Positions 1 through 64,000 of a DNA stretch of 64,000 nucleotides are shown one piece after another. The notes under the pieces were generated by a model. That model did not search any database, was not told where the DNA came from, and saw only the letters and a list, made by a program, of their open reading frames with translations. Origin of the DNA: Myxococcota bacterium (lineage in GTDB: Bacteria > Myxococcota_A > UBA9160 > UBA6930); NCBI GenBank assembly GCA_965223415.1, contig OZ245002.1, positions 5,408,001-5,472,000 on the forward strand, written 5' to 3'. Every line of letters starts with the position of its first letter. Positions within the stretch are counted from its first letter, which is position 1. A program made the translations under genes and the position numbers.

Positions 1-16
1 AAGGGAGTGACTGAGG

Positions 17-1039
17 ATGACCACCGCATTCGTCACCGGTGCAACCGGGTTCATCGGCGGCCGGCTCGTCCGCGAGCTGGCCGCAAGGGAGGCGTTCGAT
101 CGCATCCACTGCCTGGTGCGCAACCCGGCGAAGAGCCAGCTGCCCGAACCGGATCGGATCCGCGTCTTCCATGGCGACGTCACCGATTCGGCTTCGCTGC
201 GCCCGGCGATGGAGGGCTGCGACGCAGCTTTCCATCTGGCGGCCTGGTACGAGCTCGGCATCCCTCGCTCCGAGATTCCGCGCATGGAGGCAATCAACAT
301 CGAGGGCACGCGAAACGTGCTCACGCTGGCGCGCGAGCTGGGGATTCCCCGAACCGTCTACGTCAGCACGGCCTACGCAATCGGCCAGACCGGAGACCAG
401 CTCGCGGACGAGAGCTTCGAGCACTGCGGCCGCTTCACGTGCGAGTACGAGCGCACGAAACTCGAAGCCCACCGCGTCGCGCAACGCCTCGCCCGAGAGG
501 GACTGCCGCTCGTCACGGTGTTGCCGGGGGCGGTCTACGGTGAGGGGGATCCGAGCCTGATCGGCGACACCTTCGCCAAGCTCGCGGCGGGCACGTTTCC
601 GGCGCTCATCGCGGGAGCAGAGCGATCGACCCTCACCTACGTCCACGTCGACGACGTCGTGCAGGGGATCCTCCTCGCCCTCGAGAAGGGCCGGCCTGGT
701 GAGTCGTACATCCTCGCGGGCGAGGTGATGAGCTTCGGCGACATGATTCGCTGCGTCACGGAAATCGCTGGATCGAAGCCTCCCCGGCTCACGATCCCGC
801 TTGGGATCGCCAGGGCAATGGCCTTCGTCGAAGAACGCGTGTCCCGCCTGCGCGGCCGGAGGCCTCTGATCTCCCGTGAGTCCTTGAGCTCACTGCTCTG
901 CAGCTTCGCGGTGTCTTCCGAGAAGGCATGCAAGGAGCTGGGATACAGTGCGCGCCCCAATCGAGAAGGATTCGCCCAAACTCTCCGCTGGATCCAGGAG
1001 ACAGCGGACTCCGCGCGCCACCCCGGACCCCCGACATGA
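17..1039 (+). CDS. NAD-dependent epimerase/dehydratase (extended SDR)
   Basis: TGATGFIG Rossmann motif, YERTK (YxxxK), YVHVDDV; GGAG upstream. Confidence 0.9.
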   Translation: MTTAFVTGATGFIGGRLVRELAAREAFDRIHCLVRNPAKSQLPEPDRIRVFHGDVTDSASLRPAMEGCDAAFHLAAWYELGIPRSEIPRMEAINIEGTRNVLTLARELGIPRTVYVSTAYAIGQTGDQLADESFEHCGRFTCEYERTKLEAHRVAQRLAREGLPLVTVLPGAVYGEGDPSLIGDTFAKLAAGTFPALIAGAERSTLTYVHVDDVVQGILLALEKGRPGESYILAGEVMSFGDMIRCVTEIAGSKPPRLTIPLGIARAMAFVEERVSRLRGRRPLISRESLSSLLCSFAVSSEKACKELGYSARPNREGFAQTLRWIQETADSARHPGPPT

Positions 1040-1146
1040 CCAGCCCTACCCCTCCCGACGGGTTCCTGGAACCGGCGCGCGAGACGCCGGTGCGTCATGA
1101 GGTGCCGAGGGAGGTCGAGGTCAGGATCTACGCCCAGCCCGTGTAG
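1036..1146 (+). pseudogene. Chimeric remnant: oxidoreductase-like N-terminus joined to the first codons of the RelE/HigB toxin
   Basis: 1101-1135 matches 11717-11751 at 33/35 nt; EPARETPVRHEV resembles FAD-oxidoreductase N-termini (weaker). Confidence 0.55.
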
Positions 1147-1372
1147 GGCTCGCCGCCGTCGTCACGACTCCGAGTCGAACCCGGCCAATCCGCGCCCGGA
1201 TCCTGGGCCCGCACCTGCCGATTGGGTCCTGCCTCCCATCTCGATTTCGGTGGACGGGGAGGTCGCTTGTAGCCCGCGCGGTCCCCGGCGCGAGAAGCGC
1301 CGGAAACGCGGCACTTGCCCGCAGAGCGTGCGGGTCACGTGAAACCCGAAAAGCTGAATGAAATCAGTTAGA

Positions 1373-1472
1373 TGTCTGGGCGGACGGGACTCGAACCCGC
1401 GGAGCCGGGCGATAAGACCCCGGAATCGTGAGGGTTTTTCTCGGCGACCCCGTGCTCAAGGTGTGCTCAAGG
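1373..1472 (-). repeat. Variant tRNA-Asp att-like module
   Basis: 1378-1400 identical to 23 nt of tRNA-Asp; GTGCTCAAGG at 1452 and 1463. Confidence 0.8.
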
Positions 1473-1516
1473 CGAGCAACCAACAGGCATCGGCGCGTCC
1501 GAGCCTTGGAGCCTCC

Positions 1517-1806
1517 CTAAGCCGCCGCCTCAAGGCTCTCGCGAATGATCCGTGGGTGACGTGCGGCGATCCGGAGCAGCGCGATCGCAGGACCCTCCGG
1601 CTGCCTCCGGCCCTGCTCCCAGTTGCGAAGCGTGTGGACGCTGATTCCCATCGCCTTCGCGAAGTCCGTCTGTGTCAGCCCCACGAAGGTGCGGAGCGCA
1701 GCGATGTCCTGTCCAGACTCGAAGCGGCCCTGTATCAGCCGCCTCCGAAACGGGCGGGAATCGCCCGCTTCAGCTGCTCTTCGGTGAGTTCGGGGATATC
1801 TGTCAT
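1517..1806 (-). pseudogene. XRE-HTH antitoxin, frameshifted
   Basis: MTDIPELTEEQLK start in one frame; LTQTDFAKAMGISVHTLRNWEQGRRQPEG HTH in another. Confidence 0.75.
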
Positions 1807-2092
1807 CGGCTCTGATCCATGTACGAGCGGTAAAGCGACCCCTCGCATGCGTTGGCCCAACGGGCGCCAATGATTCGAATGATGTCTTGTCGCGCTCGGT
1901 ATAGACGATGACCACGATTCGCCGCTCAATGGGACCGATCGCGATGAAGCGATCCTCGGAGTCGGAGTGTTCGCTGTGGAAGATCTCCAAGTAGTCGACA
2001 TCGGATTCGAAGAGCCATCGAGCCTCCCCGAACGAGATGCCGTGCTTCTCCTGGCTGAGCAGGTCCTTCGCATCGTCCCACTCGAAACGCAC
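1803..2092 (-). pseudogene. BrnT-family toxin, frameshifted
   Basis: MRFEWDDAK..KHGISF..EDRFIAIG; C-terminal IRIIGAR lies in a different frame after ~1890. Confidence 0.8.
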
Positions 2093-2102
2093 AGGGAAGA
2101 AG

Positions 2103-2135
2103 GTAAGTCATTGACTGACTAGGTCAGTGACTTAC
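2103..2135. promoter_or_regulatory. Probable TA operator
   Basis: GTAAGTCATTGAC-N7-GTCAGTGACTTAC inverted repeat (1 mismatch) just upstream of the BrnT start. Confidence 0.6.
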
Positions 2136-2229
2136 GTCATTGAGCCATGGCCTCGGTGGACGTCTGAAAACCGGCCAAAGGTGGACGTCTCAAAGGCGGC
2201 CAAAGGGCCGCGCCCAGGACAGAGGGGTT

Positions 2230-2991
2230 CTACCGCGCCGGGGCCTCCTTCGGCAAGGCGGTGGTCTTCTTGGTGCGCCAGCTGCGGGGTCCGCACTTGA
2301 GCAGGTGGCCGTGGTGGAGGAGGCGGTCGAGCATGGCGGTGACGGCTGCCGTGTCGCCGAGGAGCCGGCCCCAGTCGTCGACGGGTCGGTTCGAGGTGAC
2401 GAGGGTGCTGGTGCGCTCGTAGCGGCGCATGATCAGCTCGAGGAGGTCCTCGGCGGCCGTGGTGGGGAGCTTGCGCATGCCGAGGTCGTCGAGGATGAGC
2501 AGCGGCACTCTCGCGATCTCGGCCAGGTACTCCTTGCGGGTGCCGTCGAGGGTCGCATCAGCGAGTTCCTCGAGGAGGACGTGGACCTCGCGGTAGGCGA
2601 CGCGATGGCCCTGGTGGATGACGGCGAGGCCGATCGCCTGGGCGAGATGGCTCTTGCCCGTGCCCGGCGGGCCGAGGAAGACAGCGTCCTCGGCTTGCTC
2701 GAGGAAGCGGCCCGTGGCGAGCTCGAAGACCAGGGCGCGATCGATCTTCGTATTGAAGCGGAAGTCGAAGCCGTTGAGGGTCCGGTTGGCGTCGCGGAAG
2801 CGGGCCTGCTTGATGCGCCGGGCCAGCAGTCGGTCCTGCCGGCGCTCGAGCTCGTCCTGGACGAGCGCCGAGAGCAGGTCGATGGCCGCCCACTCGCCCT
2901 TCTGGGCTTCGAGGAGCCGCATCTCCAGATGCTCGGCCATGCCCGAGAGCCGGAGCTTGCGCAGTGCGGGATCGAGTTCAGTCAGATTCAC
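2230..2991 (-). CDS. istB: IS21 helper ATPase
   Basis: GPPGTGKS, LLILDDLG, TSNR, LDRLLHH. Confidence 0.95.
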   Translation of the reverse strand: MNLTELDPALRKLRLSGMAEHLEMRLLEAQKGEWAAIDLLSALVQDELERRQDRLLARRIKQARFRDANRTLNGFDFRFNTKIDRALVFELATGRFLEQAEDAVFLGPPGTGKSHLAQAIGLAVIHQGHRVAYREVHVLLEELADATLDGTRKEYLAEIARVPLLILDDLGMRKLPTTAAEDLLELIMRRYERTSTLVTSNRPVDDWGRLLGDTAAVTAMLDRLLHHGHLLKCGPRSWRTKKTTALPKEAPAR

Positions 2992-4567
2992 GAGAGGTCT
3001 CCTCGGTGCGGCGATCGATGAGATCGCGGTAGTGGGTGAGCTGGCGGATGAGCGGGTCCACCTGCTTGAGCGAGAGCGGCAGCTCGGGCTGACGCTCCAG
3101 GTAGCGCTTGACGAACGCGTAGGTGGGCAGCTCGAGGGCCAGGGCGGTGGCGCAGGCATCGTCGACGCGAGGGATGCCGTGGCGCTTGCACAGGGAGAGC
3201 ACGCCCAGGATGCGACGCACCCCGGGCTCGCCGTCCAGGCGATGGATCGCCTCACACACCTCGCCCACGTGGACGCCGGCGCGCCGGGCCCGCGCGAGCA
3301 GCTGGAGGGTCGTGGCCGGCGTCCGCTTCGGGCGGTCCTCCTCCCGCATCCTGCGGCGCCCCCGCCTCTGGCGGACGTGCTCGCGCAGCAGCTCCCCCGT
3401 CTGCAGATCGAGCATCCGCACCCGCAGCCCGTCCCATTGGACGGCCACCCGCCGCCCCAGCCAGCCCGGCGGCGCGTGGTAGTAGGCCCCCTCCACCTCG
3501 ATGGCCCCGTCGAGGTGCACCGTGCGCTCGCCGTGCTGGTAGTAGCGGAAGGGCTCGATGGGAAGCCCGAGCAGGTGCGGCTTCTCCTCTTCGTACATCG
3601 CCGCCACCTGGCGCTTGGTCGTGCCGTGGATGCGGGTGTCGGCCCATCGGCGCTCCCAGCGGTCGAGGTAGGCCTGGGCCTGCTCGAGCGACTCGAAGCG
3701 CATCCCGCGGACCTTCTGCTGCGCGTGGCGCACCCCGGACTCGACCTTCCCCTTGCGATCGGGGTGGCGCACCCGGCACGGAAGCGCCGTCACGCCGTAG
3801 TGGGCGAGCACATCGCGGTAGAGGGGGTTGAGCGCGGGGTCGTAGACGTCGGGCTTGAGAACGCCCTCCTTGAGGTTGTCGAGGACGACGGTGCGCGGTG
3901 CACCGCCCAGCCGGCGGAAGGCCTTCTCGTGCAGCTCCGACCAGACCTGGCTGCTCGACTTCCACACGAGCAGCCGAACGCACTTGCGGCTGTAGCCCAG
4001 GGTGAAGACGAACAGCCTCGTGCGCCGGTACTTCCCCGACCCGGGATGCCGCACCATCGGCCCGTCGCCGTAGTCGACCTGGCCCTCTTCTCCCGGTGCC
4101 GTCTCGATCACCGGGTGCGCCTCGCGCGGCGCCGCGGCTCGCTGCTTCGCCACGAAGCGCTTCACACTCGCATAGCTGAAGGCGAAGCCGTGGTCATCGA
4201 CTAGGTCCTGCCAGATCGCCATCGCCGTCCGGCCCTGGCGCACGCCCGCCTCGATCCACTCGCGGTAGGGCTCGCAGGCGCTGGCCTGGGGGCTCCGGCC
4301 CGGCATCGGCGGCCAGGCCGGATCGGTGGACGCCTCTTTGGCCGCTTTTGCCGGGGCCTTCGAGTCGGTGGACGCCTCTATGGCCGGGTTTGGGGCCCCG
4401 TGCCCCCAGCGACCAGGAGATCGCACCGCGATCCCCGCGGCCCGGAGGTAACGGCTCGCCGTCTCCCGGCGCACGCCCGTCGCCTCCTCGATCCGCCGAA
4501 GCGACCAGCCGAGGCGGCCAAGTGCCAGAATCTGCTCGCGTTTCTCGTTGCCCAGAAGGTTCGCCAT
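2978..4567 (-). CDS. istA: IS21 DDE transposase
   Basis: PGEEGQVDYG, VVLDNLK, KGKVESGV. Confidence 0.95.
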   Translation of the reverse strand: MANLLGNEKREQILALGRLGWSLRRIEEATGVRRETASRYLRAAGIAVRSPGRWGHGAPNPAIEASTDSKAPAKAAKEASTDPAWPPMPGRSPQASACEPYREWIEAGVRQGRTAMAIWQDLVDDHGFAFSYASVKRFVAKQRAAAPREAHPVIETAPGEEGQVDYGDGPMVRHPGSGKYRRTRLFVFTLGYSRKCVRLLVWKSSSQVWSELHEKAFRRLGGAPRTVVLDNLKEGVLKPDVYDPALNPLYRDVLAHYGVTALPCRVRHPDRKGKVESGVRHAQQKVRGMRFESLEQAQAYLDRWERRWADTRIHGTTKRQVAAMYEEEKPHLLGLPIEPFRYYQHGERTVHLDGAIEVEGAYYHAPPGWLGRRVAVQWDGLRVRMLDLQTGELLREHVRQRRGRRRMREEDRPKRTPATTLQLLARARRAGVHVGEVCEAIHRLDGEPGVRRILGVLSLCKRHGIPRVDDACATALALELPTYAFVKRYLERQPELPLSLKQVDPLIRQLTHYRDLIDRRTEETSRESD

Positions 4568-4774
4568 GGCGGCGGGGGATCGCAGGTCCCTCGCCGTCGT
4601 CAACGTCCTGGGCGTCAGCCCCTATGGCCGCTTTTCAGACGTCCTTCTATGGCCGGTTTTGGGTGTCCACCGAGGGCCATGGCGCAAGGCGCGCGCCCTG
4701 GACCGGGCGGTGCGTATCCCACTCGTATCCCGACTCCCAGGCGGTCGGGAAACCCTAGAGAATCCGGAACCTTG

Positions 4775-4871
4775 TGGCGGGGCGGACGGGACTCGAACCT
4801 ACAACCTCCGGCTGTAACTCCGCGGAAACCCGGGGGTTCGTGAGGCGGAGGCTTGTATCCCGTTGTATCCC
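4775..4871 (-). repeat. tRNA-Asp att-like module (97 bp)
   Basis: 4775-4799 identical to tRNA-Asp 3' 25 nt; TTGTATCCC at 4853 and 4863; CGTATCCC x2 also on the left (4713-4731). Confidence 0.92.
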
Positions 4872-4930
4872 ACCAGGGCGAGGGCGCTCCGGCTGGCTGG
4901 TGACCTCGCGCCTTGTGTAGCCTCTCACAC

Positions 4931-5131
4931 ATGGCGACCAACCTCGATCTCGACCCCAACCTCGTCGAGCGCGCCCTGGCCCTGAGCGGGGCCCCTACCA
5001 AGAAGGCGGCTGTGACGGCAGCCCTCCAGGAGTTCATCGCGCGGCGTGAGCAGCGCGGGCTCCTCGAGCTCTTTGGCAAGCTCGAGTGGGATCCTGGCTA
5101 CGACTACAAGCGTGAGCGCTCCCGGGATTGA
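4931..5131 (+). CDS. vapB: VapB-type antitoxin
   Basis: MATNLDLDPNLVERA..TKKAAVTAALQEF; overlaps the PIN gene. Confidence 0.85.
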   Translation: MATNLDLDPNLVERALALSGAPTKKAAVTAALQEFIARREQRGLLELFGKLEWDPGYDYKRERSRD

Positions 5132-5532
5132 GCCTGTTCGTCGACACGAGCGTCTGGTCGCTCGCACTGCGCCGCGACCGTCCACCCGACGTGCCAGAGG
5201 TCGGCGCGCTCGAGCGGGCGCTCGCGGAGGGCGAGTTGATCACTACCACCGGCCTCGTCTACCAGGAGCTCCTCCAGGGGTTCCATGGCCCGCGCGACCA
5301 GGAGGCGATCGTGGCGCACTTCGGCGCCCTGCCCTTCCTGACGCCCGATCGCCACGATCACTTCGAGGCCGCGCAGTTGCGCAACCGGGCCCGCCGTCGG
5401 GGAGTCCAGGTCGGCACGATCGACGCGATCCTCGCCCAGCTCTGCATCCGCTACGAGCTACGGCTGCTCACCACCGACGCGGACTTCGCGCGAATCGCCG
5501 AGCAAGAGCCGCTGGAGCGCTGGATGCCGTAG
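5128..5532 (+). CDS. vapC: VapC PIN-domain toxin
   Basis: FVDTSVW, ELLQG, TIDAILA, LLTTDADF. Confidence 0.9.
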   Translation: MSLFVDTSVWSLALRRDRPPDVPEVGALERALAEGELITTTGLVYQELLQGFHGPRDQEAIVAHFGALPFLTPDRHDHFEAAQLRNRARRRGVQVGTIDAILAQLCIRYELRLLTTDADFARIAEQEPLERWMP

Positions 5533-5612
5533 CAGGCCAGCCGGGGATTCGAACCCCCTGCGCCAGCGACATGAGGGGACGTCGCACAGGCCACATCGGC
5601 CCGGCCCCCGCA

Positions 5613-6233
5613 TCAGGCTTCGGCGCGGCTCCCGGACCAGGAGAGCACCGTCTCGAGGAGAGCGACGGCAAGCGCCCGCTCCTGCTCGACGCCGCCGAGG
5701 AGTTCCGACCCCATCTCCCCGAGGTTCACGCGGACCGCATGGAAGACGACGACGTGGAGCAGCGCTTGCCGCAGCGGGGCCTCTGCGGGCATGCGCGAAC
5801 CCCTCGCACTGCGCACCGCGGCCTCGATCCGCTCCACGAGGGGCAGCATCGTGTCGCGAACCGCGGCCATCCCGTGCCTTCCGGGGCCGAGGACCTCGGC
5901 GTTGAGCACGCCGAGGAGATCGCGGTGCTCCACCTCGAAGGCGGAGATCGCATCCAGGACGTCGGCCAGCAGCTTGCGGGGTGACTCGTCGGACGCGAGC
6001 ACTCGCACGAGCGGCTCTTCGATGCGGCGATAGGCACGACGCATCACCTCGTCGAAGAGGACTTCCTTCGATCCGAAGTGGTAGAGGAGCGACGGGGCTC
6101 GCATGCCGGCCGCTTCGGCCAGCTGCTGCAGGGAGGTCGGGTGGAAGCCGCCCTTGGCGAAGGCGTGCTCCGCTGCCGAGAGGATCCGCTCTCGCGTCGC
6201 GGCTCGATCTAGCGAGCCTCTGGGCCGTCCCAC
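5613..6233 (-). CDS. TetR/AcrR regulator
   Basis: TRERILSAA..SLQQLAEAAGMRAPSLLYHFGSKE; GTG start inferred. Confidence 0.88.
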   Translation of the reverse strand: MGRPRGSLDRAATRERILSAAEHAFAKGGFHPTSLQQLAEAAGMRAPSLLYHFGSKEVLFDEVMRRAYRRIEEPLVRVLASDESPRKLLADVLDAISAFEVEHRDLLGVLNAEVLGPGRHGMAAVRDTMLPLVERIEAAVRSARGSRMPAEAPLRQALLHVVVFHAVRVNLGEMGSELLGGVEQERALAVALLETVLSWSGSRAEA

Positions 6234-6257
6234 GAGACCTCCGGCGTGTTGCAGAAA

Positions 6258-6274
6258 ATCTAATGGTATTAGAT
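6258..6274. promoter_or_regulatory. Probable TetR operator
   Basis: ATCTAAT-GGT-ATTAGAT palindrome in the divergent intergenic region. Confidence 0.6.
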
Positions 6275-6314
6275 AGTCCTGCTGCTGCCCACCCGGCGCT
6301 CCAGGGAGGACTCC

Positions 6315-6866
6315 ATGACCGAGCAGCCCGAGAACACGACCCGCGAGGCCCAGGCCCCTGTCCAAGCCGAGGACCTCCGCGAGCTCTCCCCGGAAGAGCT
6401 CATGGACCTCTTCCACAAGGGCCGTGCCCCAACCTCCCTGGCCGCGATCGAGGGCGACCCACGAGGCGTCGGCATCGGGCTGCACTTCTGGTCGCGCGGC
6501 TGGATCGATCGCTGGCTCCGAAAGCGGACGACGACCGAGCGCTTCCTGTGGCACGGGAAGAGCTTCCGGATGAAGACCGAGACCGAGGGCTGGGGCTTCA
6601 ACCGCACCGGCCGCGGCCCGATCCTCACCGTCTTCCCCTTCAAGACCAGCCTCGGGACCTCCGTGATCGACGGCGAGCCCTGCGTGGTCATCGACTACGA
6701 CGTGCCGCGGAATCCGTGGTGGGAGCGGCTCACCTGGGACGAGCTGCGCGAGGTGTCACCGGGGGTGTTCCTGGGCGTGACGACGCTCCGCCTCTTCGGA
6801 CGTCACCGGGTCTCCCTCTGGTTCGCCGTGGACACGACGGCGCCCCAGGATTGGGCGGGTGCCTGA
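6315..6866 (+). CDS. Hypothetical protein
   Basis: GGAGG RBS, plausible composition, divergent from TetR. Confidence 0.7.
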   Translation: MTEQPENTTREAQAPVQAEDLRELSPEELMDLFHKGRAPTSLAAIEGDPRGVGIGLHFWSRGWIDRWLRKRTTTERFLWHGKSFRMKTETEGWGFNRTGRGPILTVFPFKTSLGTSVIDGEPCVVIDYDVPRNPWWERLTWDELREVSPGVFLGVTTLRLFGRHRVSLWFAVDTTAPQDWAGA

Positions 6867-6991
6867 TCGGCCCTTCTGCGAATCCGCTCGGCCCGTCTCC
6901 CGGCTGTCGGAATGATGTTAGGCGCCGACTCGTCGCGGAACGCGAGGCTCTGGCGTGCCAACGGCCACGCCCATCCGCGCGACTCCTTCGC

Positions 6992-7897
6992 GTGAGTGTG
7001 TTCACGGACAAGGTCGCGATCATTACCGGCGGCGCTTCCGGCATCGGCCGGGCACTCGGGGAGGCGCTGGCCCGGGCGGGGGCGCGGGTGGTGCTCGCCG
7101 ACCGCGACGCGGAGCGGCTCTTCCGAGCAGGCGAAGGCCTCGGCTCCGCCGGTGCGAGGGCCCGGACGGCCATCCTCGATGTCCGGGACTCCCGCGCGGT
7201 ACACGAGCTCGTCGAGAAGACGGCGCAGGAGCACGGCCGGCTGGACTACCTCTTCAACAACGCCGGGATCGGCGTCTTCGGCGAGGCCCGCGACGTCTCA
7301 CTCGAGGACTGGCGCAACGTCGTCGACGTCGATCTCTACGGCGTCGTGCACGGTGTCACCGCCGCGTACCCGCTCATGGTGGAGCAGGGCTCCGGCCACA
7401 TCGTCAACACGGCTTCGCTCGCCGGATTGATTCCCGGGGTCGGCGGGGCCTCCTATTCTGCAGCCAAGTACGGCGTGGTCGGCCTCTCACACGCCCTGCG
7501 CTTGGAGGCGGAGGCTCTGGGCGTCAAGGTGAGCGTGGCGTGCCCCGGCTTCGTCGAGACGGCCTTCCAGACCAGCAAGGTGGTGGGGCTGAACCGCGAG
7601 GCGTTCCTCGCCGGAGCACCGAAGCTCATGCCCGCGGACCGGTGTGCGCGGGACATCCTGCGCGGAGTCGAGCGCAACCAGGAGACCATCGTCGTCAGCA
7701 CCCTCGCCAAGGTCGCCTGGCGCTCGTACCGGTACGCGCCCGGCCTGGTGAGGTGGACCATGCGAAGAACCCTCAGAGAGATGCGCGAACTGCGCACCGA
7801 GCCATCCAGACGTCAGGGGTCCGAGATCAGGCGCTCGCCGCACGACCAAGGGCAGCCAAAGCGCCGAACCAAGCACCGCCAGAACGAGAATAGATGA
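6992..7897 (+). CDS. Short-chain dehydrogenase/reductase; C-terminus reads into the repeat spacer
   Basis: TGGASGIG, NNAG, YSAAK. Confidence 0.88.
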   Translation: MSVFTDKVAIITGGASGIGRALGEALARAGARVVLADRDAERLFRAGEGLGSAGARARTAILDVRDSRAVHELVEKTAQEHGRLDYLFNNAGIGVFGEARDVSLEDWRNVVDVDLYGVVHGVTAAYPLMVEQGSGHIVNTASLAGLIPGVGGASYSAAKYGVVGLSHALRLEAEALGVKVSVACPGFVETAFQTSKVVGLNREAFLAGAPKLMPADRCARDILRGVERNQETIVVSTLAKVAWRSYRYAPGLVRWTMRRTLREMRELRTEPSRRQGSEIRRSPHDQGQPKRRTKHRQNENR

Positions 7898-7914
7898 ACG
7901 ATTCCGGGTACTTA
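7803..7914. repeat. Truncated copy of the conserved Arg-Asp spacer
   Basis: Aligns with 48589-48701 (GAACCAAGCACCGCCAGAACG shared). Confidence 0.8.
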
Positions 7915-8011
7915 TGGCGGGGCGGACGGGACTCGAACCTACAACCTTCGGCTGTAACTCCTCGGAAACGAAGGGGTTCTTGAGGCTGAAGCCTGTATCC
8001 CGTTGTATCCC
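7915..8011 (-). repeat. tRNA-Asp att-like module (97 bp)
   Basis: 25-nt tRNA 3' identity plus TGTATCCC x2. Confidence 0.92.
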
Positions 8012-8036
8012 GAACCCCGACGGGCCCTGCTTCTGA

Positions 8037-8050
8037 TAGCCAATTGGCTA
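8037..8050. promoter_or_regulatory. Probable operator of the HTH/NTase pair
   Basis: Perfect palindrome TAGCCAATTGGCTA. Confidence 0.6.
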
Positions 8051-8061
8051 CCATTCGGACC

Positions 8062-8388
8062 ATGTCGGTCGCAAGCATCGTCCGGGAGGCCCGCCGCCGC
8101 GCGGGCCTGACCCAGGCCTCATTGGCCCAGAAGGCGGGCGTTCCGAAGTCCACCGTAGGCCGGATCGAGTCCGGGGCTCGAACGCCTTCGGTCGAGCTCG
8201 TGGAGCGGCTCGTCCGAGCGGCCGGGCTCGAGGTCACCATCGCCTTGTCCGAGCCCGATCCCGGAACCGACTCCTTGTTCGAGCGCACGCTACGCCGCAC
8301 ACCTGCAGAGCGACTCGCCGATGCGACTCGAGCGGCGCGCTTCGTCCTGCGCGGCAGGCGCGAGATCGCGGCCGCGGCCGATGGCTAG
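8062..8388 (+). CDS. XRE-family HTH protein (putative antitoxin)
   Basis: GLTQASLAQKAGVPKSTVGRIESG. Confidence 0.85.
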   Translation: MSVASIVREARRRAGLTQASLAQKAGVPKSTVGRIESGARTPSVELVERLVRAAGLEVTIALSEPDPGTDSLFERTLRRTPAERLADATRAARFVLRGRREIAAAADG

Positions 8389-8896
8389 TCGCGACTTCGA
8401 CCCGGAGAAGATGCTCTCCGTGCTGGCGGAGGCAGGCGTGGAGTTCGTCCTCATCGGCGGTATGGCGGCAATCCTGCACGGCGACGTCGGGGTCACCGTC
8501 GACCTGGATGTCGTTCCTGACCGCGAAGCGGCGAATCTCGAGCGTCTCGCGCGAGCTCTACAAGAGCTTGGAGCACGCATCCGCACCGAGGGTGAGCCGG
8601 AGGGATTGGCGTTCGATTGCTCGGCCCAGTTCTTCGCCAACCTGTCTCCTGACTCGATCGTGAACATGACCACGCAGGCAGGCGACCTGGACGTCACGTT
8701 CTGCCCGAGCGGAACGCAGGGCTTCCGGGACCTCCGGCGAGACGCCGTTGAAATCGAAGCGGCCGAGCGCCTACACATCCTGGTGGCATCGCTCGCAGAC
8801 ATCATTCGCTCGAAGGAAGCTGCCGGTCGAGAGAAAGACCGCCTCGCCCTGCCCCGCCTTCGTCGACTACTGGATCGCCTCGGCGAGAGCGAGTAG
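8381..8896 (+). CDS. Nucleotidyltransferase-fold protein (TA-like partner)
   Basis: LIGGMAA..HG..TVDLDV; SKEAAGREKD. Confidence 0.8.
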   Translation: MASRDFDPEKMLSVLAEAGVEFVLIGGMAAILHGDVGVTVDLDVVPDREAANLERLARALQELGARIRTEGEPEGLAFDCSAQFFANLSPDSIVNMTTQAGDLDVTFCPSGTQGFRDLRRDAVEIEAAERLHILVASLADIIRSKEAAGREKDRLALPRLRRLLDRLGESE

Positions 8897-8914
8897 CCGC
8901 GGCTGGGGGCCCGC

Positions 8915-9010
8915 CCCCCGACCCCCAGGTTCGAAGCCTGAAGGGACCCGTAGGAAATCCAAATAGTTACGGGATTCCGAGCGGGAATACGCGGGAATGA
9001 GCGGGAATAC
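8915..9010 (-). repeat. tRNA-Arg anticodon-arm fragment plus 3x10-bp repeat
   Basis: CCCCCGACCCCCAGGTTCGAAGCCTG (8915-8940); GCGGGAATAC/GCGGGAATGA/GCGGGAATAC (8981-9010). Confidence 0.85.
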
Positions 9011-9110
9011 GGGCACAAAATGGTCACACCGGAAATGCTCCGGCGAGTCAATTCTCATGCGGCGACCCATCTGATTTTCCTATTCGAATGGTCATGATAT
9101 ATTGAAGTTC

Positions 9111-10265
9111 ATGTTCGCACGGTACCTGCATCTGCCTCGGCCAGGGACGGAGTCCTTCTTTCTCTGGGGGCCTCGTCAGACGGGCAAGAGCACGCTGCTC
9201 CGGCAGTCCTACCCGGACGGTCGCTGGATCGACCTGCTCAAGGCCGAGGAGTTTCGACGCTATCTGGCTCGCCCCGAGTTGCTGCGGCAGGAGATCGAGG
9301 CCGAGTGGCCGACAGAGAATCGGCAAGTCGTGATCGACGAGATTCAGAAGGTGCCCGCTCTGCTCGACGAGGTTCACTGGCTCATCGAGAATCGCGGCCT
9401 GCACTTCGCGCTATGCGGTTCCAGCGCCCGCAAGGTCAAACGGGGTGCGGCCAACCTCCTGGGTGGGAGAGCTCTACGGTTCGAGCTTCACGGTCTCACC
9501 GCAGGCGAGCTCGGTCGCGAGTTCGACCTCGACCGGATGCTCAACCACGGCTACCTGCCCCGGATCTACGAGGCGAGTCGCCCGCGCCGGCTGTTGAACG
9601 CGTATGTGGCCGACTACCTCAAGGAGGAGGTCGCGGCCGAAGGCCTGGTGAGAAACCTCCCAATCTTCTCTGAGTTTCTCGATGTCGCCTCCCTCAGCGA
9701 CGGTGAGATCGTGAACTTCTCGAACATCGCGCGTGAGTGCGGAGTCTCGAGTCACACGACGAAGAGTCACTTCCAGATCTTGGAAGACACACTGCTCGGG
9801 CGTTGGCTGCCGGCCTATCGGAAGCGACCGAAGCGGAGGGTGATCCGCGCGCCGAAGTTCTACTTCGTCGATGTCGGCGTCGTGAACCGGCTGGCCAAGC
9901 GGGGGGAGCTGTCTCCCGGCTCCGAGCTCTACGGCAAGGCCTTCGAGAACTGGGTCTTCCACGAGCTGTCGGCCTTCGCGAGCTATCGGGAGTTCGACGG
10001 CGGTCTGTCCTACTGGCGGTTGGCCAGTGGTATCGAGGTCGACTTCATCCTCGGAGACATGGAGATCGCCATCGAGGCGAAGTCCAGTGCCAGGGTCACA
10101 CGCGATCACTTGAAGGGGCTGCGGAGCCTCGTGGAGGACCATCCCGACGTGGGGCGGCGGATCGTGGTTTGCCGGGAGTCACGGGCGCGCAAGACCGAGG
10201 ACGGAATCGAGATCCTTCCCGCATCATCCTTCGTTCGCCGGCTCTGGGCGGGCGACCTCGCATGA
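9111..10265 (+). CDS. AAA+ ATPase with DUF4143-type C-terminal domain
   Basis: GPRQTGKS, VIDEIQK, PKFYFVDVG, AFENWV, EVDFI..IEAK. Confidence 0.88.
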   Translation: MFARYLHLPRPGTESFFLWGPRQTGKSTLLRQSYPDGRWIDLLKAEEFRRYLARPELLRQEIEAEWPTENRQVVIDEIQKVPALLDEVHWLIENRGLHFALCGSSARKVKRGAANLLGGRALRFELHGLTAGELGREFDLDRMLNHGYLPRIYEASRPRRLLNAYVADYLKEEVAAEGLVRNLPIFSEFLDVASLSDGEIVNFSNIARECGVSSHTTKSHFQILEDTLLGRWLPAYRKRPKRRVIRAPKFYFVDVGVVNRLAKRGELSPGSELYGKAFENWVFHELSAFASYREFDGGLSYWRLASGIEVDFILGDMEIAIEAKSSARVTRDHLKGLRSLVEDHPDVGRRIVVCRESRARKTEDGIEILPASSFVRRLWAGDLA

Positions 10266-10368
10266 GTTCGGAATCTCGAGGTCCGCGTATGGGCGTTATG
10301 TCAAACCCCTACGGGGAGCCCCGCAGCGGACTTCTCGCGGAAATTCGCCCTCGCCGAGGGTGACTTCC

Positions 10369-10708
10369 TCAAGGGCTTGATGAAGAACTTCCGGACGAGC
10401 TGGCCGACATTTCGACCAGAACGTCGTAGTGGGCGTAGTTCTCCGACGTGGCGCTAACCAGGTCATGCGTCAGGATGTAGGGATCCCCCTCGATAAAGTG
10501 CTCCGTCCAGTGGCCCTCGCTGACGAGGACGCAGCCGGGTCGGATCGCATCGTCGAGTCGACATTCGATCTTCATCTGGCCCCGGTCGTTGAAGACGCTC
10601 ACGATGTCTCCATCTGCCACGTCTCTCGCCCGCGCGTCCGCGGGATGGACGCGCACGATCGGGTTCGGCTCCCGCGCATTCGGCATATCCAGATTCGCGA
10701 AGGTCGTG
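10369..10708 (-). pseudogene. C-terminal fragment of a molybdopterin oxidoreductase
   Basis: VHPADARARDVADGDIVSVFNDRG..IRPGCV; 5' part replaced by IS481 sequence. Confidence 0.8.
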
Positions 10709-11336
10709 GGACTTCGGGCTGCCGACGGCGATCCGCACCGACAACGGGGTTCCCTTCGCGTCGCCCAACGCACTCTTCGGTCTCTCGAGCTCTCGATCTG
10801 GTGGCTCAAGCTCGGCATCCAGATCCAGCGCATCAAGCCGGGCTGCCCCCAGCAGAACGGACGGCACGAACGCATGCATCTCACGCTCAAGAAAGAAGCC
10901 ACCAAGCCCGCGTCGTTCAACTTCCTGCAGCAGCAGGAGCGCTTCGACCGGTTCACAGGCGTTTACAATCACGAGCGACCGCACCAGGCCCTGGACGGGG
11001 CGTACCCCGGCGACGTCTATACACCTTCGCCGCGCGCCTACGAGCCGCCCGGGGAGCCCGAGTACCCGTTCCACGACCGATCCGTCCGGGTCACCCAGTG
11101 CGGTCGGATCTGCCTCGGACGCCGCAAGATCAATCTCAGCACCGTCTTCGCGGGCCAGACCGTGGGCCTCCGCGAGGTCGACGACCAGGTCTGGCTCGTC
11201 AGCTTCCTGGACTTCGATCTGGGCTTCTTCGACCAGGACGAGGGCCGGATCGAGCCCGCCCCGAACCCCTTCGGGCCCCAGAAAGTGTCAACCATGTCCC
11301 CGGAATGATCTGTAAACCATGTGCCCGGAATGGACC
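10709..11336 (+). mobile_element. IS481-family 3' fragment with right end
   Basis: IRTDNG, PQQNGRHERMHLTLK, YNHERPHQAL; repeated TGTMAACCATGT ends; 1-nt frameshift near 10788. Confidence 0.85.
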
Positions 11337-11346
11337 GCGGAATCTT

Positions 11347-11424
11347 TGGCACGCCGGGAGGGATTCGAACCCCCGACCCCCAGGTTCGAAGCCCGATGCT
11401 CGATGTCGAACCACCGGACAACGC
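11347..11424 (-). repeat. tRNA-Arg(TCG)-like element with intact 3' half and aberrant 5' half
   Basis: Loop CTTCGAA, T arm GGGGG-TTCGAAT-CCCTC, CCA end; 6-nt D loop, 4-nt insertion in the acceptor strand. Confidence 0.8.
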
Positions 11425-11555
11425 AGTTCGAAGAGCCGCGCGCTTCCGGGCGTCGGGGATCCGAGATCTGGCGCTCCGCGCAACAACCAAGGGCAACCAT
11501 AGCGCCGAACCAAGCACCGCCAGAACGCGAATTACTCAGCGAATCCAGCGGGTTA
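11425..11555. repeat. Conserved Arg-Asp spacer
   Basis: Homologous to 41883-42013 and 48571-48701; AACCA(A/T) x3. Confidence 0.85.
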
Positions 11556-11652
11556 TGGCGGGGCGGACGGGACTCGAACCTACAACCTCCGGCTGTAACC
11601 CCGCGGAAACGCGGGGGTTCGAAGAGGTGAAGCTTGTATCCCGTTGTATCCC
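11556..11652 (-). repeat. tRNA-Asp att-like module (97 bp)
   Basis: 25-nt tRNA 3' identity plus TTGTATCCC x2. Confidence 0.92.
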
Positions 11653-11692
11653 GCTGCGGGCAGCCGAGGGCTCCGACGCCCATGGATCGGTT

Positions 11693-11708
11693 GTAGCTTT
11701 AAAGCTAC
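11693..11708. promoter_or_regulatory. Probable TA operator
   Basis: Perfect palindrome GTAGCTTTAAAGCTAC, repeated at 26858-26873. Confidence 0.7.
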
Positions 11709-12061
11709 CCTAGCTCGGTGCCGACGGAGGTCGAGGTCAGAATCTACGCCCTACCGGACGGCAGCGAGCCCTACACGCGGTGGGAGGCGGCACTCAGGGA
11801 CAGACAGGCGCGCGCACGGATCCGGGCGCGGATCGGACGGCTTCGGCTGGGCAACTTCGGCGACGCCAAGCGCGTCGGTGAGGTGTTCGAGCTTCGGGTG
11901 CCCGCCGGGCCCGGCTACCGCATCTACTACGGGCGGGACGGCGACGCCGTGGTGGTCCTGCTCTGCGGCGGAGACAAGTGTCGCAGGACGTGATATTCGA
12001 GGGCTAAGAGGACACGTAGATTTGCGCACCTCCTGTTGAGCCGCTGCGCGGCACGTTCCCC

Positions 12062-13348
12062 GTGAGGGAGGGGGGCGTGGGGCAGCGGCGACTGAGGCAG
12101 GAGGAAGTGATGACGATCGAAGTGCTGCACGAGCGGGGGTGCTCGAACCGGGAGATCGCCCGCCAGCTGGGGATCCGGGAGAGCGCGGTGCGCTACCGGC
12201 TGAAGCGGCTGGCGGAGGGGGCGCGAGACGGCCGGAGCGGGAAGCCCTTCCTGGCCGAGGCGGTCCACGAGGTGATCGCGGAGTGGCTGGAGGCGAGCTC
12301 GGGAGGCCGTGGCGTGAACCTGCAGGAGCTTCACGAGTTCCTGGTGGAGGAGCACGGGTACACGGGGAGCTCCAAGAGCGTGCAGCGGTACGTGCGGGCC
12401 CGGTTCCCGAGACCGAAGGTGCGGAGCCGGCGTCGGGTGGAGACACCGCCCGGGGCGCAGGGTCAGGTGGACTGGGGCGAGTTTCCGGGCGTGCGGATCG
12501 GGGGCCAGGAGGTGGACCTGCATGCCTTCCACCTGGTGCTCTCGCACTCGCGGCGAGAAGCGGTGGTGTGGTCGGAGCGGGCGGACACGCTGGCGTGGCT
12601 GGACGTGCACAACCGGGCCTTCGAGCGGCTGGGCGGGGTGCCGGCGGTGCTGCGGGTCGACAACGTGAAGACAGCGGTGGCGAAGGGGGCGGGGCCATGG
12701 GGGACGGTGAACCCGGCTTACGCGAGCTATGCCGGGGCCCTTCGCTTCCACGTGGACGCCACCCGTCCCCGCCAGCCGCAGGAGAAGGGGAAGGTGGAGC
12801 GTCGGATCCTGGGGCACCGGCGGGGCTTCGATCCGCGTCGGCGGGAGCACGAGAGCCTGGAGTCGCTGCAAGCGTGGACGGACGGCCAGGTGGCGCGCTC
12901 GAGCCACCGGCGGCAGTGCCCGGCGACGGGCACGACGGTCTTCCAGGCGTGGGAGGCGGAGAAGCCCCATCTCGGGGCCCTGCCCGAGCGGCTTCCCGAG
13001 CCCTTCGACCTGGCCGTGATGCGACGTGTCGGGCGCGACGCCACGGTGCGCTTCGAGGGGCGTACCTACAGCGTCCCCTTCCGCTTCGTCGAGCAGAGCG
13101 TCGAGGTGCGCGGCTGCGCCCGGCAGGTGCAGGTCTGGGCCGAGGGCTCGGTGGTGGCCGCGCACCCGCGCCACACGCGAAGCCGCCTGCTGCTGGACCC
13201 GAGCCACTACGAGGGGCCGAGCACGGAGGGGGTGGAGGCGCCCGTACCGCTCGGGCGCATGGGTCGACGCCTCCAGGAGCTGTGGGCGATGGAGCCGGAG
13301 CAGCGGCCGATCGACCTCTATGCCGATCTGGCGGAGGTGGCGCGATGA
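12062..13348 (+). CDS. istA: IS21 transposase
   Basis: PGAQGQVDWG, RVDNVK, KGKVER; start uncertain. Confidence 0.92.
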   Translation: MREGGVGQRRLRQEEVMTIEVLHERGCSNREIARQLGIRESAVRYRLKRLAEGARDGRSGKPFLAEAVHEVIAEWLEASSGGRGVNLQELHEFLVEEHGYTGSSKSVQRYVRARFPRPKVRSRRRVETPPGAQGQVDWGEFPGVRIGGQEVDLHAFHLVLSHSRREAVVWSERADTLAWLDVHNRAFERLGGVPAVLRVDNVKTAVAKGAGPWGTVNPAYASYAGALRFHVDATRPRQPQEKGKVERRILGHRRGFDPRRREHESLESLQAWTDGQVARSSHRRQCPATGTTVFQAWEAEKPHLGALPERLPEPFDLAVMRRVGRDATVRFEGRTYSVPFRFVEQSVEVRGCARQVQVWAEGSVVAAHPRHTRSRLLLDPSHYEGPSTEGVEAPVPLGRMGRRLQELWAMEPEQRPIDLYADLAEVAR

Positions 13349-14145
13349 CGGCGGGAAACCCGGTGCCCAAGAAGGGCGGCAAGGTGGATCTCGACCCGAC
13401 CCGCGAGCGGCTCGTGCGCCTCGGCCTCCATCACGCGGCCGAGCACATCGGCGAGGAGCTGGCCCGAGCGACCAAGGACGACCTCGTGCCCCACCGCTTC
13501 CTCGACCTGCTGCTCGAGGCCGAGCTGCAGCACCGCGAGGAGCGGAGGATGAAGACCTCGCTCCGTCTCTCGGGCCTTCCCACGGGGCAGACCCTCGGCA
13601 ACTTCGACTTCGCCTTCCAGCCGAGTGTGGAGCGGAGCCGGATCGAGACGCTGGGCACCTGCGCGTGGATCCGGGCCAAGGAGAGTCTGCTGATCCAGGG
13701 TCCGCCGGGAGTGGGCAAGACCCACCTGGCGGTGGCCCTGGGGGTGCGGGCCGTGGAGAACGGCTTCTCCGTGGCCTTCCATCGCCTCGAGGACCTGCTG
13801 GCGGCCCTCAAGCGCGACGCCGAGATCAGCCCGCAACGGCTGCGGCGGCGCAAGCACATGAACGTGGCGCTCCTCGTCATCGACGAGGTCGGCTTCGAGC
13901 CCATGACGCGCCAGGAGGCGAGCCTCTTCTTCCGGCTCGTCTCCTACCGCTATGGGAGGGGCTCGATCCTGATCACCACGAACAAGGGCATCGCCGACTG
14001 GCCCGAGGTGCTGGCGGGCGACGAGGTGCTGGCCACCGCCATCCTCGATCGCCTCCTCCACCACAGCCAGGTGCTCAACATCTCGGGGCGGAGCTACCGG
14101 CTCCGCGAGCTCGAGCAGGCCGCGGGGCAAAGCGCCCAGCGTTGA
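13345..14145 (+). CDS. istB: IS21 helper ATPase
   Basis: GPPGVGKT, VIDEVG, LDRLLHH. Confidence 0.93.
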   Translation: MTAGNPVPKKGGKVDLDPTRERLVRLGLHHAAEHIGEELARATKDDLVPHRFLDLLLEAELQHREERRMKTSLRLSGLPTGQTLGNFDFAFQPSVERSRIETLGTCAWIRAKESLLIQGPPGVGKTHLAVALGVRAVENGFSVAFHRLEDLLAALKRDAEISPQRLRRRKHMNVALLVIDEVGFEPMTRQEASLFFRLVSYRYGRGSILITTNKGIADWPEVLAGDEVLATAILDRLLHHSQVLNISGRSYRLRELEQAAGQSAQR

Positions 14146-14349
14146 GGCCCCAGAGGGCGGCCTGACGGCCGTGCTCTCCTTCGGAGAGCGGAAGAGAAGA
14201 AGGAAGAACCGAACATCAACCCAGGGGGGTGCGCAAAACTAGCCGTCCTCTTAGCGCGCAAGAGATGACGTCCCTCGACAACAAGGGATCACAGGCGAGA
14301 GACATCGAGCGCGCCGAAGGGTATTGGCGCGACTACCGGAGTCGAAACG

Positions 14350-14652
14350 ATGGCAAGAGCTAGAGACTACCGAGAGCACCTGGACGAGGTGCTGAAGGAC
14401 CACGCGGAGGCGGTGGCCTACCTGAACGCCGCTCTAGCAGAGGACGACCCGGAAGTGTTCCTCCTCGCGCTCCGCGACGTGGCCCGCACTCGGGAGGGTG
14501 GACTCGCAGGCCTGGCCGAGGCCGCGCAGCTCAACCGCGAGCACCTCTACCGGATGCTCTCCGAGAACGGCAACCCGGAGCTCCGCAGCCTGGAGGCACT
14601 CCTCGACGCGCTGGGCTTCCGCCTGAGCGTCGAGCTGAAGGCAACGGGCTGA
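14350..14652 (+). CDS. Addiction-module antidote (HTH antitoxin)
   Basis: YLNAAL..FLLALRDVAR..LNREHLYRMLSENGNP. Confidence 0.88.
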   Translation: MARARDYREHLDEVLKDHAEAVAYLNAALAEDDPEVFLLALRDVARTREGGLAGLAEAAQLNREHLYRMLSENGNPELRSLEALLDALGFRLSVELKATG

Positions 14653-14702
14653 AGCAAGCCGGGAACGCCGCGACCCTTCAGCCGAAGGCCAACGGCTGGT
14701 CG

Positions 14703-14796
14703 CCGACCCCCAGGTTCGAAGCCTGGTCCACGAAGAAGAAGTGACGCGGGGTTACGTCTCGTTGCAGTGCAGGGGGGTGCAATAGGGTGCAGGGAG
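14703..14796 (-). repeat. tRNA-Arg anticodon-arm fragment plus GTGCA x3 at 10-bp period
   Basis: CCGACCCCCAGGTTCGAAGCCTGGT (14703-14727); GTGCA at 14767, 14777, 14787. Confidence 0.85.
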
Positions 14797-14975
14797 GGGT
14801 CGTTTCGACGGCACCAGATCCGCAGACGGCACTATGCGGCGCCTCTCGAGAGACTCTCTCGGTCCGTGATCACACGTGAAGGCATCAACAACAAGGGGTC
14901 GCATAGCAGAGCAATCCTCGGGTGAGCGACAACCCCGTCGATCGACCGGCGCTCCTGGTGGGCCCGTGGCGGGCT

Positions 14976-15590
14976 TCAAGGGCTGGGAAAGAGCATCCTG
15001 AGCGTCGACCTGACGAAGCGCCTGATCTCCCGTCGCTGACGCCCGGCTAGCTGTAGCCGGACCATCATCTCGCCCGCGCCCAGCACCAGGTGCGCAACGT
15101 CGTCGGGATGCAGCTCGAGTCCCGCCCGCTCGCCCTTTGGCGTGGACCGCACCGCGGACGCCATGATCTCGGTCAAGCGGGACTGCGCCTCGAGGAATCG
15201 CGGCCCCAGCTCGCCTCGCATGGCCGAGGCCCAATCGAACCAGACGCGCGCTTGATCCGGGTCGCTCTCGGCTGACGCCGCGATCGCTTCGAATACGGTC
15301 GCGTATCGCTCCGGGAGCGACGTGTCGGTCTCGAAGGCGGTCTTCGTGATGGCCAGGAAATGTCGCCCGACTTCGTCGAGGACTGCATCGATGAGGGCAT
15401 CCCGATTCGGGAAATAGGCGTAGACGGTCGCCTCGGACACACGCGCCTCCTCCGCCACGTCGACCGGGCGCGCACCTGAAAGCCCGCAGCGGGCCACCAC
15501 GTGGATCCCTGCCGCGACAAGCGATGCGCGGCGCGCTTTGGGCGACAGGCGGGGAGCACGCGGGCGCCGGGCGGCGGTAGGAGAAGACAT
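14976..15590 (-). CDS. TetR/AcrR regulator
   Basis: DVAEEARVSEATVYAYFPNRDAL; imperfect inverted repeat ATTGACG..CGTCAAT at 15601-15650. Confidence 0.88.
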   Translation of the reverse strand: MSSPTAARRPRAPRLSPKARRASLVAAGIHVVARCGLSGARPVDVAEEARVSEATVYAYFPNRDALIDAVLDEVGRHFLAITKTAFETDTSLPERYATVFEAIAASAESDPDQARVWFDWASAMRGELGPRFLEAQSRLTEIMASAVRSTPKGERAGLELHPDDVAHLVLGAGEMMVRLQLAGRQRREIRRFVRSTLRMLFPSP

Positions 15591-15694
15591 CGAGCCCTCT
15601 ATTGACGTTTGACTCAGTATAATGTTGACTCTAGTGAGCGAATCGTCAATGCCAATCGTCACTCCGAGCAACGCGCGCCGCGAGGTAGCCAACC

Positions 15695-16528
15695 ATGACC
15701 GAGCAGATTGAGCCCGGGGCCTCCGCATCGACGCCCGAGAGCGGCCACGAACCCATCCGGCTTCTCACCTACGCCAACAGCCCTTTCGGTGCGAAGGTCT
15801 ATTGGGCGTTGCAGTACAAGCGTCTCGACTTCGAACTCGTCAACGTCAACCCGTTGGTCCGAGGAGAGATCCGCTTCACGAATCAACGATTGGTCCCGGT
15901 CCTGACCGTCGGCGAGCAATGGGTGCAGGACTCTTCGGAGAACTGCGTGCGGTTGGATGAAGTCCATCCCGAGCGCCTGATCGCCGGGGCGACGCAAGCG
16001 GAGCGCGAGGCGGTCCTGGAAGCCGACCGATGGGTGACCGACAACGTCGTTGCGTTGCACTTCCTTGCCTGTATCGACAAGAGAGAGGGCGCAGCAACCG
16101 TCCGGAACGCGCGAAGAATGGCGACTGTCATCCTCGGGACGACGCACAATATGCCGTCCTTCTTGAAAAAGGCCGTTATGCCGGTGTGGCACCTCATCTT
16201 GCGAAACACGGGATTCGTCAAGCGTGCCGCTCACCAGCTCGACACCGCCAAGGAGATCGAATCGCTCCACGGGGAAGTGCTGAAGGGGTTCGAGGACCGC
16301 ATTGCCAAGACGGGCTTCCTCGCTGGGACGGAGGGCCCCTCGTTCGCAGATATCGGCGCATTCGCGGAAATCGCGTTCTGCACGACGCATGAGTTCGAGG
16401 GCACGCTCAACACGTCGTCATCAGAGCTGATCCAGGCGTGGTACGACCGCATGAGGAAGTGCTTTCCCGACAATCCGACGCCCGCCCTGTTCCCGACGTG
16501 GCCGCCCGTCGGATTCGCGGCCGCCTAG
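15695..16528 (+). CDS. Glutathione S-transferase-like protein
   Basis: SPFGAKV, LVPVL, QDSS, FLAG..PSFADI. Confidence 0.8.
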   Translation: MTEQIEPGASASTPESGHEPIRLLTYANSPFGAKVYWALQYKRLDFELVNVNPLVRGEIRFTNQRLVPVLTVGEQWVQDSSENCVRLDEVHPERLIAGATQAEREAVLEADRWVTDNVVALHFLACIDKREGAATVRNARRMATVILGTTHNMPSFLKKAVMPVWHLILRNTGFVKRAAHQLDTAKEIESLHGEVLKGFEDRIAKTGFLAGTEGPSFADIGAFAEIAFCTTHEFEGTLNTSSSELIQAWYDRMRKCFPDNPTPALFPTWPPVGFAAA

Positions 16529-17798
16529 CAGGCTGCTGAAATTCGGCGCTGAGAGGCGCCAGAACGCCAGAGGGCGCGGGTCCCCGCGGCCCGCTCGGCT
16601 CGCTCTTCGATCCCGGAAGCGATCCGGGGTACCTCGTCTCGATGCAGGTGCGTCATGTGACCTCTACGAGGTTGCGTATGCGGACCAGGTTGTAGACCGC
16701 CGCCGTGAAGACGAACATCCACCCGACCCGATCCGTGCCCCGGTGACGCGTCTTTCGCATTCCCCCGACCGTCTTCATCCAACCGAAGCACTCCTCGATC
16801 CGCTTGCGTTTGTGCTGGCTGATCGCGTAGCCCTCGTGACGGACCGTGCGACCGTCGATCCGGCTGGCCCGATTCGTCGTGTGCTGCGCCACGTGCGGCG
16901 TGATGTTGCGCTTCCGGCAGCCCGCCACGAACTCCTCGGTGTCGTAGCCCTTGTCCCCGCCCAGCGTGATCCGGCGCCTTCCCGCCACGTCCTCCGCCAT
17001 CTCCAGCGCTGCCAGCCGCTCGGCGTAGCCATCGGCCTCCGTCAGCAGCGCCGAGACGATCAGGCCGTTGCGGTTCTCCGTCAGCAGATGGCCCATGTAG
17101 GCCAGCTGCGAGGTCTGGCCCTTCTTGCGCGCCAGCCGCGCCTCGGGATCCGTCGTCGATTCGTGCGTCGCGTTGCTCCGCCGCTCTCCCCGAAAGTTCA
17201 CCGTCGGGTTGCCCGGATCGTCGTCTCCGTCGTCCCCCGAGCCGTCCTTCGCCCGGAAGCTCTTCTGGCTCGCCCACGCCTCGATCAGCGTGCCATCCAC
17301 CGTGAAGTGCTCCGACGACAGAAGGCCGTGGTCCTTTCCCTGCGCCAGCACCGCCTCAAAGAACGCCTCCGCCACGTCCCCTTCCAGCAGCCGGTCCCGG
17401 TTCTTCGTGAAGACCGTCGGGACCCAGACCGCATCCTCCATCCCCAGCCCTACGAACCAACGGAACAGCAGGTTGTACTCGAGCTGCTCCATCAGCTGGC
17501 GCTCACTCCGGATCGAGTAGAGCACCTGCAGCAACAGAGCCCGCAGCAGCCGCTCCGGTGGGATCGACGGCCGGCCCGTCGACGCGTAGAGCTCCGAGAA
17601 CCGCCGAGACAGGCCCCTCAGCGCCTCGTCCACCATCGCCCGCATGGGGCGAAGCGGATGATCCTCCGGAATCCGCGTCTCCAGCGAGACGTAGCTGAAC
17701 ATCGAACCCTGCTCTCGGTCGCTGCCGCGCATCCTCTCTCCCCCCGACCCATCTTCTACCATCGAGAACACGGAAACGCAGGGTTTTTCAGCAGCCTG
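16529..17798 (-). mobile_element. IS5-family element
   Basis: 13-bp IR CAGGCTGCTGAAA; CTAG duplication (16525-16528, 17799-17802). Confidence 0.92.
16653..17732 (-). CDS. IS5-family transposase
   Basis: GRPSIPPERLLRALLLQ, VDGT, GDKGYD, RKRIEECFG. Confidence 0.92.
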   Translation of the reverse strand: MRGSDREQGSMFSYVSLETRIPEDHPLRPMRAMVDEALRGLSRRFSELYASTGRPSIPPERLLRALLLQVLYSIRSERQLMEQLEYNLLFRWFVGLGMEDAVWVPTVFTKNRDRLLEGDVAEAFFEAVLAQGKDHGLLSSEHFTVDGTLIEAWASQKSFRAKDGSGDDGDDDPGNPTVNFRGERRSNATHESTTDPEARLARKKGQTSQLAYMGHLLTENRNGLIVSALLTEADGYAERLAALEMAEDVAGRRRITLGGDKGYDTEEFVAGCRKRNITPHVAQHTTNRASRIDGRTVRHEGYAISQHKRKRIEECFGWMKTVGGMRKTRHRGTDRVGWMFVFTAAVYNLVRIRNLVEVT

Positions 17799-18053
17799 CT
17801 AGGCGATACCAGGGTACGGTCCGGCCACATCCTTTACAGGAGTCCAGGGACATCGTTTACACCCGGGGGATGCCCTGGATGGAAACGGATGTCATTTCTC
17901 ACGGGCATGACTCACCTTTTCTCACGGGCATGACCCAGGCCTGACCGCGGTTTTCTCACGAGCATGACCCACCCCAGATGGGGGGGGCTCAGGAGGAGGC
18001 CGGTCCCGTGGCCGACCCAGGCCATTCTGCGGCGCCAGAGGAGGCGCAGGCAG

Positions 18054-19766
18054 ATGGCGTATCGCGAGGTCGGCATGTGGGAGATTCTGGAGGTGCTCCG
18101 CCGGGCGCACCGAGGCGAGAGCCAGGTGGCGATGGCGCGGGCCACGGGGCACACGCGCAAGACGATCCGGCGCTACGTGCAAGTCGCCGGGGAGCTGGGC
18201 TGGGTCGCCAGGGGGCCGAGGGAGCCGGATGAGGCCCTGGCCCAAGGGGTGGCGGCTCGGGTGCGGCCTGTGCCCACGCAGCGCGACGCGGGAGAGAGCG
18301 AGGCGCAGCTGGCGCCGCATGCCGACCGGATCCGAGCGTGGCTCCAGCCCGAGGCGGGTGGCCGAGGACTGCGGCTGACGAAGGTCTACGACCTGCTCGG
18401 GCGCGAGGGCGTGCGCGTCCCCTACAGCTCGCTCCACCGCTTCGCGGTCCGCCACTGCGGGTTCCAAGACCGGCGCCGGGTGACGGTGCGCATGGCGGCG
18501 GTGGCCCCCGGCGAGCTCGCCGAGGTCGACTTCGGCCGCCTCGGCATGGTCTGGGATCCGGAGACCGGGCGCCGCCGCACCGTTCATGCCCTGATCGTCA
18601 CCCTCGTCCATAGCCGCCACCAGTACGTCCACGTGACCTACGGCCAGAAGCTCCCCGATCTGCTCGAGGGGCTCGAGGACGCCTGGGCGTTCTTCGGCGG
18701 GGTCCCGGTGCGCGTGGTGCTGGACAATCTGAAGGCGGCCGTCACGAAGGCCGACCGCTACGAGCCGATCTTCCAGCGCACCTTCGCCGAGTACGCCCAC
18801 TACCGCGGCTTCGTCATCGATGCCGCCGTGCCTCGGCATCCCAAGGGCAAGCCCCACGTCGAGCGCCAGGTGCAGTACGTGCGCGAGCGCTTCTTCCGTG
18901 GCGAGCAGTGGCTGGGACGCGACCACGTGCAGCGCGAGGCCGCGCGCTGGTGCCTGGAGGTCGCCGGCCAGCGCACTCACGGGACGACGCGCAAGAGGCC
19001 CCTGGCCGTCTTCGAGAACACGGAGAAGCCGGCTCTGCAGCCCCTCGTGCGCCCGCGCTTCGATCCGCCCACCTGGGCCGAGGCGAAGGTCCACCCCGAC
19101 CACCACGTCCAGTTCCAAAAGGCCTTCTACACCGTGCCCACCCGCCACGTGGGCAAGCGCGTCTGGGTTCGCGGCGACTCGAAGCTCATCCGCATGTACG
19201 TCGACGGCGAGTGCATCAAGACCCACGAGCGCGTGGACCCTGGCTGCCGCTCCACCGACTACCACGACTATCCGCCCGAGCGTGCCCCCTACGCCATGCG
19301 GGACCCGGAAGCGGCGATCCGCCAGGCGCGCGACCAGGGGCCTCACATTGGGCGCTTCGCCGAGAAGCTCCTGGCCGGCCCCTTCCCCTGGTCCAAGCTC
19401 CGCCAGGCCCAGAAGCTGCTTCGCCTCGGCCACAAGTACGGCCTGCCGCGCGTCGACGCCGGCTGCCGCAGGGCCCTCGCCTTCGACCTCATCAACACGA
19501 AGCGCCTCGAACGCATCGTGGCCGAAGGCATCCAGCCGCTCGGCGACCCCAGCACCCCCGGACAGCTCCTGCTCCTGCCGCCCCGTTTCCTGCGCCCGCA
19601 AGGGCACTTCACCCACCCCAACGACAACCCCGACAAGGAGACCACCCCCCATGACGACCGAGATCAACCCGTCCCTCAAGACCCTGCTCAAACGCCTGAA
19701 GCTCTCGGGCATGCTGGCCACGCTCCCCGATCGCGTGGCCTACACCCGGAAGACGAAGCTCCCTGA
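18054..19766 (+). CDS. istA: IS21 transposase
   Basis: PGELAEVDFG, VLDNLK, KPHVER. Confidence 0.9.
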   Translation: MAYREVGMWEILEVLRRAHRGESQVAMARATGHTRKTIRRYVQVAGELGWVARGPREPDEALAQGVAARVRPVPTQRDAGESEAQLAPHADRIRAWLQPEAGGRGLRLTKVYDLLGREGVRVPYSSLHRFAVRHCGFQDRRRVTVRMAAVAPGELAEVDFGRLGMVWDPETGRRRTVHALIVTLVHSRHQYVHVTYGQKLPDLLEGLEDAWAFFGGVPVRVVLDNLKAAVTKADRYEPIFQRTFAEYAHYRGFVIDAAVPRHPKGKPHVERQVQYVRERFFRGEQWLGRDHVQREAARWCLEVAGQRTHGTTRKRPLAVFENTEKPALQPLVRPRFDPPTWAEAKVHPDHHVQFQKAFYTVPTRHVGKRVWVRGDSKLIRMYVDGECIKTHERVDPGCRSTDYHDYPPERAPYAMRDPEAAIRQARDQGPHIGRFAEKLLAGPFPWSKLRQAQKLLRLGHKYGLPRVDAGCRRALAFDLINTKRLERIVAEGIQPLGDPSTPGQLLLLPPRFLRPQGHFTHPNDNPDKETTPHDDRDQPVPQDPAQTPEALGHAGHAPRSRGLHPEDEAP

Positions 19767-20457
19767 GCTCGACCTCCTGGAGCTCGTCCTTCAGGACGAA
19801 GTCGATCGCCGCGACCACAAGAACCTCGAGACGCGCCTTTCCCGCGCCGGCTTCGAGGAAGAGCAGACCCTCGAGGCCTTCGACTGGGATGCCCCCGTCA
19901 CCTTCGATCGCGATCGCGTGAAGGACCTCTTCTCCCTCGGCTTCCTCGAGCGCCACGAGGACGTCATCCTGCTCGGCCCCGTGGGCGTGGGCAAGACCTT
20001 CCTGGCCTCCGCCCTGGGACACGCCGCCTGCCGGGCCGGGCACCACGTCCTCTTCCTCCGCGTCGACCGCATGTTCCACTGGCTCCACCAGTCGCGAGCC
20101 GACCTCTCGACCGAGAAGGTCTTCCGACGCCTCCTCGCCCCGGACCTCCTCGTCCTCGACGACTTCGGCCTCCGGCGCCTCTCCGCCGAGCAGTCGAGCG
20201 ATCTCTACGAGGTCGTCCTCGAACGCCACCGCCGCGCTTCGACGATCGTCACCAGCAACCGCGCCATCGAGGAATGGATCCCCCTCTTCGACGACCCCAT
20301 CCTGGCCCAGAGCGCCCTCGACCGCCTCGCCCACAACGCCTACCAGCTCGTCATCGAGGGCGAGAGCTACCGCAAGCAACAGCGCCCCGGCGAAATGCCG
20401 ACCCACACCCCCGCCAATCCCCAGCGCCGAAGCCGCCGCCGAACCCGCGTCCGCTGA
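19651..20457 (+). CDS. istB: IS21 helper ATPase
   Basis: GPVGVGKT, LVLDDFG, TSNR, LDRL. Confidence 0.93.
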   Translation: MTTEINPSLKTLLKRLKLSGMLATLPDRVAYTRKTKLPELDLLELVLQDEVDRRDHKNLETRLSRAGFEEEQTLEAFDWDAPVTFDRDRVKDLFSLGFLERHEDVILLGPVGVGKTFLASALGHAACRAGHHVLFLRVDRMFHWLHQSRADLSTEKVFRRLLAPDLLVLDDFGLRRLSAEQSSDLYEVVLERHRRASTIVTSNRAIEEWIPLFDDPILAQSALDRLAHNAYQLVIEGESYRKQQRPGEMPTHTPANPQRRSRRRTRVR

Positions 20458-21928
20458 CGCCAAACAAGGAGCGTGCTACCTCATCCACCGGCCCGGGACC
20501 CATGGGTCAACCCCGTGAGAATACCTGGGTCATGCCCGCGGGAATCGACAAACGGATGCAAGGAAGCAGCGGCAGGCGTTCGTTCGCGACTACGAGAGCG
20601 GTCAGTGGTCGATGAGCGAGCTGTGTCGGCGGTATCGTGTCTCCCGGCCCACAGGCTACAAGTGGCTCGGGCGCTTCGAGTCGGAGGGGGAGGCCGGCCT
20701 GGAGGAGAGGTCCCGTGCGCCGGCTCGCTGCCCGCACAGGACGCCAGCGAGCGTGGAGCGCAAGATCCTGGCCCTTCGCGCCGAGTACGGCTGGGGTGCG
20801 AAGAAGATCTTGCAGGTGCTCGAGCGCCGGTACCCGAAGATGCAGAGGCCCGCGCGAAGCACGGTGAACGCGATCCTCGATCGCCACGGCAAGCTGCGCA
20901 AGAACCGACGTCGGAAGAAGTGGTCGCATCCCGGCGCTGCGTCGCTGTCGACCGACCACCCGAACCAGGTGTGGCCCGCGGACTTCAAGGGCCAATTCAA
21001 GATGCGCAACGGTCGCTACTGCTACCCGCTGACCGTGACCGACCACTGCAGCCGCAAGCTCCTGATGTGCCGCGGGCTGCACTCGATTCGCACCGAGGGC
21101 GTGAAGCCGCTGTTTCGGGAGCTCTTTCGCGAGGTCGGACTTCCCGAGGCGATTCGCACCGACAACGGTGCCCCCTTCGCATCGACCGGGATCCACGGCC
21201 TGTGCGAACTCAACGTGTGGTGGATGAAGCTCGGCATCGTGCACCAGCGCATCCGTCCTTCGAGCCCCCAACAGAACGGGCAGCACGAGAGGATGCACAA
21301 GGACCTCAAACGCGAGGCGACCCGCCCGCCTGGCGCGAACCTCAACGTCCAGCAGCGGATGCTCGAGGCCTTTCGTCGACGCTACAACGAGGAGCGGCCG
21401 CACGAAGCACTCGGTGGAGCGTTTCCCGAGGAGCGCTACGAGCCCTCGCCGCGGCCGTACCCCAGTCGCCTCTCGCCGCCGGAGTACCCTGCGCAGATGG
21501 AAGTGCGCCGCGTGAGCCGGGCCGGGACGTTTCGGCTGAAGGCGAAGCAGCCCTTCCTGAGCAACGCACTGGCCGATGAGTACATCGGACTTGAAGAGAT
21601 CGGCGACGGCATCTGGAGCATCGTCTACTACGAGACGATCCTGGGCCGCATCGACGAGCGCAGCAGGAAGATCACCGGAGTCTGAGAGGTGTAAACGATC
21701 TACCTGGACTTGTGTAAAGGATCAGCCGGACCGGTCACAGGGCACCGGGCGATCCCGAGCGTTGGCGTCTGGCCTACAACCATGCGGAGCGATTGGGGGT
21801 GTCGGGTGCCGGTCGGTGCCGTCACTGCCGAGCGGCCGAGTCTCGCAACCCCTCGAGAACACTGCGTGTCCGAACTGAGCCCCAGCCGCGGCACCTGAGG
21901 GTCGCAGCGGAACCGATGCAACCCCGCG

Positions 21929-22676
21929 TGTGCTTAGCGAGACATCGCTGACACCTGATTCCGGAGACATGGTTTACACAATCGGCAATTTGGGGAGCCC
22001 CCGGATGCCGTGGAGAACGTGTAGACCGATGGATGAACGCCTCCGCTTCGTAGCTCGCCTGCTCGAGGGCGAGAAGATGGCGCCCCTGTGCCGCGAGTTC
22101 GGGATCTCCCGGGTCACCGGGTACAAGATCTACGAGCGCTACAAGACCTGCGGCCTCGAGGGCCTGAACGACCGCTCCCGCCGGCCCTATCGCCACGCCA
22201 ACAAGCTGCCGTACCAGGTCGAACGCGCGATCCTGGGGATCAAGAAGGAGTACCCCTCCTGGGGGGCTCCGAAGATCCGCGACAAGCTGATCCGCGACTT
22301 CCCGATGATCAAACCGCCCGCGGTGAGCACGGTGCATGCCGTGCTGGATCGCAACGGACTGGTCATGCGGCGGAAGCGGAGACGCCACAAGGCCAAGGGC
22401 ACGGAGCTCAAGGCGGCCCACGCTCCGAACGGCCTGTGGTGCGCAGACTTCAAGGGCGAGTTCATGCTCGGCAGCAAGCAGTACTGCTACCCGCTGACGA
22501 TCACCGACTACCGAACGCGCTACCTACTCGCCTGCGAGGGTCTCTCGTCGACGCGGTCGGACTTCGCCTTCTCCGTCTTCGAGAGGACCTTCAAGGACTT
22601 CGGGCTGCCGACGGCGATCCGCACCGACAACGGGGTTCCCTTCGCGTCGCCCAACGCACTCTTCGGTCTCTCGAAG
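21929..22676 (+). mobile_element. IS481-family 5' fragment with left end
   Basis: TGT start, GACATGGTTTACA motif, MPW..WCADFKG..IRTDNG, then truncated. Confidence 0.85.
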
Positions 22677-22681
22677 TCAAC

Positions 22682-23014
22682 ATGCTCGAAGGCATCTTCG
22701 GAAACGCCAGCGCCGAGAAAGTGCTGCTCTACCTCGAGCAGTACGAGGAGGGCTACGCGACCGCGATCGCCCGGACCTTCGACGGCCTGTCGCTCAACAT
22801 GGCGCAGCGGCAGCTCGAGCGATTCGAGCGCGCCGGCGCGCTGGTGAGCTCGCTCCAGGGCCGCACCCGCCTCTACACCTGGAATCCCCGCTATCCGTTT
22901 CGGCGCGAGCTGCGGGCCCTCCTCCGCAAGGCGCTCGACCAGCTGCCCGCGTCAGAGCGCAAGCGCTACTTCACCGAACGAAGACGGCCGCGCCGAGCGG
23001 GCAAGCCGATTTGA
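22682..23014 (+). CDS. Winged-HTH protein
   Basis: MLEGIFGN..EKVLLYL..YATAIAR..QRQLERFE..GRTRLYTWNP; coupled downstream ORF (23011) cut by IS21. Confidence 0.75.
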   Translation: MLEGIFGNASAEKVLLYLEQYEEGYATAIARTFDGLSLNMAQRQLERFERAGALVSSLQGRTRLYTWNPRYPFRRELRALLRKALDQLPASERKRYFTERRRPRRAGKPI

Positions 23015-23216
23015 GCAAGAAGCCTCGGATCAGCCAGCCCACCTCTCTGGAGGATCTGGCCGCCCTCGTCTGCTCCACGCTTGTCGAGGGACGTCATCTC
23101 TTGCGCGCTAAGAGGACGGCTAGTTTTGCGCACCCCCCTGGGTTGATGTTCGGTTCTTCCTTCTTCTCTTCCGCTCTCCGAAGGAGAGCACGGCCGTCAG
23201 GCCGCCCTCTGGGGCC

Positions 23217-24017
23217 TCAACGCTGGGCGCTTTGCCCCGCGGCCTGCTCGAGCTCGCGGAGCCGGTAGCTCCGCCCCGAGATGTTGAGCACCTGGCTGTG
23301 GTGGAGGAGGCGATCGAGGATGGCGGTGGCCAGCACCTCGTCGCCCGCCAGCACCTCGGGCCAGTCGGCGATGCCCTTGTTCGTGGTGATCAGGATCGAG
23401 CCCCTCCCATAGCGGTAGGAGACGAGCCGGAAGAAGAGGCTCGCCTCCTGGCGCGTCATGGGCTCGAAGCCGACCTCGTCGATGACGAGGAGCGCCACGT
23501 TCATGTGCTTGCGCCGCCGCAGCCGTTGCGGGCTGATCTCGGCGTCGCGCTTGAGGGCCGCCAGCAGGTCCTCGAGGCGATGGAAGGCCACGGAGAAGCC
23601 GTTCTCCACGGCCCGCACCCCCAGGGCCACCGCCAGGTGGGTCTTGCCCACTCCCGGCGGACCCTGGATCAGCAGACTCTCCTTGGCCCGGATCCACGCG
23701 CAGGTGCCCAGCGTCTCGATCCGGCTCCGCTCCACACTCGGCTGGAAGGCGAAGTCGAAGTTGCCGAGGGTCTGCCCCGTGGGAAGGCCCGAGAGACGGA
23801 GCGAGGTCTTCATCCTCCGCTCCTCGCGGTGCTGCAGCTCGGCCTCGAGCAGCAGGTCGAGGAAGCGGTGGGGCACGAGGTCGTCCTTGGTCGCTCGGGC
23901 CAGCTCCTCGCCGATGTGCTCGGCCGCGTGATGGAGGCCGAGGCGCACGAGCCGCTCGCGGGTCGGGTCGAGATCCACCTTGCCGCCCTTCTTGGGCACC
24001 GGGTTTCCCGCCGTCAT
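23217..24017 (-). CDS. istB: IS21 helper ATPase
   Basis: Same protein as 13345-14145. Confidence 0.93.
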   Translation of the reverse strand: MTAGNPVPKKGGKVDLDPTRERLVRLGLHHAAEHIGEELARATKDDLVPHRFLDLLLEAELQHREERRMKTSLRLSGLPTGQTLGNFDFAFQPSVERSRIETLGTCAWIRAKESLLIQGPPGVGKTHLAVALGVRAVENGFSVAFHRLEDLLAALKRDAEISPQRLRRRKHMNVALLVIDEVGFEPMTRQEASLFFRLVSYRYGRGSILITTNKGIADWPEVLAGDEVLATAILDRLLHHSQVLNISGRSYRLRELEQAAGQSAQR

Positions 24018-25300
24018 CGCGCCACCTCCGCCAGATCGGCATAGAGGTCGATCGGCCGCTGCTCCGGCTCCATCGCCCACAGCTCCTGGAGGCGTCGACC
24101 CATGCGCCCGAGCGGTACGGGCGCCTCCACCCCCTCCGTGCTCGGCCCCTCGTAGTGGCTCGGGTCCAGCAGCAGGCGGCTTCGCGTGTGGCGCGGGTGC
24201 GCGGCCACCACCGAGCCCTCGGCCCAGACCTGCACCTGCCGGGCGCAGCCGCGCACCTCGACGCTCTGCTCGACGAAGCGGAAGGGGACGCTGTAGGTAC
24301 GCCCCTCGAAGCGCACCGTGGCGTCGCGCCCGACACGTCGCATCACGGCCAGGTCGAAGGGCTCGGGAAGCCGCTCGGGCAGGGCCCCGAGATGGGGCTT
24401 CTCCGCCTCCCACGCCTGGAAGACCGTCGTGCCCGTCGCCGGGCACTGCCGCCGGTGGCTCGAGCGCGCCACCTGGCCGTCCGTCCACGCTTGCAGCGAC
24501 TCCAGGCTCTCGTGCTCCCGCCGACGCGGATCGAAGCCCCGCCGGTGCCCCAGGATCCGACGCTCCACCTTCCCCTTCTCCTGCGGCTGGCGGGGACGGG
24601 TGGCGTCCACGTGGAAGCGAAGGGCCCCGGCATAGCTCGCGTAAGCCGGGTTCACCGTCCCCCATGGCCCCGCCCCCTTCGCCACCGCTGTCTTCACGTT
24701 GTCGACCCGCAGCACCGCCGGCACCCCGCCCAGCCGCTCGAAGGCCCGGTTGTGCACGTCCAGCCACGCCAGCGTGTCCGCCCGCTCCGACCACACCACC
24801 GCTTCTCGCCGCGAGTGCGAGAGCACCAGGTGGAAGGCATGCAGGTCCACCTCCTGGCCCCCGATCCGCACGCCCGGAAACTCGCCCCAGTCCACCTGAC
24901 CCTGCGCCCCGGGCGGTGTCTCCACCCGACGCCGGCTCCGCACCTTCGGTCTCGGGAACCGGGCCCGCACGTACCGCTGCACGCTCTTGGAGCTCCCCGT
25001 GTACCCGTGCTCCTCCACCAGGAACTCGTGAAGCTCCTGCAGGTTCACGCCACGGCCTCCCGAGCTCGCCTCCAGCCACTCCGCGATCACCTCGTGGACC
25101 GCCTCGGCCAGGAAGGGCTTCCCGCTCCGGCCGTCTCGCGCCCCCTCCGCCAGCCGCTTCAGCCGGTAGCGCACCGCGCTCTCCCGGATCCCCAGCTGGC
25201 GGGCGATCTCCCGGTTCGAGCACCCCCGCTCGTGCAGCACTTCGATCGTCATCACTTCCTCCTGCCTCAGTCGCCGCTGCCCCACGCCCCCCTCCCTCAC
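24014..25300 (-). CDS. istA: IS21 transposase
   Basis: Same protein as 12062-13348. Confidence 0.92.
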   Translation of the reverse strand: MREGGVGQRRLRQEEVMTIEVLHERGCSNREIARQLGIRESAVRYRLKRLAEGARDGRSGKPFLAEAVHEVIAEWLEASSGGRGVNLQELHEFLVEEHGYTGSSKSVQRYVRARFPRPKVRSRRRVETPPGAQGQVDWGEFPGVRIGGQEVDLHAFHLVLSHSRREAVVWSERADTLAWLDVHNRAFERLGGVPAVLRVDNVKTAVAKGAGPWGTVNPAYASYAGALRFHVDATRPRQPQEKGKVERRILGHRRGFDPRRREHESLESLQAWTDGQVARSSHRRQCPATGTTVFQAWEAEKPHLGALPERLPEPFDLAVMRRVGRDATVRFEGRTYSVPFRFVEQSVEVRGCARQVQVWAEGSVVAAHPRHTRSRLLLDPSHYEGPSTEGVEAPVPLGRMGRRLQELWAMEPEQRPIDLYADLAEVAR

Positions 25301-25383
25301 GGGGAACGTGCCGCGCAGCGGCTCAACAGGAGGTGCGCAAATCTACGTGTCCTCTTAGCCCTCGAATATCACGTCCTGCGACA

Positions 25384-25685
25384 ACCTCTACCCGACGGTG
25401 CAGGTCCACCACCTGCACCATGCGCGCGAGCGGCGCCTGCAGGACTCGAACTTCGCGGGCGTGAGCACCCTCTTCGACGTCGTGTTCGGCACCTTCCGCC
25501 ACCCCGACGGGCACCCGTTCGAGGACTACGGCATCGGGGGCGACCCGGTGCCCGCGGGCTTCATCGCGCAGCTCCTCTACCCCGTGCGCCGATGGTTCGA
25601 AGGCGCGATGGGCGCGGGCGGCGGCGCCTCCGTTGGAGGGAGCCTCGCGGAGACGGCCGGGCGTGGGCACCCTCCGTCGGGGTGA
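25384..25685 (+). pseudogene. 3' fragment of a sterol desaturase/fatty-acid hydroxylase
   Basis: HHLHH..SNFAG..FDVVFGTF. Confidence 0.8.
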
Positions 25686-25758
25686 TGCGATTCGCGTGGG
25701 CGGCGCAGAGCTATCCTCTGAGTTCGATCTGGGCTTTGGGCACGGGGAGCTGCGGGAG

Positions 25759-26559
25759 ATGACCGTGGGCGACGAAGCCACCTACCAGCTACTGCGCGGC
25801 TTGGGGCTCGCTGTCGCCTTTGCGCTAGGAATCGCGCTGGAGCAGTGGCGCCCGCACGAACGCCTGCGACCGGCGTGGCGCACCAACGTCGGCCTCTGGG
25901 CCATCGACGCCGCCGTCATGGCCGCTGTCTGCGGGGCGTGCGGGTGGCTCGTGGCCGCCTGGGCGGCGAGCCTCGGACTCGGGCTCTTCGCCTGGCTTGA
26001 CACCCCCACCTGGGCGGCGGCCGCGTTCGGCGTGCTGGCGCTCGATGGCGTCTCGTACGCCTGGCACCGCGCGAACCACCGGATCCCGCTCCTCTGGCGC
26101 TTCCACCAGGTACATCACGCGGACACGAGCTTCCACGTGACGACGGCGTTGCGCTTCCATCCCGGAGAGCTCCTGCTCGCCCTCCCCGTCCGCCTCGCCG
26201 CCGTGGTGGCGTTGGGCGTGCCACCGGCGGGCGTCCTCCTCTTCGAGATCGTCTTCGGGATCGCGAACCTCCTGGAGCACGGGAACTTCGACCTTCCCCG
26301 CCGCTTCGAGCCCTTGGCGCAGCGCGTGCTCATCACGCCGGCGCTGCACCGGGCGCATCACGTCTCCGACTGGCAGGAGCTGGACACGAACTTCGGCACG
26401 ATCCTCTCGGCGTGGGATCGCCTCGCCGGAACGCTGCGCACGAGTGACGGGGCTCGCCGCGTGGTGACCGGGCTGCCCGACTGGAAAGCAGAACGAGCGC
26501 CGTCGCTCTCGGAGTCGCTCTTCCTGCCCCTTTCCCAAAGCCGTTCGCGAGCGCGCTGA
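25759..26559 (+). CDS. Sterol desaturase/fatty-acid hydroxylase family
   Basis: YAWHRANH, FHQVHH, RFHP, HRAHH, TNFG..WDRL.GT. Confidence 0.9.
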   Translation: MTVGDEATYQLLRGLGLAVAFALGIALEQWRPHERLRPAWRTNVGLWAIDAAVMAAVCGACGWLVAAWAASLGLGLFAWLDTPTWAAAAFGVLALDGVSYAWHRANHRIPLLWRFHQVHHADTSFHVTTALRFHPGELLLALPVRLAAVVALGVPPAGVLLFEIVFGIANLLEHGNFDLPRRFEPLAQRVLITPALHRAHHVSDWQELDTNFGTILSAWDRLAGTLRTSDGARRVVTGLPDWKAERAPSLSESLFLPLSQSRSRAR

Positions 26560-26602
26560 AGACCCCACCCGGCGAACTCCAACAACGGCTCGATGGGCGC
26601 GG

Positions 26603-26720
26603 TTGTATCCCGCTTGTATCCCGACCCGCGCACACGTCGAGAACACGAGCGAGCACGCCCACTTGCAGACGAAGCGTGCGGGTTTCGAGAAACCCGAAAA
26701 GCTGAACGAAATCAGCTAGA
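26603..26720. repeat. Alternative left flank of the Asp module
   Basis: TTGTATCCC at 26603 and 26614; 26670-26720 homologous to ~1323-1372. Confidence 0.75.
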
Positions 26721-26817
26721 TGGCGGGGCGGACGGGACTCGAACCTACAACCTCCGGCCCTAAGTGCCCGGAAACACAATGGTTCAGACGACTGAAGCTT
26801 GTATCCCGTTGTATCCC
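26721..26817 (-). repeat. tRNA-Asp att-like module (97 bp)
   Basis: 25-nt tRNA 3' identity plus TTGTATCCC x2. Confidence 0.92.
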
Positions 26818-26882
26818 GCCATCCGCAGGCAAGGGCTCCGACATCCGTGGTGTGGTTGTAGCTTTAAAGCTACGCTAGCTCG

Positions 26883-27221
26883 GTGCCGACGGAGGTCGAG
26901 GTCAGAATCTACGCCCTGCCGGACGGCAGCGAGCCCTACACGCGGTGGGAGGCGGCACTCAGGGACAGACAGGCGCGGGCACGCATCCGGGCGCGGATCG
27001 GACGGCTTCGGCTCGGCAACTTCGGCGACGCCAAGCGCGTGGGTGAGGTGTTCGAGCTTCGGGTTCGCGCCGGGCCCGGCTACCGCATCTACTACGGAAG
27101 GGACGGCGACGCCGTGGTGGTCCTGCTCTGCGGCGGAGACAAGGGATCACAGGCGAGAGACATCGAGCGCGCCGAAGGGTATTGGCGCGACTACCGGAGT
27201 CGAAACGATGGCAAGAGCTAG
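26883..27221 (+). CDS. RelE/HigB-family addiction-module toxin
   Basis: GNFGDAKRVG.VFELRV..GPGYRIYY..LLCGGDKGSQ.RDI. Confidence 0.9.
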   Translation: MPTEVEVRIYALPDGSEPYTRWEAALRDRQARARIRARIGRLRLGNFGDAKRVGEVFELRVRAGPGYRIYYGRDGDAVVVLLCGGDKGSQARDIERAEGYWRDYRSRNDGKS

Positions 27222-27510
27222 AGACTACCGAGAGCACCTGGACGAGGTGCTGAAGGACGACGCGGAGGCGGTGGCCTACCTGAACGCCGCTCTTGCGGAG
27301 GACGACCCGGAAGTGTTCCTCCTCGCGCTCCGCGACGTGGCCCGCACTCGAGAGGGTGGACTCGCAGGCCTGGCCGAGGCCGCGCAGCTCAACCGCGAGC
27401 ACCTCTACCGGATGCTCTCCGAGAACGGCAACCCGGAGCTCCGCAGCCTGGAGGCACTCCTCGACGCGCTGGGCTTCCGCCTGAGCGTCGAGCTGAAGGC
27501 AACGGGCTGA
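27208..27510 (+). CDS. Addiction-module antidote (HTH antitoxin)
   Basis: One residue different from 14350-14652. Confidence 0.88.
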   Translation: MARARDYREHLDEVLKDDAEAVAYLNAALAEDDPEVFLLALRDVARTREGGLAGLAEAAQLNREHLYRMLSENGNPELRSLEALLDALGFRLSVELKATG

Positions 27511-27574
27511 AGCAGCCGGGAACGCCGCAACCCTTCAAGCGAAGGCCGCCGCTGTCCCCCGACCCTTGTATCTA

Positions 27575-27790
27575 CTCCACTCACCCGGATCTGGTTCAAT
27601 AGGGTCAGAACGGGTTTCGGGGGAGGGTCGCCGTCCCGACCCAGAGGCATGGTCCTCGTACCTGAGAGAGGCGCCCTCGCCCGATCTCGCAAGCTCGAAC
27701 GGTATCCCGAGGCAGCGGTCTGCCGCTCGTCCTCGCATGCACAAGGAAGAGCACCGAGGTCGGCACCGAGGCTCCCGACGCTCCCGTTCG
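27575..27790 (+). ncRNA. Predicted IS110 bridge RNA (ends approximate)
   Basis: Four guide segments in canonical order at 27635, 27660, 27699, 27741, each pair around a hairpin. Confidence 0.8.
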
Positions 27791-27805
27791 AGGAGGAAGA
27801 AGGGG

Positions 27806-28981
27806 ATGCGCTTCGTTGGGATCGACATCGCCTCGGAAACGCACGTCGTCGCGATGGTGGGAGAAGACGGGGGCGTGCTGCTGAAGCCGGTCTCGTTCCG
27901 GGAGGAGGCGGCTGGCTACGCACTGCTGTGGGAGAAGCTGGGAGGCCCCGAGGACACGCTCGTAACGCTCGAGGCAACGGGGCACTACTGGAAGAACCTG
28001 TTCGCGGCGCTTGCGGCGAGGGGTTTTGCCGTGGCGTTGATCAACCCGCTGCGCAGTCGCCGGTTCGCACAAGAAGACTTGGAGCGGACGAAGACCGACG
28101 CAATCGATGCGCTCGGCCTGGCTCGCTTCGGAGCACAGAAGCGTCCGAGGGTGACTCGCCTTCCGGACGCGGCGACAGAAGAGCTTCGTGAGCTCGTCCG
28201 GCTCCGCGATCGTCTGGTTCAGGACTTCGGGGACTGCACCCGGCGGCTCCACCGCATGGTCGATCTGGGCTTCCCAGAGCTCAAACGGTACGTGAAGCAC
28301 CTCGATAGCCAGCTGTCGACGGGGCTGCTGCGGGAGTACCCCACGGCAAGAGCCTTCCAGGAAGCCTCTGTGGGGCGCGTGGCAAAGCTTCGCTACGACG
28401 GTCGTCATCGTGTAGGCGATGCGCTCGCGAAGCAGCTCGTCGAGGCTGCGCAGAACTCGGTGGGCGCCCATCATGGCCCGGCCTACCAGGTGCAGGTGCG
28501 TTACCTGTGCGAAGACATGGACGTCTTGCGCAAGAGACTCGGCGACATCGACCGCGACATCGCGGATCAGCTATCCGCGCACGAGGTCGGAAGCTTGCTG
28601 ACGACGATCGATGGGATCGGGCCGACGACGGCAGCACGGCTCATCGCGGAGCTCGGTGACCCGGCCGACTTCGCCACGGCCGCAGCCCTCGCCGCCTACG
28701 TGGGCGTCGTTCCAGGCCTAAAGCAGTCGGGCAAGCGCCAAGGCAAACGCGGGAACCTCTCGCCAATCGGTCACGCGCGGCTACGTCGCGCACTGTGGAT
28801 GCCGACGTTGGTCGCCGTTCGGAAGAACCCCTGGGTGCGGGCCCACTACGAGCGGCTGCGCGACAACGGCAAGCCCGCAAAGGTCGCGCTGATCGCCTCG
28901 ACGAGGAAGCTGCTCATCGCGGTTCACGTCGTGGCGAGGACCCGCAAGCCCTTCGTTCCACAGCTAGAGACCAACCCATGA
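27806..28981 (+). CDS. IS110 DEDD recombinase
   Basis: VGIDIA, LEATG, KTDAIDA, GIGP, YVG.VP..KQSG. Confidence 0.95.
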   Translation: MRFVGIDIASETHVVAMVGEDGGVLLKPVSFREEAAGYALLWEKLGGPEDTLVTLEATGHYWKNLFAALAARGFAVALINPLRSRRFAQEDLERTKTDAIDALGLARFGAQKRPRVTRLPDAATEELRELVRLRDRLVQDFGDCTRRLHRMVDLGFPELKRYVKHLDSQLSTGLLREYPTARAFQEASVGRVAKLRYDGRHRVGDALAKQLVEAAQNSVGAHHGPAYQVQVRYLCEDMDVLRKRLGDIDRDIADQLSAHEVGSLLTTIDGIGPTTAARLIAELGDPADFATAAALAAYVGVVPGLKQSGKRQGKRGNLSPIGHARLRRALWMPTLVAVRKNPWVRAHYERLRDNGKPAKVALIASTRKLLIAVHVVARTRKPFVPQLETNP

Positions 28982-29026
28982 ACCGAGAAAACCGGGCCCA
29001 GCCCCTTGCTGAAGATCACGGTATCT

Positions 29027-29112
29027 CAGGTTCGAAGCCTGGTCCAAGAAGAAGAAGTGACGCGGGGTTACGTCTCGTTGCAGTGCAGGGGGGTGCAATA
29101 GGGTGCAGGAAG
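29027..29112 (-). repeat. Right part of the tRNA-Arg fragment plus GTGCA x3
   Basis: Near copy of 14711-14796; GTGCA at 29083, 29093, 29103. Confidence 0.85.
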
Positions 29113-29179
29113 GTGTCGTTTCGACGGCACCGAGTCGCGGGACGGCACTATACGGCGCCTCTCTAGAGAGTCTCCTCGC

Positions 29180-30442
29180 CTAAGAACTCTCGAGCACGAC
29201 CGGCAGCGATTCGAGCCCCAGCACGAAGCTGCCGCGGCGCATGTCCAGCGGGGCGTCCGGTTCCGCGAGCGCGATGTCCGGGAGCCGGTCGAGCAGTTCG
29301 TCGAAGAGGACGCGCAGTTCGAGGCGGGCCAGCTGTGCGCCAAGGCAGTGGTGCCGCCCGTAGCCGCCGAAGGCCATGTGCAGGTTCGGCGACCGGCGGA
29401 TGTCGAAGCGGTAGGGGTCCTCGAAGACGTCCTCGTCGCGATTGCCCGACGGGTAGAGCAGCAGCAGCTTCTCTCCGTTCCGGATCTGCTGGCCCCCGAA
29501 CTCGACGTCGCGCGTCGCCGTGCGGGACATGTTCTTGACCGGCGTGACCCAGCGGAGCATCTCCTCGATGGCTCCCTTCAGGAGCGAGCGGTCGGTGCGC
29601 AGTGCTTCCCACTGGTCGCGGTGGCGCATCAGCGCCTCGAAGCCGCCGGACATCACGTGCCGCGTCGTCTCGTCGCCTCCGACCAGGATGAGCATCGCCT
29701 CGGAGATCACGTCGTCGAGCGAGAGCTGCTGGCCCTCGAAGTCTGCATTGACGACGAGGCTGATCAGATCCTCGCCCTCGTTCCCCTGACGCCCCGTGAC
29801 GATCGGATGCATGTACCGGTTGTACTCGCCTACGGCCGCGAGGAGTCCGTCGACGTCGTCGAAGTTCCCGGCGGCGAAGATGTCCGACCAGTAGAGAAGC
29901 TTGGCATGGTCTTCTTCCGGGAGCCCCATCAGCGCACCGATCATGTACATCGGGAGCGGTGTCGCGAGGTCCCGGACGAAGTCGCCGGAGCCGCGCTCGA
30001 CAAGGGCGTCGATCAACTGGGTGACCTTCTCTCGCAGGTACGGCTCGTGCGCTTCGACGCGCCTCGGCGTGAATCCGGCACTGACGATGCCGCGACGCAG
30101 ATTGTGTTCGGGCGGGTCGCAGTTGATCATCTGCGGGGCCCGTCCCTGGGGACGCGAACCCTCGCCCGAGCAGAAAGTGTCGTGGTCCCGGGCCACCTCC
30201 ATGATGTCTTCGTAGCGGGCGATCCCCCAGATCCCCGAATGGTCGTCCCAGTAGACGGGTGCCTCCCTTCGCATCCATTCGTAGTGAGGCCCCGGGTCGG
30301 CATGGAAGTCGGGATGCAGGAGACGGATCTCCGGACGGGTGGGGTGCTCGGGGGTTCGCGTCCCGGCACTCGCCAGGACCCCCGACTTCAGCCTCTCGAC
30401 CTGCTTCTCGCTGAGCAGGGGGCGATCCGGCGTTTCTGCCAT
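29180..30442 (-). CDS. Cytochrome P450 (CYP142/125-like)
   Basis: GGDETT, EMLRW, FGGYGRHHCLG. Confidence 0.92.
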   Translation of the reverse strand: MAETPDRPLLSEKQVERLKSGVLASAGTRTPEHPTRPEIRLLHPDFHADPGPHYEWMRREAPVYWDDHSGIWGIARYEDIMEVARDHDTFCSGEGSRPQGRAPQMINCDPPEHNLRRGIVSAGFTPRRVEAHEPYLREKVTQLIDALVERGSGDFVRDLATPLPMYMIGALMGLPEEDHAKLLYWSDIFAAGNFDDVDGLLAAVGEYNRYMHPIVTGRQGNEGEDLISLVVNADFEGQQLSLDDVISEAMLILVGGDETTRHVMSGGFEALMRHRDQWEALRTDRSLLKGAIEEMLRWVTPVKNMSRTATRDVEFGGQQIRNGEKLLLLYPSGNRDEDVFEDPYRFDIRRSPNLHMAFGGYGRHHCLGAQLARLELRVLFDELLDRLPDIALAEPDAPLDMRRGSFVLGLESLPVVLESS

Positions 30443-30550
30443 CAGGCTTCTCCTCGCTGGGTCACGGCCAACGGTAGTGCCTTAGAAGAATAATTTACAG
30501 AATTTATTCCCGAATATGATAGTGTCGACCTCATACCAGGAGGCGCAGGT

Positions 30551-31774
30551 ATGGATCACTTCTCGATCTTCGATGCAGACAACCACTACTACGAAACCAC
30601 CGATGCGTTCACGCGGTTCTTGCCGAAGCGCTACGACGGTCTCATCAAGTACGTCGAGGTGGACGGTCGCACGAAGCTCGCCATCCGGAACGTGATCTCG
30701 GAATACATCCCGAACCCGACCTTCAACGTCGTCGCTCCCCCCGGACGCTTCGAGATCGCCTACCGGCTGAAGAACCCCGACTCCAAGACCGCACCCGGCG
30801 AGACGCAGGAGTTGCCGCCCCGCTACGAGAAGTCCATTCCCGCCTACTTCGAGCCCGAGCCTCGAATCAAGCTGATGGACGAGCTGGGTGTCGACCGGAC
30901 CTTGTTGTGGCCGACCCTGGCGACGTTGATCGAAGAACGCCTCGCCGACGATCCGGTGACGACGCACGACGTCGTCCATGCGTTCAACCGCTGGCTGCAC
31001 GATCAATGGTCGTTCGGCTTCGAGGACCGCATCTTCGCGGCACCGCTCATCACGCTGCCGATCGTGGACAAGGCGATCGAGGAACTCGAGTGGGCCCTCG
31101 AACACGGCGCGAGAGTGATCCTCGTGCGCCCCGCCCCGGTCCCGGACTTCAACGGCCGTCGTCGGTCGTTCGCGCTACCCGAGTTCGACCCCTTCTGGGC
31201 ACGGGTCGAAGAGGCCGGTGTGTTGGTGGGCATGCACGGCGGTGACACCGGGTTCCAGCGCTACCTGAACGACTACGAAGGACACACCGGCGAATTCCTG
31301 CCGTTCGATGCTGGGATCTCGGGTTTCACGAAGCTGGTGAACGCCGAATCTCGGCCCATCGTGGACGTGATCAGCTCGATCGTGGGCCACGGCCTGCTCG
31401 CACGATTCCCGAAACTGCGGATGCTCCCGATCGAGACCGGGTCGGCGTGGGTGCTGCCCCTGCTCGCGAAGTTCAAGAAGGTCTATGGCCGTTCGTCGGC
31501 CGCGTTCGCCGAGGATCCGATGGAGGGCTTCGAGCGCTGCATCTGGATCCACCCGTTCCATGAAGAGGACACCGTGAACCTCGCCAGGGAGATCGGCCCG
31601 CACAAGGTGACCTTCGGTTCCGACTACCCGCACCCCGAAGGCCTCGACAAGCCGAGGGCCTTCGTCCATGAGCTCGACGGCCTAGAAGAAGCGGACCAGC
31701 GGAAGATCATGGGCGGCAACCTCGCCGCTCTCATGAACGCGACCGCCCAGGGGCACGACCCCAGGGAGGCGTGA
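30551..31774 (+). CDS. Amidohydrolase_2 family
   Basis: DADNH, FGSDYPH. Confidence 0.88.
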   Translation: MDHFSIFDADNHYYETTDAFTRFLPKRYDGLIKYVEVDGRTKLAIRNVISEYIPNPTFNVVAPPGRFEIAYRLKNPDSKTAPGETQELPPRYEKSIPAYFEPEPRIKLMDELGVDRTLLWPTLATLIEERLADDPVTTHDVVHAFNRWLHDQWSFGFEDRIFAAPLITLPIVDKAIEELEWALEHGARVILVRPAPVPDFNGRRRSFALPEFDPFWARVEEAGVLVGMHGGDTGFQRYLNDYEGHTGEFLPFDAGISGFTKLVNAESRPIVDVISSIVGHGLLARFPKLRMLPIETGSAWVLPLLAKFKKVYGRSSAAFAEDPMEGFERCIWIHPFHEEDTVNLAREIGPHKVTFGSDYPHPEGLDKPRAFVHELDGLEEADQRKIMGGNLAALMNATAQGHDPREA

Positions 31775-32985
31775 TGGACCTGACCTACGGAGAGGAATAC
31801 GACGTCTTCCGCGAGGAGGTGCGCGCGTTCCTGGGCCGGCATTGGCCGCCTTCCGGGAGCGGCGAGCGACCGACGGCCGACGAGGTCGCGGCGTTTCGCG
31901 ACCTCGCAACCGAACACGGCTTCCTGCGCCGCTCGATCCCGCGCCGCTACGGCGGGTCCGAGCAGCCGCCCGACGTCATCGAAGGCGCGATTCTGCGTGA
32001 GGAATTCAGGCGGGTTCGCGCCCCGATGGATCCGAGCGGCGTCGGCACGATGATGCTCGTCCCGACGCTGCTCGACCGCGGTGCCGAGTGGCAGAAGGAC
32101 AAGTTCGTGCGGCCGACGATGCGCGGCGAGATGATCTGGTGCCAGGGCTATAGCGAGCCGGGGGCGGGCAGCGACTTGGCGTCGATCTCGACGCGCGGCG
32201 AGTTGGTCGGCGATAAATGGGTGATCAATGGGCAGAAGGTCTGGACCAGCGGCGCTCATGCGTCCGACTGGATGTTCTGCCTGGTCCGCACCGAACCGCA
32301 TGCGCCCAAGCATGCCGGCATCTCCTACCTGCTGATCGAGATGAACCAACCCGGCATCGAGGTGAAGCCGTTGCGCCAGATGACCGGTGCAGCGGACTTC
32401 AACGAGGTCTTCTTCACCGACGTGCGTACGCCCAAGGACCACATCGTCGGCGAGCGTGGCCAGGGCTGGCAGGTCTCCCGGACGACGCTCAAGCACGAAC
32501 GCAACTGGATCGGCGCCGCGACGCAGACCACGAAGCTGTTCGAGGGCCTGGTGCAGCTGGCGAGCACGACGTCCCGGGGCGGCCGGCGCAACATCGAGGA
32601 TCCGGCCGTGCGGCGACGTCTGGTCGAGATCGAAGGCTATGTGCGGGCGCACGAGTACTCGAGCTACCGGCAGCTCACGAAGAACGCCAAGGGCGAGGAC
32701 CCCGGCATCATCCAGCAGATGAACAAGTTGAGTTCGACGAACATCGGTCAACGTGTCGCCGCGCTCGCACTCGACCTGCTGGGCGACGGAGGTTTGCTCG
32801 ATGCGACCGGGATCGAGCGCGACGGGCAACGCCCGACGAACGAGCGATCCTGGATCACGCACTACATGTACACGCTCGCCGGAGCGATCGCGGGCGGGAC
32901 GGCGAACATCCAACGCAACCTGATCGCCGAACGCGGGCTCGGGCTTCCACGCGACGTCCACCTCCAGAAGGACGCCGCACGATGA
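31771..32985 (+). CDS. Acyl-CoA dehydrogenase
   Basis: WCQGYSEPGAGSDL, NGQKVWTS, IAGGTANIQRN. Confidence 0.92.
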   Translation: MMDLTYGEEYDVFREEVRAFLGRHWPPSGSGERPTADEVAAFRDLATEHGFLRRSIPRRYGGSEQPPDVIEGAILREEFRRVRAPMDPSGVGTMMLVPTLLDRGAEWQKDKFVRPTMRGEMIWCQGYSEPGAGSDLASISTRGELVGDKWVINGQKVWTSGAHASDWMFCLVRTEPHAPKHAGISYLLIEMNQPGIEVKPLRQMTGAADFNEVFFTDVRTPKDHIVGERGQGWQVSRTTLKHERNWIGAATQTTKLFEGLVQLASTTSRGGRRNIEDPAVRRRLVEIEGYVRAHEYSSYRQLTKNAKGEDPGIIQQMNKLSSTNIGQRVAALALDLLGDGGLLDATGIERDGQRPTNERSWITHYMYTLAGAIAGGTANIQRNLIAERGLGLPRDVHLQKDAAR

Positions 32986-34058
32986 ACTTTGATGTGTCCG
33001 CGGAGCAGGAACTGCTCCAGGGCGTGATCCGCGAGTTCCTCGAGCGCGAGTGGCCGCCGCGGGCCACGCGCGAGGTCATCGAGTCCGACACGGGCTTCGA
33101 CCCCGGCTTGTGGAAAGGACTCGTCGAACTCGGCGTGACGGGCACCCAAATCGAAGAGGAGTGGGGTGGGGCGGGCCTGGAGCTGCTCGACCTCGCATTG
33201 GTCGCCGAGGCCCTCGGCTACGGCGGCGTGCCGGGCCCGTTCCTCGGTCACGTCCTCGCGGCGATGGCGATCCAGCTAGCCGGCTCGGCCGACCAGCGAC
33301 GAAGCTGGCTGCCGCGCCTCGCGGCAGGCGACGCGATCGGCACCGTCGCGTTCGCCGAGGAGGGCGGCGCATGGCAGCCGAACGAGTGGAAGCTGGGCGC
33401 CGGTGATTCGCTCACGGGCACGAAGCTCCACGTTCCGTTCGCCTCGGTCGCCGATGTCCTCGTCGTGGGGACCGCGGGCGGCGGCTTCGTCCTCGTCGAG
33501 CGCGATGCCGCCGGCATGAGCGTCGAGGCCTCCGAAGGCGTCGATCGGTCGCGGCGCATCGACAACGTGACCTTCGATGCCACCCCCTGCGAAGTTCTCC
33601 CCGATGCCGTGGGTGCGGCACCGCGTGTCCGCGACGCTGCGCTCGTCCTGCTGGCCGCGGATGCCTTCGGTTGTGGCTCACGGCTCGTCGAGATGTCGGT
33701 CGACTACGCGAAGGCCCGCGAGCAGTTCGGTGTCACGATCGGCCACTTCCAGGCGGTGAAGCATCAGCTGGCGACGATGGCCGTGGAGCTCGAGCCGTCG
33801 CGGGCGCTCTTCTGGTACGCCGCCCATGCGTTCGACGACTTGCCCGACGAGCGCGAACGCACGGCAACCCTCGCCAAAGCGCACATCACCGACCGGGTGA
33901 TGCAGATCGCGCGCGACGCGGTCGAGGCGCACGGCGGGATCGGGTTCACCTGGGAATGCGACGTCCAGCTGTGGTTCAAGCGGGCGATGTTCGATCGCGC
34001 GTTCCTGGGTACCCCGGACGTGCACCGTGACCGGGCGGCAGGGCTGGCCGGCTGGTAG
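32982..34058 (+). CDS. Acyl-CoA dehydrogenase (partner subunit)
   Basis: REQFG..IGHFQAVKH, HGGIGFTWE. Confidence 0.9.
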   Translation: MNFDVSAEQELLQGVIREFLEREWPPRATREVIESDTGFDPGLWKGLVELGVTGTQIEEEWGGAGLELLDLALVAEALGYGGVPGPFLGHVLAAMAIQLAGSADQRRSWLPRLAAGDAIGTVAFAEEGGAWQPNEWKLGAGDSLTGTKLHVPFASVADVLVVGTAGGGFVLVERDAAGMSVEASEGVDRSRRIDNVTFDATPCEVLPDAVGAAPRVRDAALVLLAADAFGCGSRLVEMSVDYAKAREQFGVTIGHFQAVKHQLATMAVELEPSRALFWYAAHAFDDLPDERERTATLAKAHITDRVMQIARDAVEAHGGIGFTWECDVQLWFKRAMFDRAFLGTPDVHRDRAAGLAGW

Positions 34059-34122
34059 GCGTCCGACCCGCACTCCGGCTCCTCTTTCGAAAGCGCAGCG
34101 CAAACTGATAGGGTTCCGACCC

Positions 34123-34815
34123 GTGGCCGAGACTTCGAATCCCAAGACCGCCTCGAGAGGCCGCCCCCCGCGCGTCACCGCGGAACGTCTGCAGGACGCG
34201 ATCCTCGCCATCGAGGGAGAAGTACCGACGCTGCCGGGCCTTGCCCGACAACTCGGCATCGGCGTGGCCACGATCTACAGCCACGTTCGTGGCCAGGAGG
34301 AACTCCGGCGGCTTGCGGCGGATGTCGTCCTGGACACCTGGCCGATTCCGCCCGCTCAACCGGGCACCCACTGGGCGGATTGGCTGCTCGAGTACGCGCG
34401 CGACTCCCGCCGCATGATCGAACGTTATCCCGTCGCCCATGGAACCCGGCCGATGGCCGGCGGCCAGCTCCGCCACGCCGAACGCGTCCTCGCCCAGCTG
34501 ATCGCGCTCGGGATGAACGGCAGCGAGGCTGTGTACGCGTTCCACCAGGTCGGGCTCCTGGTACTCGGACTCGGAGCGCAGATCGAAGCAACGCGGGCCG
34601 AGGGTGCGCAGTCCGGTCTCGACGAATGGGGACTGCTCCAGGAAGCGTTCGCGAGCCATCCGGATGAGCTGCCTGTCCTGGGTGGACTCGAGCGGACCGA
34701 TCTCCCCTCTCTGAACGCCGCCTTCGACGAACTGGTCTGGTTCACGCTCGCAGGCATCGCCCGCCGCCGAGGTGAGGTCTTGCCCAACCAGCCTCCGGCT
34801 GCGACGGCGCCGTAG
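34123..34815 (+). CDS. TetR-family regulator
   Basis: GRPPR..LARQLGIGVATIYSHV; start inferred. Confidence 0.75.
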   Translation: MAETSNPKTASRGRPPRVTAERLQDAILAIEGEVPTLPGLARQLGIGVATIYSHVRGQEELRRLAADVVLDTWPIPPAQPGTHWADWLLEYARDSRRMIERYPVAHGTRPMAGGQLRHAERVLAQLIALGMNGSEAVYAFHQVGLLVLGLGAQIEATRAEGAQSGLDEWGLLQEAFASHPDELPVLGGLERTDLPSLNAAFDELVWFTLAGIARRRGEVLPNQPPAATAP

Positions 34816-34849
34816 GCTCGGACCTCCGGAAGATCCACGGCACTCCCCT

Positions 34850-35704
34850 TCAGGGCGTCTCGAGCGACGATCCCTGGATCGAGGAGCAGTGAAGCGCCAT
34901 CTCACTGTACTTGTCAGCGAGAGCCTCCATCCCCGGTGCGATCTCGACATCGTGGGGCGTGTAGCTGGGCATGTAGATGCGGAGCAGCCCCGGAAACACA
35001 TCGCGGACCCTGCCGGATCGGGGAACGAGGGATGCCTCCCTCAACTCCGCCTTCTCCCGTGCGCTGCGCTTCGGCGGCGGACGCACGGACATCATGTACT
35101 TCACCACGCGGCGCACCCATCTGGAGAAGTGGAGTTGGGCCCAGGTGCCGACGGCCAGGCGATAGAGGTAGCCGCCGCAAACGTGATCGTAGACGTCGAA
35201 TGCGACGGTGCGATGCTCCAGCTCTTCGACGAAGTGCCACTCCCACATCTGCAGGAAGGTGGGAAGGTCTTCGCCGAAACCGTTCGGTTCCATCAGGTGC
35301 TTGACCACGTGCATCGTGAAGGCTTCGAAGCCTTCCGCGTACGCGAGGTTGAAGCGCAGCGACTTGGTCTTGGAGAATCGGTGGTAGTCGTCCGAGAGCT
35401 CCTTCTCCAGCGTCTCGAGTCCGGGAAAGCCCGAGCGGCGGATGGTCTCATTGAACTTCATGTGCATCCGGTAGTGCTGGCCCTCCTGGGCGGCGAACCC
35501 CTTCAGGCCCTCGAGAACCTTCGGATCGGTGACATGGCTCTGTGCGGCCTTCATCGACCGAATCAAGTAGGGCTCCAGGTGCGGGAGCAGGAGCGAGGCG
35601 GCGATGAAGGTGAACGACTGTTCGTGATCGCCCTCGATGAAGACCGGGTCGATCTCATCAGGAAACTCGAACGGCATCCGTCGGACGGTGATGGTGTCCA
35701 GCAT
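34850..35704 (-). CDS. Predicted metal-dependent hydrolase
   Basis: QEGQH, EAFT, WHFVEELEHRTVAFDV. Confidence 0.85.
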   Translation of the reverse strand: MLDTITVRRMPFEFPDEIDPVFIEGDHEQSFTFIAASLLLPHLEPYLIRSMKAAQSHVTDPKVLEGLKGFAAQEGQHYRMHMKFNETIRRSGFPGLETLEKELSDDYHRFSKTKSLRFNLAYAEGFEAFTMHVVKHLMEPNGFGEDLPTFLQMWEWHFVEELEHRTVAFDVYDHVCGGYLYRLAVGTWAQLHFSRWVRRVVKYMMSVRPPPKRSAREKAELREASLVPRSGRVRDVFPGLLRIYMPSYTPHDVEIAPGMEALADKYSEMALHCSSIQGSSLETP

Positions 35705-35754
35705 GGTTTCTCCTCGGGGCAAAATGCAACTCGGCCGCACTGGGATGTTCGACA

Positions 35755-36573
35755 TCATCCGTCGTCTTCATTCCAGAACAGACGCGCCGCGTTCTGGTAG
35801 AGAAAACGATCGAGGACCCCGGGGCGAAGGTCGAGCTTTCGCGCCTCTTCGACACATCTGGGCATCTGAATGGCCGGATGGTCGGACGCGAAGATGGTCT
35901 TCTTCTGGCCACGCGTATTCATGAAATGAATCAGCTCGGGCGGGAAGTGCTTGGGAAGGTAGGCCGACGTCATCAGGTGCAACCCGGGATACTTGAGCAT
36001 CAGGCGAAACGCGACCTGCCACCACGGATCGGCGCCGTGGGCCATCACGAGCTTCAATTCTGGAAAGTGGAGGCAGACCCGATCGAGGAACATCGGGTTC
36101 TGGCATTCGCCCGGCACCTGTGGCCCGGGAATTCCGGTGTTGATCGTGATGGGCAGGTCGAGCTCGATGCACTTCGCATACACCGGGTAGTAGATGGCGT
36201 CGTTCGGTGGGATGTCGAACAAGAAGGGGGTGATGCGCGCCAGCACCACCGGGTGGTCCCGTCGGAAGGACTCGAGTGCGCGGAGTGTCTTCATCCCGCG
36301 GCGTGGGTTCAGCTGGGCGCCGAGCGAGAACCGTTCCGGGTGCTTCTCGGGAAACTTCATGACGTGCTCGGACGGCTTCGCGGGATCCGTCGTCAGGATG
36401 GCCCGCGCGACGCCGCAGCCATCCATCATGTCGAGCATCTCCTGGACTTCGTAGTTGCGGAAGAAGTCCTCGCCCTGCTTGAAGTAGTCCTTCCCTACCT
36501 GTTCCAGGTAAGCGGGCCGGCCGAACTCGGCCACGTTCACGTTCACCCAGCAGTCGATTGCGCGCGGCGCCAA
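35755..36573 (-). CDS. Amidohydrolase_2 family
   Basis: YYPVYAKC.EL, MAHG, IFASDHP. Confidence 0.85.
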   Translation of the reverse strand: MAPRAIDCWVNVNVAEFGRPAYLEQVGKDYFKQGEDFFRNYEVQEMLDMMDGCGVARAILTTDPAKPSEHVMKFPEKHPERFSLGAQLNPRRGMKTLRALESFRRDHPVVLARITPFLFDIPPNDAIYYPVYAKCIELDLPITINTGIPGPQVPGECQNPMFLDRVCLHFPELKLVMAHGADPWWQVAFRLMLKYPGLHLMTSAYLPKHFPPELIHFMNTRGQKKTIFASDHPAIQMPRCVEEARKLDLRPGVLDRFLYQNAARLFWNEDDG

Positions 36574-36719
36574 GGTCTCTTCCTCCGGAAGGGTGGGCGG
36601 CCGCGAGGCAGCCTATCATATTTGAGATCTTTTTCTGTAAATCATTCTCTAAATGATCTACAGTAGGTCCCACGGCCGAGCTTCGGCTCACCGCAACCGC
36701 CGATGGGAGCCTGCAGCGC

Positions 36720-37907
36720 ATGAAGTTCGGAATCTTCTACGAGCACCAGCTGCCCCGGCCGTGGACGGACGATGCCGAGCATCGGCTGATGAAGGACTCG
36801 CTCGCCCAGTGCGAGCTCGCGGACAAGCTCGGGTACGACTACGCGTGGGAAGTCGAGCACCACTTTCTCGAGGAGTACTCCCACTCCTCGGCGCCCGAGG
36901 TCTTCCTCGCCGCCGCGAGCCAGCGCACCGAGCGGATCCGGCTGGCGCACGGAATCATCCAGCTGACGACGAACCACCCGGCGCGAGTGGCCGAGCGAGT
37001 CTCCACACTCGACCTCGTCAGCGACGGGCGCGTGGAGCTCGGGATCGGTGAGGGTTCGACGTCGACCGAGCTGCACCCGTTCGATCGGCGATTCCGCGAC
37101 AAGCGGCCGGTCTGGGAGGACGCCGTTCGGGCGCTCATCCCGATGTTCACGGAGCCGGTCGCCGAGTATCACGGAACCCACTTCGACTTCCCGCCGCGCA
37201 ACGTCTTGCCGAAGCCGTTGCAGAAGCCGCATCCGCCCTTGTGGGTGGCGTGTTCCCAGCTCGAGACGATCCAGATGGCGGGGATGCGCGGCATGGGCGC
37301 GTTGGGCTTCCAGTTCGCCTCGGCCGACACCGCGACGAAGTGGGTCCATGCCTACTACGACGCCTACCTGAATCAGCTGGACAAGCTCGCGGACTACCAG
37401 ACGAACCCGAACATCGCCGTCGTCTCCGGCTTCATGTGCGCCGAGACCGACGAAGAGGCCCTGCGAAAGGCCGATGGTTGGACCTTCTTCCAGTTCGCGC
37501 TCCGGTACTACGGGAGCAAGGGCGTGCTTCCCCCCGGAGAAGTCTCGCTCTGGGAGGAGTACGAGAAGTGGCGGGCGACGCCGGAGGGCCAGAAGCAGAG
37601 CCGCACCGGGCTGATCGGCTCGCCCGACACACTGCGGCGTCGTCTCCGCAAGTTCGAGCAGTCGAACGTGGACCAGGTCATCCTGCTCAATCAGGCTGGC
37701 AAGAATACGCACGAGGACATCTGTTCGAGCCTCGAGTTGTTCGCGCGCGAAGTGATGCCGGAGTTCCACGGTCGCGACCCGGAACACCAGGAATGGAAGC
37801 GCGCGGTCCTCAACCGGGAGCTCGTACTCGACCGTCCGGACACGACGCAGCCCGAGGACACCACCGCTCTCTTCAAGCCGACGCAGCCACCGTCCTCGGG
37901 GGCGTGA
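36720..37907 (+). CDS. LLM-class flavin-dependent oxidoreductase
   Basis: EHHFLEEYSHSSAPE, GRVELG.G, PKPLQKPHPPLW. Confidence 0.9.
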   Translation: MKFGIFYEHQLPRPWTDDAEHRLMKDSLAQCELADKLGYDYAWEVEHHFLEEYSHSSAPEVFLAAASQRTERIRLAHGIIQLTTNHPARVAERVSTLDLVSDGRVELGIGEGSTSTELHPFDRRFRDKRPVWEDAVRALIPMFTEPVAEYHGTHFDFPPRNVLPKPLQKPHPPLWVACSQLETIQMAGMRGMGALGFQFASADTATKWVHAYYDAYLNQLDKLADYQTNPNIAVVSGFMCAETDEEALRKADGWTFFQFALRYYGSKGVLPPGEVSLWEEYEKWRATPEGQKQSRTGLIGSPDTLRRRLRKFEQSNVDQVILLNQAGKNTHEDICSSLELFAREVMPEFHGRDPEHQEWKRAVLNRELVLDRPDTTQPEDTTALFKPTQPPSSGA

Positions 37908-37980
37908 GGTTCATCGGGCCGGCGGATGTCGGCCCTTCACGGGCTTCGGCCCTGCACTCGACTCCATCTGGAGGCACACG

Positions 37981-39738
<1,758 letters not shown>

Positions 39739-39879
39739 TGGACGCGAGGGCCGACCCGGGGCTCACGATCTGAAGGCGAGGTCGCCCTCCGCTCGGTGGC
39801 CGACACGGCGGAGCTGGGGCCGGGAACACTGGAGATCTCCCGTGGTTGCGCCACCGTCGGAACGGCGAGGAGGACCCAC

Positions 39880-41646
39880 ATGGCTTGGCTCGACGAACTC
39901 ACTGCGATCGGACGTCTAGTAGGGAGCGCTCGACGTGCGCTGCCCAAATCGAACTGGACCATGACGCGGCTGCTCGAGGAGCGCGCACACCGGGCGCCCG
40001 GCGATCTTGCCCTCGCGTACCTCGATCGTCGGTATACCTGGGGCGAGATCGACCAGCACGCGAATCGCTGGGCCCACGTGTTCCTGGACGAGGGCATCGA
40101 GCCCGGCGACATCGTGGCGCTGATCATGGACAACCGACCGGAGTACCTCTTCGCGGTCCATGGCCTCGCGAAGGTCGGTGCGGCGGCGGCGCTGATCAAC
40201 ACGAATCTCACGGGTCAGTCCCTCGTCCACGCGATCACCGTGGGGAACTCGCGCAAGGTCGTCGCCGGCGACGAGCACGCGGCCGCCGTCGAAGAGGTGA
40301 TCGCGGAGCTCGAGACCCTCGACGACGAGCACCCGGTCCTGCTCCACGTGGAGGACGCGACGCAGCCGCGACCCGGTGGGGGCGTGCCGCTCAACGAGGC
40401 GCTGCAGTCGGCCCAGGCGTCGAAGCCGCAGGTCGCAGTCGAGGCCGACTCCGAGATCCTCTTCTGCTTCATCTACACGTCCGGGACGACGGGGCTGCCG
40501 AAGGCTGCGGTCGTCTCGCACCGGCGCGCGATGATCGGGGGGCTCGGCGCTGCGCACCTCATGATGCGGCTCGAGCCGGGTGACGTGAGCTACGTGGCCC
40601 TGCCGCTCTATCACTCGAGCGCGATGTTCATCGGCTGGAGCGCCGTGCTGAACTCCGGCGCTGCGATGGCGTTGCGGCGCAAGTTCTCGGTCACGCATTT
40701 CTGGGACGACGTGCGTCGCTTCGGCGCCACGCACTCCGTCTACATCGGCGAGCTGTGTCGCTACCTCCTGAACGGGGAGCCCGGTCCGGGCGATCGCGAC
40801 CACGACCTGCGTTGCGTAATGGGCAACGGACTGCGACCGGACATCTGGAACGAGTTCCAGGAGCGCTTCGGGATCCCGGAGATCCGCGAGTTCTATGGCG
40901 CCACCGAAGGCACGGCGGGGCTCATGAATCGCACGGGCAAGCCGGGCATGGTGGGCAAGATCGGCTTCGGCATGAAGCTGGTCACCTGCAACCAGGAGAC
41001 CGGCGAGCCGATTCGCGGCGCCGACGGTTTCTGTACCCCGGTCGACCCGGGGCAGATCGGCCTGCTGCTGGGACCGATCTCGAAGGCGACCTCGTTCGAC
41101 GGCTACGTCGACCGGGAGGCCTCGCAGAAGAAGATCCTGACGGACGTGTTCAAGAGCGGCGATCGCTTCTTCAACACGGGGGACCTGTTGCAACTCCACG
41201 AGGGCAAGTGGCTCTCGTTCGCGGATCGGGTGGGGGACACCTTCCGCTGGAAGGGCGAGAACGTCTCGACCAACGAGGTCGCGGAGGTCTGCAACGGAGC
41301 GCCGGGTGTGCTCGAGACCAACGTCTACGGCGTTCAGGTTCCGGGCGCAGACGGCCGGGCCGGCATGGCGGCGATCGACACGGACGAGGGCTTCGACCTC
41401 GAGGCGTTCGCCGGGTTCGTGAAGTCGGCGCTTCCCGGCTACCAGCGTCCGCTCTTCGTGCGCCTGCTGGGCGGCGAGATGCAGACCACCGGCACCTTCA
41501 AGCACCAGAAGGTGCGATACCGCAACGAGGCGTTCGATCCCGGCCAGTGCGAGGACCCGCTCTACTACTTCGATGGCGAGTCGTATCGGCCCATCGACGC
41601 CGCGGTCTTCGACGCCATCGGCAAAGGCGAGATCCGGGTGGGCTAG
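39880..41646 (+). CDS. Long-chain acyl-CoA synthetase (FATP/FadD6-like)
   Basis: IYTSGTTGLPK, YIGELCRYL, DRVGDTFRWKGENVST. Confidence 0.92.
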   Translation: MAWLDELTAIGRLVGSARRALPKSNWTMTRLLEERAHRAPGDLALAYLDRRYTWGEIDQHANRWAHVFLDEGIEPGDIVALIMDNRPEYLFAVHGLAKVGAAAALINTNLTGQSLVHAITVGNSRKVVAGDEHAAAVEEVIAELETLDDEHPVLLHVEDATQPRPGGGVPLNEALQSAQASKPQVAVEADSEILFCFIYTSGTTGLPKAAVVSHRRAMIGGLGAAHLMMRLEPGDVSYVALPLYHSSAMFIGWSAVLNSGAAMALRRKFSVTHFWDDVRRFGATHSVYIGELCRYLLNGEPGPGDRDHDLRCVMGNGLRPDIWNEFQERFGIPEIREFYGATEGTAGLMNRTGKPGMVGKIGFGMKLVTCNQETGEPIRGADGFCTPVDPGQIGLLLGPISKATSFDGYVDREASQKKILTDVFKSGDRFFNTGDLLQLHEGKWLSFADRVGDTFRWKGENVSTNEVAEVCNGAPGVLETNVYGVQVPGADGRAGMAAIDTDEGFDLEAFAGFVKSALPGYQRPLFVRLLGGEMQTTGTFKHQKVRYRNEAFDPGQCEDPLYYFDGESYRPIDAAVFDAIGKGEIRVG

Positions 41647-41804
41647 GCGCTCCGAGCTTCCTCGGCTGGGTGCTTAACTGCGCAGTGCCGTCACTGCTGG
41701 CTGGCCTGGAACGGCAACGCATCGAGTCGCTTCGCATCTAATGCTGAGCCCCAGGTGCGTTGCCTGAGGCTCGATGCTGCCGTGCGGTAAGTGCGCGAGT
41801 TCGC

Positions 41805-41882
41805 TGGCACGCCGGGAGGGATTCGAACCCCCGACCCCCAGGTTCGAAGCCTGGTGCTCGATGTCGAACCACCGGACAACGC
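41805..41882 (-). repeat. tRNA-Arg(TCG)-like element with intact 3' half and aberrant 5' half
   Basis: CCAGG-CTTCGAA-CCTGG arm, T arm, CCA; near copy of 11347-11424. Confidence 0.8.
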
Positions 41883-42013
41883 AGTTCGAAGAGCCGCGCG
41901 CATCCAGCGTTCAGCGGCCCGGAACCAGGCGCTCGCCGCGACAACCAAGCACGACCAAAACGCGAAATCAGACACCGCCAGAACGCGAATTCCTCAGCGA
42001 ATCCGGCGACTTG
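41883..42013. repeat. Conserved Arg-Asp spacer
   Basis: Same length as and homologous to 11425-11555. Confidence 0.85.
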
Positions 42014-42110
42014 TGGCGGGGCGGACGGGACTCGAACCTACAACCTCCGGCCGTAACTCCGCGGAAACGCAGGGGTCCGGATCGGTGAAGCTTGTATCCC
42101 GTTGTATCCC
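42014..42110 (-). repeat. tRNA-Asp att-like module (97 bp)
   Basis: 25-nt tRNA 3' identity plus TTGTATCCC x2. Confidence 0.92.
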
Positions 42111-42303
42111 AACCTCTCCGGGACCCCCCGCTGCCCCGAGCGCAGTGGGGTTTGGCGGGACCCAGTCAACCAGGTGCGACCAGTTCGAACCGGACTTCGC
42201 GCGAAGAGGACGCGGGAATCGAACCCGGGCTCAAGGGACGCAAGCGCCGGAAAGGAGTGGCGTCGATCTCTCGTATCGTCACTCACCACCCGTGAGGCGT
42301 GCA

Positions 42304-43383
42304 TCATTCGCCCGCCGCGGCGGACTGAAGCCGCGCCCGTCGACGGATCTCCGAAGGCGCGCATTGCGCCCAGCGCTTGAACGCCTTGCGGAAATTCGAG
42401 GCGTCCTCGAACCCGACCCGTCGCCCGATCTCGTCCACGGGAATGCGCGTGTTCTCCAGATACTCGACCGCCACCGACAAGCGTGTTTCATCGACGAGCT
42501 GCTGGAAGCGAAGCCCGTCGTCGCGAAGACGCCGGTAGAACGTCCGGAGGGATAGACCGAGGTTCTTGGCGATCTCAGGTGCGGTCGAAGCATACCCCTG
42601 GCGCGCGAGGCAGAGCCTTCGAACGTCCCGAGCAAGTCTCGTTTCCCCGACGCCGCTCGACACGATGCGTTCGCAGAAGTCCTGACACACGCGTGCGGTG
42701 GCATCGCTCGCCTCGGGACAGGGCCGTTCCAGAACGGCCGCATCGAAGTGCCACTCCATCACATCGCTGGCGAAATGGATCGGACATCGGAGCGCGTCGC
42801 GGTACGCCGCTGCGTGGGCAGGCGCTTCGTACGGGAAGTACATCGCGCTCGAGGGGAAAGGCGCCCCGACCACGTAGCCGAGTAGCGTCGACATCGAGCT
42901 TCGCCAGAACTCGGCCACGAATGGGAGCGCACTGCCCAGCGAGTGCGCATCGTGGGAGCGCAAGACGCCCACGTCGCCCTGCAGCTCGAAGGTGATGCGC
43001 AGGACGGGACCGGCGAGCTCCAGGTGCTCGAGACCGAACTCGAACGCTTCGCCGACGGTACGACTCGTCAACAGCGCATAGCCGAAGAGGCCGAAGTCGC
43101 TGATGCGCTGCCGCGCGCCGGCCCGCAGGGCCGTGTCAGGCCGTCGTGCGAGGCGCTCGGCGCTTCGCAGCAGCGCAACTCGCCGACCATGATCGATCGG
43201 GTGCTCGGAACTCAACGCGTCGCCCAATGTGACGCCCGACGCGGAAGTCCATGCTCGGTGATCGATGCCCTGCTCGGCGAGCTCGCGGCCGAGCGCGTCG
43301 AGTCCGAAGCCGAGGGAGGCTCCGGACGAGAGGTCAACGGGGACTTCCGGACGTTCTCGTTGAATGGGCAGCTGGGAGGGCAC
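42304..43383 (-). CDS. AraC-family regulator
   Basis: LGLSLRTFYRRL, VGFEDASNFRKAFKRW; start uncertain. Confidence 0.9.
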   Translation of the reverse strand: MPSQLPIQRERPEVPVDLSSGASLGFGLDALGRELAEQGIDHRAWTSASGVTLGDALSSEHPIDHGRRVALLRSAERLARRPDTALRAGARQRISDFGLFGYALLTSRTVGEAFEFGLEHLELAGPVLRITFELQGDVGVLRSHDAHSLGSALPFVAEFWRSSMSTLLGYVVGAPFPSSAMYFPYEAPAHAAAYRDALRCPIHFASDVMEWHFDAAVLERPCPEASDATARVCQDFCERIVSSGVGETRLARDVRRLCLARQGYASTAPEIAKNLGLSLRTFYRRLRDDGLRFQQLVDETRLSVAVEYLENTRIPVDEIGRRVGFEDASNFRKAFKRWAQCAPSEIRRRARLQSAAAGE

Positions 43384-43521
43384 CGGCCGACGTTCCTCGC
43401 TATTCGCTCGAGCCTTCGAGCCTAGGATGGCACGATTTCACTCGATGATTGGCAGGATATCACCTCACAGTCGGTGGCGCTGTCGCAGATACTCCTGGTG
43501 CCCGTCGAGCAGGAGTCCCCG

Positions 43522-44940
43522 ATGACGACCCAGCCCCCCATCGAAGCCCTGTCCCAACGACTCCGATCCCAACGCGCCGCCTTCGCCGCGGAGCCGTACC
43601 CGACGCTGGCTCGGCGGCGCGAGTGGATCGATCGCATCCTCGACATGACCGCCCGCTACCAGCACGAGATCGTCGAGGCGGCACACGTGGATTTCGGGGG
43701 CCGCGCGCCGGCCGAGACGACCATGGTCGAGGTCTTCGGAACGACCGCCAACGCGCGCAACACAAAACGCCGCCTGAAGAAGTGGATGCGCGCTCGCCGG
43801 ATGCCCACCGCGCCGCCCTTCCGGCCCGGCTACAACCGTCTCATGGCGCAGCCCGTAGGCGTCGTCGGTGTGATCGCGCCGTGGAACCTCGCCTACAACC
43901 TCTCGATGGGGCCGGCGATCGCAGCGTTTGCCGCGGGGAACCGTGTCATGTTGAAGCCAAGCGAGATCACGCCGGCCAGTGCCGAGCTGATCCGTCGCAT
44001 GGTCGGCGAGAACTTCGACCCCGACGAGTTCGACGTCTTCCCGGGTGGTCCGGAGCTGGCTGCTGCCTTCTCGGAGCTTCCCTTCGACCATCTCCTCTAC
44101 ACGGGATCGACGTCGATCGGTCGGCGCGTGGCCGAGGCCGCCGCGCGCAACCTCACGCCGGTCACGCTCGAGCTCGGCGGCAAGAGCCCCGTCATCATCG
44201 ACGACTCCGCGGACTTCAAGCGAGCGGCACGGCGCATCGCGTTCGCCAAGCTCCTCAATGGCGGCCAGATCTGCATCGCCCCCGACTACGCGCTCGTGCC
44301 GCGTTCACGGCGTGACGAGTTCGCCCAGGCGGTCATCGCGGAGGCGTGTGACCTCTACCCCGACGCCACTACGAACGACGACTACTGCTCGATCGTGTCC
44401 GACCGGCATCATGAGCGCCTGCTCGGGCTGTTGTCGGAGGCGAGAGCCGCTGGCACCGAGGTGTTGAACGTGGCGCGCATCGAAGAGAGCCACGATCGCC
44501 GGATCCCCATGCAGATCCTGCTCGACCCGGACGAGAAGCTCGGCGTCATGAAGGAGGAGATCTTCGGGCCGCTCCTGCCCGTCGTCTCCTACGAAACGCC
44601 CGATGAGGCCATCCGCTACGTGAACGAACGGCCGCGCCCCCTCGCGCTCTACTGGTTCGGCCAGGATCAGAAGCGTCGAGAAGAGGTGCTCCACCAGACG
44701 ATTAGCGGTGGCGTCACGATCAACGACGCGATCTGGCACTTCGCCCAGGAGGACCAACCCTTCGGCGGTGTCGGCGAGAGCGGCATGGGCGCCTATCACG
44801 GCGAGGCGGGCTTCCGCACCTTCTCGAAGGAGAAACCCGTCTACCACTCGGCGGCGTGGCCGTACTCGATGGCGATGTTCCAACCGCCCTATTCCGACCG
44901 CACCCTGAAGCTACTGGAATTCCTGCGGCGGATCGTTTGA
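43522..44940 (+). CDS. Aldehyde dehydrogenase (coniferyl-aldehyde DH-like)
   Basis: LELGGKSP, GQICIAPDY, EEIFGP, PFGGVGESGMG. Confidence 0.92.
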   Translation: MTTQPPIEALSQRLRSQRAAFAAEPYPTLARRREWIDRILDMTARYQHEIVEAAHVDFGGRAPAETTMVEVFGTTANARNTKRRLKKWMRARRMPTAPPFRPGYNRLMAQPVGVVGVIAPWNLAYNLSMGPAIAAFAAGNRVMLKPSEITPASAELIRRMVGENFDPDEFDVFPGGPELAAAFSELPFDHLLYTGSTSIGRRVAEAAARNLTPVTLELGGKSPVIIDDSADFKRAARRIAFAKLLNGGQICIAPDYALVPRSRRDEFAQAVIAEACDLYPDATTNDDYCSIVSDRHHERLLGLLSEARAAGTEVLNVARIEESHDRRIPMQILLDPDEKLGVMKEEIFGPLLPVVSYETPDEAIRYVNERPRPLALYWFGQDQKRREEVLHQTISGGVTINDAIWHFAQEDQPFGGVGESGMGAYHGEAGFRTFSKEKPVYHSAAWPYSMAMFQPPYSDRTLKLLEFLRRIV

Positions 44941-44983
44941 CCGCGAATCCACCGACCCAATCCGACTCACAAGGAGAGAACCC

Positions 44984-45763
44984 ATGTCAGAAGAGACCTC
45001 CGTGAGCTACGAGCAGGACGGCCCGCTGGGCATCCTGACGATGCACCACGCCCCGCACAATCTGCTGGGTCCTCCCTTGATGAAGGGCGTGCGCGACGCG
45101 CTGGCCACCGCAGAGAAGGAAGGTGCGAGAGCGGTCCTCCTCAAGAGCGGCTTGCGGCATTTCTCGGCGGGCGCCGACATCGCGCTCTTCGAAGGCGCCA
45201 TGGACGGAGGCGGCGGACTCGAGCTCTCGCCTGTCAACTTCCTGAAGGTGCTCGAGGCGTTCCCGCTGCCGATGGTGGCAGCCGTGCACGGCGTCTGTGT
45301 CGGCGGCGGTCTGGAGCCCGCCCTCACGTGCGACTTCATCATCGCCGCGCGCTCTTCGAAGATCGGATCGGTCGAGGCCACGATCGGGCTCAATCCGCTC
45401 ATGGGCGCGATCCAACGGCAGGTCCAGCGGGCCGGGGCGCTCCGCGCCAAGGAGATGTCGATGCTCGGCCGGCGCTATGACGCCGAGACCCTCGAACGCT
45501 GGAATCTCGTGAACCGCGTGGTCGACGACGAGAACCTCGAAGCGGCCGCCCACGCCGTGGCGATGGAACTCGCCAACGGTCCGACGGTCGCACACCGCAT
45601 CACGAAGGAGCTCGCGCGCATTGCGGAAGACGAAGGCGTTGCAGCGGCGGACGCGGTGATGGAGGAGAAGCAGAAGGCGCTCTGGTCGTCCGAGGATCTG
45701 AAGATCGGCCTCGAATCGCTCATGAAGAACGGTCCGGGCCTCGCCCGCTTCGAGGGGAGGTAA
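44984..45763 (+). CDS. Enoyl-CoA hydratase/isomerase
   Basis: FSAGAD, VHG.CVGGGLE..CD. Confidence 0.88.
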   Translation: MSEETSVSYEQDGPLGILTMHHAPHNLLGPPLMKGVRDALATAEKEGARAVLLKSGLRHFSAGADIALFEGAMDGGGGLELSPVNFLKVLEAFPLPMVAAVHGVCVGGGLEPALTCDFIIAARSSKIGSVEATIGLNPLMGAIQRQVQRAGALRAKEMSMLGRRYDAETLERWNLVNRVVDDENLEAAAHAVAMELANGPTVAHRITKELARIAEDEGVAAADAVMEEKQKALWSSEDLKIGLESLMKNGPGLARFEGR

Positions 45764-45766
45764 ACC

Positions 45767-47089
45767 ATGTCGGGACCTCTCGAAGGACTCAAGGTCGTCG
45801 ATTTTTCGCGCGTATTGGCCGGTCCGCTCTGCGCGCGCACGCTGCAGGACCTCGGCGCGGAGGTGCTCAAGATCGAGCCGCCGCGTGCAGACGTCTCCCG
45901 CTTCTCGGCTCCGATCAATCCCAACGGCATGTCGGGCTACTACGCCCAACAGAACGCCGGCAAGCGGAACATCTCGATCGATCTCAATCGGCCGGAGGCG
46001 CGGGAGATCGCGCTCAAGCTATGTGACGAAGCGGACGTACTCGTCGAGAATTTCCGGCCGGGGGCACTCGGTGCATTCGGGCTCGACTACGCGACGCTCG
46101 CCGAGCGTAATCCGCGACTCATCTACGTCTCGATCTCGGGCTACGGGCAAGGCGGTCCCTTCAAGGGGCGCATGGCCTACGCGCCGACCGTTCAGGCCGA
46201 GGCGGGCTTCACCCATCACTCCCTTCGCCACTTCGGGGAGAATCTCCAGGCGCCCCAGACCGACGCCCTCTCCCACGCCGACGTCTACGCCGGCTTGCAG
46301 GGGGTGATCGCGGTGCTCGCCGCCGTCCGCCAGAGGGAGACGACGGGGACCGGGCAGCACATCGACGTGGCGATGGCGGCAACGGTGATCGCGATCAACG
46401 AGCGCGCGCACGTCGATCTCAACGGGCTCGAGCTCGAGGACGAGCCCGCGATCCTCGGCGCGACCGATGGCTCGTTCTTCACGGGACCGGGTGGCGAGCC
46501 GTTCATCTCCGCGATCAGCATCGTCGGAACGATCACCTTCCGCTTCTTCATGGCGGCGATGCGCCGACCCGACCTCGCCCTCGACCCGCGCTTCGCAACA
46601 CCCGGCGCGCGCCGGGCGAACCTCGAATCCCTGAAAGACGTGATCCAGTCGTGGATCTACTCCTTCCCCGACATGGCCTCCCTCGACGCTCAGCTCGACG
46701 AAGCGAAGATCGCGATCGGAGAGATCCGACCGCTCCAAGAAGTGGCCGAGTCCGAGTGGGCCGACTACTGGACTGCGACCCACGAGGTCTCGGACCGCAA
46801 CGGCGGCTCGTTTCGGCTACCGGGCCGACCGTGGAGGTTCTCGGGCGCGGAACTCTCTCCGCCCGGCGAGCCAGCGCTCCAGGGCGAGCACAACGCTCAG
46901 GTCTGCTCCGAGCTCGGACTCGACGATGCCGCAGTCAAGGAACTCGAAGAAGCGGGCGTACTGGTCGGAAACTTCGCAGCGCGAATGATCGAGAGCGTCG
47001 AGCAGAGTGTCGCGGCCGATCTCGCGCGGATCAACGCGGCACCCGAAGTGGCCGATTCGTCGGAAGGCGCGGGAGATCGACCTGAATGA
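45767..47089 (+). CDS. Family III CoA-transferase (CaiB/BaiF)
   Basis: LAGP..DLGAEVLKIE, NAGK, ENFRPG. Confidence 0.9.
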   Translation: MSGPLEGLKVVDFSRVLAGPLCARTLQDLGAEVLKIEPPRADVSRFSAPINPNGMSGYYAQQNAGKRNISIDLNRPEAREIALKLCDEADVLVENFRPGALGAFGLDYATLAERNPRLIYVSISGYGQGGPFKGRMAYAPTVQAEAGFTHHSLRHFGENLQAPQTDALSHADVYAGLQGVIAVLAAVRQRETTGTGQHIDVAMAATVIAINERAHVDLNGLELEDEPAILGATDGSFFTGPGGEPFISAISIVGTITFRFFMAAMRRPDLALDPRFATPGARRANLESLKDVIQSWIYSFPDMASLDAQLDEAKIAIGEIRPLQEVAESEWADYWTATHEVSDRNGGSFRLPGRPWRFSGAELSPPGEPALQGEHNAQVCSELGLDDAAVKELEEAGVLVGNFAARMIESVEQSVAADLARINAAPEVADSSEGAGDRPE

Positions 47090-48351
47090 CGACGGTCGAC
47101 GAGACCCACGACCCGCAGCTCCGGAGCTGGGTCACGAGCGCGAACGATCCCGACTCGGACTTTCCGATCCAGAATCTCCCGTTCGGCATCTATCGATCGC
47201 GCGACGCCGGATCGCAATGGCGGGGCGGTGTGGCAATCGGCGACCAGGTCTTCGACCTGGCCGCCGTCGACGCGGAGACCGGCCCGACCTTGAACCCACT
47301 GGCTGCTGCCGGTCGATCGACCTGGCGAGACTTGCGCCAGAGGCTCTCGCACGCGCTTTCCGATCGGGGCCACTCCGCGAAGCTCGAGCGATACCTGACT
47401 TCCCTTTCGGACGTCGAGCTCGGTCTCCCCGTCGCCGTCGGCGACTACACCGACTTCTACAGCTCGTATTTCCATGCGTATCACGCAGGGCAGCTCTTTC
47501 GTCCCGATGATCCGCTCACGCCGAACTTCAAGTGGATTCCCATCGGCTACCACGGCCGGTCCTCGTCGATCGTGCCGAGCGGAGCTCCCGTCTACCGGCC
47601 GTCGGGGCAACAGTCGCCCGAAGGCGAGGGCCCGCCGATGTTCGGCCCCTCGAAGGCACTGGACTACGAGGTCGAGCTCGGACTCGTCGTCGGCCCGGGG
47701 AACGAGCGCGGCAATGCGATCCCCATCGATCGTGCGGAGGACCATCTCTTCGGTGTCGTTCTTCTGAATGACTGGTCCGCGCGCGACGTTCAGGCCTGGG
47801 AGTATCAACCGCTCGGCCCCTTCCTCTCGAAAAGCTTCGCGACGACACTATCGCCTTGGGTCGTCACCCTCGAGGCGCTCGCGCCGTTTCGCGCCCCCGC
47901 CTTCGCGCGTTCGCAGGGGGATCCGGAGCCGCTGCCCTACCTGACCGATTCGCGCAACGAAAAGCGGGGCCACTTCGACATCCAGGTCGAGGCGTGGATC
48001 AGGACGGCGGACGCGACCCGGCCGTATCGCCTGTCTCATAGCTCGTATGCGACGAGCTATTGGACAGCCGCGCAGCTCATCACGCACCACACCTCCAACG
48101 GCTGCCCTCTCGAGCCAGGTGATCTCCTGGGAACCGGAACCGTGTCAGGACCGAACCCGGAAGAGGCAGGGACGTTGCTCGAGCTGTCGAAAGCCGGCGC
48201 ATCGCCAGTAGTGCTGCCCGACGGTGCCAAGCGCGGATTCCTCGAGGATGGTGATGAGCTCGTGCTGCGCGCAGGCTGCAATGCGGAAGGCTACCGAGGA
48301 ATCGGGTTCGGTGAGGCAACCGGAACGGTGGCTGCCACGGTCGATTCTTGA
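47086..48351 (+). CDS. fahA: Fumarylacetoacetase
   Basis: FPIQNLPFG, DYTDFY, YHGRSSS, NDWSARDVQAWEYQPLGPF. Confidence 0.93.
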   Translation: MTTVDETHDPQLRSWVTSANDPDSDFPIQNLPFGIYRSRDAGSQWRGGVAIGDQVFDLAAVDAETGPTLNPLAAAGRSTWRDLRQRLSHALSDRGHSAKLERYLTSLSDVELGLPVAVGDYTDFYSSYFHAYHAGQLFRPDDPLTPNFKWIPIGYHGRSSSIVPSGAPVYRPSGQQSPEGEGPPMFGPSKALDYEVELGLVVGPGNERGNAIPIDRAEDHLFGVVLLNDWSARDVQAWEYQPLGPFLSKSFATTLSPWVVTLEALAPFRAPAFARSQGDPEPLPYLTDSRNEKRGHFDIQVEAWIRTADATRPYRLSHSSYATSYWTAAQLITHHTSNGCPLEPGDLLGTGTVSGPNPEEAGTLLELSKAGASPVVLPDGAKRGFLEDGDELVLRAGCNAEGYRGIGFGEATGTVAATVDS

Positions 48352-48532
48352 ATCGAACTGCAGCGGTCGAGACCCCTGGCACCGATTTCTCACCGCAGAT
48401 CAACGCATTGCTCCGCCAGCGAGCTCTCGCGAGTGTGCGGAGACACCGCGAGAGCTGCAGCCTATCCGACGGTTCGGTTGCGCCGGAGCCTCCGGGCAGG
48501 CGATCCCAGGTCCGATCGACCAGGCGGACCCA

Positions 48533-48701
48533 GACCCCCAGATGCTCGATGTCGAACGGCCGGACAACACAGTTCGGACAGACGCGCGCATCCAGGCGTC
48601 AGGACTCCGAGATCGGGCGCTCGCCGCGACAACCAAGCGCAGCCAAAGCCCCGAACCAAGCACCGCCAGAACGCGAATTCCTCAGCGAATCCAGCGGCTT
48701 G
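48533..48701. repeat. Arg-Asp spacer with a deleted Arg site
   Basis: GACCCCCAG joined directly to ATGCTCGATGTCGAAC; rest homologous to 11396-11555. Confidence 0.85.
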
Positions 48702-48778
48702 TGGCGGGGCGGACGGGACTCGAACCCGCAACTTCCGGCGTGACAGGCCGGTGCTCTAACCAATTGAACTACCGCCCC
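48702..48778 (-). tRNA. tRNA-Asp(GTC)
   Basis: 77-nt cloverleaf: GGGGCGG/CCGCCCC acceptor, CCGGC-CTGTCAC-GCCGG, TTCGAGT, CCA. Confidence 0.97.
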
Positions 48779-48817
48779 GCGGCGGGCTCAGGAAGTAGCT
48801 GATCGGCCCTTGGGGCG

Positions 48818-49792
48818 CTAGCGATCGGGCGCCTTCGAGGCGGGAGTCGCGGTCTCGCGGGCCTCGGCGCGGGCGGCCTGGCGCGCCGCGCGGCGGTCGG
48901 CGCGGATCGCGTCCTTGGGGAAGCGCCAGGTGAGGCTCCCCTCCGTCGCGTCGGCCACCGCCCGGATCTCCGCCACCTCGTCCGGGAGCTTCTCCGCGCG
49001 CCGACCGCTGCGCAGCTTGTGGGCGACGCGACGCACGGCGTCCTGGAGGAGCAGCCACTCCACGTAGCCGGGCTCGATCCAGTCGGGATCCGCCTCGGTG
49101 GCGTAGCCCTCGAAGTAGGCCTCCAGGGTGTCCGAGTCGTTGGCCGTCTTGAGCAGGGTGGCCAGGGAGCAGCCGCGCGGTGCGAGACCGATGGCCTCTT
49201 CGTCCACGTAGCGGAGGTCGTCGTCGTCGGGCCTCCACATGAAGTTGTCCTTGTGGACGTCGTCGATCTCGAGCTCCACGGGCAGGCCGTGGCGGAGGGC
49301 GTGGCGCAGGGCCTTGCGGAGCACCCGGCCCACGCTGCGGCCCGGGAGCCCGGCGCGGGTCGCGACCGTGGCGAGGTCCGCGACGAAGCGGCCGAGGGCC
49401 GTGAGCGAGGCGAGCCATCGCGGGGGCGTGGGCATCGCGTCGTGCGGGGCGCGGCCCATCGTGTGGAGGCGTGCCGCGAGGCTTCCGACGCGGCCGGCCT
49501 GGGCGAGCAGCTCGTGGCGGGTGAGGGGCCGGTGGTCGGCGAGCAGGTCGAGGAGCAAGAAGCGGCCGTTTCGCGCGACGAAGGGTGGGAAGAGCCAGGG
49601 CAGCCCGCGCACCAGGGCCTCGATCTCTCTCGCGCGGCGCTCACCGGCGCAGGCGCGCAGCTTGTAGGCGCGGCCCGCCCCGTCGGTCACGCGGAAGGCG
49701 GTGCCGCTGTGGGCGCCCTCCCCGCCCAGGCCTTCCAGCGCGACGAGCCGGCGCTCCGGCTCGAAGGGCCGCTCCTCGAGGATCGGATGCAT
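48818..49792 (-). CDS. Phosphotransferase/kinase-like (APH fold) protein
   Basis: AYKL, DVHKDNF, YVDEE. Confidence 0.65.
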   Translation of the reverse strand: MHPILEERPFEPERRLVALEGLGGEGAHSGTAFRVTDGAGRAYKLRACAGERRAREIEALVRGLPWLFPPFVARNGRFLLLDLLADHRPLTRHELLAQAGRVGSLAARLHTMGRAPHDAMPTPPRWLASLTALGRFVADLATVATRAGLPGRSVGRVLRKALRHALRHGLPVELEIDDVHKDNFMWRPDDDDLRYVDEEAIGLAPRGCSLATLLKTANDSDTLEAYFEGYATEADPDWIEPGYVEWLLLQDAVRRVAHKLRSGRRAEKLPDEVAEIRAVADATEGSLTWRFPKDAIRADRRAARQAARAEARETATPASKAPDR

Positions 49793-49809
49793 GGCGCGGC
49801 GGCGGAGCG

Positions 49810-50481
49810 CTAGGCGCCGCTCCCGCTCCCACCCTGCTGCTGTTGCTGCTGGGCGACCTGCATCTGGATCGCCTGCATCTGCATCATCAGCGTCATGTCG
49901 CCCTCGACCTGGATCTTGCCGGACATGAAGGCGGTCATCGGATCGAGCTCGCCGCTCTCCATGGCGGCGGCGTCCTCGCCGGTGATCCGCACCGTGGTCG
50001 TTGCCTCGTCGGGGATCGGGCCCTGGCCGAGGCAGAAGCCCACGCTCCAGGCCTCGTCGGCGGCGACCACCATGCGGATCAGGCCCGAGAGCTGCTGCAT
50101 CTCCGCCAGGGCCTGGGGCGTGGGCGCACCGCCCAGCCCCGGGGCGCCGTCGCCGGCCTGCTTGAGCGCGTCGGGCCGGAAGAAGAGCGAGGCGCCCTTG
50201 CCGATCGCCCCGCCGCGGCCCTCCCACAGGGCGCCCTGCCAGTCCGCCACGCTCTGGACGTAGGTGAAGGCGGCCTCGTCCCGCGAGCTGGCCTCGATCG
50301 TGACCTGCCCCCCGGCCACGTGGACCACCCACTCGCCCCCGCCCTCTCCTTCGAGCCGAACCCCGAGCTTCACGTCCACCTCGTCGGCCCCGGGCATGGG
50401 ACCGGCCTCGGCGAAGGCCTTCGGCAGCCATTCCTCCAGGAAGGCGGCCGGGGCGAGGGGGGCGTCGGGAAAGGCGGGCAT
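49810..50481 (-). CDS. SCP2 sterol-binding domain protein
   Basis: GELDPMTAFMSGKIQVEGDM. Confidence 0.85.
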   Translation of the reverse strand: MPAFPDAPLAPAAFLEEWLPKAFAEAGPMPGADEVDVKLGVRLEGEGGGEWVVHVAGGQVTIEASSRDEAAFTYVQSVADWQGALWEGRGGAIGKGASLFFRPDALKQAGDGAPGLGGAPTPQALAEMQQLSGLIRMVVAADEAWSVGFCLGQGPIPDEATTTVRITGEDAAAMESGELDPMTAFMSGKIQVEGDMTLMMQMQAIQMQVAQQQQQQGGSGSGA

Positions 50482-50555
50482 GAGACCTCCTGGGAGCCCG
50501 CAGTGTAACGACCCCCCTGCGGGTCCGGGCGCGGCGCGCGCCGTGCGCTAGAAAC

Positions 50556-51800
50556 ATGCGGATGCTCGCCATCCTCCGCCGTGCAGCCCGGCGCCGTCAC
50601 GAGCGGCGGAACGAGCGGGTGCGCAGCGCCGATGCCCTCGAGCAGCTCGGACGCTACGGCGAAGCGCGAGCCGTCTACGCCGAGGCGTTGGAGCGGGAGC
50701 CGGCCCACGCCGGCGCCCTGCGGCGACTCGCCGCGCTCTCGCAGCTCGAGGATCGCATCGACGAGGCCGAGGATCTCTGGCGACGGCTCCTGGCCGAGCG
50801 ACCCGAACGGGCCGACGCCTGCCATGAGCTCGCCCGCCTGCGTCTTCGGGCGGGCGATCCCGAGGAGGCGCTGCGGCTCGCCACCCGCGCCGCCGAGCTG
50901 GCCCCGCCCGGCAAGCCCCATGCCCTGGCGCACCGGGCCAAGAACCTGCGCGATCACCTGGCGCGGGGCGAGGTGCCCCTGGCCGCCCGCCACCTGGCCA
51001 TCGCGGGCATGTCGTTCTGCGGCTCGACCCTGCTCGGCTACCTGCTCGGGAGCCGGCCGGACGCGGCGAACGTCGGCGAGTCCCACGCGCTGGTCTACCG
51101 CCGCCAGGGCATGCGACCGATTCCCGTCGACTACGCGAGCGACGAGCCAGAGGGCATGATCCGCTGCACGCTCTGCGGAGAGGGCGAGTGCCCGATCTGG
51201 ACCGTGCCGTTCCGGCGCACCCTCGCCGCCGACCCGATCGATTGGTACGGCAAGCTGGCGGTCCAGGCCGGCGCACCAATCCTCGTCTCCTCGGACAAGA
51301 GCCACGCCAAGCTCTCCGGGCTCGATCCCTTCAGCCGGCACGACGTGGTGATCCTGTTCAAGACGCCCTCGGTGCACTTCGCGTCGGCGCGGCTCCGGCC
51401 CCGGCCGCCGAAGGACCCGCAGCTCTACATGACCCGCTGGGAGCGCGAGTACGCTCGCCTGCTCCACGACCTGCCGGTGAAGGGCCGCAAGATCGTGCTG
51501 CACTTCGACGCCTTCCGGCGAGCGCCGGAGGTGCACCTGCGCCGGCTGCTCGAGCGACTCGACCTGCCCGTCTCGGATACGACGGACCCGCTCGAGGTCG
51601 ACCCGGCCCAGCACGTGATCGGCGGCAACCCGTACACCCGCCAGGACGTCCGTGAGGAAGGGCGACGGCTCGGGATCCGCACCGGCGACGTGCACGAGCT
51701 GCCGGACGAGGCGGGGCGGGCGATCGCCGAGCGCCAGGAGCGCAGCACGGTCTTCGCCGAGCTCCAGGAGCGACACGCCGAGAGCTTCGACGGATGCTGA
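50556..51800 (+). CDS. TPR plus sulfotransferase-like protein
   Basis: TPR-like helices; GMSFCGSTLL, NVGES, SSDK. Confidence 0.65.
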   Translation: MRMLAILRRAARRRHERRNERVRSADALEQLGRYGEARAVYAEALEREPAHAGALRRLAALSQLEDRIDEAEDLWRRLLAERPERADACHELARLRLRAGDPEEALRLATRAAELAPPGKPHALAHRAKNLRDHLARGEVPLAARHLAIAGMSFCGSTLLGYLLGSRPDAANVGESHALVYRRQGMRPIPVDYASDEPEGMIRCTLCGEGECPIWTVPFRRTLAADPIDWYGKLAVQAGAPILVSSDKSHAKLSGLDPFSRHDVVILFKTPSVHFASARLRPRPPKDPQLYMTRWEREYARLLHDLPVKGRKIVLHFDAFRRAPEVHLRRLLERLDLPVSDTTDPLEVDPAQHVIGGNPYTRQDVREEGRRLGIRTGDVHELPDEAGRAIAERQERSTVFAELQERHAESFDGC

Positions 51801-52999
51801 AGAGGATCGCGCGGCGCCTGTCGGCGCGGCGGGTCCGCCAGGCGGAAGCCGCCCACGAGGCGCTGCACCTGCCGGAGGAGCGCGAGGCCTGGGAGGCGGT
51901 GCTGCGCACCCGGGCCGACCATCCCCGCGCGCTCCGGCGGGCGGCGGAGCTGGCCGCGCTTTGCGGCGATGCGGGCCGCGCGCGCGAGCTGTGGGAGCGG
52001 GCGCGGGACGTCCCCGACCTCGCCCTGCGCGCCCACGGCGAGCTCGCGCGCCGCACCTTCGAGGCCGGGGAGACCGAGCAGGCGCGCGCCCACGCCGACC
52101 GCTTCCTCGCCGAGAGCGAGCCCGAGCCCCGCGCCTTCAGCCTGCGGCGGCAGGTCGAGAGCCTGCGCGCCCACCTCGAATGCGACCCGGAGCGCAGCGA
52201 CGTCCGCCACGTCTGCGTCACCGGCGTCGCCTTCAGCGGGAGCACGCTGCTCGCGAACCTGCTCGGAGGCCAGCCGGGCCTCTCGAACATCGGCGAGAGC
52301 CACTGGCTCATCCACCGCCGGGTCGAGCGGGAGAGCTACGACATCGACTTCGACGCGGACCGGGAGGCGGCGGTCTTCCACTGCAACGGCTGCGGCCCGA
52401 CCTGCCCGCTGTGGACCTGGGAAGCACGCCGTGCCCTCTCCGAGGACCGGCGCGACTGGTTCCACCGCATCGGGCTCGCGCTCGGCACCCCCGTCCTGGT
52501 CTCCTCGGACAAGAACCAGCTCAAGCACCTGACCCAGGACCCGTGGCTGCGCTTCGATGCCCTCGTGCTGTTCCGGCACCCCCGCCACGCCTGGCACTCG
52601 GCGGTGCGGCCCGGACGCAAGTGGCGCGAGGTCGTCCCCTACCTAAAGCGGTGGGAGGAGCACTACCGGCGCCTGGCCTTCGACCTGCCCAACCGGGGCC
52701 GCAAGCTCTTCCTCGACCTGGATCGCTTTCGCGAGGACCCGGATCGCCACCTGGCACGGCTCGCGAGCCTGCTCGCCTTCCCCGATGCGGGAGCCGCCGG
52801 CGCGTCGCAGGCGGACCACTCCATCGGCGGCAACGCGCCGGTCGTGGCGGCCTTCCAGCGAGAAGGAGAGCCGGCCGTCGTCTCCCAGGAGAGCGCCGAG
52901 CTCACCGACGAGGAGGAGGCCCTCACTGAGCGCTTCGCGCGGGAGTCGGAGCTCTACGCCCACCTGGGCGCGCGCCATGCCGAGGCCTTCGGTCCGTGA
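51794..52999 (+). CDS. TPR plus sulfotransferase-like protein (paralog)
   Basis: GVAFSGSTLL, NIGES, SSDK, LFRHP. Confidence 0.65.
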   Translation: MLKRIARRLSARRVRQAEAAHEALHLPEEREAWEAVLRTRADHPRALRRAAELAALCGDAGRARELWERARDVPDLALRAHGELARRTFEAGETEQARAHADRFLAESEPEPRAFSLRRQVESLRAHLECDPERSDVRHVCVTGVAFSGSTLLANLLGGQPGLSNIGESHWLIHRRVERESYDIDFDADREAAVFHCNGCGPTCPLWTWEARRALSEDRRDWFHRIGLALGTPVLVSSDKNQLKHLTQDPWLRFDALVLFRHPRHAWHSAVRPGRKWREVVPYLKRWEEHYRRLAFDLPNRGRKLFLDLDRFREDPDRHLARLASLLAFPDAGAAGASQADHSIGGNAPVVAAFQREGEPAVVSQESAELTDEEEALTERFARESELYAHLGARHAEAFGP

Positions 53000-53796
53000 T
53001 CATCAGCCACGAGCATCGCTACGTGTTCGTCCAGGTCCCGGACTCCGCCTCCACCGCGATGGGCCGGGAGCTCTGCGCGCTCTACGACGGCGAGGAGATC
53101 GGCGCCAAGCACGACCACCTGGTCACGCTGCACGCGGCCACCGACGGCCGCTACCGCGACTACTTCGCCTTCGGAACGATCCGCCACCCGCTGGAGATCA
53201 TGGTGGCGCGCTACTTCAAGCTCAAGGTGGATCGGGGCGGCATGTTCACGAACCCGGAGTTCTGGGTCGAGAACGGCGGGCACATCACCGAGCGACAGCG
53301 CGAGCGCTACCAGTTCATCCAGGAGAAGGACGCGGACTTCCCGAGCTACTTCCTTCGTTTCGCCCCTCGTCTCTACGAGAGCCCCTACTTCACGGGCCTC
53401 CTCGATCGCTTCGACCTCGTGCTGCGCAAGGAGAGCCTGGACCGGGACTTCCGGGCCGCGCTGGCACGGCTGGGTATCCAGGCCCAGCGCGACATCCCGC
53501 CGGCCAACGTCACGCCGGCCCGGAAGGGCCCCTTCGCCGACTACTACACGCCGGAGATCCGCGAGCGCACGGTCGCGAGCTTCGGCCCCTACATGCGCCG
53601 CTGGGGCTTCGCCTTCCCGGAGGCCTGGGGCGCCCGTCGGCCGCCGCGGGCGGCGATGCTGGAGTACGAGCTGGGGCTGCGGGTCGCGCGCTTCGGCCTG
53701 TGCCGGCTCGGCTGGAGCCCGGAGCGCGCCCTCGCGGTGCGCGATCGCGTGCGCTCGCGGGTCAGGAAAGCGGCGCGAAGGGCGGGAAGCGCCTAG
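52996..53796 (+). CDS. Sulfotransferase family 2-like protein
   Basis: MIISHEHRYVFVQVP..ASTA, IRHP. Confidence 0.7.
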   Translation: MIISHEHRYVFVQVPDSASTAMGRELCALYDGEEIGAKHDHLVTLHAATDGRYRDYFAFGTIRHPLEIMVARYFKLKVDRGGMFTNPEFWVENGGHITERQRERYQFIQEKDADFPSYFLRFAPRLYESPYFTGLLDRFDLVLRKESLDRDFRAALARLGIQAQRDIPPANVTPARKGPFADYYTPEIRERTVASFGPYMRRWGFAFPEAWGARRPPRAAMLEYELGLRVARFGLCRLGWSPERALAVRDRVRSRVRKAARRAGSA

Positions 53797-55343
53797 CCAT
53801 CGGCTGCCGGGCCCTCCTTGAGCACGCGGCGGATCGCGCGCCGGGCGCCTTCGGCGGACAGGTCCGGGCGCAGGCCCCGGGAGACGGCGTCCCATGCCCT
53901 GGCGTCCTCCCGGCGTTGCGCCGCCGCCACCCAGGCACGGCGGATCGCCCTGTACCCCCGCATGGGAAGCCCGAGGACGGGCCGCTCGGCCCAGGCCGCG
54001 CCGAAGCGGCGCAGCTCCTCTCGCGGGGATCGGACCGCCGGCGCCGCAGGCGTCTCCCGTGACGAGGCGGGCGGCACCGCCGCGGACGGAGGAGCCGGCG
54101 ACGAGGCGGGCCGTGCCGGCGCCGCCACCCAGTGTCCCCGCAACCAGCGCGAGGCGACCAGCAGGTCCGCGTCGATCGCCGGTGCGACGGCTGCGAGAGC
54201 TTCGCGGGTGTAGGCCGGAGGCAGGGGCGCCGCCCGCGCCGTCACACCCTCCAGGGCGTCGTAGGCCGCCAGGTGCGCCTCGACCTGGGCGGCCAGGGTG
54301 AGGCCTTCGCGAACGCGACGGGCCCCCGCGGCCCCCATGGCCAGACGCTGGTCACGCCCGCGGGCGAGGCCGGCCAACGCGGAGGCCAACGCCTTGGCGT
54401 CGCCCTCGGGCACCAGGGCCCCGGTCTCGCCGTCCCGGACGACCTCGGGAATGCCCCCGTGGCGGGTGCCCACGACGGGAAGCCCCGTCGCCGCGGCTTC
54501 GACCACCACGTTGGGGATGCCCTCAACGTCGCCGTCCGCCGCCCTGCGGGAGCAGTGCACGAGCACGTCAGCCCAGGCGAAGTGGTCGCGGACGCCGGCG
54601 GCGTCGGTCGGCTCCACGAGCTCGAGGCCGTCGACCACGCCGAGCCTGGCTGCCGCGTCGGCGATCGGCGCCCTGTCCCCGGCGCCGACCACGCGCAGCA
54701 CGGCGTCGACGCCCTCCGCGCGGAGGGCGGCCAGGGCCTCGAGAGCGTCGCCGTGCCCTTTCTTCTCCACGAGTCGACCCATCATGAGCAGACGCAGGGG
54801 TCCGTCGCTCCGCCCCGCGCGGTCCACCACCTCGAAGTACGACGTGTCCGCGCCGCGCCGGATCAAGCGAATCCGCCCGGCCTCGACGCCCTCGGCCTCG
54901 AGCAGGCCGGCCAGCGTGTCGGACACGCACACGCACAGGTCGGTGGCCTGCAGGAGGCGCCGGTAGAGCGGTGCGTGCAGGGGGTCGCGGAGATCGCTGC
55001 CGAGATCGCGGCCGCCGAACGTGGTGACGAGGGGAACGTCGAGGCACTCGCGAAGGAGAAGGGAACGGATGCCGGACCAGCCGAAGTGCGCGTGGAGGAG
55101 GCGCGGCTGCCAGGCGCGTCGGAGCGCCTCGGCGACCAGGGCCGCCCCGGCGGGCCGCAGCAGCGCCTGGGTCGTGGCGCAGGCGTAGCGCGGCAGCGGG
55201 AAGCGCTCGCGATGCTCGCGGCGGTTGCACAGAATGGCGCCCGGCGCCTCGGGCTCGAGGCCGGTGATGAGCCGGTGCAGGAAGGGCTGACTCCAGGCCA
55301 GGTAGGCCGCGAACTTCGCGTGCAGCACCACGCCCCGGGTCAC
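53793..55343 (-). CDS. GT4 glycosyltransferase
   Basis: HAHFG, GRLVEKKG, EGIPNVVVEAAATG, HGGIPE. Confidence 0.88.
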   Translation of the reverse strand: MTRGVVLHAKFAAYLAWSQPFLHRLITGLEPEAPGAILCNRREHRERFPLPRYACATTQALLRPAGAALVAEALRRAWQPRLLHAHFGWSGIRSLLLRECLDVPLVTTFGGRDLGSDLRDPLHAPLYRRLLQATDLCVCVSDTLAGLLEAEGVEAGRIRLIRRGADTSYFEVVDRAGRSDGPLRLLMMGRLVEKKGHGDALEALAALRAEGVDAVLRVVGAGDRAPIADAAARLGVVDGLELVEPTDAAGVRDHFAWADVLVHCSRRAADGDVEGIPNVVVEAAATGLPVVGTRHGGIPEVVRDGETGALVPEGDAKALASALAGLARGRDQRLAMGAAGARRVREGLTLAAQVEAHLAAYDALEGVTARAAPLPPAYTREALAAVAPAIDADLLVASRWLRGHWVAAPARPASSPAPPSAAVPPASSRETPAAPAVRSPREELRRFGAAWAERPVLGLPMRGYRAIRRAWVAAAQRREDARAWDAVSRGLRPDLSAEGARRAIRRVLKEGPAADG

Positions 55344-56620
55344 GGAAGCGCTCCACGCCACCAGCTCGCGAAGAGCCGCGCGGGCCAGCGCCAGCGCTCG
55401 CGACGGCCGATCGCCTCCGGCAGCTCGACGTGGCCGGCCAGGGCCCGGTGCCACGCCGCCCGCCGCGCGGAGCGCGGGAGCGCGCGGTAGGCCGCGACGG
55501 CCGCATCGATGTGCGCGGCCAGCGCGCCCCCGCACACCGCCAGCCCGAACTCCGCCTCCACCTTCGCGCGCCCCGCCCTTCCGAAGCGTTCCCGGAGCGC
55601 CGGATCCGCCAGCTCGAGCACGGCGCGGGCCAGGCTCTCCGGCGCGTGCTCGGGCACGAGCCGTCCGGTCTCGCCGTCCACCACGGCCTCCGGGATCCCG
55701 CCGTGGCGGGTCGCGACCACCGGCAGCCCCAGCGCCATCGCCTCGAGGATGCTGTTCGGCACGCCCTCCACGCGCCCGTCGTCGTCCTGCTCGCTGGGCT
55801 GGAGGAGCACGTCCGTGGCGGCGAGCTCGGCGCGCAGCACCTCGACCGGCACGGCACCGTGGAAGTGCACGGCGTCGGCGAGCCCCGAGCTCCTCGCGAG
55901 CTCGCGCAGCGAGGCTTCGAGCGGACCGCGGCCGAAGAGGTGCAGGCTCGACCCGGGCAGCTCCTTGCGCACCGCCGCCAGGGCCTCGAAGGCGGTGGCG
56001 TGCCCCTTCACCTCCATGAGCCGACCGCTCAGCGCGAGGCGAAGCGGGCCCCGGCCTTCGTGGGGCCCGCGCGGCCGGTAGGCGGCGAGGTCCACCGCCA
56101 GGTGGAGGGTGTGTGCCCGCTCCGCCGGAAAGCCCGCGGCGACGACCTTGCGGGTGAGGTGATCCGCCACGCCCAGCGCGACGGCACCCGGTGAGGCGTA
56201 CCAGCGCTCGAAGAGCTCCCGGTAGGCGGGGTCGCGCACTTCCAGGTTGGCGTCCTCGCCGTGGAAGATGGCGAGGACGGGCACGTCGGCGACGGCGCCG
56301 AGGGCCAAGGCGCGAAACGCGTTCTTTCCCAGGTGGGCGACGACCGCCCGGACGCGGCCGTGACGGCCGCGGATCGCGGCCACGAGCTGGCGCGGCGGGA
56401 ACGCCTTGCGGAGCAGGCCGAGGTCGATCGGATGGACGTGGATGCCGCGCGCCGCCTGCGCCGCCCGCTCCTCGGCGGTGGGTGCCGCATCCACGTAGCC
56501 CGCCCGCGGGCTCTCCAGGACGATCTGCGGCTCGTGCCCGGCGAGGGCCTCCACGGTGCGATGGACGCCCGGATGGCTCCCGGGCGCGAAGGTCTGGGAC
56601 GTGAGGTGGAGGACGCTCAA
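55340..56620 (-). CDS. GT4 glycosyltransferase
   Basis: GRLMEVKG, EGVPNSILEAMALG. Confidence 0.88.
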   Translation of the reverse strand: MSVLHLTSQTFAPGSHPGVHRTVEALAGHEPQIVLESPRAGYVDAAPTAEERAAQAARGIHVHPIDLGLLRKAFPPRQLVAAIRGRHGRVRAVVAHLGKNAFRALALGAVADVPVLAIFHGEDANLEVRDPAYRELFERWYASPGAVALGVADHLTRKVVAAGFPAERAHTLHLAVDLAAYRPRGPHEGRGPLRLALSGRLMEVKGHATAFEALAAVRKELPGSSLHLFGRGPLEASLRELARSSGLADAVHFHGAVPVEVLRAELAATDVLLQPSEQDDDGRVEGVPNSILEAMALGLPVVATRHGGIPEAVVDGETGRLVPEHAPESLARAVLELADPALRERFGRAGRAKVEAEFGLAVCGGALAAHIDAAVAAYRALPRSARRAAWHRALAGHVELPEAIGRRERWRWPARLFASWWRGALP

Positions 56621-56626
56621 GGCCGG

Positions 56627-57694
56627 TCAGCGCCGTCCCCGCCACCAGGACCGGGCCGTCTCCTCCGCGGACGCCTCCGGGGTCGTCCGCAGCTCCTGCA
56701 CACGGGCCAGCACCCGCAGCACGGCGGCGGCCTGCTCGGGCGCGAGGTCGGCCAGGTCCGCGGTGCGGGTCGGCCGTCCGCGCGCTGGAGCGTTCGGCCA
56801 GGGCCCGCCCCAGACGCGGCTCGCGAACGCGTCGAGGGCCGGCTGCAGGGCGCCCCATGTCTCCTCGAGCGCCGCGTCGGTCCAGCCCCAGAATGCCTCG
56901 GTGTTCCAGCCCGCCTCGTCGGCGAGCTCGCGGAAGGTCCGACGCAGCGGCTTGTAGCGCGGGTGGCGATCGGAGAAGGCGGGGTCTTCGGCGCGAAGCG
57001 CTCGGCCGACGAGGCGCGCCACCTCGACGGTGAGCGGCCCCACCGACACGTTCTCGCGCCCCGCCACCTCCTCCAGACCGGCCAGGCCGCCCGCGTCGAG
57101 CCCGAGTGCGGAGGCCAGCATGGCGAGCGGCGCCTGGGCGCGGACCTGCCCATACGGGACGGCGACGAGCTCGATCGCCGGATGGGCGGACACGGCCTCG
57201 AACTGCGCCCCGGGATCGAGCGCCCCCTCGGCGACCAGCCGGCGCCGGAAGCCGTCGAAGGACTCGGTCACGGCGAAGTCGCGCACGTTCTGCTGATAGG
57301 TGCTGTTGAGCCAACCGATCGGCTCGCGGACGACGGCCAGGATCGTGAGGCTGCGGCCCGCCTCCTTGGCGTGACCGACCAGCCGCTCGAGGGCCTCCGG
57401 CGAGCGCAGCACGTGGGCGAGGTTCTCGCAGGACACCAGGGCCACGGGCGCTTCGGTTCCGCGCAGCTCCCGGGTGAGCTCGTCCCAGGTCCCGAGGCTG
57501 GGGTCGAAGCCCGGGTCGCCCAGCAGCTCCCGGACCAGGTTGTAGGGGGGACGGCGGTGCCCCTTGGTCCCGGTCGCGGGCACCTCGACGCCCGCGCGCG
57601 CCAACGCCTCCCGGTGCCCGAAGAGCTGCGCCTGGAGGTGCGTAGAGCCGGTCTTGGGCAGACCCACGTGGAGAACCAGGCGCAAGCGATCCAC
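56627..57694 (-). CDS. Sulfotransferase-like P-loop protein
   Basis: LHVGLPKTGSTHLQ, VSCE, VREP..WLNS.YQQ. Confidence 0.7.
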   Translation of the reverse strand: MDRLRLVLHVGLPKTGSTHLQAQLFGHREALARAGVEVPATGTKGHRRPPYNLVRELLGDPGFDPSLGTWDELTRELRGTEAPVALVSCENLAHVLRSPEALERLVGHAKEAGRSLTILAVVREPIGWLNSTYQQNVRDFAVTESFDGFRRRLVAEGALDPGAQFEAVSAHPAIELVAVPYGQVRAQAPLAMLASALGLDAGGLAGLEEVAGRENVSVGPLTVEVARLVGRALRAEDPAFSDRHPRYKPLRRTFRELADEAGWNTEAFWGWTDAALEETWGALQPALDAFASRVWGGPWPNAPARGRPTRTADLADLAPEQAAAVLRVLARVQELRTTPEASAEETARSWWRGRR

Positions 57695-57809
57695 TCCTCG
57701 ATGCGGGAACCGAGTCTAGTGGATCGGGGCGCCGCTCCGCGGAACGGCTAGCCTCGCACTCCGTGAGCCCCGGCCTCGTCCACCTCCCGCCCCATGGGGA
57801 GCCCGTCCG

Positions 57810-58880
57810 GTGACGCCGCGCATCCTGTTCCTGCGCGAGCACTTCCGCTGGATGGGCCGCCACAGCGGCTACGACCCGCTATGCGATGCGGTGCTCCGCC
57901 TGCGCCCCGGCGATCACCGCTCGGTGTTCGTGAAGCGCCGCCTGCCCCGGGGCAGTCGGCCGCTGCTCGATCGGCTCCGACGCCACGGCCGGGGCAGCCC
58001 GTTCTACAACGTCTTCGGGGCCCGCGCCGAGGCCGAGACGCTCCTGCGCGCGCGCCTCCAGCGCCCGGACCTCGTCCACGTCACCTACGTCGAGAACCAG
58101 CTCGGCCTGCTCGCTCGCCACCGCGACCGGCTCCCGGCCCGGCTGGTGGGAACGGTGCACCAGCCGCCGGGCTGGTACCGCATGCGCCACAAGAACCCGG
58201 CCCAGCTCGAGGCCCTCGACGCGCTGATCGTGATGGGCCGGGAGGCGGCGCGCTGGTTCGAGGCGCGGGTGCCGGGCCGCGTCCACTTCGTGCCCTACGC
58301 CGTGGACACGGACTTCTTCCGTCCCGCCGACCCGGGGCGCAGCCCGCGCGAGCCCCGTTGTCTCTTCGCCGGCCGCTGGCTGCGAGACCTCCCGGCCCTC
58401 GAGGAGGTGATCGAGCAGGTGCTGGCCCGCGACCCGAAAGTGGGCTTCGACCTGCTCGTCCCCCACGACGACCGCAAGGACGATCTCTTCCTGCGCCTCG
58501 CCCGCCACGAGCAGGTGCGCTTCCACGCGGGCCTCTCCGACGACGCGCTCCTCGCCCTCTATCGCAGCGCTAGCCTGCTGCTGCTGCCGATGTTCGACTG
58601 CCTGGGCAACAGCGTGCTGCTCGAGGCGCTGGCCTGCGGGCTGCCGGTGGTGACCAACGACGTCGGCGCCCTGCCCGACTACACCCGTCCCGAGTTCGCC
58701 GATCGGCTTCCCCGCGGTGACGTGAGTGGAATGGCCGAGGCCGTGCTGCGGCGGCTCGGGGATCCCGCCGAACAGGACGCCCGCGGCACGGCGGCAAGGC
58801 GCTTCGCCGAGCAGGAGCTCTCCTGGGACACCGCGGCCCGAGCGACGCTGGACATCTACGATGCCGTCCTCGCCCGCTGA
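57810..58880 (+). CDS. GT4 glycosyltransferase
   Basis: VDTDFF.P, LLEALACGLPVV. Confidence 0.85.
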   Translation: MTPRILFLREHFRWMGRHSGYDPLCDAVLRLRPGDHRSVFVKRRLPRGSRPLLDRLRRHGRGSPFYNVFGARAEAETLLRARLQRPDLVHVTYVENQLGLLARHRDRLPARLVGTVHQPPGWYRMRHKNPAQLEALDALIVMGREAARWFEARVPGRVHFVPYAVDTDFFRPADPGRSPREPRCLFAGRWLRDLPALEEVIEQVLARDPKVGFDLLVPHDDRKDDLFLRLARHEQVRFHAGLSDDALLALYRSASLLLLPMFDCLGNSVLLEALACGLPVVTNDVGALPDYTRPEFADRLPRGDVSGMAEAVLRRLGDPAEQDARGTAARRFAEQELSWDTAARATLDIYDAVLAR

Positions 58881-60183
58881 TCGGCCGCTCCTGATCCAGA
58901 CGACGTCGCACCGCTTCACGCCACGGGCGCATCCCACCATCTTCCGTCTGGCGGGCGGCCTCGCCGACAGCTTCCGGCAGCTGGTGCTGGAGCTCGACGA
59001 CAACGCCTACGTCGAGAGCGAGCTCTCCCCGGACGCCCGGCGGGAGCTCGCGGAACGGGGGATCGCGGTGCGTCGCGTCGACCGGGCGCGGCTCCACCAC
59101 GAGGAGTACGTGCGCTGGCTCCTGGCCGGCATCGCGCGCCGCTACGGGCGGCCCGTCGCGATCCTGGCCCAGCTCGGCAACAACGGCTGGCGCAGCCTGG
59201 TGCTGGCCGCCCACGCGCGGGTGCCGCTGGCGACGCTCTTCCACGGCGGCGACGCCCGGGTCGGCATGGCCGACGAGCGCTTCCGCGAGCGCTTCGATCG
59301 GCTGCGGCGGCTTCCCGGGAGCCACCTCGGCGGCGTCTCCCGCAACGTCGTCCAGGACCTGGAGGCCTGGGGGGTCGCGCCGGAGCAGACTTTCCTCCAG
59401 CACCACGGCGTCGACCTCGCCCGCTTCCAGCCGCCCGCGCGGGCGGCCGGCGCGGGCCGGCTGCGCATCGCGATGGCCGGCCGCTTCGTCCCGTTCAAGG
59501 ACCACGCCACGGGCCTGCGGGCCTTCGCCGCCCACCACGCCCACCACCCGGAGAGCCGGCTCCATCTCTACGGTGAAGGGCCGCTCGAGGAAGACACCCG
59601 TAACCTCGCGAACCAGCTCGGAATCGCAGGGGCCGTGACCTTCGAAGGGCTGGTGCCGGTAGAGACGCTGACCCGGGCCTGGGCGGAGGCGGACGTCGCC
59701 CTCCAGCCGAGCCGCACCGATGCGGAGGGCCACGCCGAGGGCATCCCCACGACGGTGCTCGAAGCCATGGCCATGGGGCTGCCGGTCGTCGCGACGAAGC
59801 ACGCGGGCATTCCGGAGGCCGTGGTGGACGGCGTCACCGGGCTCCTCGCCGACGAGGGCGACGCGGGCGGGCTGGCGCGCCTGCTCGACGACCTGGCCGA
59901 GATGCCCGAGCGGCGAGTCGCGCTCGGCCGGGCGGCCCGCGCCCGCATCGAGGCCGAGTTCGAGGTCCACGGCCTGGGCCGCCGCTTCGCCGAGCAGATC
60001 CGGTCCTGGTGCGACGCCCACGCTGCGCTCCCGGCCGCCGTCGTGGACGCCGGCATCGCCGAGGCGACGGCCGGCTTCGAGCAGCCCCTCGCCCGTCACG
60101 GCCTGGTGCGCCGGCTCGCGCTGGAGGGCCGCATCGCGGCCAACCGCTGGGCCGGCCGCATCGAGAGCGGAGCCCCGGCGTGA
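58861..60183 (+). CDS. GT4 glycosyltransferase
   Basis: GRFVPFK, EGIPTTVLEAMAMG, HAGIPE. Confidence 0.88.
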   Translation: MPSSPADRPLLIQTTSHRFTPRAHPTIFRLAGGLADSFRQLVLELDDNAYVESELSPDARRELAERGIAVRRVDRARLHHEEYVRWLLAGIARRYGRPVAILAQLGNNGWRSLVLAAHARVPLATLFHGGDARVGMADERFRERFDRLRRLPGSHLGGVSRNVVQDLEAWGVAPEQTFLQHHGVDLARFQPPARAAGAGRLRIAMAGRFVPFKDHATGLRAFAAHHAHHPESRLHLYGEGPLEEDTRNLANQLGIAGAVTFEGLVPVETLTRAWAEADVALQPSRTDAEGHAEGIPTTVLEAMAMGLPVVATKHAGIPEAVVDGVTGLLADEGDAGGLARLLDDLAEMPERRVALGRAARARIEAEFEVHGLGRRFAEQIRSWCDAHAALPAAVVDAGIAEATAGFEQPLARHGLVRRLALEGRIAANRWAGRIESGAPA

Positions 60184-60863
60184 TCGTCCACCACCAGCGC
60201 CGTTGGATCTATCTCGGGATCCCCAAGACGGCGAGCACCACGCTTCACCGGTTCCTGCCCCAGCACGGCGGCGAGGCCCACGGCGACCAGCACGAGACCG
60301 CGATCCCCGAGGCCTGGCGACACTACCGGGTGTTCGTCACGGTGATGAACCCGTTCCGCCGGGCCACCGCACTCTGGCGCATGTGGGGCAAGGACGTGGC
60401 CAAGGGCGCCTGGTGGACCGAAGGCTACCGCCCGGAGCTCGTGCGGGAGTTCCGCGCCTTCGTGGACACGTTCTTCCTCGACCCTCCGGAGCCGGACAGC
60501 CGGCCGGTGATGGAGTGGTCGATGTGCCGCTGGCTCGACTACGCGGCGCTCCCCGAGGAGCCGGAGGTGCTGTACGCCGAGCGCCTGGGCGAGGAGCTGT
60601 TGCGGGTCGGCATCCTGACGCGAGCGGAGGACGTGCCCGTCCAGAACAAGTCCGGCAACGAGGCCTGGTGGGAGAGCTACGACGAGGGCCTGGTCCGGGA
60701 CGTGCGCGCCTGGGCCACCCGCGACTTCGAGCGCTTCGGCTACCCCACCGATCTCGACGCCGCCGTCGCTTCGCAGCGTGCGGTCGAGAGCCCGCCCCCG
60801 GCCCGCCGAAGCCCCTGGAGGCGCCTCCGCGCCCGCCTCCGCGGCCTGCACGGCAGCCGCTAG
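60180..60863 (+). CDS. Sulfotransferase family 2-like protein
   Basis: IYLGIPKTASTT, VMNPFRR. Confidence 0.7.
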   Translation: MIVHHQRRWIYLGIPKTASTTLHRFLPQHGGEAHGDQHETAIPEAWRHYRVFVTVMNPFRRATALWRMWGKDVAKGAWWTEGYRPELVREFRAFVDTFFLDPPEPDSRPVMEWSMCRWLDYAALPEEPEVLYAERLGEELLRVGILTRAEDVPVQNKSGNEAWWESYDEGLVRDVRAWATRDFERFGYPTDLDAAVASQRAVESPPPARRSPWRRLRARLRGLHGSR

Positions 60864-60890
60864 CGGGCGGATTGCCTACCCTCCGCCGCG

Positions 60891-61664
60891 ATGAAGGTCG
60901 TGATCCTGTGCGGGGGGCTCGGCACGCGGCTTCGCGAGGAGACCGAGTACCGGCCGAAGCCGATGGTCCCGATCGGCGACCGCCCGATCCTCTGGCACAT
61001 CATGAAGCTCTACGCCCACTTCGGGCACAAGGAGTTCGTGCTGTGCCTCGGCTACAAGGGCGAGGTGATCAAGGACTTCTTCCGCAACTACCAGTGGAAC
61101 ACGAGCGATCTGACCCTGAAGCTCGGACCGACACCGGAGATCACCTACCACAATGCCCACGACGAGGAGGACTGGACCGTCACCCTCGTCGACACCGGCC
61201 AGGAGACCCAGACCGGCGGGCGCCTGCGGCGGGCCCTCGACTACGTCGACGACGACGTCTTCCTGTGCACCTACGGCGACGGCCTCACGAACTGCAACCT
61301 GAACGCCGTCGTCGGCTTCCACCGGGAGCACGGCGGCATCGCCACGCTCACCGCCGTGCGTCCCGCCGGCCGCTTCGGCGAGCTCGGCCTCGACGGCCGG
61401 ACGATCACCTCCTTCCACGAGAAGCCGGAGAAGGAGAGCGCCTTCGTGAGCGGCGGCTTCTTCGTCTTCGATCGGCGAATCGGCGACTACCTGCCCGGCG
61501 ACGACGCGATCCTGGAGCGGGAGCCCCTGGAGCAGCTCGCCAGCGAGGGCCAGCTCAAGGCCTTCCCGCACGACGGCTTCTGGCAGTGCATGGACACCTA
61601 CCGGGAACAGCAGCTGCTCCATCAGCTGTGGACCGACGGACGGGCTCCCTGGAAGCTCTGGTAG
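60891..61664 (+). CDS. rfbF: Glucose-1-phosphate cytidylyltransferase
   Basis: GGLGTRLREET..PKPMV, TGGRL, TYGDG, FWQCMDT. Confidence 0.95.
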   Translation: MKVVILCGGLGTRLREETEYRPKPMVPIGDRPILWHIMKLYAHFGHKEFVLCLGYKGEVIKDFFRNYQWNTSDLTLKLGPTPEITYHNAHDEEDWTVTLVDTGQETQTGGRLRRALDYVDDDVFLCTYGDGLTNCNLNAVVGFHREHGGIATLTAVRPAGRFGELGLDGRTITSFHEKPEKESAFVSGGFFVFDRRIGDYLPGDDAILEREPLEQLASEGQLKAFPHDGFWQCMDTYREQQLLHQLWTDGRAPWKLW

Positions 61665-61666
61665 GG

Positions 61667-62761
61667 ATGTTCGGCGACGCATTCAGGGGCCGTCGGGTCC
61701 TGGTCACCGGCCACACCGGGTTCAAGGGTGCGTGGCTGTCGCTCTGGCTGCGGGAGCTGGGAGCCCGGGTGACGGGGCTCTCGCTGCCGCCGGACCCGCC
61801 GCCGAACCTGCACGGGCTGCTCCGAGCCGGCACCTTCGAGGCGGAGATCCCCTGCGACGTCCGCAACGTCGATGCCTTGCGCGAGGCCGTGGCCCGTGCG
61901 GAGCCCGAGCTCGTCTTCCACCTGGCGGCCCAGTCGCTCGTGCGCCGCTCCTACCGGGAGCCGCGGCTCACCTTCGAGACCAACGCCCTCGGCACCCACC
62001 ATCTCCTGGAGGCGATCCACGAGGTCGGCGTCCCGGGCCCGGTGGTGATCGCGACGACGGACAAGTGCTACGAGAACCGCGGCGAGGGCCGGGCCTTCCG
62101 GGTGGGCGACCCTCTCGGCGGCCGCGATCCGTACTCCATGAGCAAGGCCGCGACGGAGCTCGTCGTGACGTCCTTCCGGGCGAGCTTCCTGGGCGGGCCC
62201 TCGGCCCCGGGCGTGGCGACGGTCCGTGCCGGCAACGTGATCGGTGGCGGCGACTATGGCGAGGACCGCCTGATCCCGGACGCGGTTCGGGCGCTCGTGC
62301 GCGGCTCCGCCGTGCCGGTCCGGAACCCGGATGCGGTGCGACCCTGGCAGCACGTGCTCGACTGCCTCTCGGGATACCTGCGCCTGGCCCAGGAGCTCGC
62401 CGAGCGACCGGGGGACCCGGAGCGGCCGGGCGCCTTCAACATCGGCCCGGAGCTCGGGAGCCGCCTCAGCGTGCGCGAGCTGGTCGAGGCGTTCCTCGCC
62501 CGCTGGCCCGGAACCTGGGAGGACCTGCGCGAGGCCGACGCCCCGTACGAGGCCGCGCACCTGGAGCTCGACATCACGGCAACACGCGACGCCCTTGGCT
62601 GGACGCCGGCCTGGGACGCCGCCGCCGCCGTCGCCCGCACGGCCGATTGGTACTGCGCCCGCCACGAGGAGAAGCGCGATGACCTGGACGCGCTGTGTGT
62701 CGAGCAGCTCCGCCACTGGGCCGCGGACGCGGCGCCCGCCACGCGCGGGGAAGCGGCGTGA
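61667..62761 (+). CDS. rfbG: CDP-glucose 4,6-dehydratase
   Basis: TGHTGFKG.W, HLAAQ.LVR.SY, DKCYEN, RAGNVIGGGD, RPWQHVL. Confidence 0.93.
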   Translation: MFGDAFRGRRVLVTGHTGFKGAWLSLWLRELGARVTGLSLPPDPPPNLHGLLRAGTFEAEIPCDVRNVDALREAVARAEPELVFHLAAQSLVRRSYREPRLTFETNALGTHHLLEAIHEVGVPGPVVIATTDKCYENRGEGRAFRVGDPLGGRDPYSMSKAATELVVTSFRASFLGGPSAPGVATVRAGNVIGGGDYGEDRLIPDAVRALVRGSAVPVRNPDAVRPWQHVLDCLSGYLRLAQELAERPGDPERPGAFNIGPELGSRLSVRELVEAFLARWPGTWEDLREADAPYEAAHLELDITATRDALGWTPAWDAAAAVARTADWYCARHEEKRDDLDALCVEQLRHWAADAAPATRGEAA

Positions 62762-63984
62762 GCGTTCCGGCCTGCCGTTCCTGCGGCACGCCCGCGCCGG
62801 CGCCCTTCCTCGACCTGGGCCGCCAGCCCCTGGCGAACCAGCTCCTGCGGGAGGCCGACCTGGATCGGGAGGAGCTTCGCGTGCCGCTCCGGGTCTTCGC
62901 CTGTCCCGACTGCTGGCTCGTACAGATCGCGGACGAGGTACCGCCCCACGAGCTGTTCAGCGACTATGTCTACTTCTCGTCGACCTCCGACGCGATGGTC
63001 GCGCACGCCCGGGCGGCGGTGCACGCCCATCGCGCTGCGCTGGGCCTGGACGGCGATTCCTTCGTGGTCGAGATCGCGAGCAACGACGGCTACCTGCTGC
63101 AGCACTGCGCCCGGCTCGGGATCCCCTGCCTGGGCATCGAGCCGGCGGCCAACGTGGCCGCTGCGGCGGAGGAGCGCGGGATCGAGACCCGGGTCGCGTT
63201 CTTCGGCGCGGCTCTCGCGGACGCCCTGCGTACCGAGCGCGGCCCGGCGGATCTCGTCCTCGGCAACAACGTCTTCGCCCACGCGCCGGACGCGAACGAC
63301 TTCGTCGCCGGGCTCGCCCGGCTCCTCGCACCGCAGGGCCGTGCGGTCCTCGAGTTCCCCTACGCCCTCGATCTGATCGAGCGCGTCGAGTTCGACACGA
63401 TCTACCACGAGCACGTCTTCTACTTCACGCTCACGCCCCTGCTGCCGCTCTTCGAGCGCCACGGTCTCGCGGTGGTGGACGTGGAGCGGCTGGCGATCCA
63501 CGGCGGGTCGCTGCGCCTGAGCGTCGCCCACGCGGGAGCGGAGGCCGCGCCGCGGGTCACCGCCCTGCTCGACGAGGAGCGAGCGCGCGGCGTGGCGACG
63601 CCGGCCCTCTACGAGCGCTTCGCTGCCGATACCCGGGAGCTGTGCGTCGCCCTGGTGAAGCTCCTCGACGAGCTCGCGGCCGAGGGCCACCGACTCGCCG
63701 CCTACGGTGCCTCCGCCAAGGGGAGCACCCTGCTGAACGCCTGCGGCATCGGCCGCGAGCGGCTCGCCTTCGTGGCCGACCGGAGCCCCCACAAGCAGGG
63801 CCTCTTCACGCCGGGCACCCACCTGCCGATCCGACCGCCCGAGGCGCTCCTCGAGGAGGGCATCGACCGGGCCCTGCTCCTCACCTGGAACTTCGCGGAC
63901 GAGATCCGCGGGCAGCAGCAGGCCTGGGAGGGGGCCGGCGGCCGCTTCGTACTCCCCCTGCCGCAACCGCGGGTATGGACGTGA
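62758..63984 (+). CDS. NDP-hexose C-methyltransferase
   Basis: CRSC..CPDC zinc site, EIASNDG, FDTIYHEH, YGASAKG. Confidence 0.9.
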   Translation: MSVPACRSCGTPAPAPFLDLGRQPLANQLLREADLDREELRVPLRVFACPDCWLVQIADEVPPHELFSDYVYFSSTSDAMVAHARAAVHAHRAALGLDGDSFVVEIASNDGYLLQHCARLGIPCLGIEPAANVAAAAEERGIETRVAFFGAALADALRTERGPADLVLGNNVFAHAPDANDFVAGLARLLAPQGRAVLEFPYALDLIERVEFDTIYHEHVFYFTLTPLLPLFERHGLAVVDVERLAIHGGSLRLSVAHAGAEAAPRVTALLDEERARGVATPALYERFAADTRELCVALVKLLDELAAEGHRLAAYGASAKGSTLLNACGIGRERLAFVADRSPHKQGLFTPGTHLPIRPPEALLEEGIDRALLLTWNFADEIRGQQQAWEGAGGRFVLPLPQPRVWT

Positions 63985-64000
63985 TCTTCCGCGAGACCGG
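63981..64000 (+). CDS. Start of next gene, possibly a 3,5-epimerase (cut by window edge)
   Basis: GTGA overlap; VIFRET; context only. Confidence 0.35.

Follow-up and report, generated by a model that had tools for sequence, protein, structure and literature searches.

We suggest that the tandem units lying behind a tRNA-Asp gene of this Myxococcota bacterium probably form a helper-dependent, two-tier array of islets of the CIME kind, in which a second tier of recombination sites is nested within the first. CIMEs and tandem-accretion islands, which the original prediction did not name, are the closest known class, and the array would be a two-level variant of these known stacked genomic islands. 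The window (that is, the whole stretch of DNA analysed, 64,000 nucleotides in length) carries the 25-mer of the tRNA-Asp 3' core exactly at positions 4775, 7915, 11556, 26721, 42014 and 48702, and a variant with two mismatches at 1373. All seven cores lie on one strand in the same direction, as originally predicted, and shuffled sequences gave 0 matches in 100. The core-to-core lengths of 3402, 3140, 3641, 15165, 15293 and 6688 bp likewise confirm the unit sizes first proposed (3.4, 3.1, 3.6, 15.2, 15.3 and 6.7 kb). The array does not stop where the window begins: an eighth core lies at genome position 5,394,719, the seventh unit being 14,654 bp long, and a second cluster of such modules is found 0.5 Mb away in the same genome. 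The 97-bp module is present in five full window copies (pairwise identity 81-90 of 97), insertion sequences make up 15,119 of the 47,406 bp of the array, and an Rfam search of the window returned tRNA only. The layout that the units had been said to share was retained in part: a toxin-antitoxin (TA) pair is present at five of the six window junctions, being absent at 42014, and a clear Arg core follows it at three only, with a remnant at one. An IS481-type deletion seems to have joined two former units into the 15.2-kb unit 11556-26721. From tRNA-Asp outward, the parts of the window are the following.

48702..48778, minus strand: tRNA-Asp(GTC), the anchor (attB/attL).
48538..48701, minus strand: "A" left arm (TTGGyTG repeats), ending in a decayed tRNA-Arg pad.
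42304..48351, no strand: cargo of unit 1 (AraC regulator, aldehyde dehydrogenase, enoyl-CoA hydratase, CoA-transferase III, fumarylacetoacetase).
42111..42207, minus strand: micro-linker without genes in place of a TA pair, with 87-92% copies beside right arms in relatives.
42014..42110, minus strand: right (P) arm with GGGATACA twice, plus the tRNA-Asp 3' core.
41809..42013, minus strand: A arm and tRNA-Arg(TCG) pad with full CCA end, the left end of a filled pad.
29180..41646, no strand: Arg-tier cargo of 12.5 kb (P450, amidohydrolases, acyl-CoA dehydrogenases, luciferase-like monooxygenase, AMP-binding enzyme, TetR).
29027..29174, minus strand: "F" right arm (GTGCCGTC repeats) and the 5' half of an Arg core.
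27565..29026, plus strand: IS110 within the Arg core.
26883..27510, plus strand: TA pair, RelE/ParE-family toxin (TIGR02683) and HI1420 antidote (TIGR02684).
26601..26817, minus strand: complete attP-like junction, with right arm (GGGATACA twice), Asp core and "B" left arm (GGGATACA twice).
14976..26559, no strand: cargo and IS pile (fatty-acid hydroxylase, IS481 pieces, IS5, GST, TetR), including IS21 copies at 23081-25383 and 17890-20551 and a truncated wHTH module at 22682-23080.
14700..14858, minus strand: F right arm and Arg core with degenerate 3' end.
11718..14652, plus strand: second RelE/HI1420 TA pair, interrupted by IS21 (11979-14280).
11556..11652, minus strand: right arm (GGGATACA twice) and Asp core.
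11351..11555, minus strand: A arm and Arg pad with full CCA end.
9111..11340, no strand: Arg-tier cargo (AAA_14-DUF4143 ATPase, molybdopterin-binding remnant, 3' part of IS481).
8915..9027, minus strand: "E" right arm (ATTCCCG three times) and Arg core with degenerate 3' end.
8062..8896, plus strand: putative TA pair, Xre HTH and DUF6036 nucleotidyltransferase.
7803..8011, minus strand: right arm (GGGATACA twice), Asp core (7915) and truncated A arm.
5613..7897, no strand: cargo (TetR, hypothetical protein, short-chain dehydrogenase).
5545-5557: remnant of an Arg T-arm.
4931..5532, plus strand: VapBC TA pair.
4700..4871, minus strand: attP-like junction, with right arm (GGGATACA twice), Asp core (4775) and "C" left arm (GGGATAC twice).
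1517..4675, minus strand: IS21 (2151-4675) and BrnT toxin with HTH antitoxin (1517-2092).
1268..1473, minus strand: right arm (TGAGCAC twice), variant Asp core (1373) and B-like left arm; the unit beyond (14.7 kb) leaves the window.

The original prediction that the units hold no tyrosine or serine integrase was borne out by profile searches: PF00589 gave no match in the array and 10 matches elsewhere in the genome, the serine recombinase profiles PF00239 and PF07508 matched nothing in the whole genome, and 1239 six-frame segments of the array, searched with a profile of the cognate integrase family, contained no remnant. No cognate Asp integrase was found in this genome, the best candidates (33-42% identity) being located at tRNA-Met and tmRNA, so that the first tier may be frozen here. 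Cognate tyrosine integrases were found in relatives, where intact genes lie directly behind tRNA-Asp beside arm repeats that match those of the array; the associated motif is GGGATACA, twice, in one genome (G001) and CATGAGCAC, twice, in three others (G035, G015 and G173), with other motifs elsewhere. In 27 of 32 loci of this integrase family, a perfect 8-10-nt repeat with 11-nt spacing occurs about 40-65 nt past the tRNA end. The GGGATACA helper in G001 shows only its left arm, the right end being off the contig, and helpers adjoin arrays in G035 and G049; one unit has a coupling-protein gene. As judged from their sequence, the 97-bp modules are tyrosine-integrase att sites and not attC.

Among 53 complete units from the different genomes (counted after the removal of two false cores, belonging to tRNA-Val, and one duplicate locus), a full integrase is present in two, each of them the unit next to the tRNA and flanked by matching arms, and a stub in three. 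The stubs are C-terminal, one of them being 91% identical to the G001 integrase, and point to a derivation of left ends such as GGGATAC and GGCCAC from autonomous elements; integrase-like tblastn matches inside eight of the 53 units were dropped as read-through translation of att sites. In a terminase-bearing viral record, an integrase of the helper family adjoins a tRNA-Asp core of attP-like form, with a different arm motif; the GGGATACA arm and the core were not found together on any viral contig, and no relative of the G001 integrase emerged when the proteins of viral contigs were scanned.

Core and arms, that is attL and attR, are retained at every junction. Conservation across 38 right arms is 98-99% in the repeats, 79% in the linker and 44% in the outside DNA; doubled GGGATAC (10 occurrences) and TGAGCAC (3) are confined, in this genome, to the two clusters. 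The same TA ends recur with different neighbours (76-96% identity across families): 10 families of right ends are shared by 34 junctions, and in none of 42 pairs is DNA shared for more than 230 nt beyond the core. The VapBC arm-plus-TA end has four copies in three other genomes (83-87% identity), and the Xre HTH-DUF6036 module occurs in cargo-free copies in the second cluster and in one relative. The same design is seen in other genomes, one relative carrying 33 cores, and at 19 metagenome loci. The units had been described as standardized non-autonomous cassettes mobilized in trans; that they are non-autonomous and standardised, have integrase sites of tRNA origin at their borders and are exchanged among genomes is in agreement with our data, while mobilization in trans of single units is no more than a candidate route. 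Only six of the 34 integrase-less units that were typed carry the same kind of arm at both ends, and the cognate Asp integrase is missing here. Since the arms of the other 28 are unmatched, carriage with a visiting helper fits at least as well as action in trans. The A arm, which was on the right side in none of 85 junctions, matches no sampled integrase; no parent element was found for it among these, and most units are chimeric.

The original prediction noticed the Arg sites but not that they probably form a second tier of recombination, nested within the first. In many units a tRNA-Arg(TCG) pad is present, which is empty in units of about 1 kb, one of them measuring 1050 bp, and filled with cargo in others. 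The 5' flank of the tRNA is kept in 16 of the 19 Arg cores located within 260 nt after an Asp core and in four of the other 23; all 14 cores that precede the next Asp core by no more than 1250 nt have a degenerate 3' end, and the nine full-CCA ends all fall among the other 28 (Fisher values of 3e-5 and 0.019 for these patterns, overstated since the genomes are kin). Against the reading of a second tier, several degenerate-end pads precede long cargo, and two window units have decayed Arg sites only. Each of three TA modules was seen in two settings, immediately adjoining the pad in some copies and following an E, F or other arm in others. The core motif of the F arm occurs four times in the clusters and once at the attR of an integrase-bearing island at tRNA-Arg(TCG); a resident Arg integrase lies at genome position 1,217,204. 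The segment 10709-11393 matches the end of a tRNA-Arg island over 686 bp at 99.7%, which could be due to exchange at the Arg core or just to recent IS481 insertion at similar sites. Two ARAGORN tRNA-Arg calls were set aside as fragments without the 5' strand (one, of 70 nt, in 41809..42013).

The IS110 element, which has a DEDD transposase (NF033542 above cut-off), occupies the same pad position in five of five copies, with CT at both junctions in each. Its left non-coding end (about 27635-27666) has guide-like matches to both target halves (8 nt and 7 nt) in a predicted internal loop, and both occurred in 2 of 20000 shuffles; the element appears to carry target guides of the bridge-RNA type in a putative RNA.

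On the basis of these data, such an array probably works as follows. In the first tier, one family of tyrosine recombinases would target the T-loop/3' end of tRNA-Asp, each integrase lineage binding its own pair of arm repeats, and integrase-less units would keep a conserved right arm and core. These would move when an integrase-bearing phage or island with a matching arm, the presumed vehicle between cells, visits the tRNA, either singly, if their arms match, or as passengers excised with a helper that supplies the left arm, two routes that we consider about equally likely; the helper would leave afterwards. In the second tier, the A arm, the commonest left end, would offer its tRNA-Arg(TCG) piece as attB to Arg-targeting islets. 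The empty unit of about 1 kb consists of Asp core, A arm, Arg pad, TA pair and right arm; cargo would enter between pad and TA, and the TA pairs at the right arm probably protect the array from deletion.

It might be argued that autonomous islands at tRNA-Asp and tRNA-Arg simply decayed in place, leaving immobile units. One third of the array consists of IS, integrase stubs are present in three units of relatives, the second cluster retains the N-terminus of an integrase, this genome has no helper, and in published accounts decay into CIMEs is the rule (PMC7563491). Nevertheless, we regard this idea as unlikely, because the seven units here, searched for the integrase remnants that the original prediction had named as evidence against itself, contain none, the arm and pad of A-type units lie too close together for an integrase to fit, arm repeats are kept while the background drifts, the same ends recur at 76-96% identity beside new neighbours, and the unmatched arms of 28 of the 34 units cannot stem from the decay of single elements. 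It is also improbable that integrases only founded the array and that RecA-type homologous recombination between modules of 100-300 bp shuffles the units. The modules are 80-95% identical over at most 300 bp, and a crossover of two right arms would give the same product as site-specific exchange; however, pad/arm junctions switch inside the Arg core of about 25 bp, the 25-bp Asp core is all that is shared in insertion next to the tRNA, and selective conservation of arm repeats would not be expected.

The units had also been called an integron analogue. Integrons and CALINs work alike, with one conserved site per cassette and a recombinase supplied from outside, and integron arrays are TA-rich. 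Moreover, elements of the IS110 family are known to target a cassette site, as IS1111-attC does (PMC11187229). That the genome's own IntI (at 2.06 Mb; TIGR02249, 449.7 bits, cut-off 265) serves a genuine array of the integron type is nonetheless highly improbable in spite of the cassette-like sizes and TA content: that gene is unlinked, megabases from the array, a box search found paired RYYYAAC/GTTRRRY attC boxes at none of the six junctions, and the sites have a double-stranded, arm-type anatomy matching other integrases, one helper scoring 18.8 bits against TIGR02249 and the other giving no match. Unlike integron cassettes, those described here reach 15 kb and have their own regulators, so that the comparison stands for the way of working only.

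Finally, an assembly artefact is virtually negligible as an explanation: unit order rests on the assembly, in that short-read contigs stop at modules and none crosses an exact core, but module copies differ by 7-16 of 97 bases, contigs from two samples of one study (which may include the source sample) show 0 differences to unit interiors, contigs cross the 1373 core and the 8915 Arg site, and the design is repeated in other genomes and metagenome loci. These short-read contigs, which stop at the modules, yielded neither circles nor excision junctions. Contig joints 8939-11347 and 8940-11360 were rejected as excision products, being out of register and fitting a paralogous site of the second cluster, and low depth at 9415-10536 was unusable as an excision signal (one run, 66% read).

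The helper-dependent, two-tier reading can be compared with known systems. As in a CIME, no integration or transfer genes occur inside the elements. The Streptococcus CIMEs and microCIMEs (ICESt1/ICESt3, tRNA-Lys islands) are, in the passages cited, also integrase-less, keep attL and attR, are stacked at a gene 3' end with chimeric junctions, and include forms of 1.2-13 kb and gene-less ones, excision across unmatched arms being precedented; the composites described there comprise 2-3 elements with CIMEs farthest from the target, whereas the array here counts seven units, has standard ends capped by TA pairs and would nest a second att tier within the first, and no ICE was seen (PMC7563491, PMC5704250). 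In the Dehalococcoides ssrA islands, many tandem islands likewise lie behind one RNA gene and 15 of them, without integration module, were proposed to be cis-mobilisable; these islands differ in relying on a serine recombinase and a 20-bp repeat only, with an own module in 16, and a second tier and TA cap are not described in the passages cited (PMC3146451). Prochlorococcus tycheposons, as described in the preprint sections cited, share tyrosine integrases at tRNAs, new elements pushing old ones inward and the accumulation of partial tRNAs; they have their own integrase and often replication genes, and integrase-less parts are called degenerate rather than standard units (bioRxiv 10.1101/2020.12.28.424599). 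The own integrase and replication module of tycheposon/PICI-like elements were not found here. Acinetobacter plasmid dif modules are also recombinase-less, often TA-bearing and shuffled by a recombinase encoded elsewhere; according to the cited passages, they use XerC/D and pdif on plasmids in alternating orientation, in contrast to chromosomal tRNA-derived direct repeats (PMC13141974). The literature covered, with most subscription journals and supplements lying outside it, yielded no integrase-less, TA-capped or nested tRNA array.

More tentatively, and with somewhat less than even confidence, we propose that this is a maintained platform for two integrases: TA carrier units of about 1 kb, for which one functional arm would be sufficient, might ride any tRNA-Asp helper with a matching arm, a spare tRNA-Arg attB might trap Arg-targeting islets off the essential tRNA, cargo, TA pairs and left ends would be swapped at two kinds of site, and the IS110 bridge RNA would be programmed to the spare site. 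Whether the units move singly in trans or as passengers is directly testable, now that the family of helpers is known together with the arm motifs of its lineages and with minimal substrates of about 1 kb. The integrase-arm pairs and the site-programmed IS110 are candidate tools. If true, cargo islands could accumulate off their nominal tRNA by way of a portable spare attB, which island finders starting from the integrase would miss.

The tRNA-Asp 3'-end repeat on which the original prediction was built is real: the window contains six exact copies of this 25-mer (the Asp core) and one with two mismatches, all in a single orientation and far above chance (0 matches in 100 shuffles), and the unit lengths proposed from it agree with the measured core-to-core distances. 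The array is anchored at the following gene:

48702-48778, minus strand, tRNA-Asp(GTC), anchor of the array

Since the anchor lies on the minus strand, the array is located downstream of the tRNA, toward lower coordinates. Within the same single 5.83 Mb contig it extends past the window to an eighth Asp core (genome position 5,394,719), beyond which comes an Arg site (5,391,942); insertion sequences represent 15,119 of the 47,406 bp of its window part. Contigs from four runs (two samples of one study, possibly the source) show 0 differences to the unit interiors; they cross the core at 1373 as well as the Arg site at 8915, and break at exact cores. The genome also has a second cluster (4.907-4.931 Mb) embedding five further Asp cores without a tRNA-Asp. 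At its start lie a piece of tRNA-Arg(CCT) and the N-terminal part of an integrase (PF13356, E 2.5e-15), the latter interrupted by an IS21; the cluster may have arrived by translocation or been carried in by an Arg island. This cluster (4,907,000-4,931,000) is bounded by IS21 copies; the truncated integrase is of the Arm-DNA-bind_3 type, and the tRNA-Arg(CCT) piece points the other way from the real gene, which lies 147 kb distant. A recent, heavy expansion of insertion sequences is visible genome-wide, including about 17 near-identical copies of one IS21 and about 12 of an IS5.

The predicted absence of tyrosine and serine integrases from the array was borne out by the profile searches, which found no PF00589 in the two clusters (10 matches lie elsewhere in the genome) and no serine recombinase in the whole genome. 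Read in the tRNA sense, the junctions consist of a right arm, the core, and the left arm of the following unit, as expected from elements stacking at one tRNA. The right arms carry GGGATACA twice at five window junctions and TGAGCAC twice at 1373; the left arms carry GGGATAC twice at 26721 and 4775 or, in what is called the A arm, TTGGyTG repeats (behind the tRNA and at 42014, 11556, and 7915). In this genome the doubled Asp motifs are confined to the two clusters. Across 38 right arms compared, conservation is 98% and 99% in the two repeats, 79% in the linker, and 44% in the outside DNA; following lambda-type integrase biology, we take the repeats to be putative arm-type binding sites.

Among 53 complete core-to-core units, a full integrase is present in two, a C-terminal stub (16-43 residues) in three, and neither in 48. 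Both full-integrase units are the first behind the tRNA, with arms matching at both ends; seven of the nine complete first units lack an integrase, and about as many further tRNA-Asp genes possess one, their unit end being beyond view. Eight integrase-like matches inside units were att-site read-through and were dropped. Of the 12 fragment junctions of the present genome, 9 have genes of toxin-antitoxin (TA) families beside the right arm (one more is putative, two have none); in relatives, the same holds for 17 of the 31 junctions with ORFs called. The units are standardized, as had been proposed, and shuffled: shared right ends form ten families that account for 34 of the 85 junctions, and among the 42 pairs sharing a right end not one has DNA in common beyond 230 nt past the core. 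The VapBC end at 4775, for example, occurs in five copies across four genomes, with three left-arm types. Among the 34 integrase-less units that were typed, the arms at the two ends match in only 6, and 20 have the A arm as their left end; the A motif is on the right side at none of the 85 junctions. This argues against a simple mobility of single units. It fits units needing the right arm only, which would ride with a helper (an integrase-bearing element with a matching arm) supplying the left one.

As for the cargo, a fatty-acid hydroxylase gene (25696-26559) is 92% identical over 497 bp in a relative's array, with the same left arm, and an AAA-DUF4143 gene (9111-10265) shows 80% identity in another array of a relative. 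A wHTH gene paired with one for a 183-aa protein occupies the TA position at 22682-23080 and in the second cluster (L004:3915-4792); having no TA family match in Pfam or NCBIfam, it is a candidate new TA pair.

The module is found in other genomes of the order, with up to 95% identity in a different family, and the same parts occur at nineteen metagenome loci. Asp-core matches number 33 in the relative G035, 11 in the present genome, and 0-5 in the remaining 191; the doubled GGGATACA pattern is present in 7 of 193 genomes, and 3 of 401 genomes sampled across the phylum show the strict core plus A-arm pattern. Most records of the genome-wide scan are labelled uncultured deltaproteobacterium or Myxococcota; other labels occur on a few small contigs. 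Several relatives harbor a tyrosine integrase immediately behind tRNA-Asp, and 27 of the 32 loci of this integrase family show, soon past the tRNA end, a perfect 8-10-nt direct repeat with 11-nt spacing. The motif is lineage-specific (GGGATACA in G001, CATGAGCAC in G035, G015, and G173, at least five others at tRNA-Asp), and the motifs beside the relatives' integrases are those of the integrase-less arms. In the present genome the family is represented at tRNA-Met and at tmRNA, by two integrases with 33-42% identity to the Asp helpers and a different motif where seen. In a terminase-bearing viral record of 38 kb, an attP-like Asp core adjoins a family integrase (apparently split over two frames), with a further distinct motif, and in G173 one integrase unit lies near a coupling-protein gene; both phages and conjugative elements are thus plausible as vehicles. 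The phage arm motif, reversed, resembles the A-arm repeats across 5-6 nt (L189:4850-5200), and might give a weak hint as to the missing A-type integrase.

A second tier of sites is embedded in the first, as the A arm terminates in a piece of tRNA-Arg(TCG), the pad. The 42 Arg cores come from kin genomes and are not independent, a few are doubtful, and the distances include IS insertions. Where an Arg core follows an Asp core by no more than 260 nt, the 5' flank of the tRNA itself is retained in 16 of 19 cases, versus 4 of 23 for the others; where one precedes the next Asp core by no more than 1250 nt, its 3' end is degenerate in 14 of 14, and the nine full CCA ends all fall among the other 28. 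This distribution is what would be left by an element with a full tRNA end inserting into a pad with a degenerate one. Cargo-free units of 962-1198 bp exist in the present genome and in G035, and three TA modules are found in two settings, immediately adjacent to the pad and behind E, F, or other arms (E and F being right arms of Arg-tier elements). There are exceptions: some degenerate pads are followed by long cargo, and two window units have decayed Arg sites only. The F arm is common to the array and to attR of an island at the real tRNA-Arg(TCG), their left arms being different, and the reading frame of this island's integrase (genome 1,217,204) is open and its PF00589 match exceeds the cut-off, so that a second-tier helper may be resident in the present genome. 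Separate long tandem arrays of tRNA-Arg(TCG) cores, with 7-8 cores each over 50-65 kb, occur in two other genomes (G022:C14 and G009:C107; L086-L092), one having an integrase adjoining the tRNA.

The Arg cores are also targets of insertion sequences. Five near-identical IS110 copies, four of them within the clusters, all lie at one Arg-core position, with CT at both junctions. In their left non-coding end, 8 nt match the left target, and the core plus the right target is present as its reverse complement; these guide-like matches fall in a predicted internal loop (both together in 2 of 20000 shuffles), an arrangement corresponding to the bridge-RNA layout of PMC11208160. The implied target is a one-base anticodon-stem variant, absent from the resident tRNA and from all 8 IS-free cores. 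IS1111-attC elements (PMC11187229) offer a parallel. At three places (10709-11340 and genome 1,256,858 and 4,908,060), an IS481-type end follows a tRNA-Arg 3' end at a distance of about 10-12 bp, a possible target preference.

The original prediction regarded the array as an integron analogue. It does work like one; however, it is not an integron, no paired attC boxes being present at the Asp junctions. A true integron integrase (TIGR02249 above cut-off) is encoded at 2.06 Mb (L190:6339-7370). The closest class is that of CIMEs, which have lost their integration genes, keep att sites, and move with an element integrating beside them (PMC7563491, PMC5704250). Earlier examples of tandem islands are those at ssrA in Dehalococcoides (PMC3146451) and the tycheposon islands (bioRxiv 10.1101/2020.12.28.424599); dif modules show that TA modules can be shuffled by a recombinase encoded elsewhere (PMC13141974), and tRNA fragments left by integration are common (PMC9897764). 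The literature searched yielded no account of units that are capped by TA pairs and contain a second, nested att site derived from a tRNA. The array probably represents helper-dependent tandem islets, and what is new in it, compared with the known ones, is the nested pad together with the TA caps.

Follow-up and report, generated by a model that had tools for sequence, protein, structure and literature searches.

Integrons are recognized by an integrase gene (intI), an attI site, and the promoter Pc beside the array, by attC sites that are folded imperfect palindromes, and by cassettes that are mostly single promoterless ORFs. In Myxococcus, the 3' end of tRNA-Asp is the integration target of phage Mx8. 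The attP of this phage is described as lying within int (PMC6070905). Cis-mobilizable elements (CIMEs), as presented alongside the ICESt1-type elements of Streptococcus thermophilus, are flanked by att sites and carry no integration and transfer genes (PMC5704250). Tandem arrays of islands have also been catalogued by Islander, which, in the published account of its rules, accepts an array only when every member has its own integrase and lists four arrays of at least three islands among 3919 islands (PMC4383910).

Here, we analyzed a stretch of 64,000 nucleotides (the window) that holds a row of repeats derived from the 3' end of a tRNA-Asp gene. We give a probability of roughly 65% to the reading that six or more integrative islands without integrases have accreted in tandem at the tRNA-Asp 3' end of a high-G+C bacterium. 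The units are best read as integrase-less, CIME-like derivatives of a tRNA-Asp-specific island family, and the array looks like an unusually long and tidy instance of known island stacking and not a new kind of integron.

A one-orientation array anchored at tRNA-Asp

Every unit boundary is marked by a 25-bp core, TGGCGGGGCGGACGGGACTCGAACC, complementary to the tRNA-Asp 3' end from the T-loop to CCA and oriented like the gene throughout. Exact copies (0 mismatches) occur at 4775, 7915, 11556, 26721, 42014, and 48702, and a variant with two mismatches is present at 1373 (1373-1397). All seven copies lie on the + strand, against a mean expectation of 0.00 in 100 shuffles, and they are spaced by 3402, 3140, 3641, 15165, 15293, and 6688 bp. 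At 48702, the copy belongs to a genuine tRNA-Asp(GTC) gene, of which it forms the 3' end (Table 1). The exact repeat search and the spacings thus confirm the repeat positions, single orientation, and unit sizes given in a preliminary description of this DNA, and ARAGORN and Rfam bear out the tRNA gene that it placed at 48702. The G+C content is 64-72% in the island and 70-76% in the flank past the tRNA.

The signature that Islander looks for, an intact tDNA with displaced 3' fragments, is present here with six such fragments, all oriented alike. The islands in the Islander account (PMC4383910) likewise combine an intact tRNA gene with direct, displaced 3' tDNA fragments, a T-stem/loop crossover, and metabolic cargo. 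However, the six units of the window all lack an integrase of their own, so the array would fail the filter as that account words it. Island-finding programs demand an integrase for each island, and arrays like the one at tRNA-Asp would therefore be missed.

Unit boundaries resemble attP sites

The internal boundaries are conserved attP-like junctions of about 190 bp, in which a P' arm, bearing three AACCAAG-like repeats, is followed by the core, 53-54 nt, and two phased direct repeats. These P-arm repeats are 9-10 bp long with a phasing of 10-11 bp and consist of two copies of TTGTATCCC in type A and of GTGCTCAAGG in type B. The conserved blocks are present in an alignment of seven junctions (from the window and three other loci) and in eight P' arms. 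The junctions therefore have what is expected of the attP of a tyrosine integrase, namely a core common to attB and arms with phased repeats, and the position, phasing, and conservation of the arm repeats suggest that they are putative protein-binding sites. Around one core, four or more kinds of left flank pair with two kinds of right flank, which is the outcome expected of recombination at the core. In the type-A pseudo-sites, the core is exact in five of five, while the arms are merely 67-91% alike.

Related modules, 12 in number, were found in eight of the 19 scanned loci; these eight come from other high-GC metagenome-assembled genomes, mostly labelled Myxococcota or deltaproteobacteria. 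One locus (L006) is a second array at a tRNA-Asp, with two modules, and one related contig packs six modules into 21 kb. The type-B module of the window is 87.5% identical to L009:17558-17653, and the junction at 26603..26817, which has an additional TTGTATCCC pair at 26603-26622, is 81.8% identical to L018. The left flank of the module at 4775 contains two GTATCCC repeats, one of them in a TCGTATCCC match at 4723-4731 and the other about 10 nt upstream, as placed from the alignment. The conserved extension of the junction at 41794..42207 reaches a third fragment of a tRNA 3' end, at about 42215.

Table 1 Features of the tRNA-Asp array (positions in the window)
Feature	Position	Strand	Evidence
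Type-B module: core with 2 mismatches (1373-1397), then GTGCTCAAGG at 1452 and 1463, 54 nt off the core	1373..1472	+	
Unit 1 TA-like gene: BrnT toxin and HTH (MqsA/NadS-like) antitoxin-like domain in one 191-aa frame	1520..2092	-	Pfam, NCBIfam
IS21-family element (istA/istB), most of unit 1	2233..4603	-	Pfam, self-BLAST
Type-A module: 25-bp core and P arm with TTGTATCCC x2	4775..4871	+	
Unit 2 TA pair: VapB 4913-5128, VapC/PIN 5128-5529	4913..5529	+	
Full attP-like junction: P'(A) arm, core 7915-7939, P(A) arm	7817..8011	+	
Unit 3 putative TA pair: Xre-type HTH 8044-8385, DUF6036 nucleotidyltransferase 8321-8893	8044..8893	+	
Left Arg site, unit 3: complement of tRNA-Arg anticodon stem-loop, 1 mismatch	8923..9010	+	
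IS481-like	20612-21682; 21930-22844; fragment 10589-11305		Pfam, self-BLAST
Full junction: tRNA-Arg-like sequence, P'(A) arm, core 11556-11580, P(A) arm	11336..11652	+	
tRNA-Arg-like sequence, right Arg site at 11378	11354-11417		Rfam, 30 bits
Unit 4 TA pair: RelE/ParE-family toxin (upstrm_HI1419) 11718-11990, HI1420-type antidote 14350-14649	11718..14649	+	
Other IS21	12062-14142; 17964-20454; 23220-25300(-)		Pfam, self-BLAST
Left Arg site, unit 4: exact 19-mer, then GGGTGCA x2 (14775-14791)	14708..14791	+	
IS5-like	16656-17771	-	Pfam, self-BLAST
Junction: terminator-like P'(B) flank 26640-26720, core 26721-26745, P(A) arm	26603..26817	+	
Unit 5 TA pair, same kind as in unit 4, intact	26883..27507	+	
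IS110	27566-28978		Pfam, self-BLAST
Left Arg site, unit 5: 2 mismatches, then GGGTGCA x2 (29091-29107)	29024..29107	+	
Unit 5 cargo between Arg sites: P450, amidohydrolases, two acyl-CoA dehydrogenases, TetR, metal hydrolase, luciferase-like monooxygenase, AMP-binding enzyme	29183..41643		Pfam
Full junction: tRNA-Arg-like sequence, P'(A) arm, core 42014-42038, P(A) arm, conserved extension	41794..42207	+	
tRNA-Arg-like sequence, right Arg site at 41836	41812-41875		Rfam, 36.9 bits
Unit 6 cargo: AraC regulator, aldehyde dehydrogenase, enoyl-CoA hydratase, CoA-transferase III, fumarylacetoacetase-family hydrolase	42307..48348		Pfam
P'(A) arm immediately downstream of the real tRNA-Asp; tRNA-Arg-like part degenerate	48482..48701	+	68% in repeat family
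Intact tRNA-Asp(GTC) gene, array anchor (attL side)	48702-48778	-	ARAGORN; Rfam RF00005, 70.8 bits

Unit contents and nested tRNA-Arg-type sites

The preliminary description assigned the units a common layout of Asp module, toxin-antitoxin (TA) pair, Arg site, cargo, and spacer, which proved true in part. A TA gene or pair follows the module in five of the six units, the exception being the unit at 42014-48701, where the Pfam search of 42307..48348 found neither a TA pair nor an integrase beside the tRNA. Just three of the six (8923, 14708, and 29024) have a left Arg site after the TA pair, and what had been called a spacer is a conserved P' arm in four junctions. In unit 4, the toxin and antidote are split by an IS21 insertion at about 11988-14280, and the proteins of the intact unit 5 pair are 90-96% identical to those of the pair adjoining the module in L019. 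Among the relatives, a TA lies on the P-arm side of two modules only (L018 and L019), which, like the missing pair in unit 6, counts against our reading of the array.

The cargo of units 3 and 5 is bracketed by a second, nested set of tRNA-Arg-type sites. In unit 3, CGGGAATAC occurs after the left site at 8982 and again at 9002, and a third, degenerate copy, CGGGAATGA, lies between the two. That these nested sites bracket the two units with their own arm repeats suggests delivery by a second integrase specificity.

No integrase in the array, and a cognate family elsewhere

No match to PF00589, resolvase, or recombinase was found in any of the 145 ORFs of at least 120 aa that start before 49 kb. 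Integrase searches were equally negative in another 23 ORFs, among them the genes at 49-64 kb, and in 67 ORFs of at least 55 aa across the 6.8 kb outside named genes. A profile of the cognate integrase family, run against six-frame fragments of at least 15 aa, reached an E-value no better than 4.2 in the window and revealed no remnant. Moreover, the Pfam hits of the window include no integrase, relaxase, or conjugation domain, and no array-linked integrase stands next to tRNA-Asp on either side. The earlier statement that no integrase ORF is visible consequently holds for 1-49 kb by both the ORF domain searches and the family profile.

The translated junction, used as a query, brought up 21 tyrosine integrases that form one family (P0013-P0033), with PF00589 present in 21 of 21 full-length relatives. 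The genes of this family end against the tRNA-Asp core or a P arm of the window type, and seven of the 21 members have an integrase frame that continues into the tRNA-Asp complement. P0028 ends in 18 residues that are the translation of window positions 48703-48756. Similarly, in P0010 a C-terminal part of PF00589 (E 5e-5) continues in frame into the core and the P(A) arm. Judging by these reading frames, the integrase genes appear to adjoin the sites. With the family profile, decayed integrase genes were detected at the P' side of three modules in related genomes. Two matches, L019:10166-10624 (E 8e-20) and L019:10371-10619 (E 7e-10), adjoin the core at L019:10073-10097; L009:17485-17871 (E 6e-5) adjoins a type-B module, and the third locus contributes L005:14772-14993 (E 0.004). 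Remnants inside each unit had been named beforehand as an observation that would refute the cassette reading; they are found in these three units of relatives and in none of the six in the window.

The decayed integrases on the P' side in relatives argue for an origin by integrase loss rather than for purpose-built cassettes, and we infer this origin for the window array from the three units in other genomes, with no remnant in its own six units. The most likely builder of the array is a trans-acting tyrosine integrase, which we assume to be present in the organism of the window itself. Islands of the family would have inserted successively, recombining in the T-loop part of the core, with integrase genes normally at the tRNA-proximal (P') end and pointing toward the core. 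Later loss of these genes would have left units with intact flanking sites in the fashion of CIMEs. A family integrase acting in trans could still excise the units as circles and re-insert them, as the junctions keep every site element and exact cores; mobilization in trans today is plausible from the sequence. The TA pairs beside the P arm would counter unit loss, and the cargo may have been brought into small platforms, each an attP with a TA pair, by the second integrase specificity. If units do still move in trans, they would form a hidden route that shuffles whole catabolic operons in little-studied soil bacteria, and the junctions with the matching integrase family would supply a site/enzyme pair for genetic tools in Myxococcota-like bacteria.

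Comparing the array with CIMEs and tandem accretion, both have lost integration and transfer genes, kept att sites, and stacked in tandem at a target gene's 3' end. Each of units 2-6 is flanked on either side by a core with arms. Likewise, related units contain decayed integrases, and mobilization by the integrase of a related element is to be expected. However, at least six consecutive units here are integrase-less, with no functional partner element in the 64 kb; they are very small, with a recurring TA head and a nested second site type, and their internal junctions are kept as complete attP-like sites across genomes. In addition, conjugation genes or remnants of them are absent here, and the lineage is high-G+C and Myxococcota-like, whereas the described CIMEs belong to Firmicutes.

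Alternative origins of the array

Much of the locus looks worn. Nine IS copies or fragments suggest that the region is decaying and not maintained, and gene fragments such as the C-terminal piece of a molybdopterin oxidoreductase at 10372-10956 accompany this heavy colonization. Together with the two mismatches in the leftmost core, the integrase pseudogenes adjoining modules in relatives, and the rarity of the module family in the protein collection (a total of 10 junction-spanning ORFs), this would fit a pure relic, that is, a fossil of old insertions by islands whose integrases have since decayed, with sites unused and nothing moving now. We hold this unlikely, as the five pseudo-cores are identical at 25 of 25 positions though the neighbouring arms differ by 10-30%. 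The non-coding junctions, whose arms have no strong codon periodicity, are also more conserved across genomes (79-91% DNA identity between modules) than the adjacent orthologous gene, a syntenic SCP2 gene beside the tRNA (68.6% DNA and 54% protein identity). Furthermore, the same module-TA head precedes unlike cargo in units 4, 5, and L019, and full-length integrases of the family exist. The head that units 4 and 5 have in common, about 0.9 kb with a mosaic identity of 91-97% by self-BLAST, could instead recall segmental duplication or homologous recombination of the region downstream of tRNA-Asp, with no site-specific recombination at all, and the P'(A) arm of the real tRNA does flank three internal cores as well. 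Yet the flank types switch exactly at the core, and the P arm is missing at the real tRNA-Asp locus, where the tRNA body occupies its place. At L009:11572-11694, the same P arm is joined, at the T-loop, to the 3' end of a different tRNA, and cognate integrases are tied to the same core and arm, which makes duplication scarcely credible.

The preliminary description went further and proposed a distinct integron-like system. Its one-orientation, integrase-free array, recurring layout, and tRNA-derived sites stand, and the integron analogy is a fair description. As in chromosomal integrons, many small units lie in one orientation between recombination sites, TA pairs are found inside them, cargo varies between genomes, and the excision of any unit by recombination of neighbouring sites is conceivable. 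A dedicated analogue, in which one domesticated trans integrase captures cargo and shuffles purpose-built, non-autonomous tRNA-site cassettes at a fixed platform, would account for six units and about 47 kb of array with no integrase, for the order of module, TA, Arg site, and cargo recurring in three units, and for tiny units such as unit 1 (about 0.9 kb after subtracting the coordinates of its IS) and a 1.5-kb unit of L009 with nitrile hydratase alpha and beta alone. Nevertheless, the comparison does not support the integron reading. There is no intI, attI, or Pc (PF00589 is absent from the 145, 23, and 67 ORFs searched), and the anchor has no integrase beside it. The sites are direct, tRNA-derived, double-stranded attP-type repeats with arms and not attC-like folded single strands: a consensus fold of 14 modules has compensatory change in one of 22 predicted pairs, with a covariation term of +0.79. 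Rather than single promoterless ORFs, the units are whole operons of 2 to more than 10 genes with promoters and TetR or AraC regulators of their own. The remnants in relatives and the family genes abutting the tRNA also indicate that these islands are normally autonomous, and we regard a dedicated analogue as improbable.

The accretion reading might extend, though we consider this quite unlikely, to a two-tier platform at tRNA-Asp in high-G+C, Myxococcota-like bacteria, with minimal docking units of attP plus TA stacked by one integrase specificity, catabolic operons brought by a second one into the nested Arg-type site of each unit, and integrases acting in trans. Such a platform would be a functional analogue of the integron that moves whole operons at tRNA-derived double-stranded sites.

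Relationship to phage Mx8

The window units are not prophages, and their core differs from that of Mx8, with a longest common word of at most 12 nt between Mx8 and the window tRNA. Mx8 Int had no match in the window and loci (best E about 1). However, the Mx8 Int frame also crosses the complement of the tRNA end, and the motif STGLEP of Mx8 Int has a counterpart, GRTGLEP, in P0010 and P0013. Between P0013 and Mx8 Int, 102 aa align at 30% (E 4e-6).

Architecture of the tRNA-Asp repeat array

The 25-mer core occurs in the window as six exact copies and one copy with two mismatches, all on the plus strand, whereas 100 shuffles produced none. The rightmost copy belongs to a genuine tRNA-Asp(GTC) gene, of which it forms the 3′ end, and the remaining six are displaced 3′ fragments oriented like that gene. 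Successive copies are spaced by 3402, 3140, 3641, 15165, 15293, and 6688 bp. Both the single orientation of the repeats and the unit sizes of the preliminary description (about 3.4, 3.1, 3.6, 15.2, 15.3, and 6.7 kb) are therefore borne out. The G+C content is 64–72% to the left of tRNA-Asp and 70–76% to the right.

Coordinates of features in the window and in comparison loci (L numbers)
Feature	Location	Strand	Description
tRNA-Asp(GTC) gene	48702–48778	minus	Rfam 70.8 bits
TA-like gene, unit 1	1520–2092	minus	BrnT toxin domain and HTH antitoxin-like domain in a single 191-aa frame, not two genes
TA, units 1–5			VapBC (Pfam/NCBIfam)
TA, units 1–5			Xre-HTH and DUF6036 nucleotidyltransferase (Pfam/NCBIfam)
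TA, units 1–5			RelE/ParE-type toxin and HI1420-type antidote, two copies (Pfam/NCBIfam)
Arg site	8923–9010	plus	19-mer match and its phased repeats
Arg site	11378–11396	plus	19-mer match
Arg site	14708–14791	plus	19-mer match and its phased repeats
Arg site	29024–29107	plus	19-mer match and its phased repeats
Arg site	41836–41854	plus	19-mer match
Arg site in relative	L003:1317–1400		After a module
Integrase remnant	L019		Beside module core; internally deleted, frameshifted; E 8e-20 and 7e-10
Integrase remnant	L009		Beside type-B module; C-terminal piece; E 6e-5
Integrase remnant	L005		Weaker piece; E 0.004
IS21 pair	11949–14281 and 23081–25412		Inverted; 99.6% identical across 2334 bp
IS481-like gene, 5′ part	21930–22844
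IS481-like gene, 3′ part	10589–11305
Gene remnant	10372–10956	minus	Lone C-terminal molybdopterin-dinucleotide-binding domain, DMSO-reductase family
Polysaccharide-type cluster	49810–63981		tRNA 5′ side; sulfotransferases, three GT4 glycosyltransferases, sugar nucleotidyltransferase, C-methyltransferase
T-arm/3′-end fragment	5545–5555	minus	Directly after VapC
T-arm/3′-end fragment	42215–42225	minus	Within conserved extension right of the 42014 module
Hairpin and T-run	26640–26720		Left flank of a core; tRNA orientation
Hairpin and T-run	1312–1372		Left flank of a core; tRNA orientation

The internal boundaries resemble complete attP sites

Alignments reveal that the internal boundary extends beyond the tRNA fragment. 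On the right of the core, the sequence mimics the tRNA, apart from mismatches in the T-stem, as far as the anticodon stem, and a conserved CGGAAACG block comes next. The type-A P arm holds two TTGTATCCC repeats, 10 bp apart and exactly 53 nt from the core. The type-B module, found at 1373 and in one copy in L009, has the same architecture with another repeat, GTGCTCAAGG twice, 54 nt from the core. Four cores (7915, 11556, 42014, and the real tRNA) are preceded by a conserved P′ arm with three AACCAAG-like repeats within its last ~85 nt, an arm also present at four junctions in other genomes. With P′ arm, core, and P arm in succession, the internal boundaries look like complete attP sites (P′-core-P), as would result from tandem integration of elements sharing an attP.

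The cores are identical at 25/25 positions in all five type-A pseudo-sites, whereas the arms are 67–91% alike, and left flanks of at least four kinds combine with right flanks of two kinds around the same core. Moreover, in one L009 module the usual P arm is attached, at the T-loop, to a 3′ end from another tRNA, which points to the T-loop part of the core as the place of the crossover.

Several other readings of the junction were rejected. Counts of variable sites by codon phase are 30/45/34 for the left arm and 15/26/18 for the right, without strong codon periodicity, and some copies contain stops, so the arms do not appear to be coding-sequence remnants; a tblastn alignment of residues 317–419 of the integrase P0028 with window 41772–42050 (31%) was judged unconvincing. 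A folded RNA or single-stranded DNA site was dismissed because no covariation supports a fold, as was a known RNA family because Rfam at gathering scores gave only tRNA matches. Likewise, a phage or plasmid origin was discarded, as blastn of window 41790–42200 had no matches in phage and plasmid collections other than tRNA-Arg genes (query 15–73).

Gene content of the units and the flank

Pfam scans of all 145 ORFs of at least 120 aa starting before 49 kb and of 23 further ORFs account for nearly the whole array, leaving only 6.8 kb of unassigned DNA in pieces of at most 770 bp. In units 1 to 5, TA genes lie immediately to the right of the modules. The cargo is catabolic, comprising P450, acyl-CoA dehydrogenases, amidohydrolases, a luciferase-like monooxygenase, an AMP-binding enzyme, aldehyde dehydrogenase, enoyl-CoA hydratase, CoA-transferase, and a fumarylacetoacetase-family hydrolase, accompanied by TetR and AraC regulators. 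A 183-aa ORF (6315–6863) matched nothing in Pfam, in NCBIfam, or among PDB sequences.

Nine IS copies or fragments are present (four IS21, three IS481-like, one IS5-like, and one IS110). One member of the inverted IS21 pair splits the TA pair of unit 4, and three more IS lie between or around the two copies. The two parts of the IS481-like gene share an identical 80-nt stretch, which suggests an IS-mediated rearrangement, and the molybdopterin-domain gene remnant abuts the IS481 fragment.

To the right of tRNA-Asp lie genes for SCP2, a TPR/sulfotransferase protein, glycosyltransferases, a sugar nucleotidyltransferase, and a C-methyltransferase, with no integrase among them by Pfam. A 291-aa frame beside the tRNA (48772–49644, minus strand) was set aside as an Arg/Pro/Ser-rich off-frame translation, unlike the ORF at the same position in L006.

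A cognate integrase family outside the window

The reading frame of Mx8 Int crosses the complement of its tRNA target, and attP is located within int (PMC6070905). Following this layout, we used one translated junction as the query against the protein collection, and it matched nine longer proteins and one of similar length. One of these, P0010, comprises the C-terminal portion of a tyrosine recombinase (PF00589 positions 102–170, E 5e-5), and its frame reads on into the core and the P arm of type A. A search with this recombinase portion recovered 21 full-length integrases of 345–446 aa, all 21 with PF00589. In 7 of these, the frame enters the complement of tRNA-Asp; P0023, P0024, and P0026 finish with a translated stretch of the genuine tRNA that reaches its anticodon loop, and the last 18 residues of P0028 are the translation of window 48703–48756. 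Judged from these frames, the integrase genes would sit against tRNA-Asp and read toward it. The corresponding position in the window is occupied by a hydrolase gene and the P′ arm alone.

When a profile built from the 21 integrases was run against all six-frame fragments of the window and of eight loci, it detected three integrase remnants, all of them in the loci; the best E in the window was 4.2. No tyrosine or serine recombinase was matched by Pfam among the 145 + 23 ORFs, nor was a recombinase found among 67 ORFs of at least 55 aa in the unassigned pieces. By these searches the array is integrase-free, as had been proposed, and integrase remnants, which the proposal had named as evidence against it, were detected in relatives and not in the units of the window.

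The family is distant from Mx8 Int (30% over 102 aa) and has no close solved structure by sequence. An Mx8-type remnant was excluded, as tblastn of Mx8 Int against the window and the eight loci gave nothing below E about 1. After the 'TGLEP' read-through, residues 368–399 of P0013 and 441–469 of Mx8 Int (L020:5085–6806) contain a similar motif (PLILLTFYA and PVLLGSFYA, respectively), which hints at a shared attP-inside-int layout.

Related modules in other genomes

Scanning genome contigs with the double-repeat 18-mer yielded 19 loci, 8 of which hold true modules; the other 11 have the 18-mer with no tRNA fragment and were treated as unrelated. BLAST identified 12 modules across the eight loci, six of them within 21 kb of one contig (L005/L009/L010). 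In L006, two modules lie downstream of a tRNA-Asp, and the SCP2 gene on the opposite side of that tRNA is the ortholog of the SCP2 gene in the window. Between genomes, modules are 79–91% identical, compared with 68.6% (DNA) and 54% (protein) for the SCP2 ortholog. Unit contents differ, including an acyltransferase, an epimerase with Maf, and the alpha and beta subunits of nitrile hydratase; among the unit genes, the window and the relatives have only the RelE/HI1420 TA pair in common, with 90–96% protein identity to L019. The most cassette-like unit seen is a 1.5-kb stretch between two modules (L009:10115–11586) that contains nitrile hydratase beta and alpha only.

Pfam matched no integrase in 135 of 412 ORFs of at least 90 aa (coding-like GC3; seven loci) or in 39 small module-adjacent ORFs. 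A 407-aa ORF in the integrase position (L005:13440–14660, minus strand) was rejected, having no Pfam match and appearing by eye secreted-like, with a signal-peptide-like N terminus and no recombinase motif. By the submitters' labels, the related MAGs are mostly Myxococcota or deltaproteobacteria, with some labeled otherwise.

Probable accretion, possible mobility, and nested tRNA-Arg-type sites

The array probably formed by tandem accretion through a tRNA-Asp-specific tyrosine integrase family, with the integrase genes probably lost afterward. This order of events fits the CIME scenario, described as accretion with integrase loss (PMC5704250). The array is unusually long and orderly for such accretion. 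Islander-type pipelines demand an integrase in each island, and thus would discard this array; they are reported to have found 4 arrays of at least three islands among 3919 islands (PMC4383910). Keyword searches of the literature listed no account of arrays like this one in these organisms. The exact cores, the non-coding junctions conserved across genomes, and the reuse of the module-TA head before different cargo argue that units may still move, whereas the IS load and pseudogenes argue for decay. The integron analogy first drawn is fair as a description of how the array might work, but membership fails, as the array has no integrase and differs from integrons in site type and cassette structure.

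A 19-mer complementary to the tRNA-Arg(TCG) anticodon stem-loop occurs five times (0.02 expected). Three copies (8923, 14708, and 29024) lie just after TA pairs and have their own phased repeats 40–48 nt further on, GGGTGCA twice in two copies and CGGGAATAC twice with a degenerate copy between in the third. The other two are within tRNA-Arg-like sequences (Rfam 30 and 36.9 bits) located next to the P′(A) arm where units 3 and 5 end on the right. In both units, direct Arg-type repeats nested within the Asp-bounded unit thus bracket the cargo, and we infer that a second integrase specificity might have delivered cargo into small 'attP + TA' units.

Two more tRNA-like T-arm/3′-end fragments share the orientation of the others and are possibly remnants of other integration events. 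In addition, the hairpins with T-runs in the left flanks of two cores resemble tRNA terminators and may be the original chromosomal sequence flanking a tRNA-Asp gene, in which case the ends of two arrays, or of a former second tRNA-Asp locus, could lie in the window.

Follow-up and report, generated by a model that had tools for sequence, protein, structure and literature searches.

The five 97-bp modules found in a 64,000-nucleotide stretch of the genome of a Myxococcota bacterium (GCA_965223415.1 OZ245002.1:5408001-5472000, hereafter the window) probably represent the core and the P′ arm of a T1-type attachment (att) site and, judging from sequence comparison, would be the relics of integrase-less islands arranged in tandem at a tRNA-Asp gene. 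The tandem array spans ~62 kb and eight junctions, seven of them inside the window and one a short way upstream. It is anchored by an intact tRNA-Asp(GTC) gene on the minus strand (48702..48778; called by ARAGORN, Rfam tRNA score 70.8 bits), which is the attB target and occurs as a single copy among the 59 tRNAs of the genome. Six 25-bp fragments of this gene (one with 2 mismatches) are located in direct orientation at lower window coordinates than the gene itself. Between the junctions lie five cargo islets (4872..48701), none of which has an integrase: one carries PIN and SDR genes; one Xre and DUF4143 ATPase genes; one is IS-rich, with HigA-like, TetR, GST, and FA hydroxylase genes; one has P450, amidohydrolase, acyl-CoA dehydrogenase, luciferase-like, and AMP-binding genes; and one has AraC, ALDH, ECH, CoA-transferase, and FAA hydrolase genes. 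GC content is 62-72% in the islet region versus 70-76% to the right of tRNA-Asp, the drop being on the modules' side.

The modules, all on the plus strand, are located at 4775..4871 (c1), 7915..8011 (c2), 11556..11652 (c3), 26721..26817 (c4), and 42014..42110 (c5), exactly where an earlier note on this DNA had placed them, and the distance of 97 bp from the core start to the end of the second repeat given there is true of all five. Each is comprised of a 25-bp core from the tRNA-Asp 3′ end, a 54-bp variable spacer, and two copies of TGTATCCC; in c1, for example, the core (4775-4799) and spacer are followed by the repeats at 4854-4861 and 4864-4871 (the P′ arm pair). The identical 25-mer TGGCGGGGCGGACGGGACTCGAACC opens every module. 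It is the reverse complement of the 3′ 25 nt of the tRNA-Asp gene (48702-48726) and spans CCA through the T loop plus 2 nt, at which point identity to the tRNA ends, as had been noted before, and all five copies have TACAACCT in place of the gene's CGCAACTT. A decayed copy of the tRNA T-stem and anticodon-arm region makes up the 54-bp spacer; among the five window copies, 23 of its 54 positions vary (pairwise identity 0.70-0.87) and no indel occurs. The TGTATCCC pair is fixed in position ~58 bp past the T loop, and TGTATCCCGTTGTATCCC terminates the module in five of five cases. The window contains 13 occurrences of TGTATCCC, where 0.42 would be expected, and none of 100 shuffles reached that count.

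It had been proposed that the exact 97-bp geometry is under selection. Four more T1 copies are present in the genome (at 4913191, 4919044, 4920094, and 4923709, the last of which has lost its second repeat), and 30 copies in all were collected over related genomes and public contigs. Alignment of these copies only partly bears out a fixed geometry: the first arm lies at the same offset in 28 of 30, while 15 copies have a total length of 97 bp and 13 one of 98 bp, and a 1-bp insertion is present in two. In 16 aligned copies, the modules show no indels against at least 48 substitutions, and the neighbouring flank shows 4 indels per at least 127 substitutions. Zero indels would be expected with a probability of ~0.22 at the flank rate (Fisher p = 0.58, not significant), so selection on the exact length does not follow from the absence of indels. 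The arms themselves, on the other hand, are constrained: over 16 copies, variation affects 1 of 16 arm positions versus 33 of the 54 positions in the spacer (Fisher p = 1e-4).

A coding explanation of the constant length, in which, in the excised form, the spacer would code for the C-terminal integrase tail, following the example of phage Mx8, and integration would swap this tail, appears very unlikely. The frame starting from the core TGG indeed runs open in 16 of 16 T1 modules until a stop at codon 23 or 25, immediately ahead of the arms, but open frames are common at ~70% GC and codon periodicity is absent (mean entropy 0.37, 0.47, and 0.47 at codon positions 1, 2, and 3). The ORFs of T1 and of 6 of 26 aligned relatives extend across the P arm and terminate within the tRNA-Asp core, 4 of these 6 being the closest relatives (50-93% identity; ...LWRGG...); however, T4-type integrases terminate ahead of the arms, and the frame in which the T2 ORF reaches the core is a different one. 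The precedent is Mx8, whose attP is inside int according to the available text of PMC6070905.

In addition to the P′ arm, pairs of CGTATCCC and TGTATCCC were found to the left of the cores of c1 (4713-4731) and c4 (26604-26622), the only two of the five window junctions with T1 pairs on both sides of the core. At c1, CGTATCCC occurs twice on the plus strand (4713..4731) with a period of 11, ending 43 bp before the core, and this pair together with c1 forms what appears from its sequence to be an attP-like junction in complete form. Upstream, the expected integrase is absent; an IS21-like element on the minus strand (2151..4676; istA 2978-4603, istB 2230-3255) abuts the junction, with its boundary at 4676, and stands where the T1 integrase of this junction should be. 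At c4, TTGTATCCCG occurs twice on the plus strand (26604..26622), again with a period of 11, 97 bp before the core and within a class B flank, an arrangement that recurs in contig G010:C90. The c3 module and the c4 P-arm pair appear to bracket the remnant of a T1 element with both arms and no integrase (11556-26745), so that this interval has attL and attR without integrase or transfer genes, as in a CIME. The other islets keep only the core and the P′ arm.

No T1 repeats were detected on the left side of c2, c3, and c5, which have the P′ pair only. Instead, a class A flank, which is present seven times, replaces the T1 P arm at these three modules and at the tRNA gene. At c3 (11347..11555, plus strand), it comprises a 3′ fragment of tRNA-Arg(TCG) (11347-11404), a degenerate 5′ part, and a ~135-bp spacer, and a pseudo-tRNA is called within it on the minus strand (11351-11420). 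The full unit at c5 (41805..42013, plus strand) likewise contains a tRNA-Arg(TCG) 3′ fragment (41805-41862; 98% identical to the real gene at genome position 1217012-1217088), a degenerate 5′ part, and a spacer, in which AACCAAG-type repeats end ~42 bp before the Asp core. The left flank of c2 is a partial class A spacer without T1 arm repeats, and the flank at the tRNA-Asp gene (48520..48701, plus strand) has an old, degenerate tRNA-Arg part and probably represents the ancestral chromosomal flank. The seven-fold recurrence of this flank is not explained by a simple accretion model.

Such recurrence is one reason to consider that the units were moved by an integrase specific for tRNA-Arg(TCG), with the tRNA-Arg fragment of each class A flank as its substrate, or through homologous recombination inside the 230-330-bp repeat of class A flank, core, and module, the T1 modules being passengers. 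Several features fit: the 3′ 58 nt match the real gene at 98% identity in c3 and c5, where the 5′ part has degenerated, the homology begins exactly at the CCA end, more tRNA-Arg fragments are found in both arrays, and a related integrase adjoins the real tRNA-Arg and bounds a 40-kb island ending in another fragment. Nevertheless, c1 and c4 are without a tRNA-Arg fragment, c2 has a partial spacer only, the P′ arm of the 40-kb Arg island is unlike class A, and the conservation of the T1 arms would be left unexplained. On balance, this explanation is considered improbable.

Evidence tying the T1 repeats to an integrase comes from other assemblies. In the sister-species contig G010:C534, a 459-aa PF00589 integrase is followed by GTGTATCCCACTTGTATCCC, 42 bp, and an intact tRNA-Asp, and the metagenome contig L182 has the same arrangement by tRNA-Asp, with an integrase 94% identical to that of G010:C534. 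The earlier suggestion that the modules form the att architecture of one integrase is therefore borne out in part, in that the TGTATCCC pair adjoins an integrase in both contigs, but no cognate integrase exists in the genome studied here. PF00589 (Phage_integrase) was absent from 45 window ORFs and 34 flanking ORFs in a Pfam scan. A six-frame search of the genome gave 10 PF00589 matches, none in either array, and tblastn with three tRNA-Asp integrases found no match in the arrays; the best genome matches were 35-42% identical paralogues at other sites. By profile and tblastn search, this genome has neither a T1 integrase nor a recognisable remnant, and the window sites are therefore orphans. 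It also follows that any selection acted in the earlier history of the elements. Likewise, no integrase was detected within 1.5 kb of 14 new T1 loci, and a complete T1 element (both arms and integrase on one contig) was not found.

With regard to the protein, residues 107-418 of the T1 integrase model match Tn1549 Int (Z 19.3) and lambda Int (Z 17-18). For the additional ~70 residues at the N-terminus, a beta-sheet and a helix are predicted (pLDDT 84), and we infer that this extra N-terminal domain may bind the TGTATCCC pairs. The fold matches of the domain model are weak and unspecific (lambda Int 14-62, Z 3.1; the HPI Int arm domain, Z 3.0; AP2 domains, Z 3.8), since the unrelated MurC scores higher (Z 5.4). 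Foldseek with this model returned nothing at E <= 0.001, and neither Pfam nor hhalign placed the T1 integrase in an arm-binding family.

At least seven other arm motifs have been found with the same core and layout as T1. One of them is present in the window itself: the T2 module (1373..1472, plus strand) has a core with 2 mismatches (1373-1397) and GTGCTCAAGG at 1452-1461 and 1463-1472, and appears by its sequence to be the P′ arm of a different integrase subtype. A further module of this type (GTGCTCAAG(G) twice) is located at genome position 5394719, and the same motif is found in the P arm of an integrase adjoining tRNA-Asp in contig G009:C47. The T1, T2, and T4 integrases are 36-40% identical to one another, and their P arms carry TGTATCCC, GTGCTCAAG, and TTGTCACCC, respectively; T3, T5, T6, T7, and the viral contig L188 have still other motifs. 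Arm motif and integrase subtype thus co-vary in sequence comparison, as in the attP of a heterobivalent integrase. The same motif flanks the core on both sides in T1, T2, T3, T4, T7 (counted as two-sided although its P-side pair is imperfect), and a paralogue in this genome (TTGGCGACAAG). At 10 junctions, the P pair ends 40-44 bp short of the core, and P′ pairs begin at +78 to +80 or at +90. L188 provides a single uninterrupted attP adjoining int, with one motif on both sides of one core, in the order integrase 3′ end, TTGGTCCG twice, 43 bp, tRNA-Asp core, TTGGTCTC at +90, and TTGGTCCG at +101; together with c1 and c4, it has arm-type repeats distinct from the core on both sides. Counting against this rule, an element between two cores in contig G004:C46 combines a T2-like P′ arm with a different P arm.

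These observations suggest that the TGTATCCC pair behaves as the candidate arm-type site of one integrase subtype. It seems highly improbable that the repeats are bound by an excisionase, an Xre-type regulator of adjacent cassette genes, or some other protein, or that the module is a structured RNA. Xre or toxin-antitoxin genes do follow several modules, and the sequence of c3 allows a perfect hairpin (7 bp, GAAA loop). However, two independent contigs have the motif on the P side, beside the integrase 3′ end, and the motif changes with integrase subtype; the hairpin is not conserved (pairing in 3 to 16 of 16 copies, depending on position), and the Rfam matches are tRNAs only. An integron was also considered and rejected: no integrase is present at the array, the module hairpin is not conserved, and the cassettes are multi-gene and up to 15 kb.

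The short direct repeats resemble those of lambda-type attP, in which the arm-type sites are P1, P2, and P′1-3: they differ from the core, flank the crossover on both sides at a distance of tens of bp, and are about one helical turn apart. The T1 integrase is similar to lambda Int in its core-binding and catalytic domains (Z 17-18) and is predicted to have an extra N-terminal domain. The system differs from lambda in its motifs and in having two tandem pairs placed nearly symmetrically ~60 bp from the tRNA T loop. The crossover in the T loop put forward in the earlier note fits both the end of the identity block and these arm pairs (~62 and ~58 bp from the T loop), and strand exchange would accordingly be placed in or adjoining the T loop.

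Magrini et al. reportedly located, in 1999, the attB of Mx8 at tRNA-Asp. In Mx8 attP, which is inside int, TGTGACAGCGG occurs twice, 52 bp before a tRNA-Asp-like core. As in the present system, int reads toward the tRNA-Asp-like core with an 11-bp-period tandem pair on the P side, and T1-clade ORFs likewise run through the att site. On the other hand, Mx8 has no tandem pair at +78 to +90, Mx8 Int has no BLASTP similarity to the T1 integrase (E = 0.78), and Mx8 is a phage whereas the present array consists of integrase-less islets. A tblastn search of a phage collection gave no match.

The numerical imbalance between modules and integrases (30 T1 modules versus 2 T1 integrase loci) could also be read to mean that the modules are working half-sites of a cassette system, a rare helper T1 integrase acting in trans to capture and move integrase-less cassettes that each start with the core and T1 P′ arm, somewhat in the manner of integron cassettes but with a heterobivalent integrase. 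The cassettes are small (1-15 kb) with differing cargo, several start with toxin-antitoxin or Xre genes, the arms are intact while the spacers diverge, and the same junction type is found across genera. However, lambda-type integration requires P-arm repeats, and the T1 P-arm repeats are missing at most junctions; this genome has no helper; assembled contigs showed neither circular nor empty-site joints in a weak, contig-level test; and decay of ordinary elements gives the same picture. This reading is regarded as unlikely. Somewhat less probable still is an extended form, in which the core-plus-P′-arm half-site would be a portable tag, cassettes would spread among myxobacteria and be stacked at tRNA-Asp by a rare trans-acting integrase, the class A flank would be a regenerated landing pad, and subtypes with orthogonal arm motifs would prevent cross-reaction of co-resident arrays.

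For the preferred reading of tandem island relics, the following course is proposed. The 25-bp core is that part of the tRNA which each element has to carry for the gene to be rebuilt. T1-type elements probably accreted in tandem at the single tRNA-Asp, and their integrases were then lost by deletion and IS insertion, giving the present CIME-like islets with metabolic and toxin-antitoxin cargo. Arm conservation probably reflects selection while the elements were mobile elsewhere, and the orphan sites would be usable only if a T1 integrase arrives in trans.

Tandem accretion and integrase-less members have been documented in other systems, as far as the available portions of PMC5704250, PMC3146451, and PMC4383910 describe them. 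CIMEs and the tandem accretion of ICEs and IMEs at tRNA genes (Pavlovic 2004; Bellanger 2011; both via the accessible part of the review PMC5704250) resemble this array in having lost integration and transfer genes, kept att sites, stacked at a tRNA 3′ end, and formed chimeric junctions. The present array differs in that it has no conjugation genes and no helper, and most junctions have the P′ half only. In the ssrA arrays of Dehalococcoides, according to the excerpted text of PMC3146451, many tandem islands with catabolic cargo lie downstream of one small-RNA gene, are bounded by repeats of its 3′ end, and are inserted at the T loop, and 15 islands are without an integration module. The tandem islands, 3′-end repeats, T loop, members without integration module, and catabolic cargo are shared with this array; the serine recombinase, the 20-bp repeat, and, in that excerpt, the lack of described arm pairs are not. 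The array also shows the intact tDNA with displaced 3′ fragments in direct orientation sought by Islander, but has no integrase per island, which Islander needs according to the available part of PMC4383910, and it would therefore be filtered out. The same part of that source assigns 1836 of 3919 islands to the T-stem-region attP class, which this region fits, and reports only 4 arrays with at least 3 members.

On its own, the array is ordinary biology, namely relics of att sites among islands arrayed in tandem at a tRNA gene, and a clean example of an already known kind of system. Its value lies in a compact attP layout of ~165 bp, defined by sequence comparison alone (arm pair, ~42 bp, tRNA-Asp core, ~54 bp, second arm pair), which is that of an integrase family, little studied so far, from myxobacteria and their viruses. 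This family combines at least eight natural arm motifs with a single core, which provides a ready panel for how arm-binding domains read DNA, and a route to orthogonal integration vectors alongside the Mx8 system. Finally, the recurrence of the tRNA-Arg/spacer flank and the excess of modules over integrases raise the question of how integrase-less cargo is captured.

A single tRNA-Asp(GTC) gene occupies 48702-48778 of the window (minus strand), and no second one was detected among the 59 tRNAs of the 5.83-Mb single-contig genome. Read as its reverse complement, the final 25-nt stretch of this gene is repeated exactly from window positions 4775, 7915, 11556, 26721, and 42014, and each copy forms the core of a T1 module, in which the core is followed by a 54-bp spacer and a tandem pair of TGTATCCC (the P′ arm). 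The repeated core runs from CCA to two bases beyond the T loop, the point at which the earlier note had seen identity to the tRNA stop; all five copies then read TACAACCT, while the gene reads CGCAACTT. Since all five end with TGTATCCCGTTGTATCCC, every copy measures 97 bp (c1 to c5: 4775-4871, 7915-8011, 11556-11652, 26721-26817, and 42014-42110). The core-to-second-repeat span noted before was thus confirmed in coordinates and length, as were the many substitutions in its middle: 23 of the 54 spacer positions vary among the five copies (pairwise identity 70-87%), with no indel. Thirteen matches to the motif TGTATCCC were counted across the window, where 0.42 would be expected, and none of 100 shuffles reached this number. 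Modules of a second subtype, T2, which share the tRNA-Asp core and carry two copies of GTGCTCAAG(G) from offset 79, are present at window 1373-1472 and at genome position 5394719; the latter carries the array ~13 kb past the left end of the window, so that the array extends over ~62 kb, from 5394719 to the tRNA-Asp gene. GC content is 70-76% to the right of this gene versus 62-72% in the 48 kb on its left.

The constant 97 bp had been read as exact geometry under selection. A comparison of 16 T1 copies, drawn from five genomes, shows variation at 33 of the 54 spacer positions (at least 48 substitutions and no indel) but at only 1 of 16 arm positions (Fisher p = 1e-4), which clearly points to constraint on the T1 arms. 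The lack of indels is weaker evidence for selection: across 12 copies of the adjacent class A left flank, four indel events accompany at least 127 substitutions (spacer versus flank, Fisher p = 0.58), a rate that predicts 1.5 spacer indels and a probability of 0.22 of seeing none. A pattern scan of public genomes returned at least 119 loci, mostly chance matches, and at least 20 with core and motif; those listed comprised three ordinary tRNA genes, three sequence-identical duplicates, and at least 14 new copies. In the alignment of copies that the earlier note had proposed, now 30 T1 copies (at least 14 of them from the matches listed), length is near-constant but not exact. Of these, 28 have the first arm at an identical offset and two have it shifted one base further on. 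Fifteen copies (97 bp in total) place the second arm at +10, thirteen (98 bp in total) place it at +11, and in two it is lost or cut off. Module length in T1 therefore appears nearly fixed, which would be compatible with either selection or inheritance.

Among 33 genomes of the same bacterial family, 28 match the query, most through the tRNA end alone, and full T1 modules were found in G002, G003, G009, and G010. A tyrosine integrase lies directly left of an intact tRNA-Asp gene, reading toward it, on contigs G010:C534, G009:C47, G002:C25, and G001:C8, the last copy appearing frameshifted in its N-terminal part. Between the integrase 3′ end and the tRNA-Asp core sits a subtype-specific tandem motif pair, the P arm, namely TGTATCCC in G010:C534 (the T1 integrase locus), GTGCTCAAG in G009:C47, and TTGTCACCC in both G002:C25 and G001:C8. 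The T1 arrangement recurs in a metagenome contig (L182) with a 94% identical integrase; none of the three short contigs with the T1 integrase from the metagenome scan contains a complete T1 element, and tblastn of this integrase against a phage collection gave no match.

Six motifs, those of T1, T2, T3, T4, T7 (whose P-side pair is imperfect), and an integrase paralogue of the present genome, were found on both sides of cores. On the P side (left of the core), ten junctions have a pair that ends 40-44 bp ahead of the core; the distance is 97 bp in a variant flank (c4 and G010:C90) and 52 bp in phage Mx8. On the P′ side, T4 and T7 have the pair from +90, and the other four motif types (T1, T2, T3, and the paralogue's) have it from 78-80 bp after the core start. 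Repeats follow each other with a period of 11 bp, except for one T1 form with 10 bp. That the spacings fall into discrete classes across subtypes (42, 52, or 97 bp on the P side; 78 or 90 bp on the P′ side) is a hint of helical phasing. The variant flank, of class B (window 26660-26720 and G010:C90, locus L039), has ~55 extra bp between arm pair and core, including a perfect 8-bp inverted repeat, CGGGTTTC..GAAACCCG. The AACCAAG repeats of class A were considered as a further arm type; since they occur on the P side only, at -71 or -61 (9/9 matches), they were not treated as an ordinary arm motif.

The cleanest case is the viral contig L188, which has no tRNA gene; there the 3′ end of the integrase gene precedes two copies of TTGGTCCG, a gap of 43 bp, and a 31-bp block of tRNA-Asp identity, followed by TTGGTCTC at +90 and TTGGTCCG at +101. 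Judged from its sequence, it is an uninterrupted attP with a single motif on both arms. The arm pairs lie ~62 and ~58 bp from the T loop (core positions 17-23), and identity to the tRNA ends at the T loop, after 23-28 bp depending on the subtype. This near-symmetry and the end of identity support the T-loop crossover put forward previously, and it is from them that we infer strand exchange at this place.

The spacer might instead be the coding tail of the integrase, with the core within int as in Mx8, whose attP lies inside int (PMC6070905). The frame from the core's TGG is open to a stop just ahead of the arms in all 16 T1 copies, and for the T1 integrase, as for 6 of its 26 aligned relatives (four of these its closest), the ORF continues past the arms and reaches the tRNA core. 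Variability is nevertheless equal at the three codon positions, with no 3-base periodicity, and the T4-type integrases end before the arms; a coding tail is accorded a low probability. These seven ORFs (T1 and the six relatives) were carried by gene callers across the arm repeats and on into antisense tRNA-Asp, with tails reading ...LWRGG..., and as a consequence database proteins of the T1 integrase family carry tRNA-derived C-termini. A conserved spacer hairpin (positions 44-61) and an anticodon-stem remnant were rejected, neither being conserved or showing covariation. A known RNA family was likewise discarded as an identity for the module, because Rfam at the gathering threshold over the whole window found three tRNA-like matches and nothing else. 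In contigs assembled from public runs, which break at the repeats, the joints listed have sides of 20-35 nt, often separated by foreign letters, and a clean core-to-core joint is not among them.

In a model of the T1 integrase built on 27 sequences (pLDDT 83), residues 107-418 match lambda Int (Z 17-18) and, with 272 residues aligned at rmsd 3.0, Tn1549 Int (Z 19.3). A separate model of residues 33-104 (pLDDT 84) shows two long strands, other short ones, and a helix. Matches of this N-domain to the arm domains of lambda Int (Z 3.1) and HPI Int (Z 3.0) and to AP2 domains (Z 3.8) are no better than those to unrelated folds, which reach Z 5.4; a wide VIA search gave mixed kinds alone (Z ≤ 5.4), and Foldseek nothing at E ≤ 0.001.

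The cargo between the window junctions, as read from a Pfam scan of 45 ORFs, includes a PIN toxin with a short-chain dehydrogenase, an Xre regulator with a DUF4143 ATPase, a segment crowded with insertion sequences, a 15-kb block of oxygenase, amidohydrolase, and acyl-CoA genes, and a block of AraC, aldehyde dehydrogenase, hydratase, CoA-transferase, and FAA-hydrolase genes. A second array with four further T1 copies, and no tRNA-Asp nearby, occupies genome 4913191-4923796 (loci L003 and L004); its genes encode RimK-type ligases, Fic/Doc, Xre, and PIN proteins. Copies of IS110-like, IS21-like, and 2.3-kb IS elements are common to this array and the window, and from these shared copies it may have been moved to its present place by IS-mediated rearrangement. 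Two essentially identical copies of the 2.3-kb IS lie in inverted orientation within the c3-c4 segment (window 11979-14280 and 23082-25388), 99.96-100% identical to a third at genome 4908727 and each encoding the same 428-aa transposase; the 9 kb between the two could be inverted by them.

None of the 45 window ORFs is an integrase by the Pfam scan, and a six-frame whole-genome search with PF00589 gave ten matches, none within either array. With regard to the tRNA-Asp integrases, tblastn against this genome recovered paralogues alone, 35-42% identical. One paralogue lies next to ssrA. Another has a motif of its own, TTGGCGACAAG, paired at 41 bp before the core and again, past a second copy of that core, at 78 bp. 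Its integrase, P arm, and core lie at genome 1873375-1874595 and the matching core and P′ arm at 3017141-3017240, 1.14 Mb apart in the same orientation; these att halves appear to have been split by a large rearrangement. The 3′ end of ssrA is present in four copies (genome 4179111, 4186023, 4191646, and 658585), one of which adjoins an integrase of this family, with two more no farther than 13 kb away; they probably mark a further tandem array of islands, at the tmRNA gene. A P4-type integrase (Arm-DNA-bind_3) of which an N-terminal fragment lies at genome 4908186-4908791 (L003:8186-8791), the sole PF13356 match in the genome, was rejected as the cognate integrase: the fragment is cut by the 2.3-kb IS, the DNA past the IS is unrelated, and the four other module-bearing genomes lack PF13356. 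Aligned by hhalign with the T1 integrase family, the fragment scored a probability of 1%.

The class A left flank replaces the T1 P arm at c2, c3, c5, three second-array junctions, and the tRNA-Asp gene itself. It consists of a tRNA-Arg(TCG) look-alike followed by a ~135-bp spacer; the 3′ 58 nt of the look-alike are 98% identical to the real tRNA-Arg(TCG) (genome 1217012-1217088), and its 5′ part is degenerate. The real gene has its own adjoining integrase and a 40-kb island. In the window, 3′ fragments of tRNA-Arg(TCG), almost identical to this real gene, are interleaved with the Asp junctions (11347-11420, 41805-41878, 8915-8940, and 14703-14733), two of them called weak tRNAs by ARAGORN and Rfam (30 and 37 bits). 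In the class A flank of the tRNA-Asp gene the whole Arg part is old and degenerate, which suggests that class A is the ancestral chromosomal flank. Seven such flanks are present where one per array would be expected from simple accretion. Either cassettes may enter by homologous recombination within the 230-330-bp repeat, or units with Arg cores as their boundaries may be moved by a tRNA-Arg-specific integrase. In G004:C46, one element has different motifs at its two ends.

By analogy, the T1 system would work like the lambda-type heterobivalent attP, at the T loop of a tRNA; BLASTP between Mx8 Int and the T1 integrase gave E = 0.78. The window array works like accreted CIMEs (PMC5704250) or the Dehalococcoides ssrA islands (PMC3146451). 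It does not conform to the Islander definition, which asks for an integrase in each island (PMC4383910), and it is not an integron. The added interest is modest and lies in a family-wide panel of arm motifs on one common core, and further in the unexplained surplus of half-sites over integrases.
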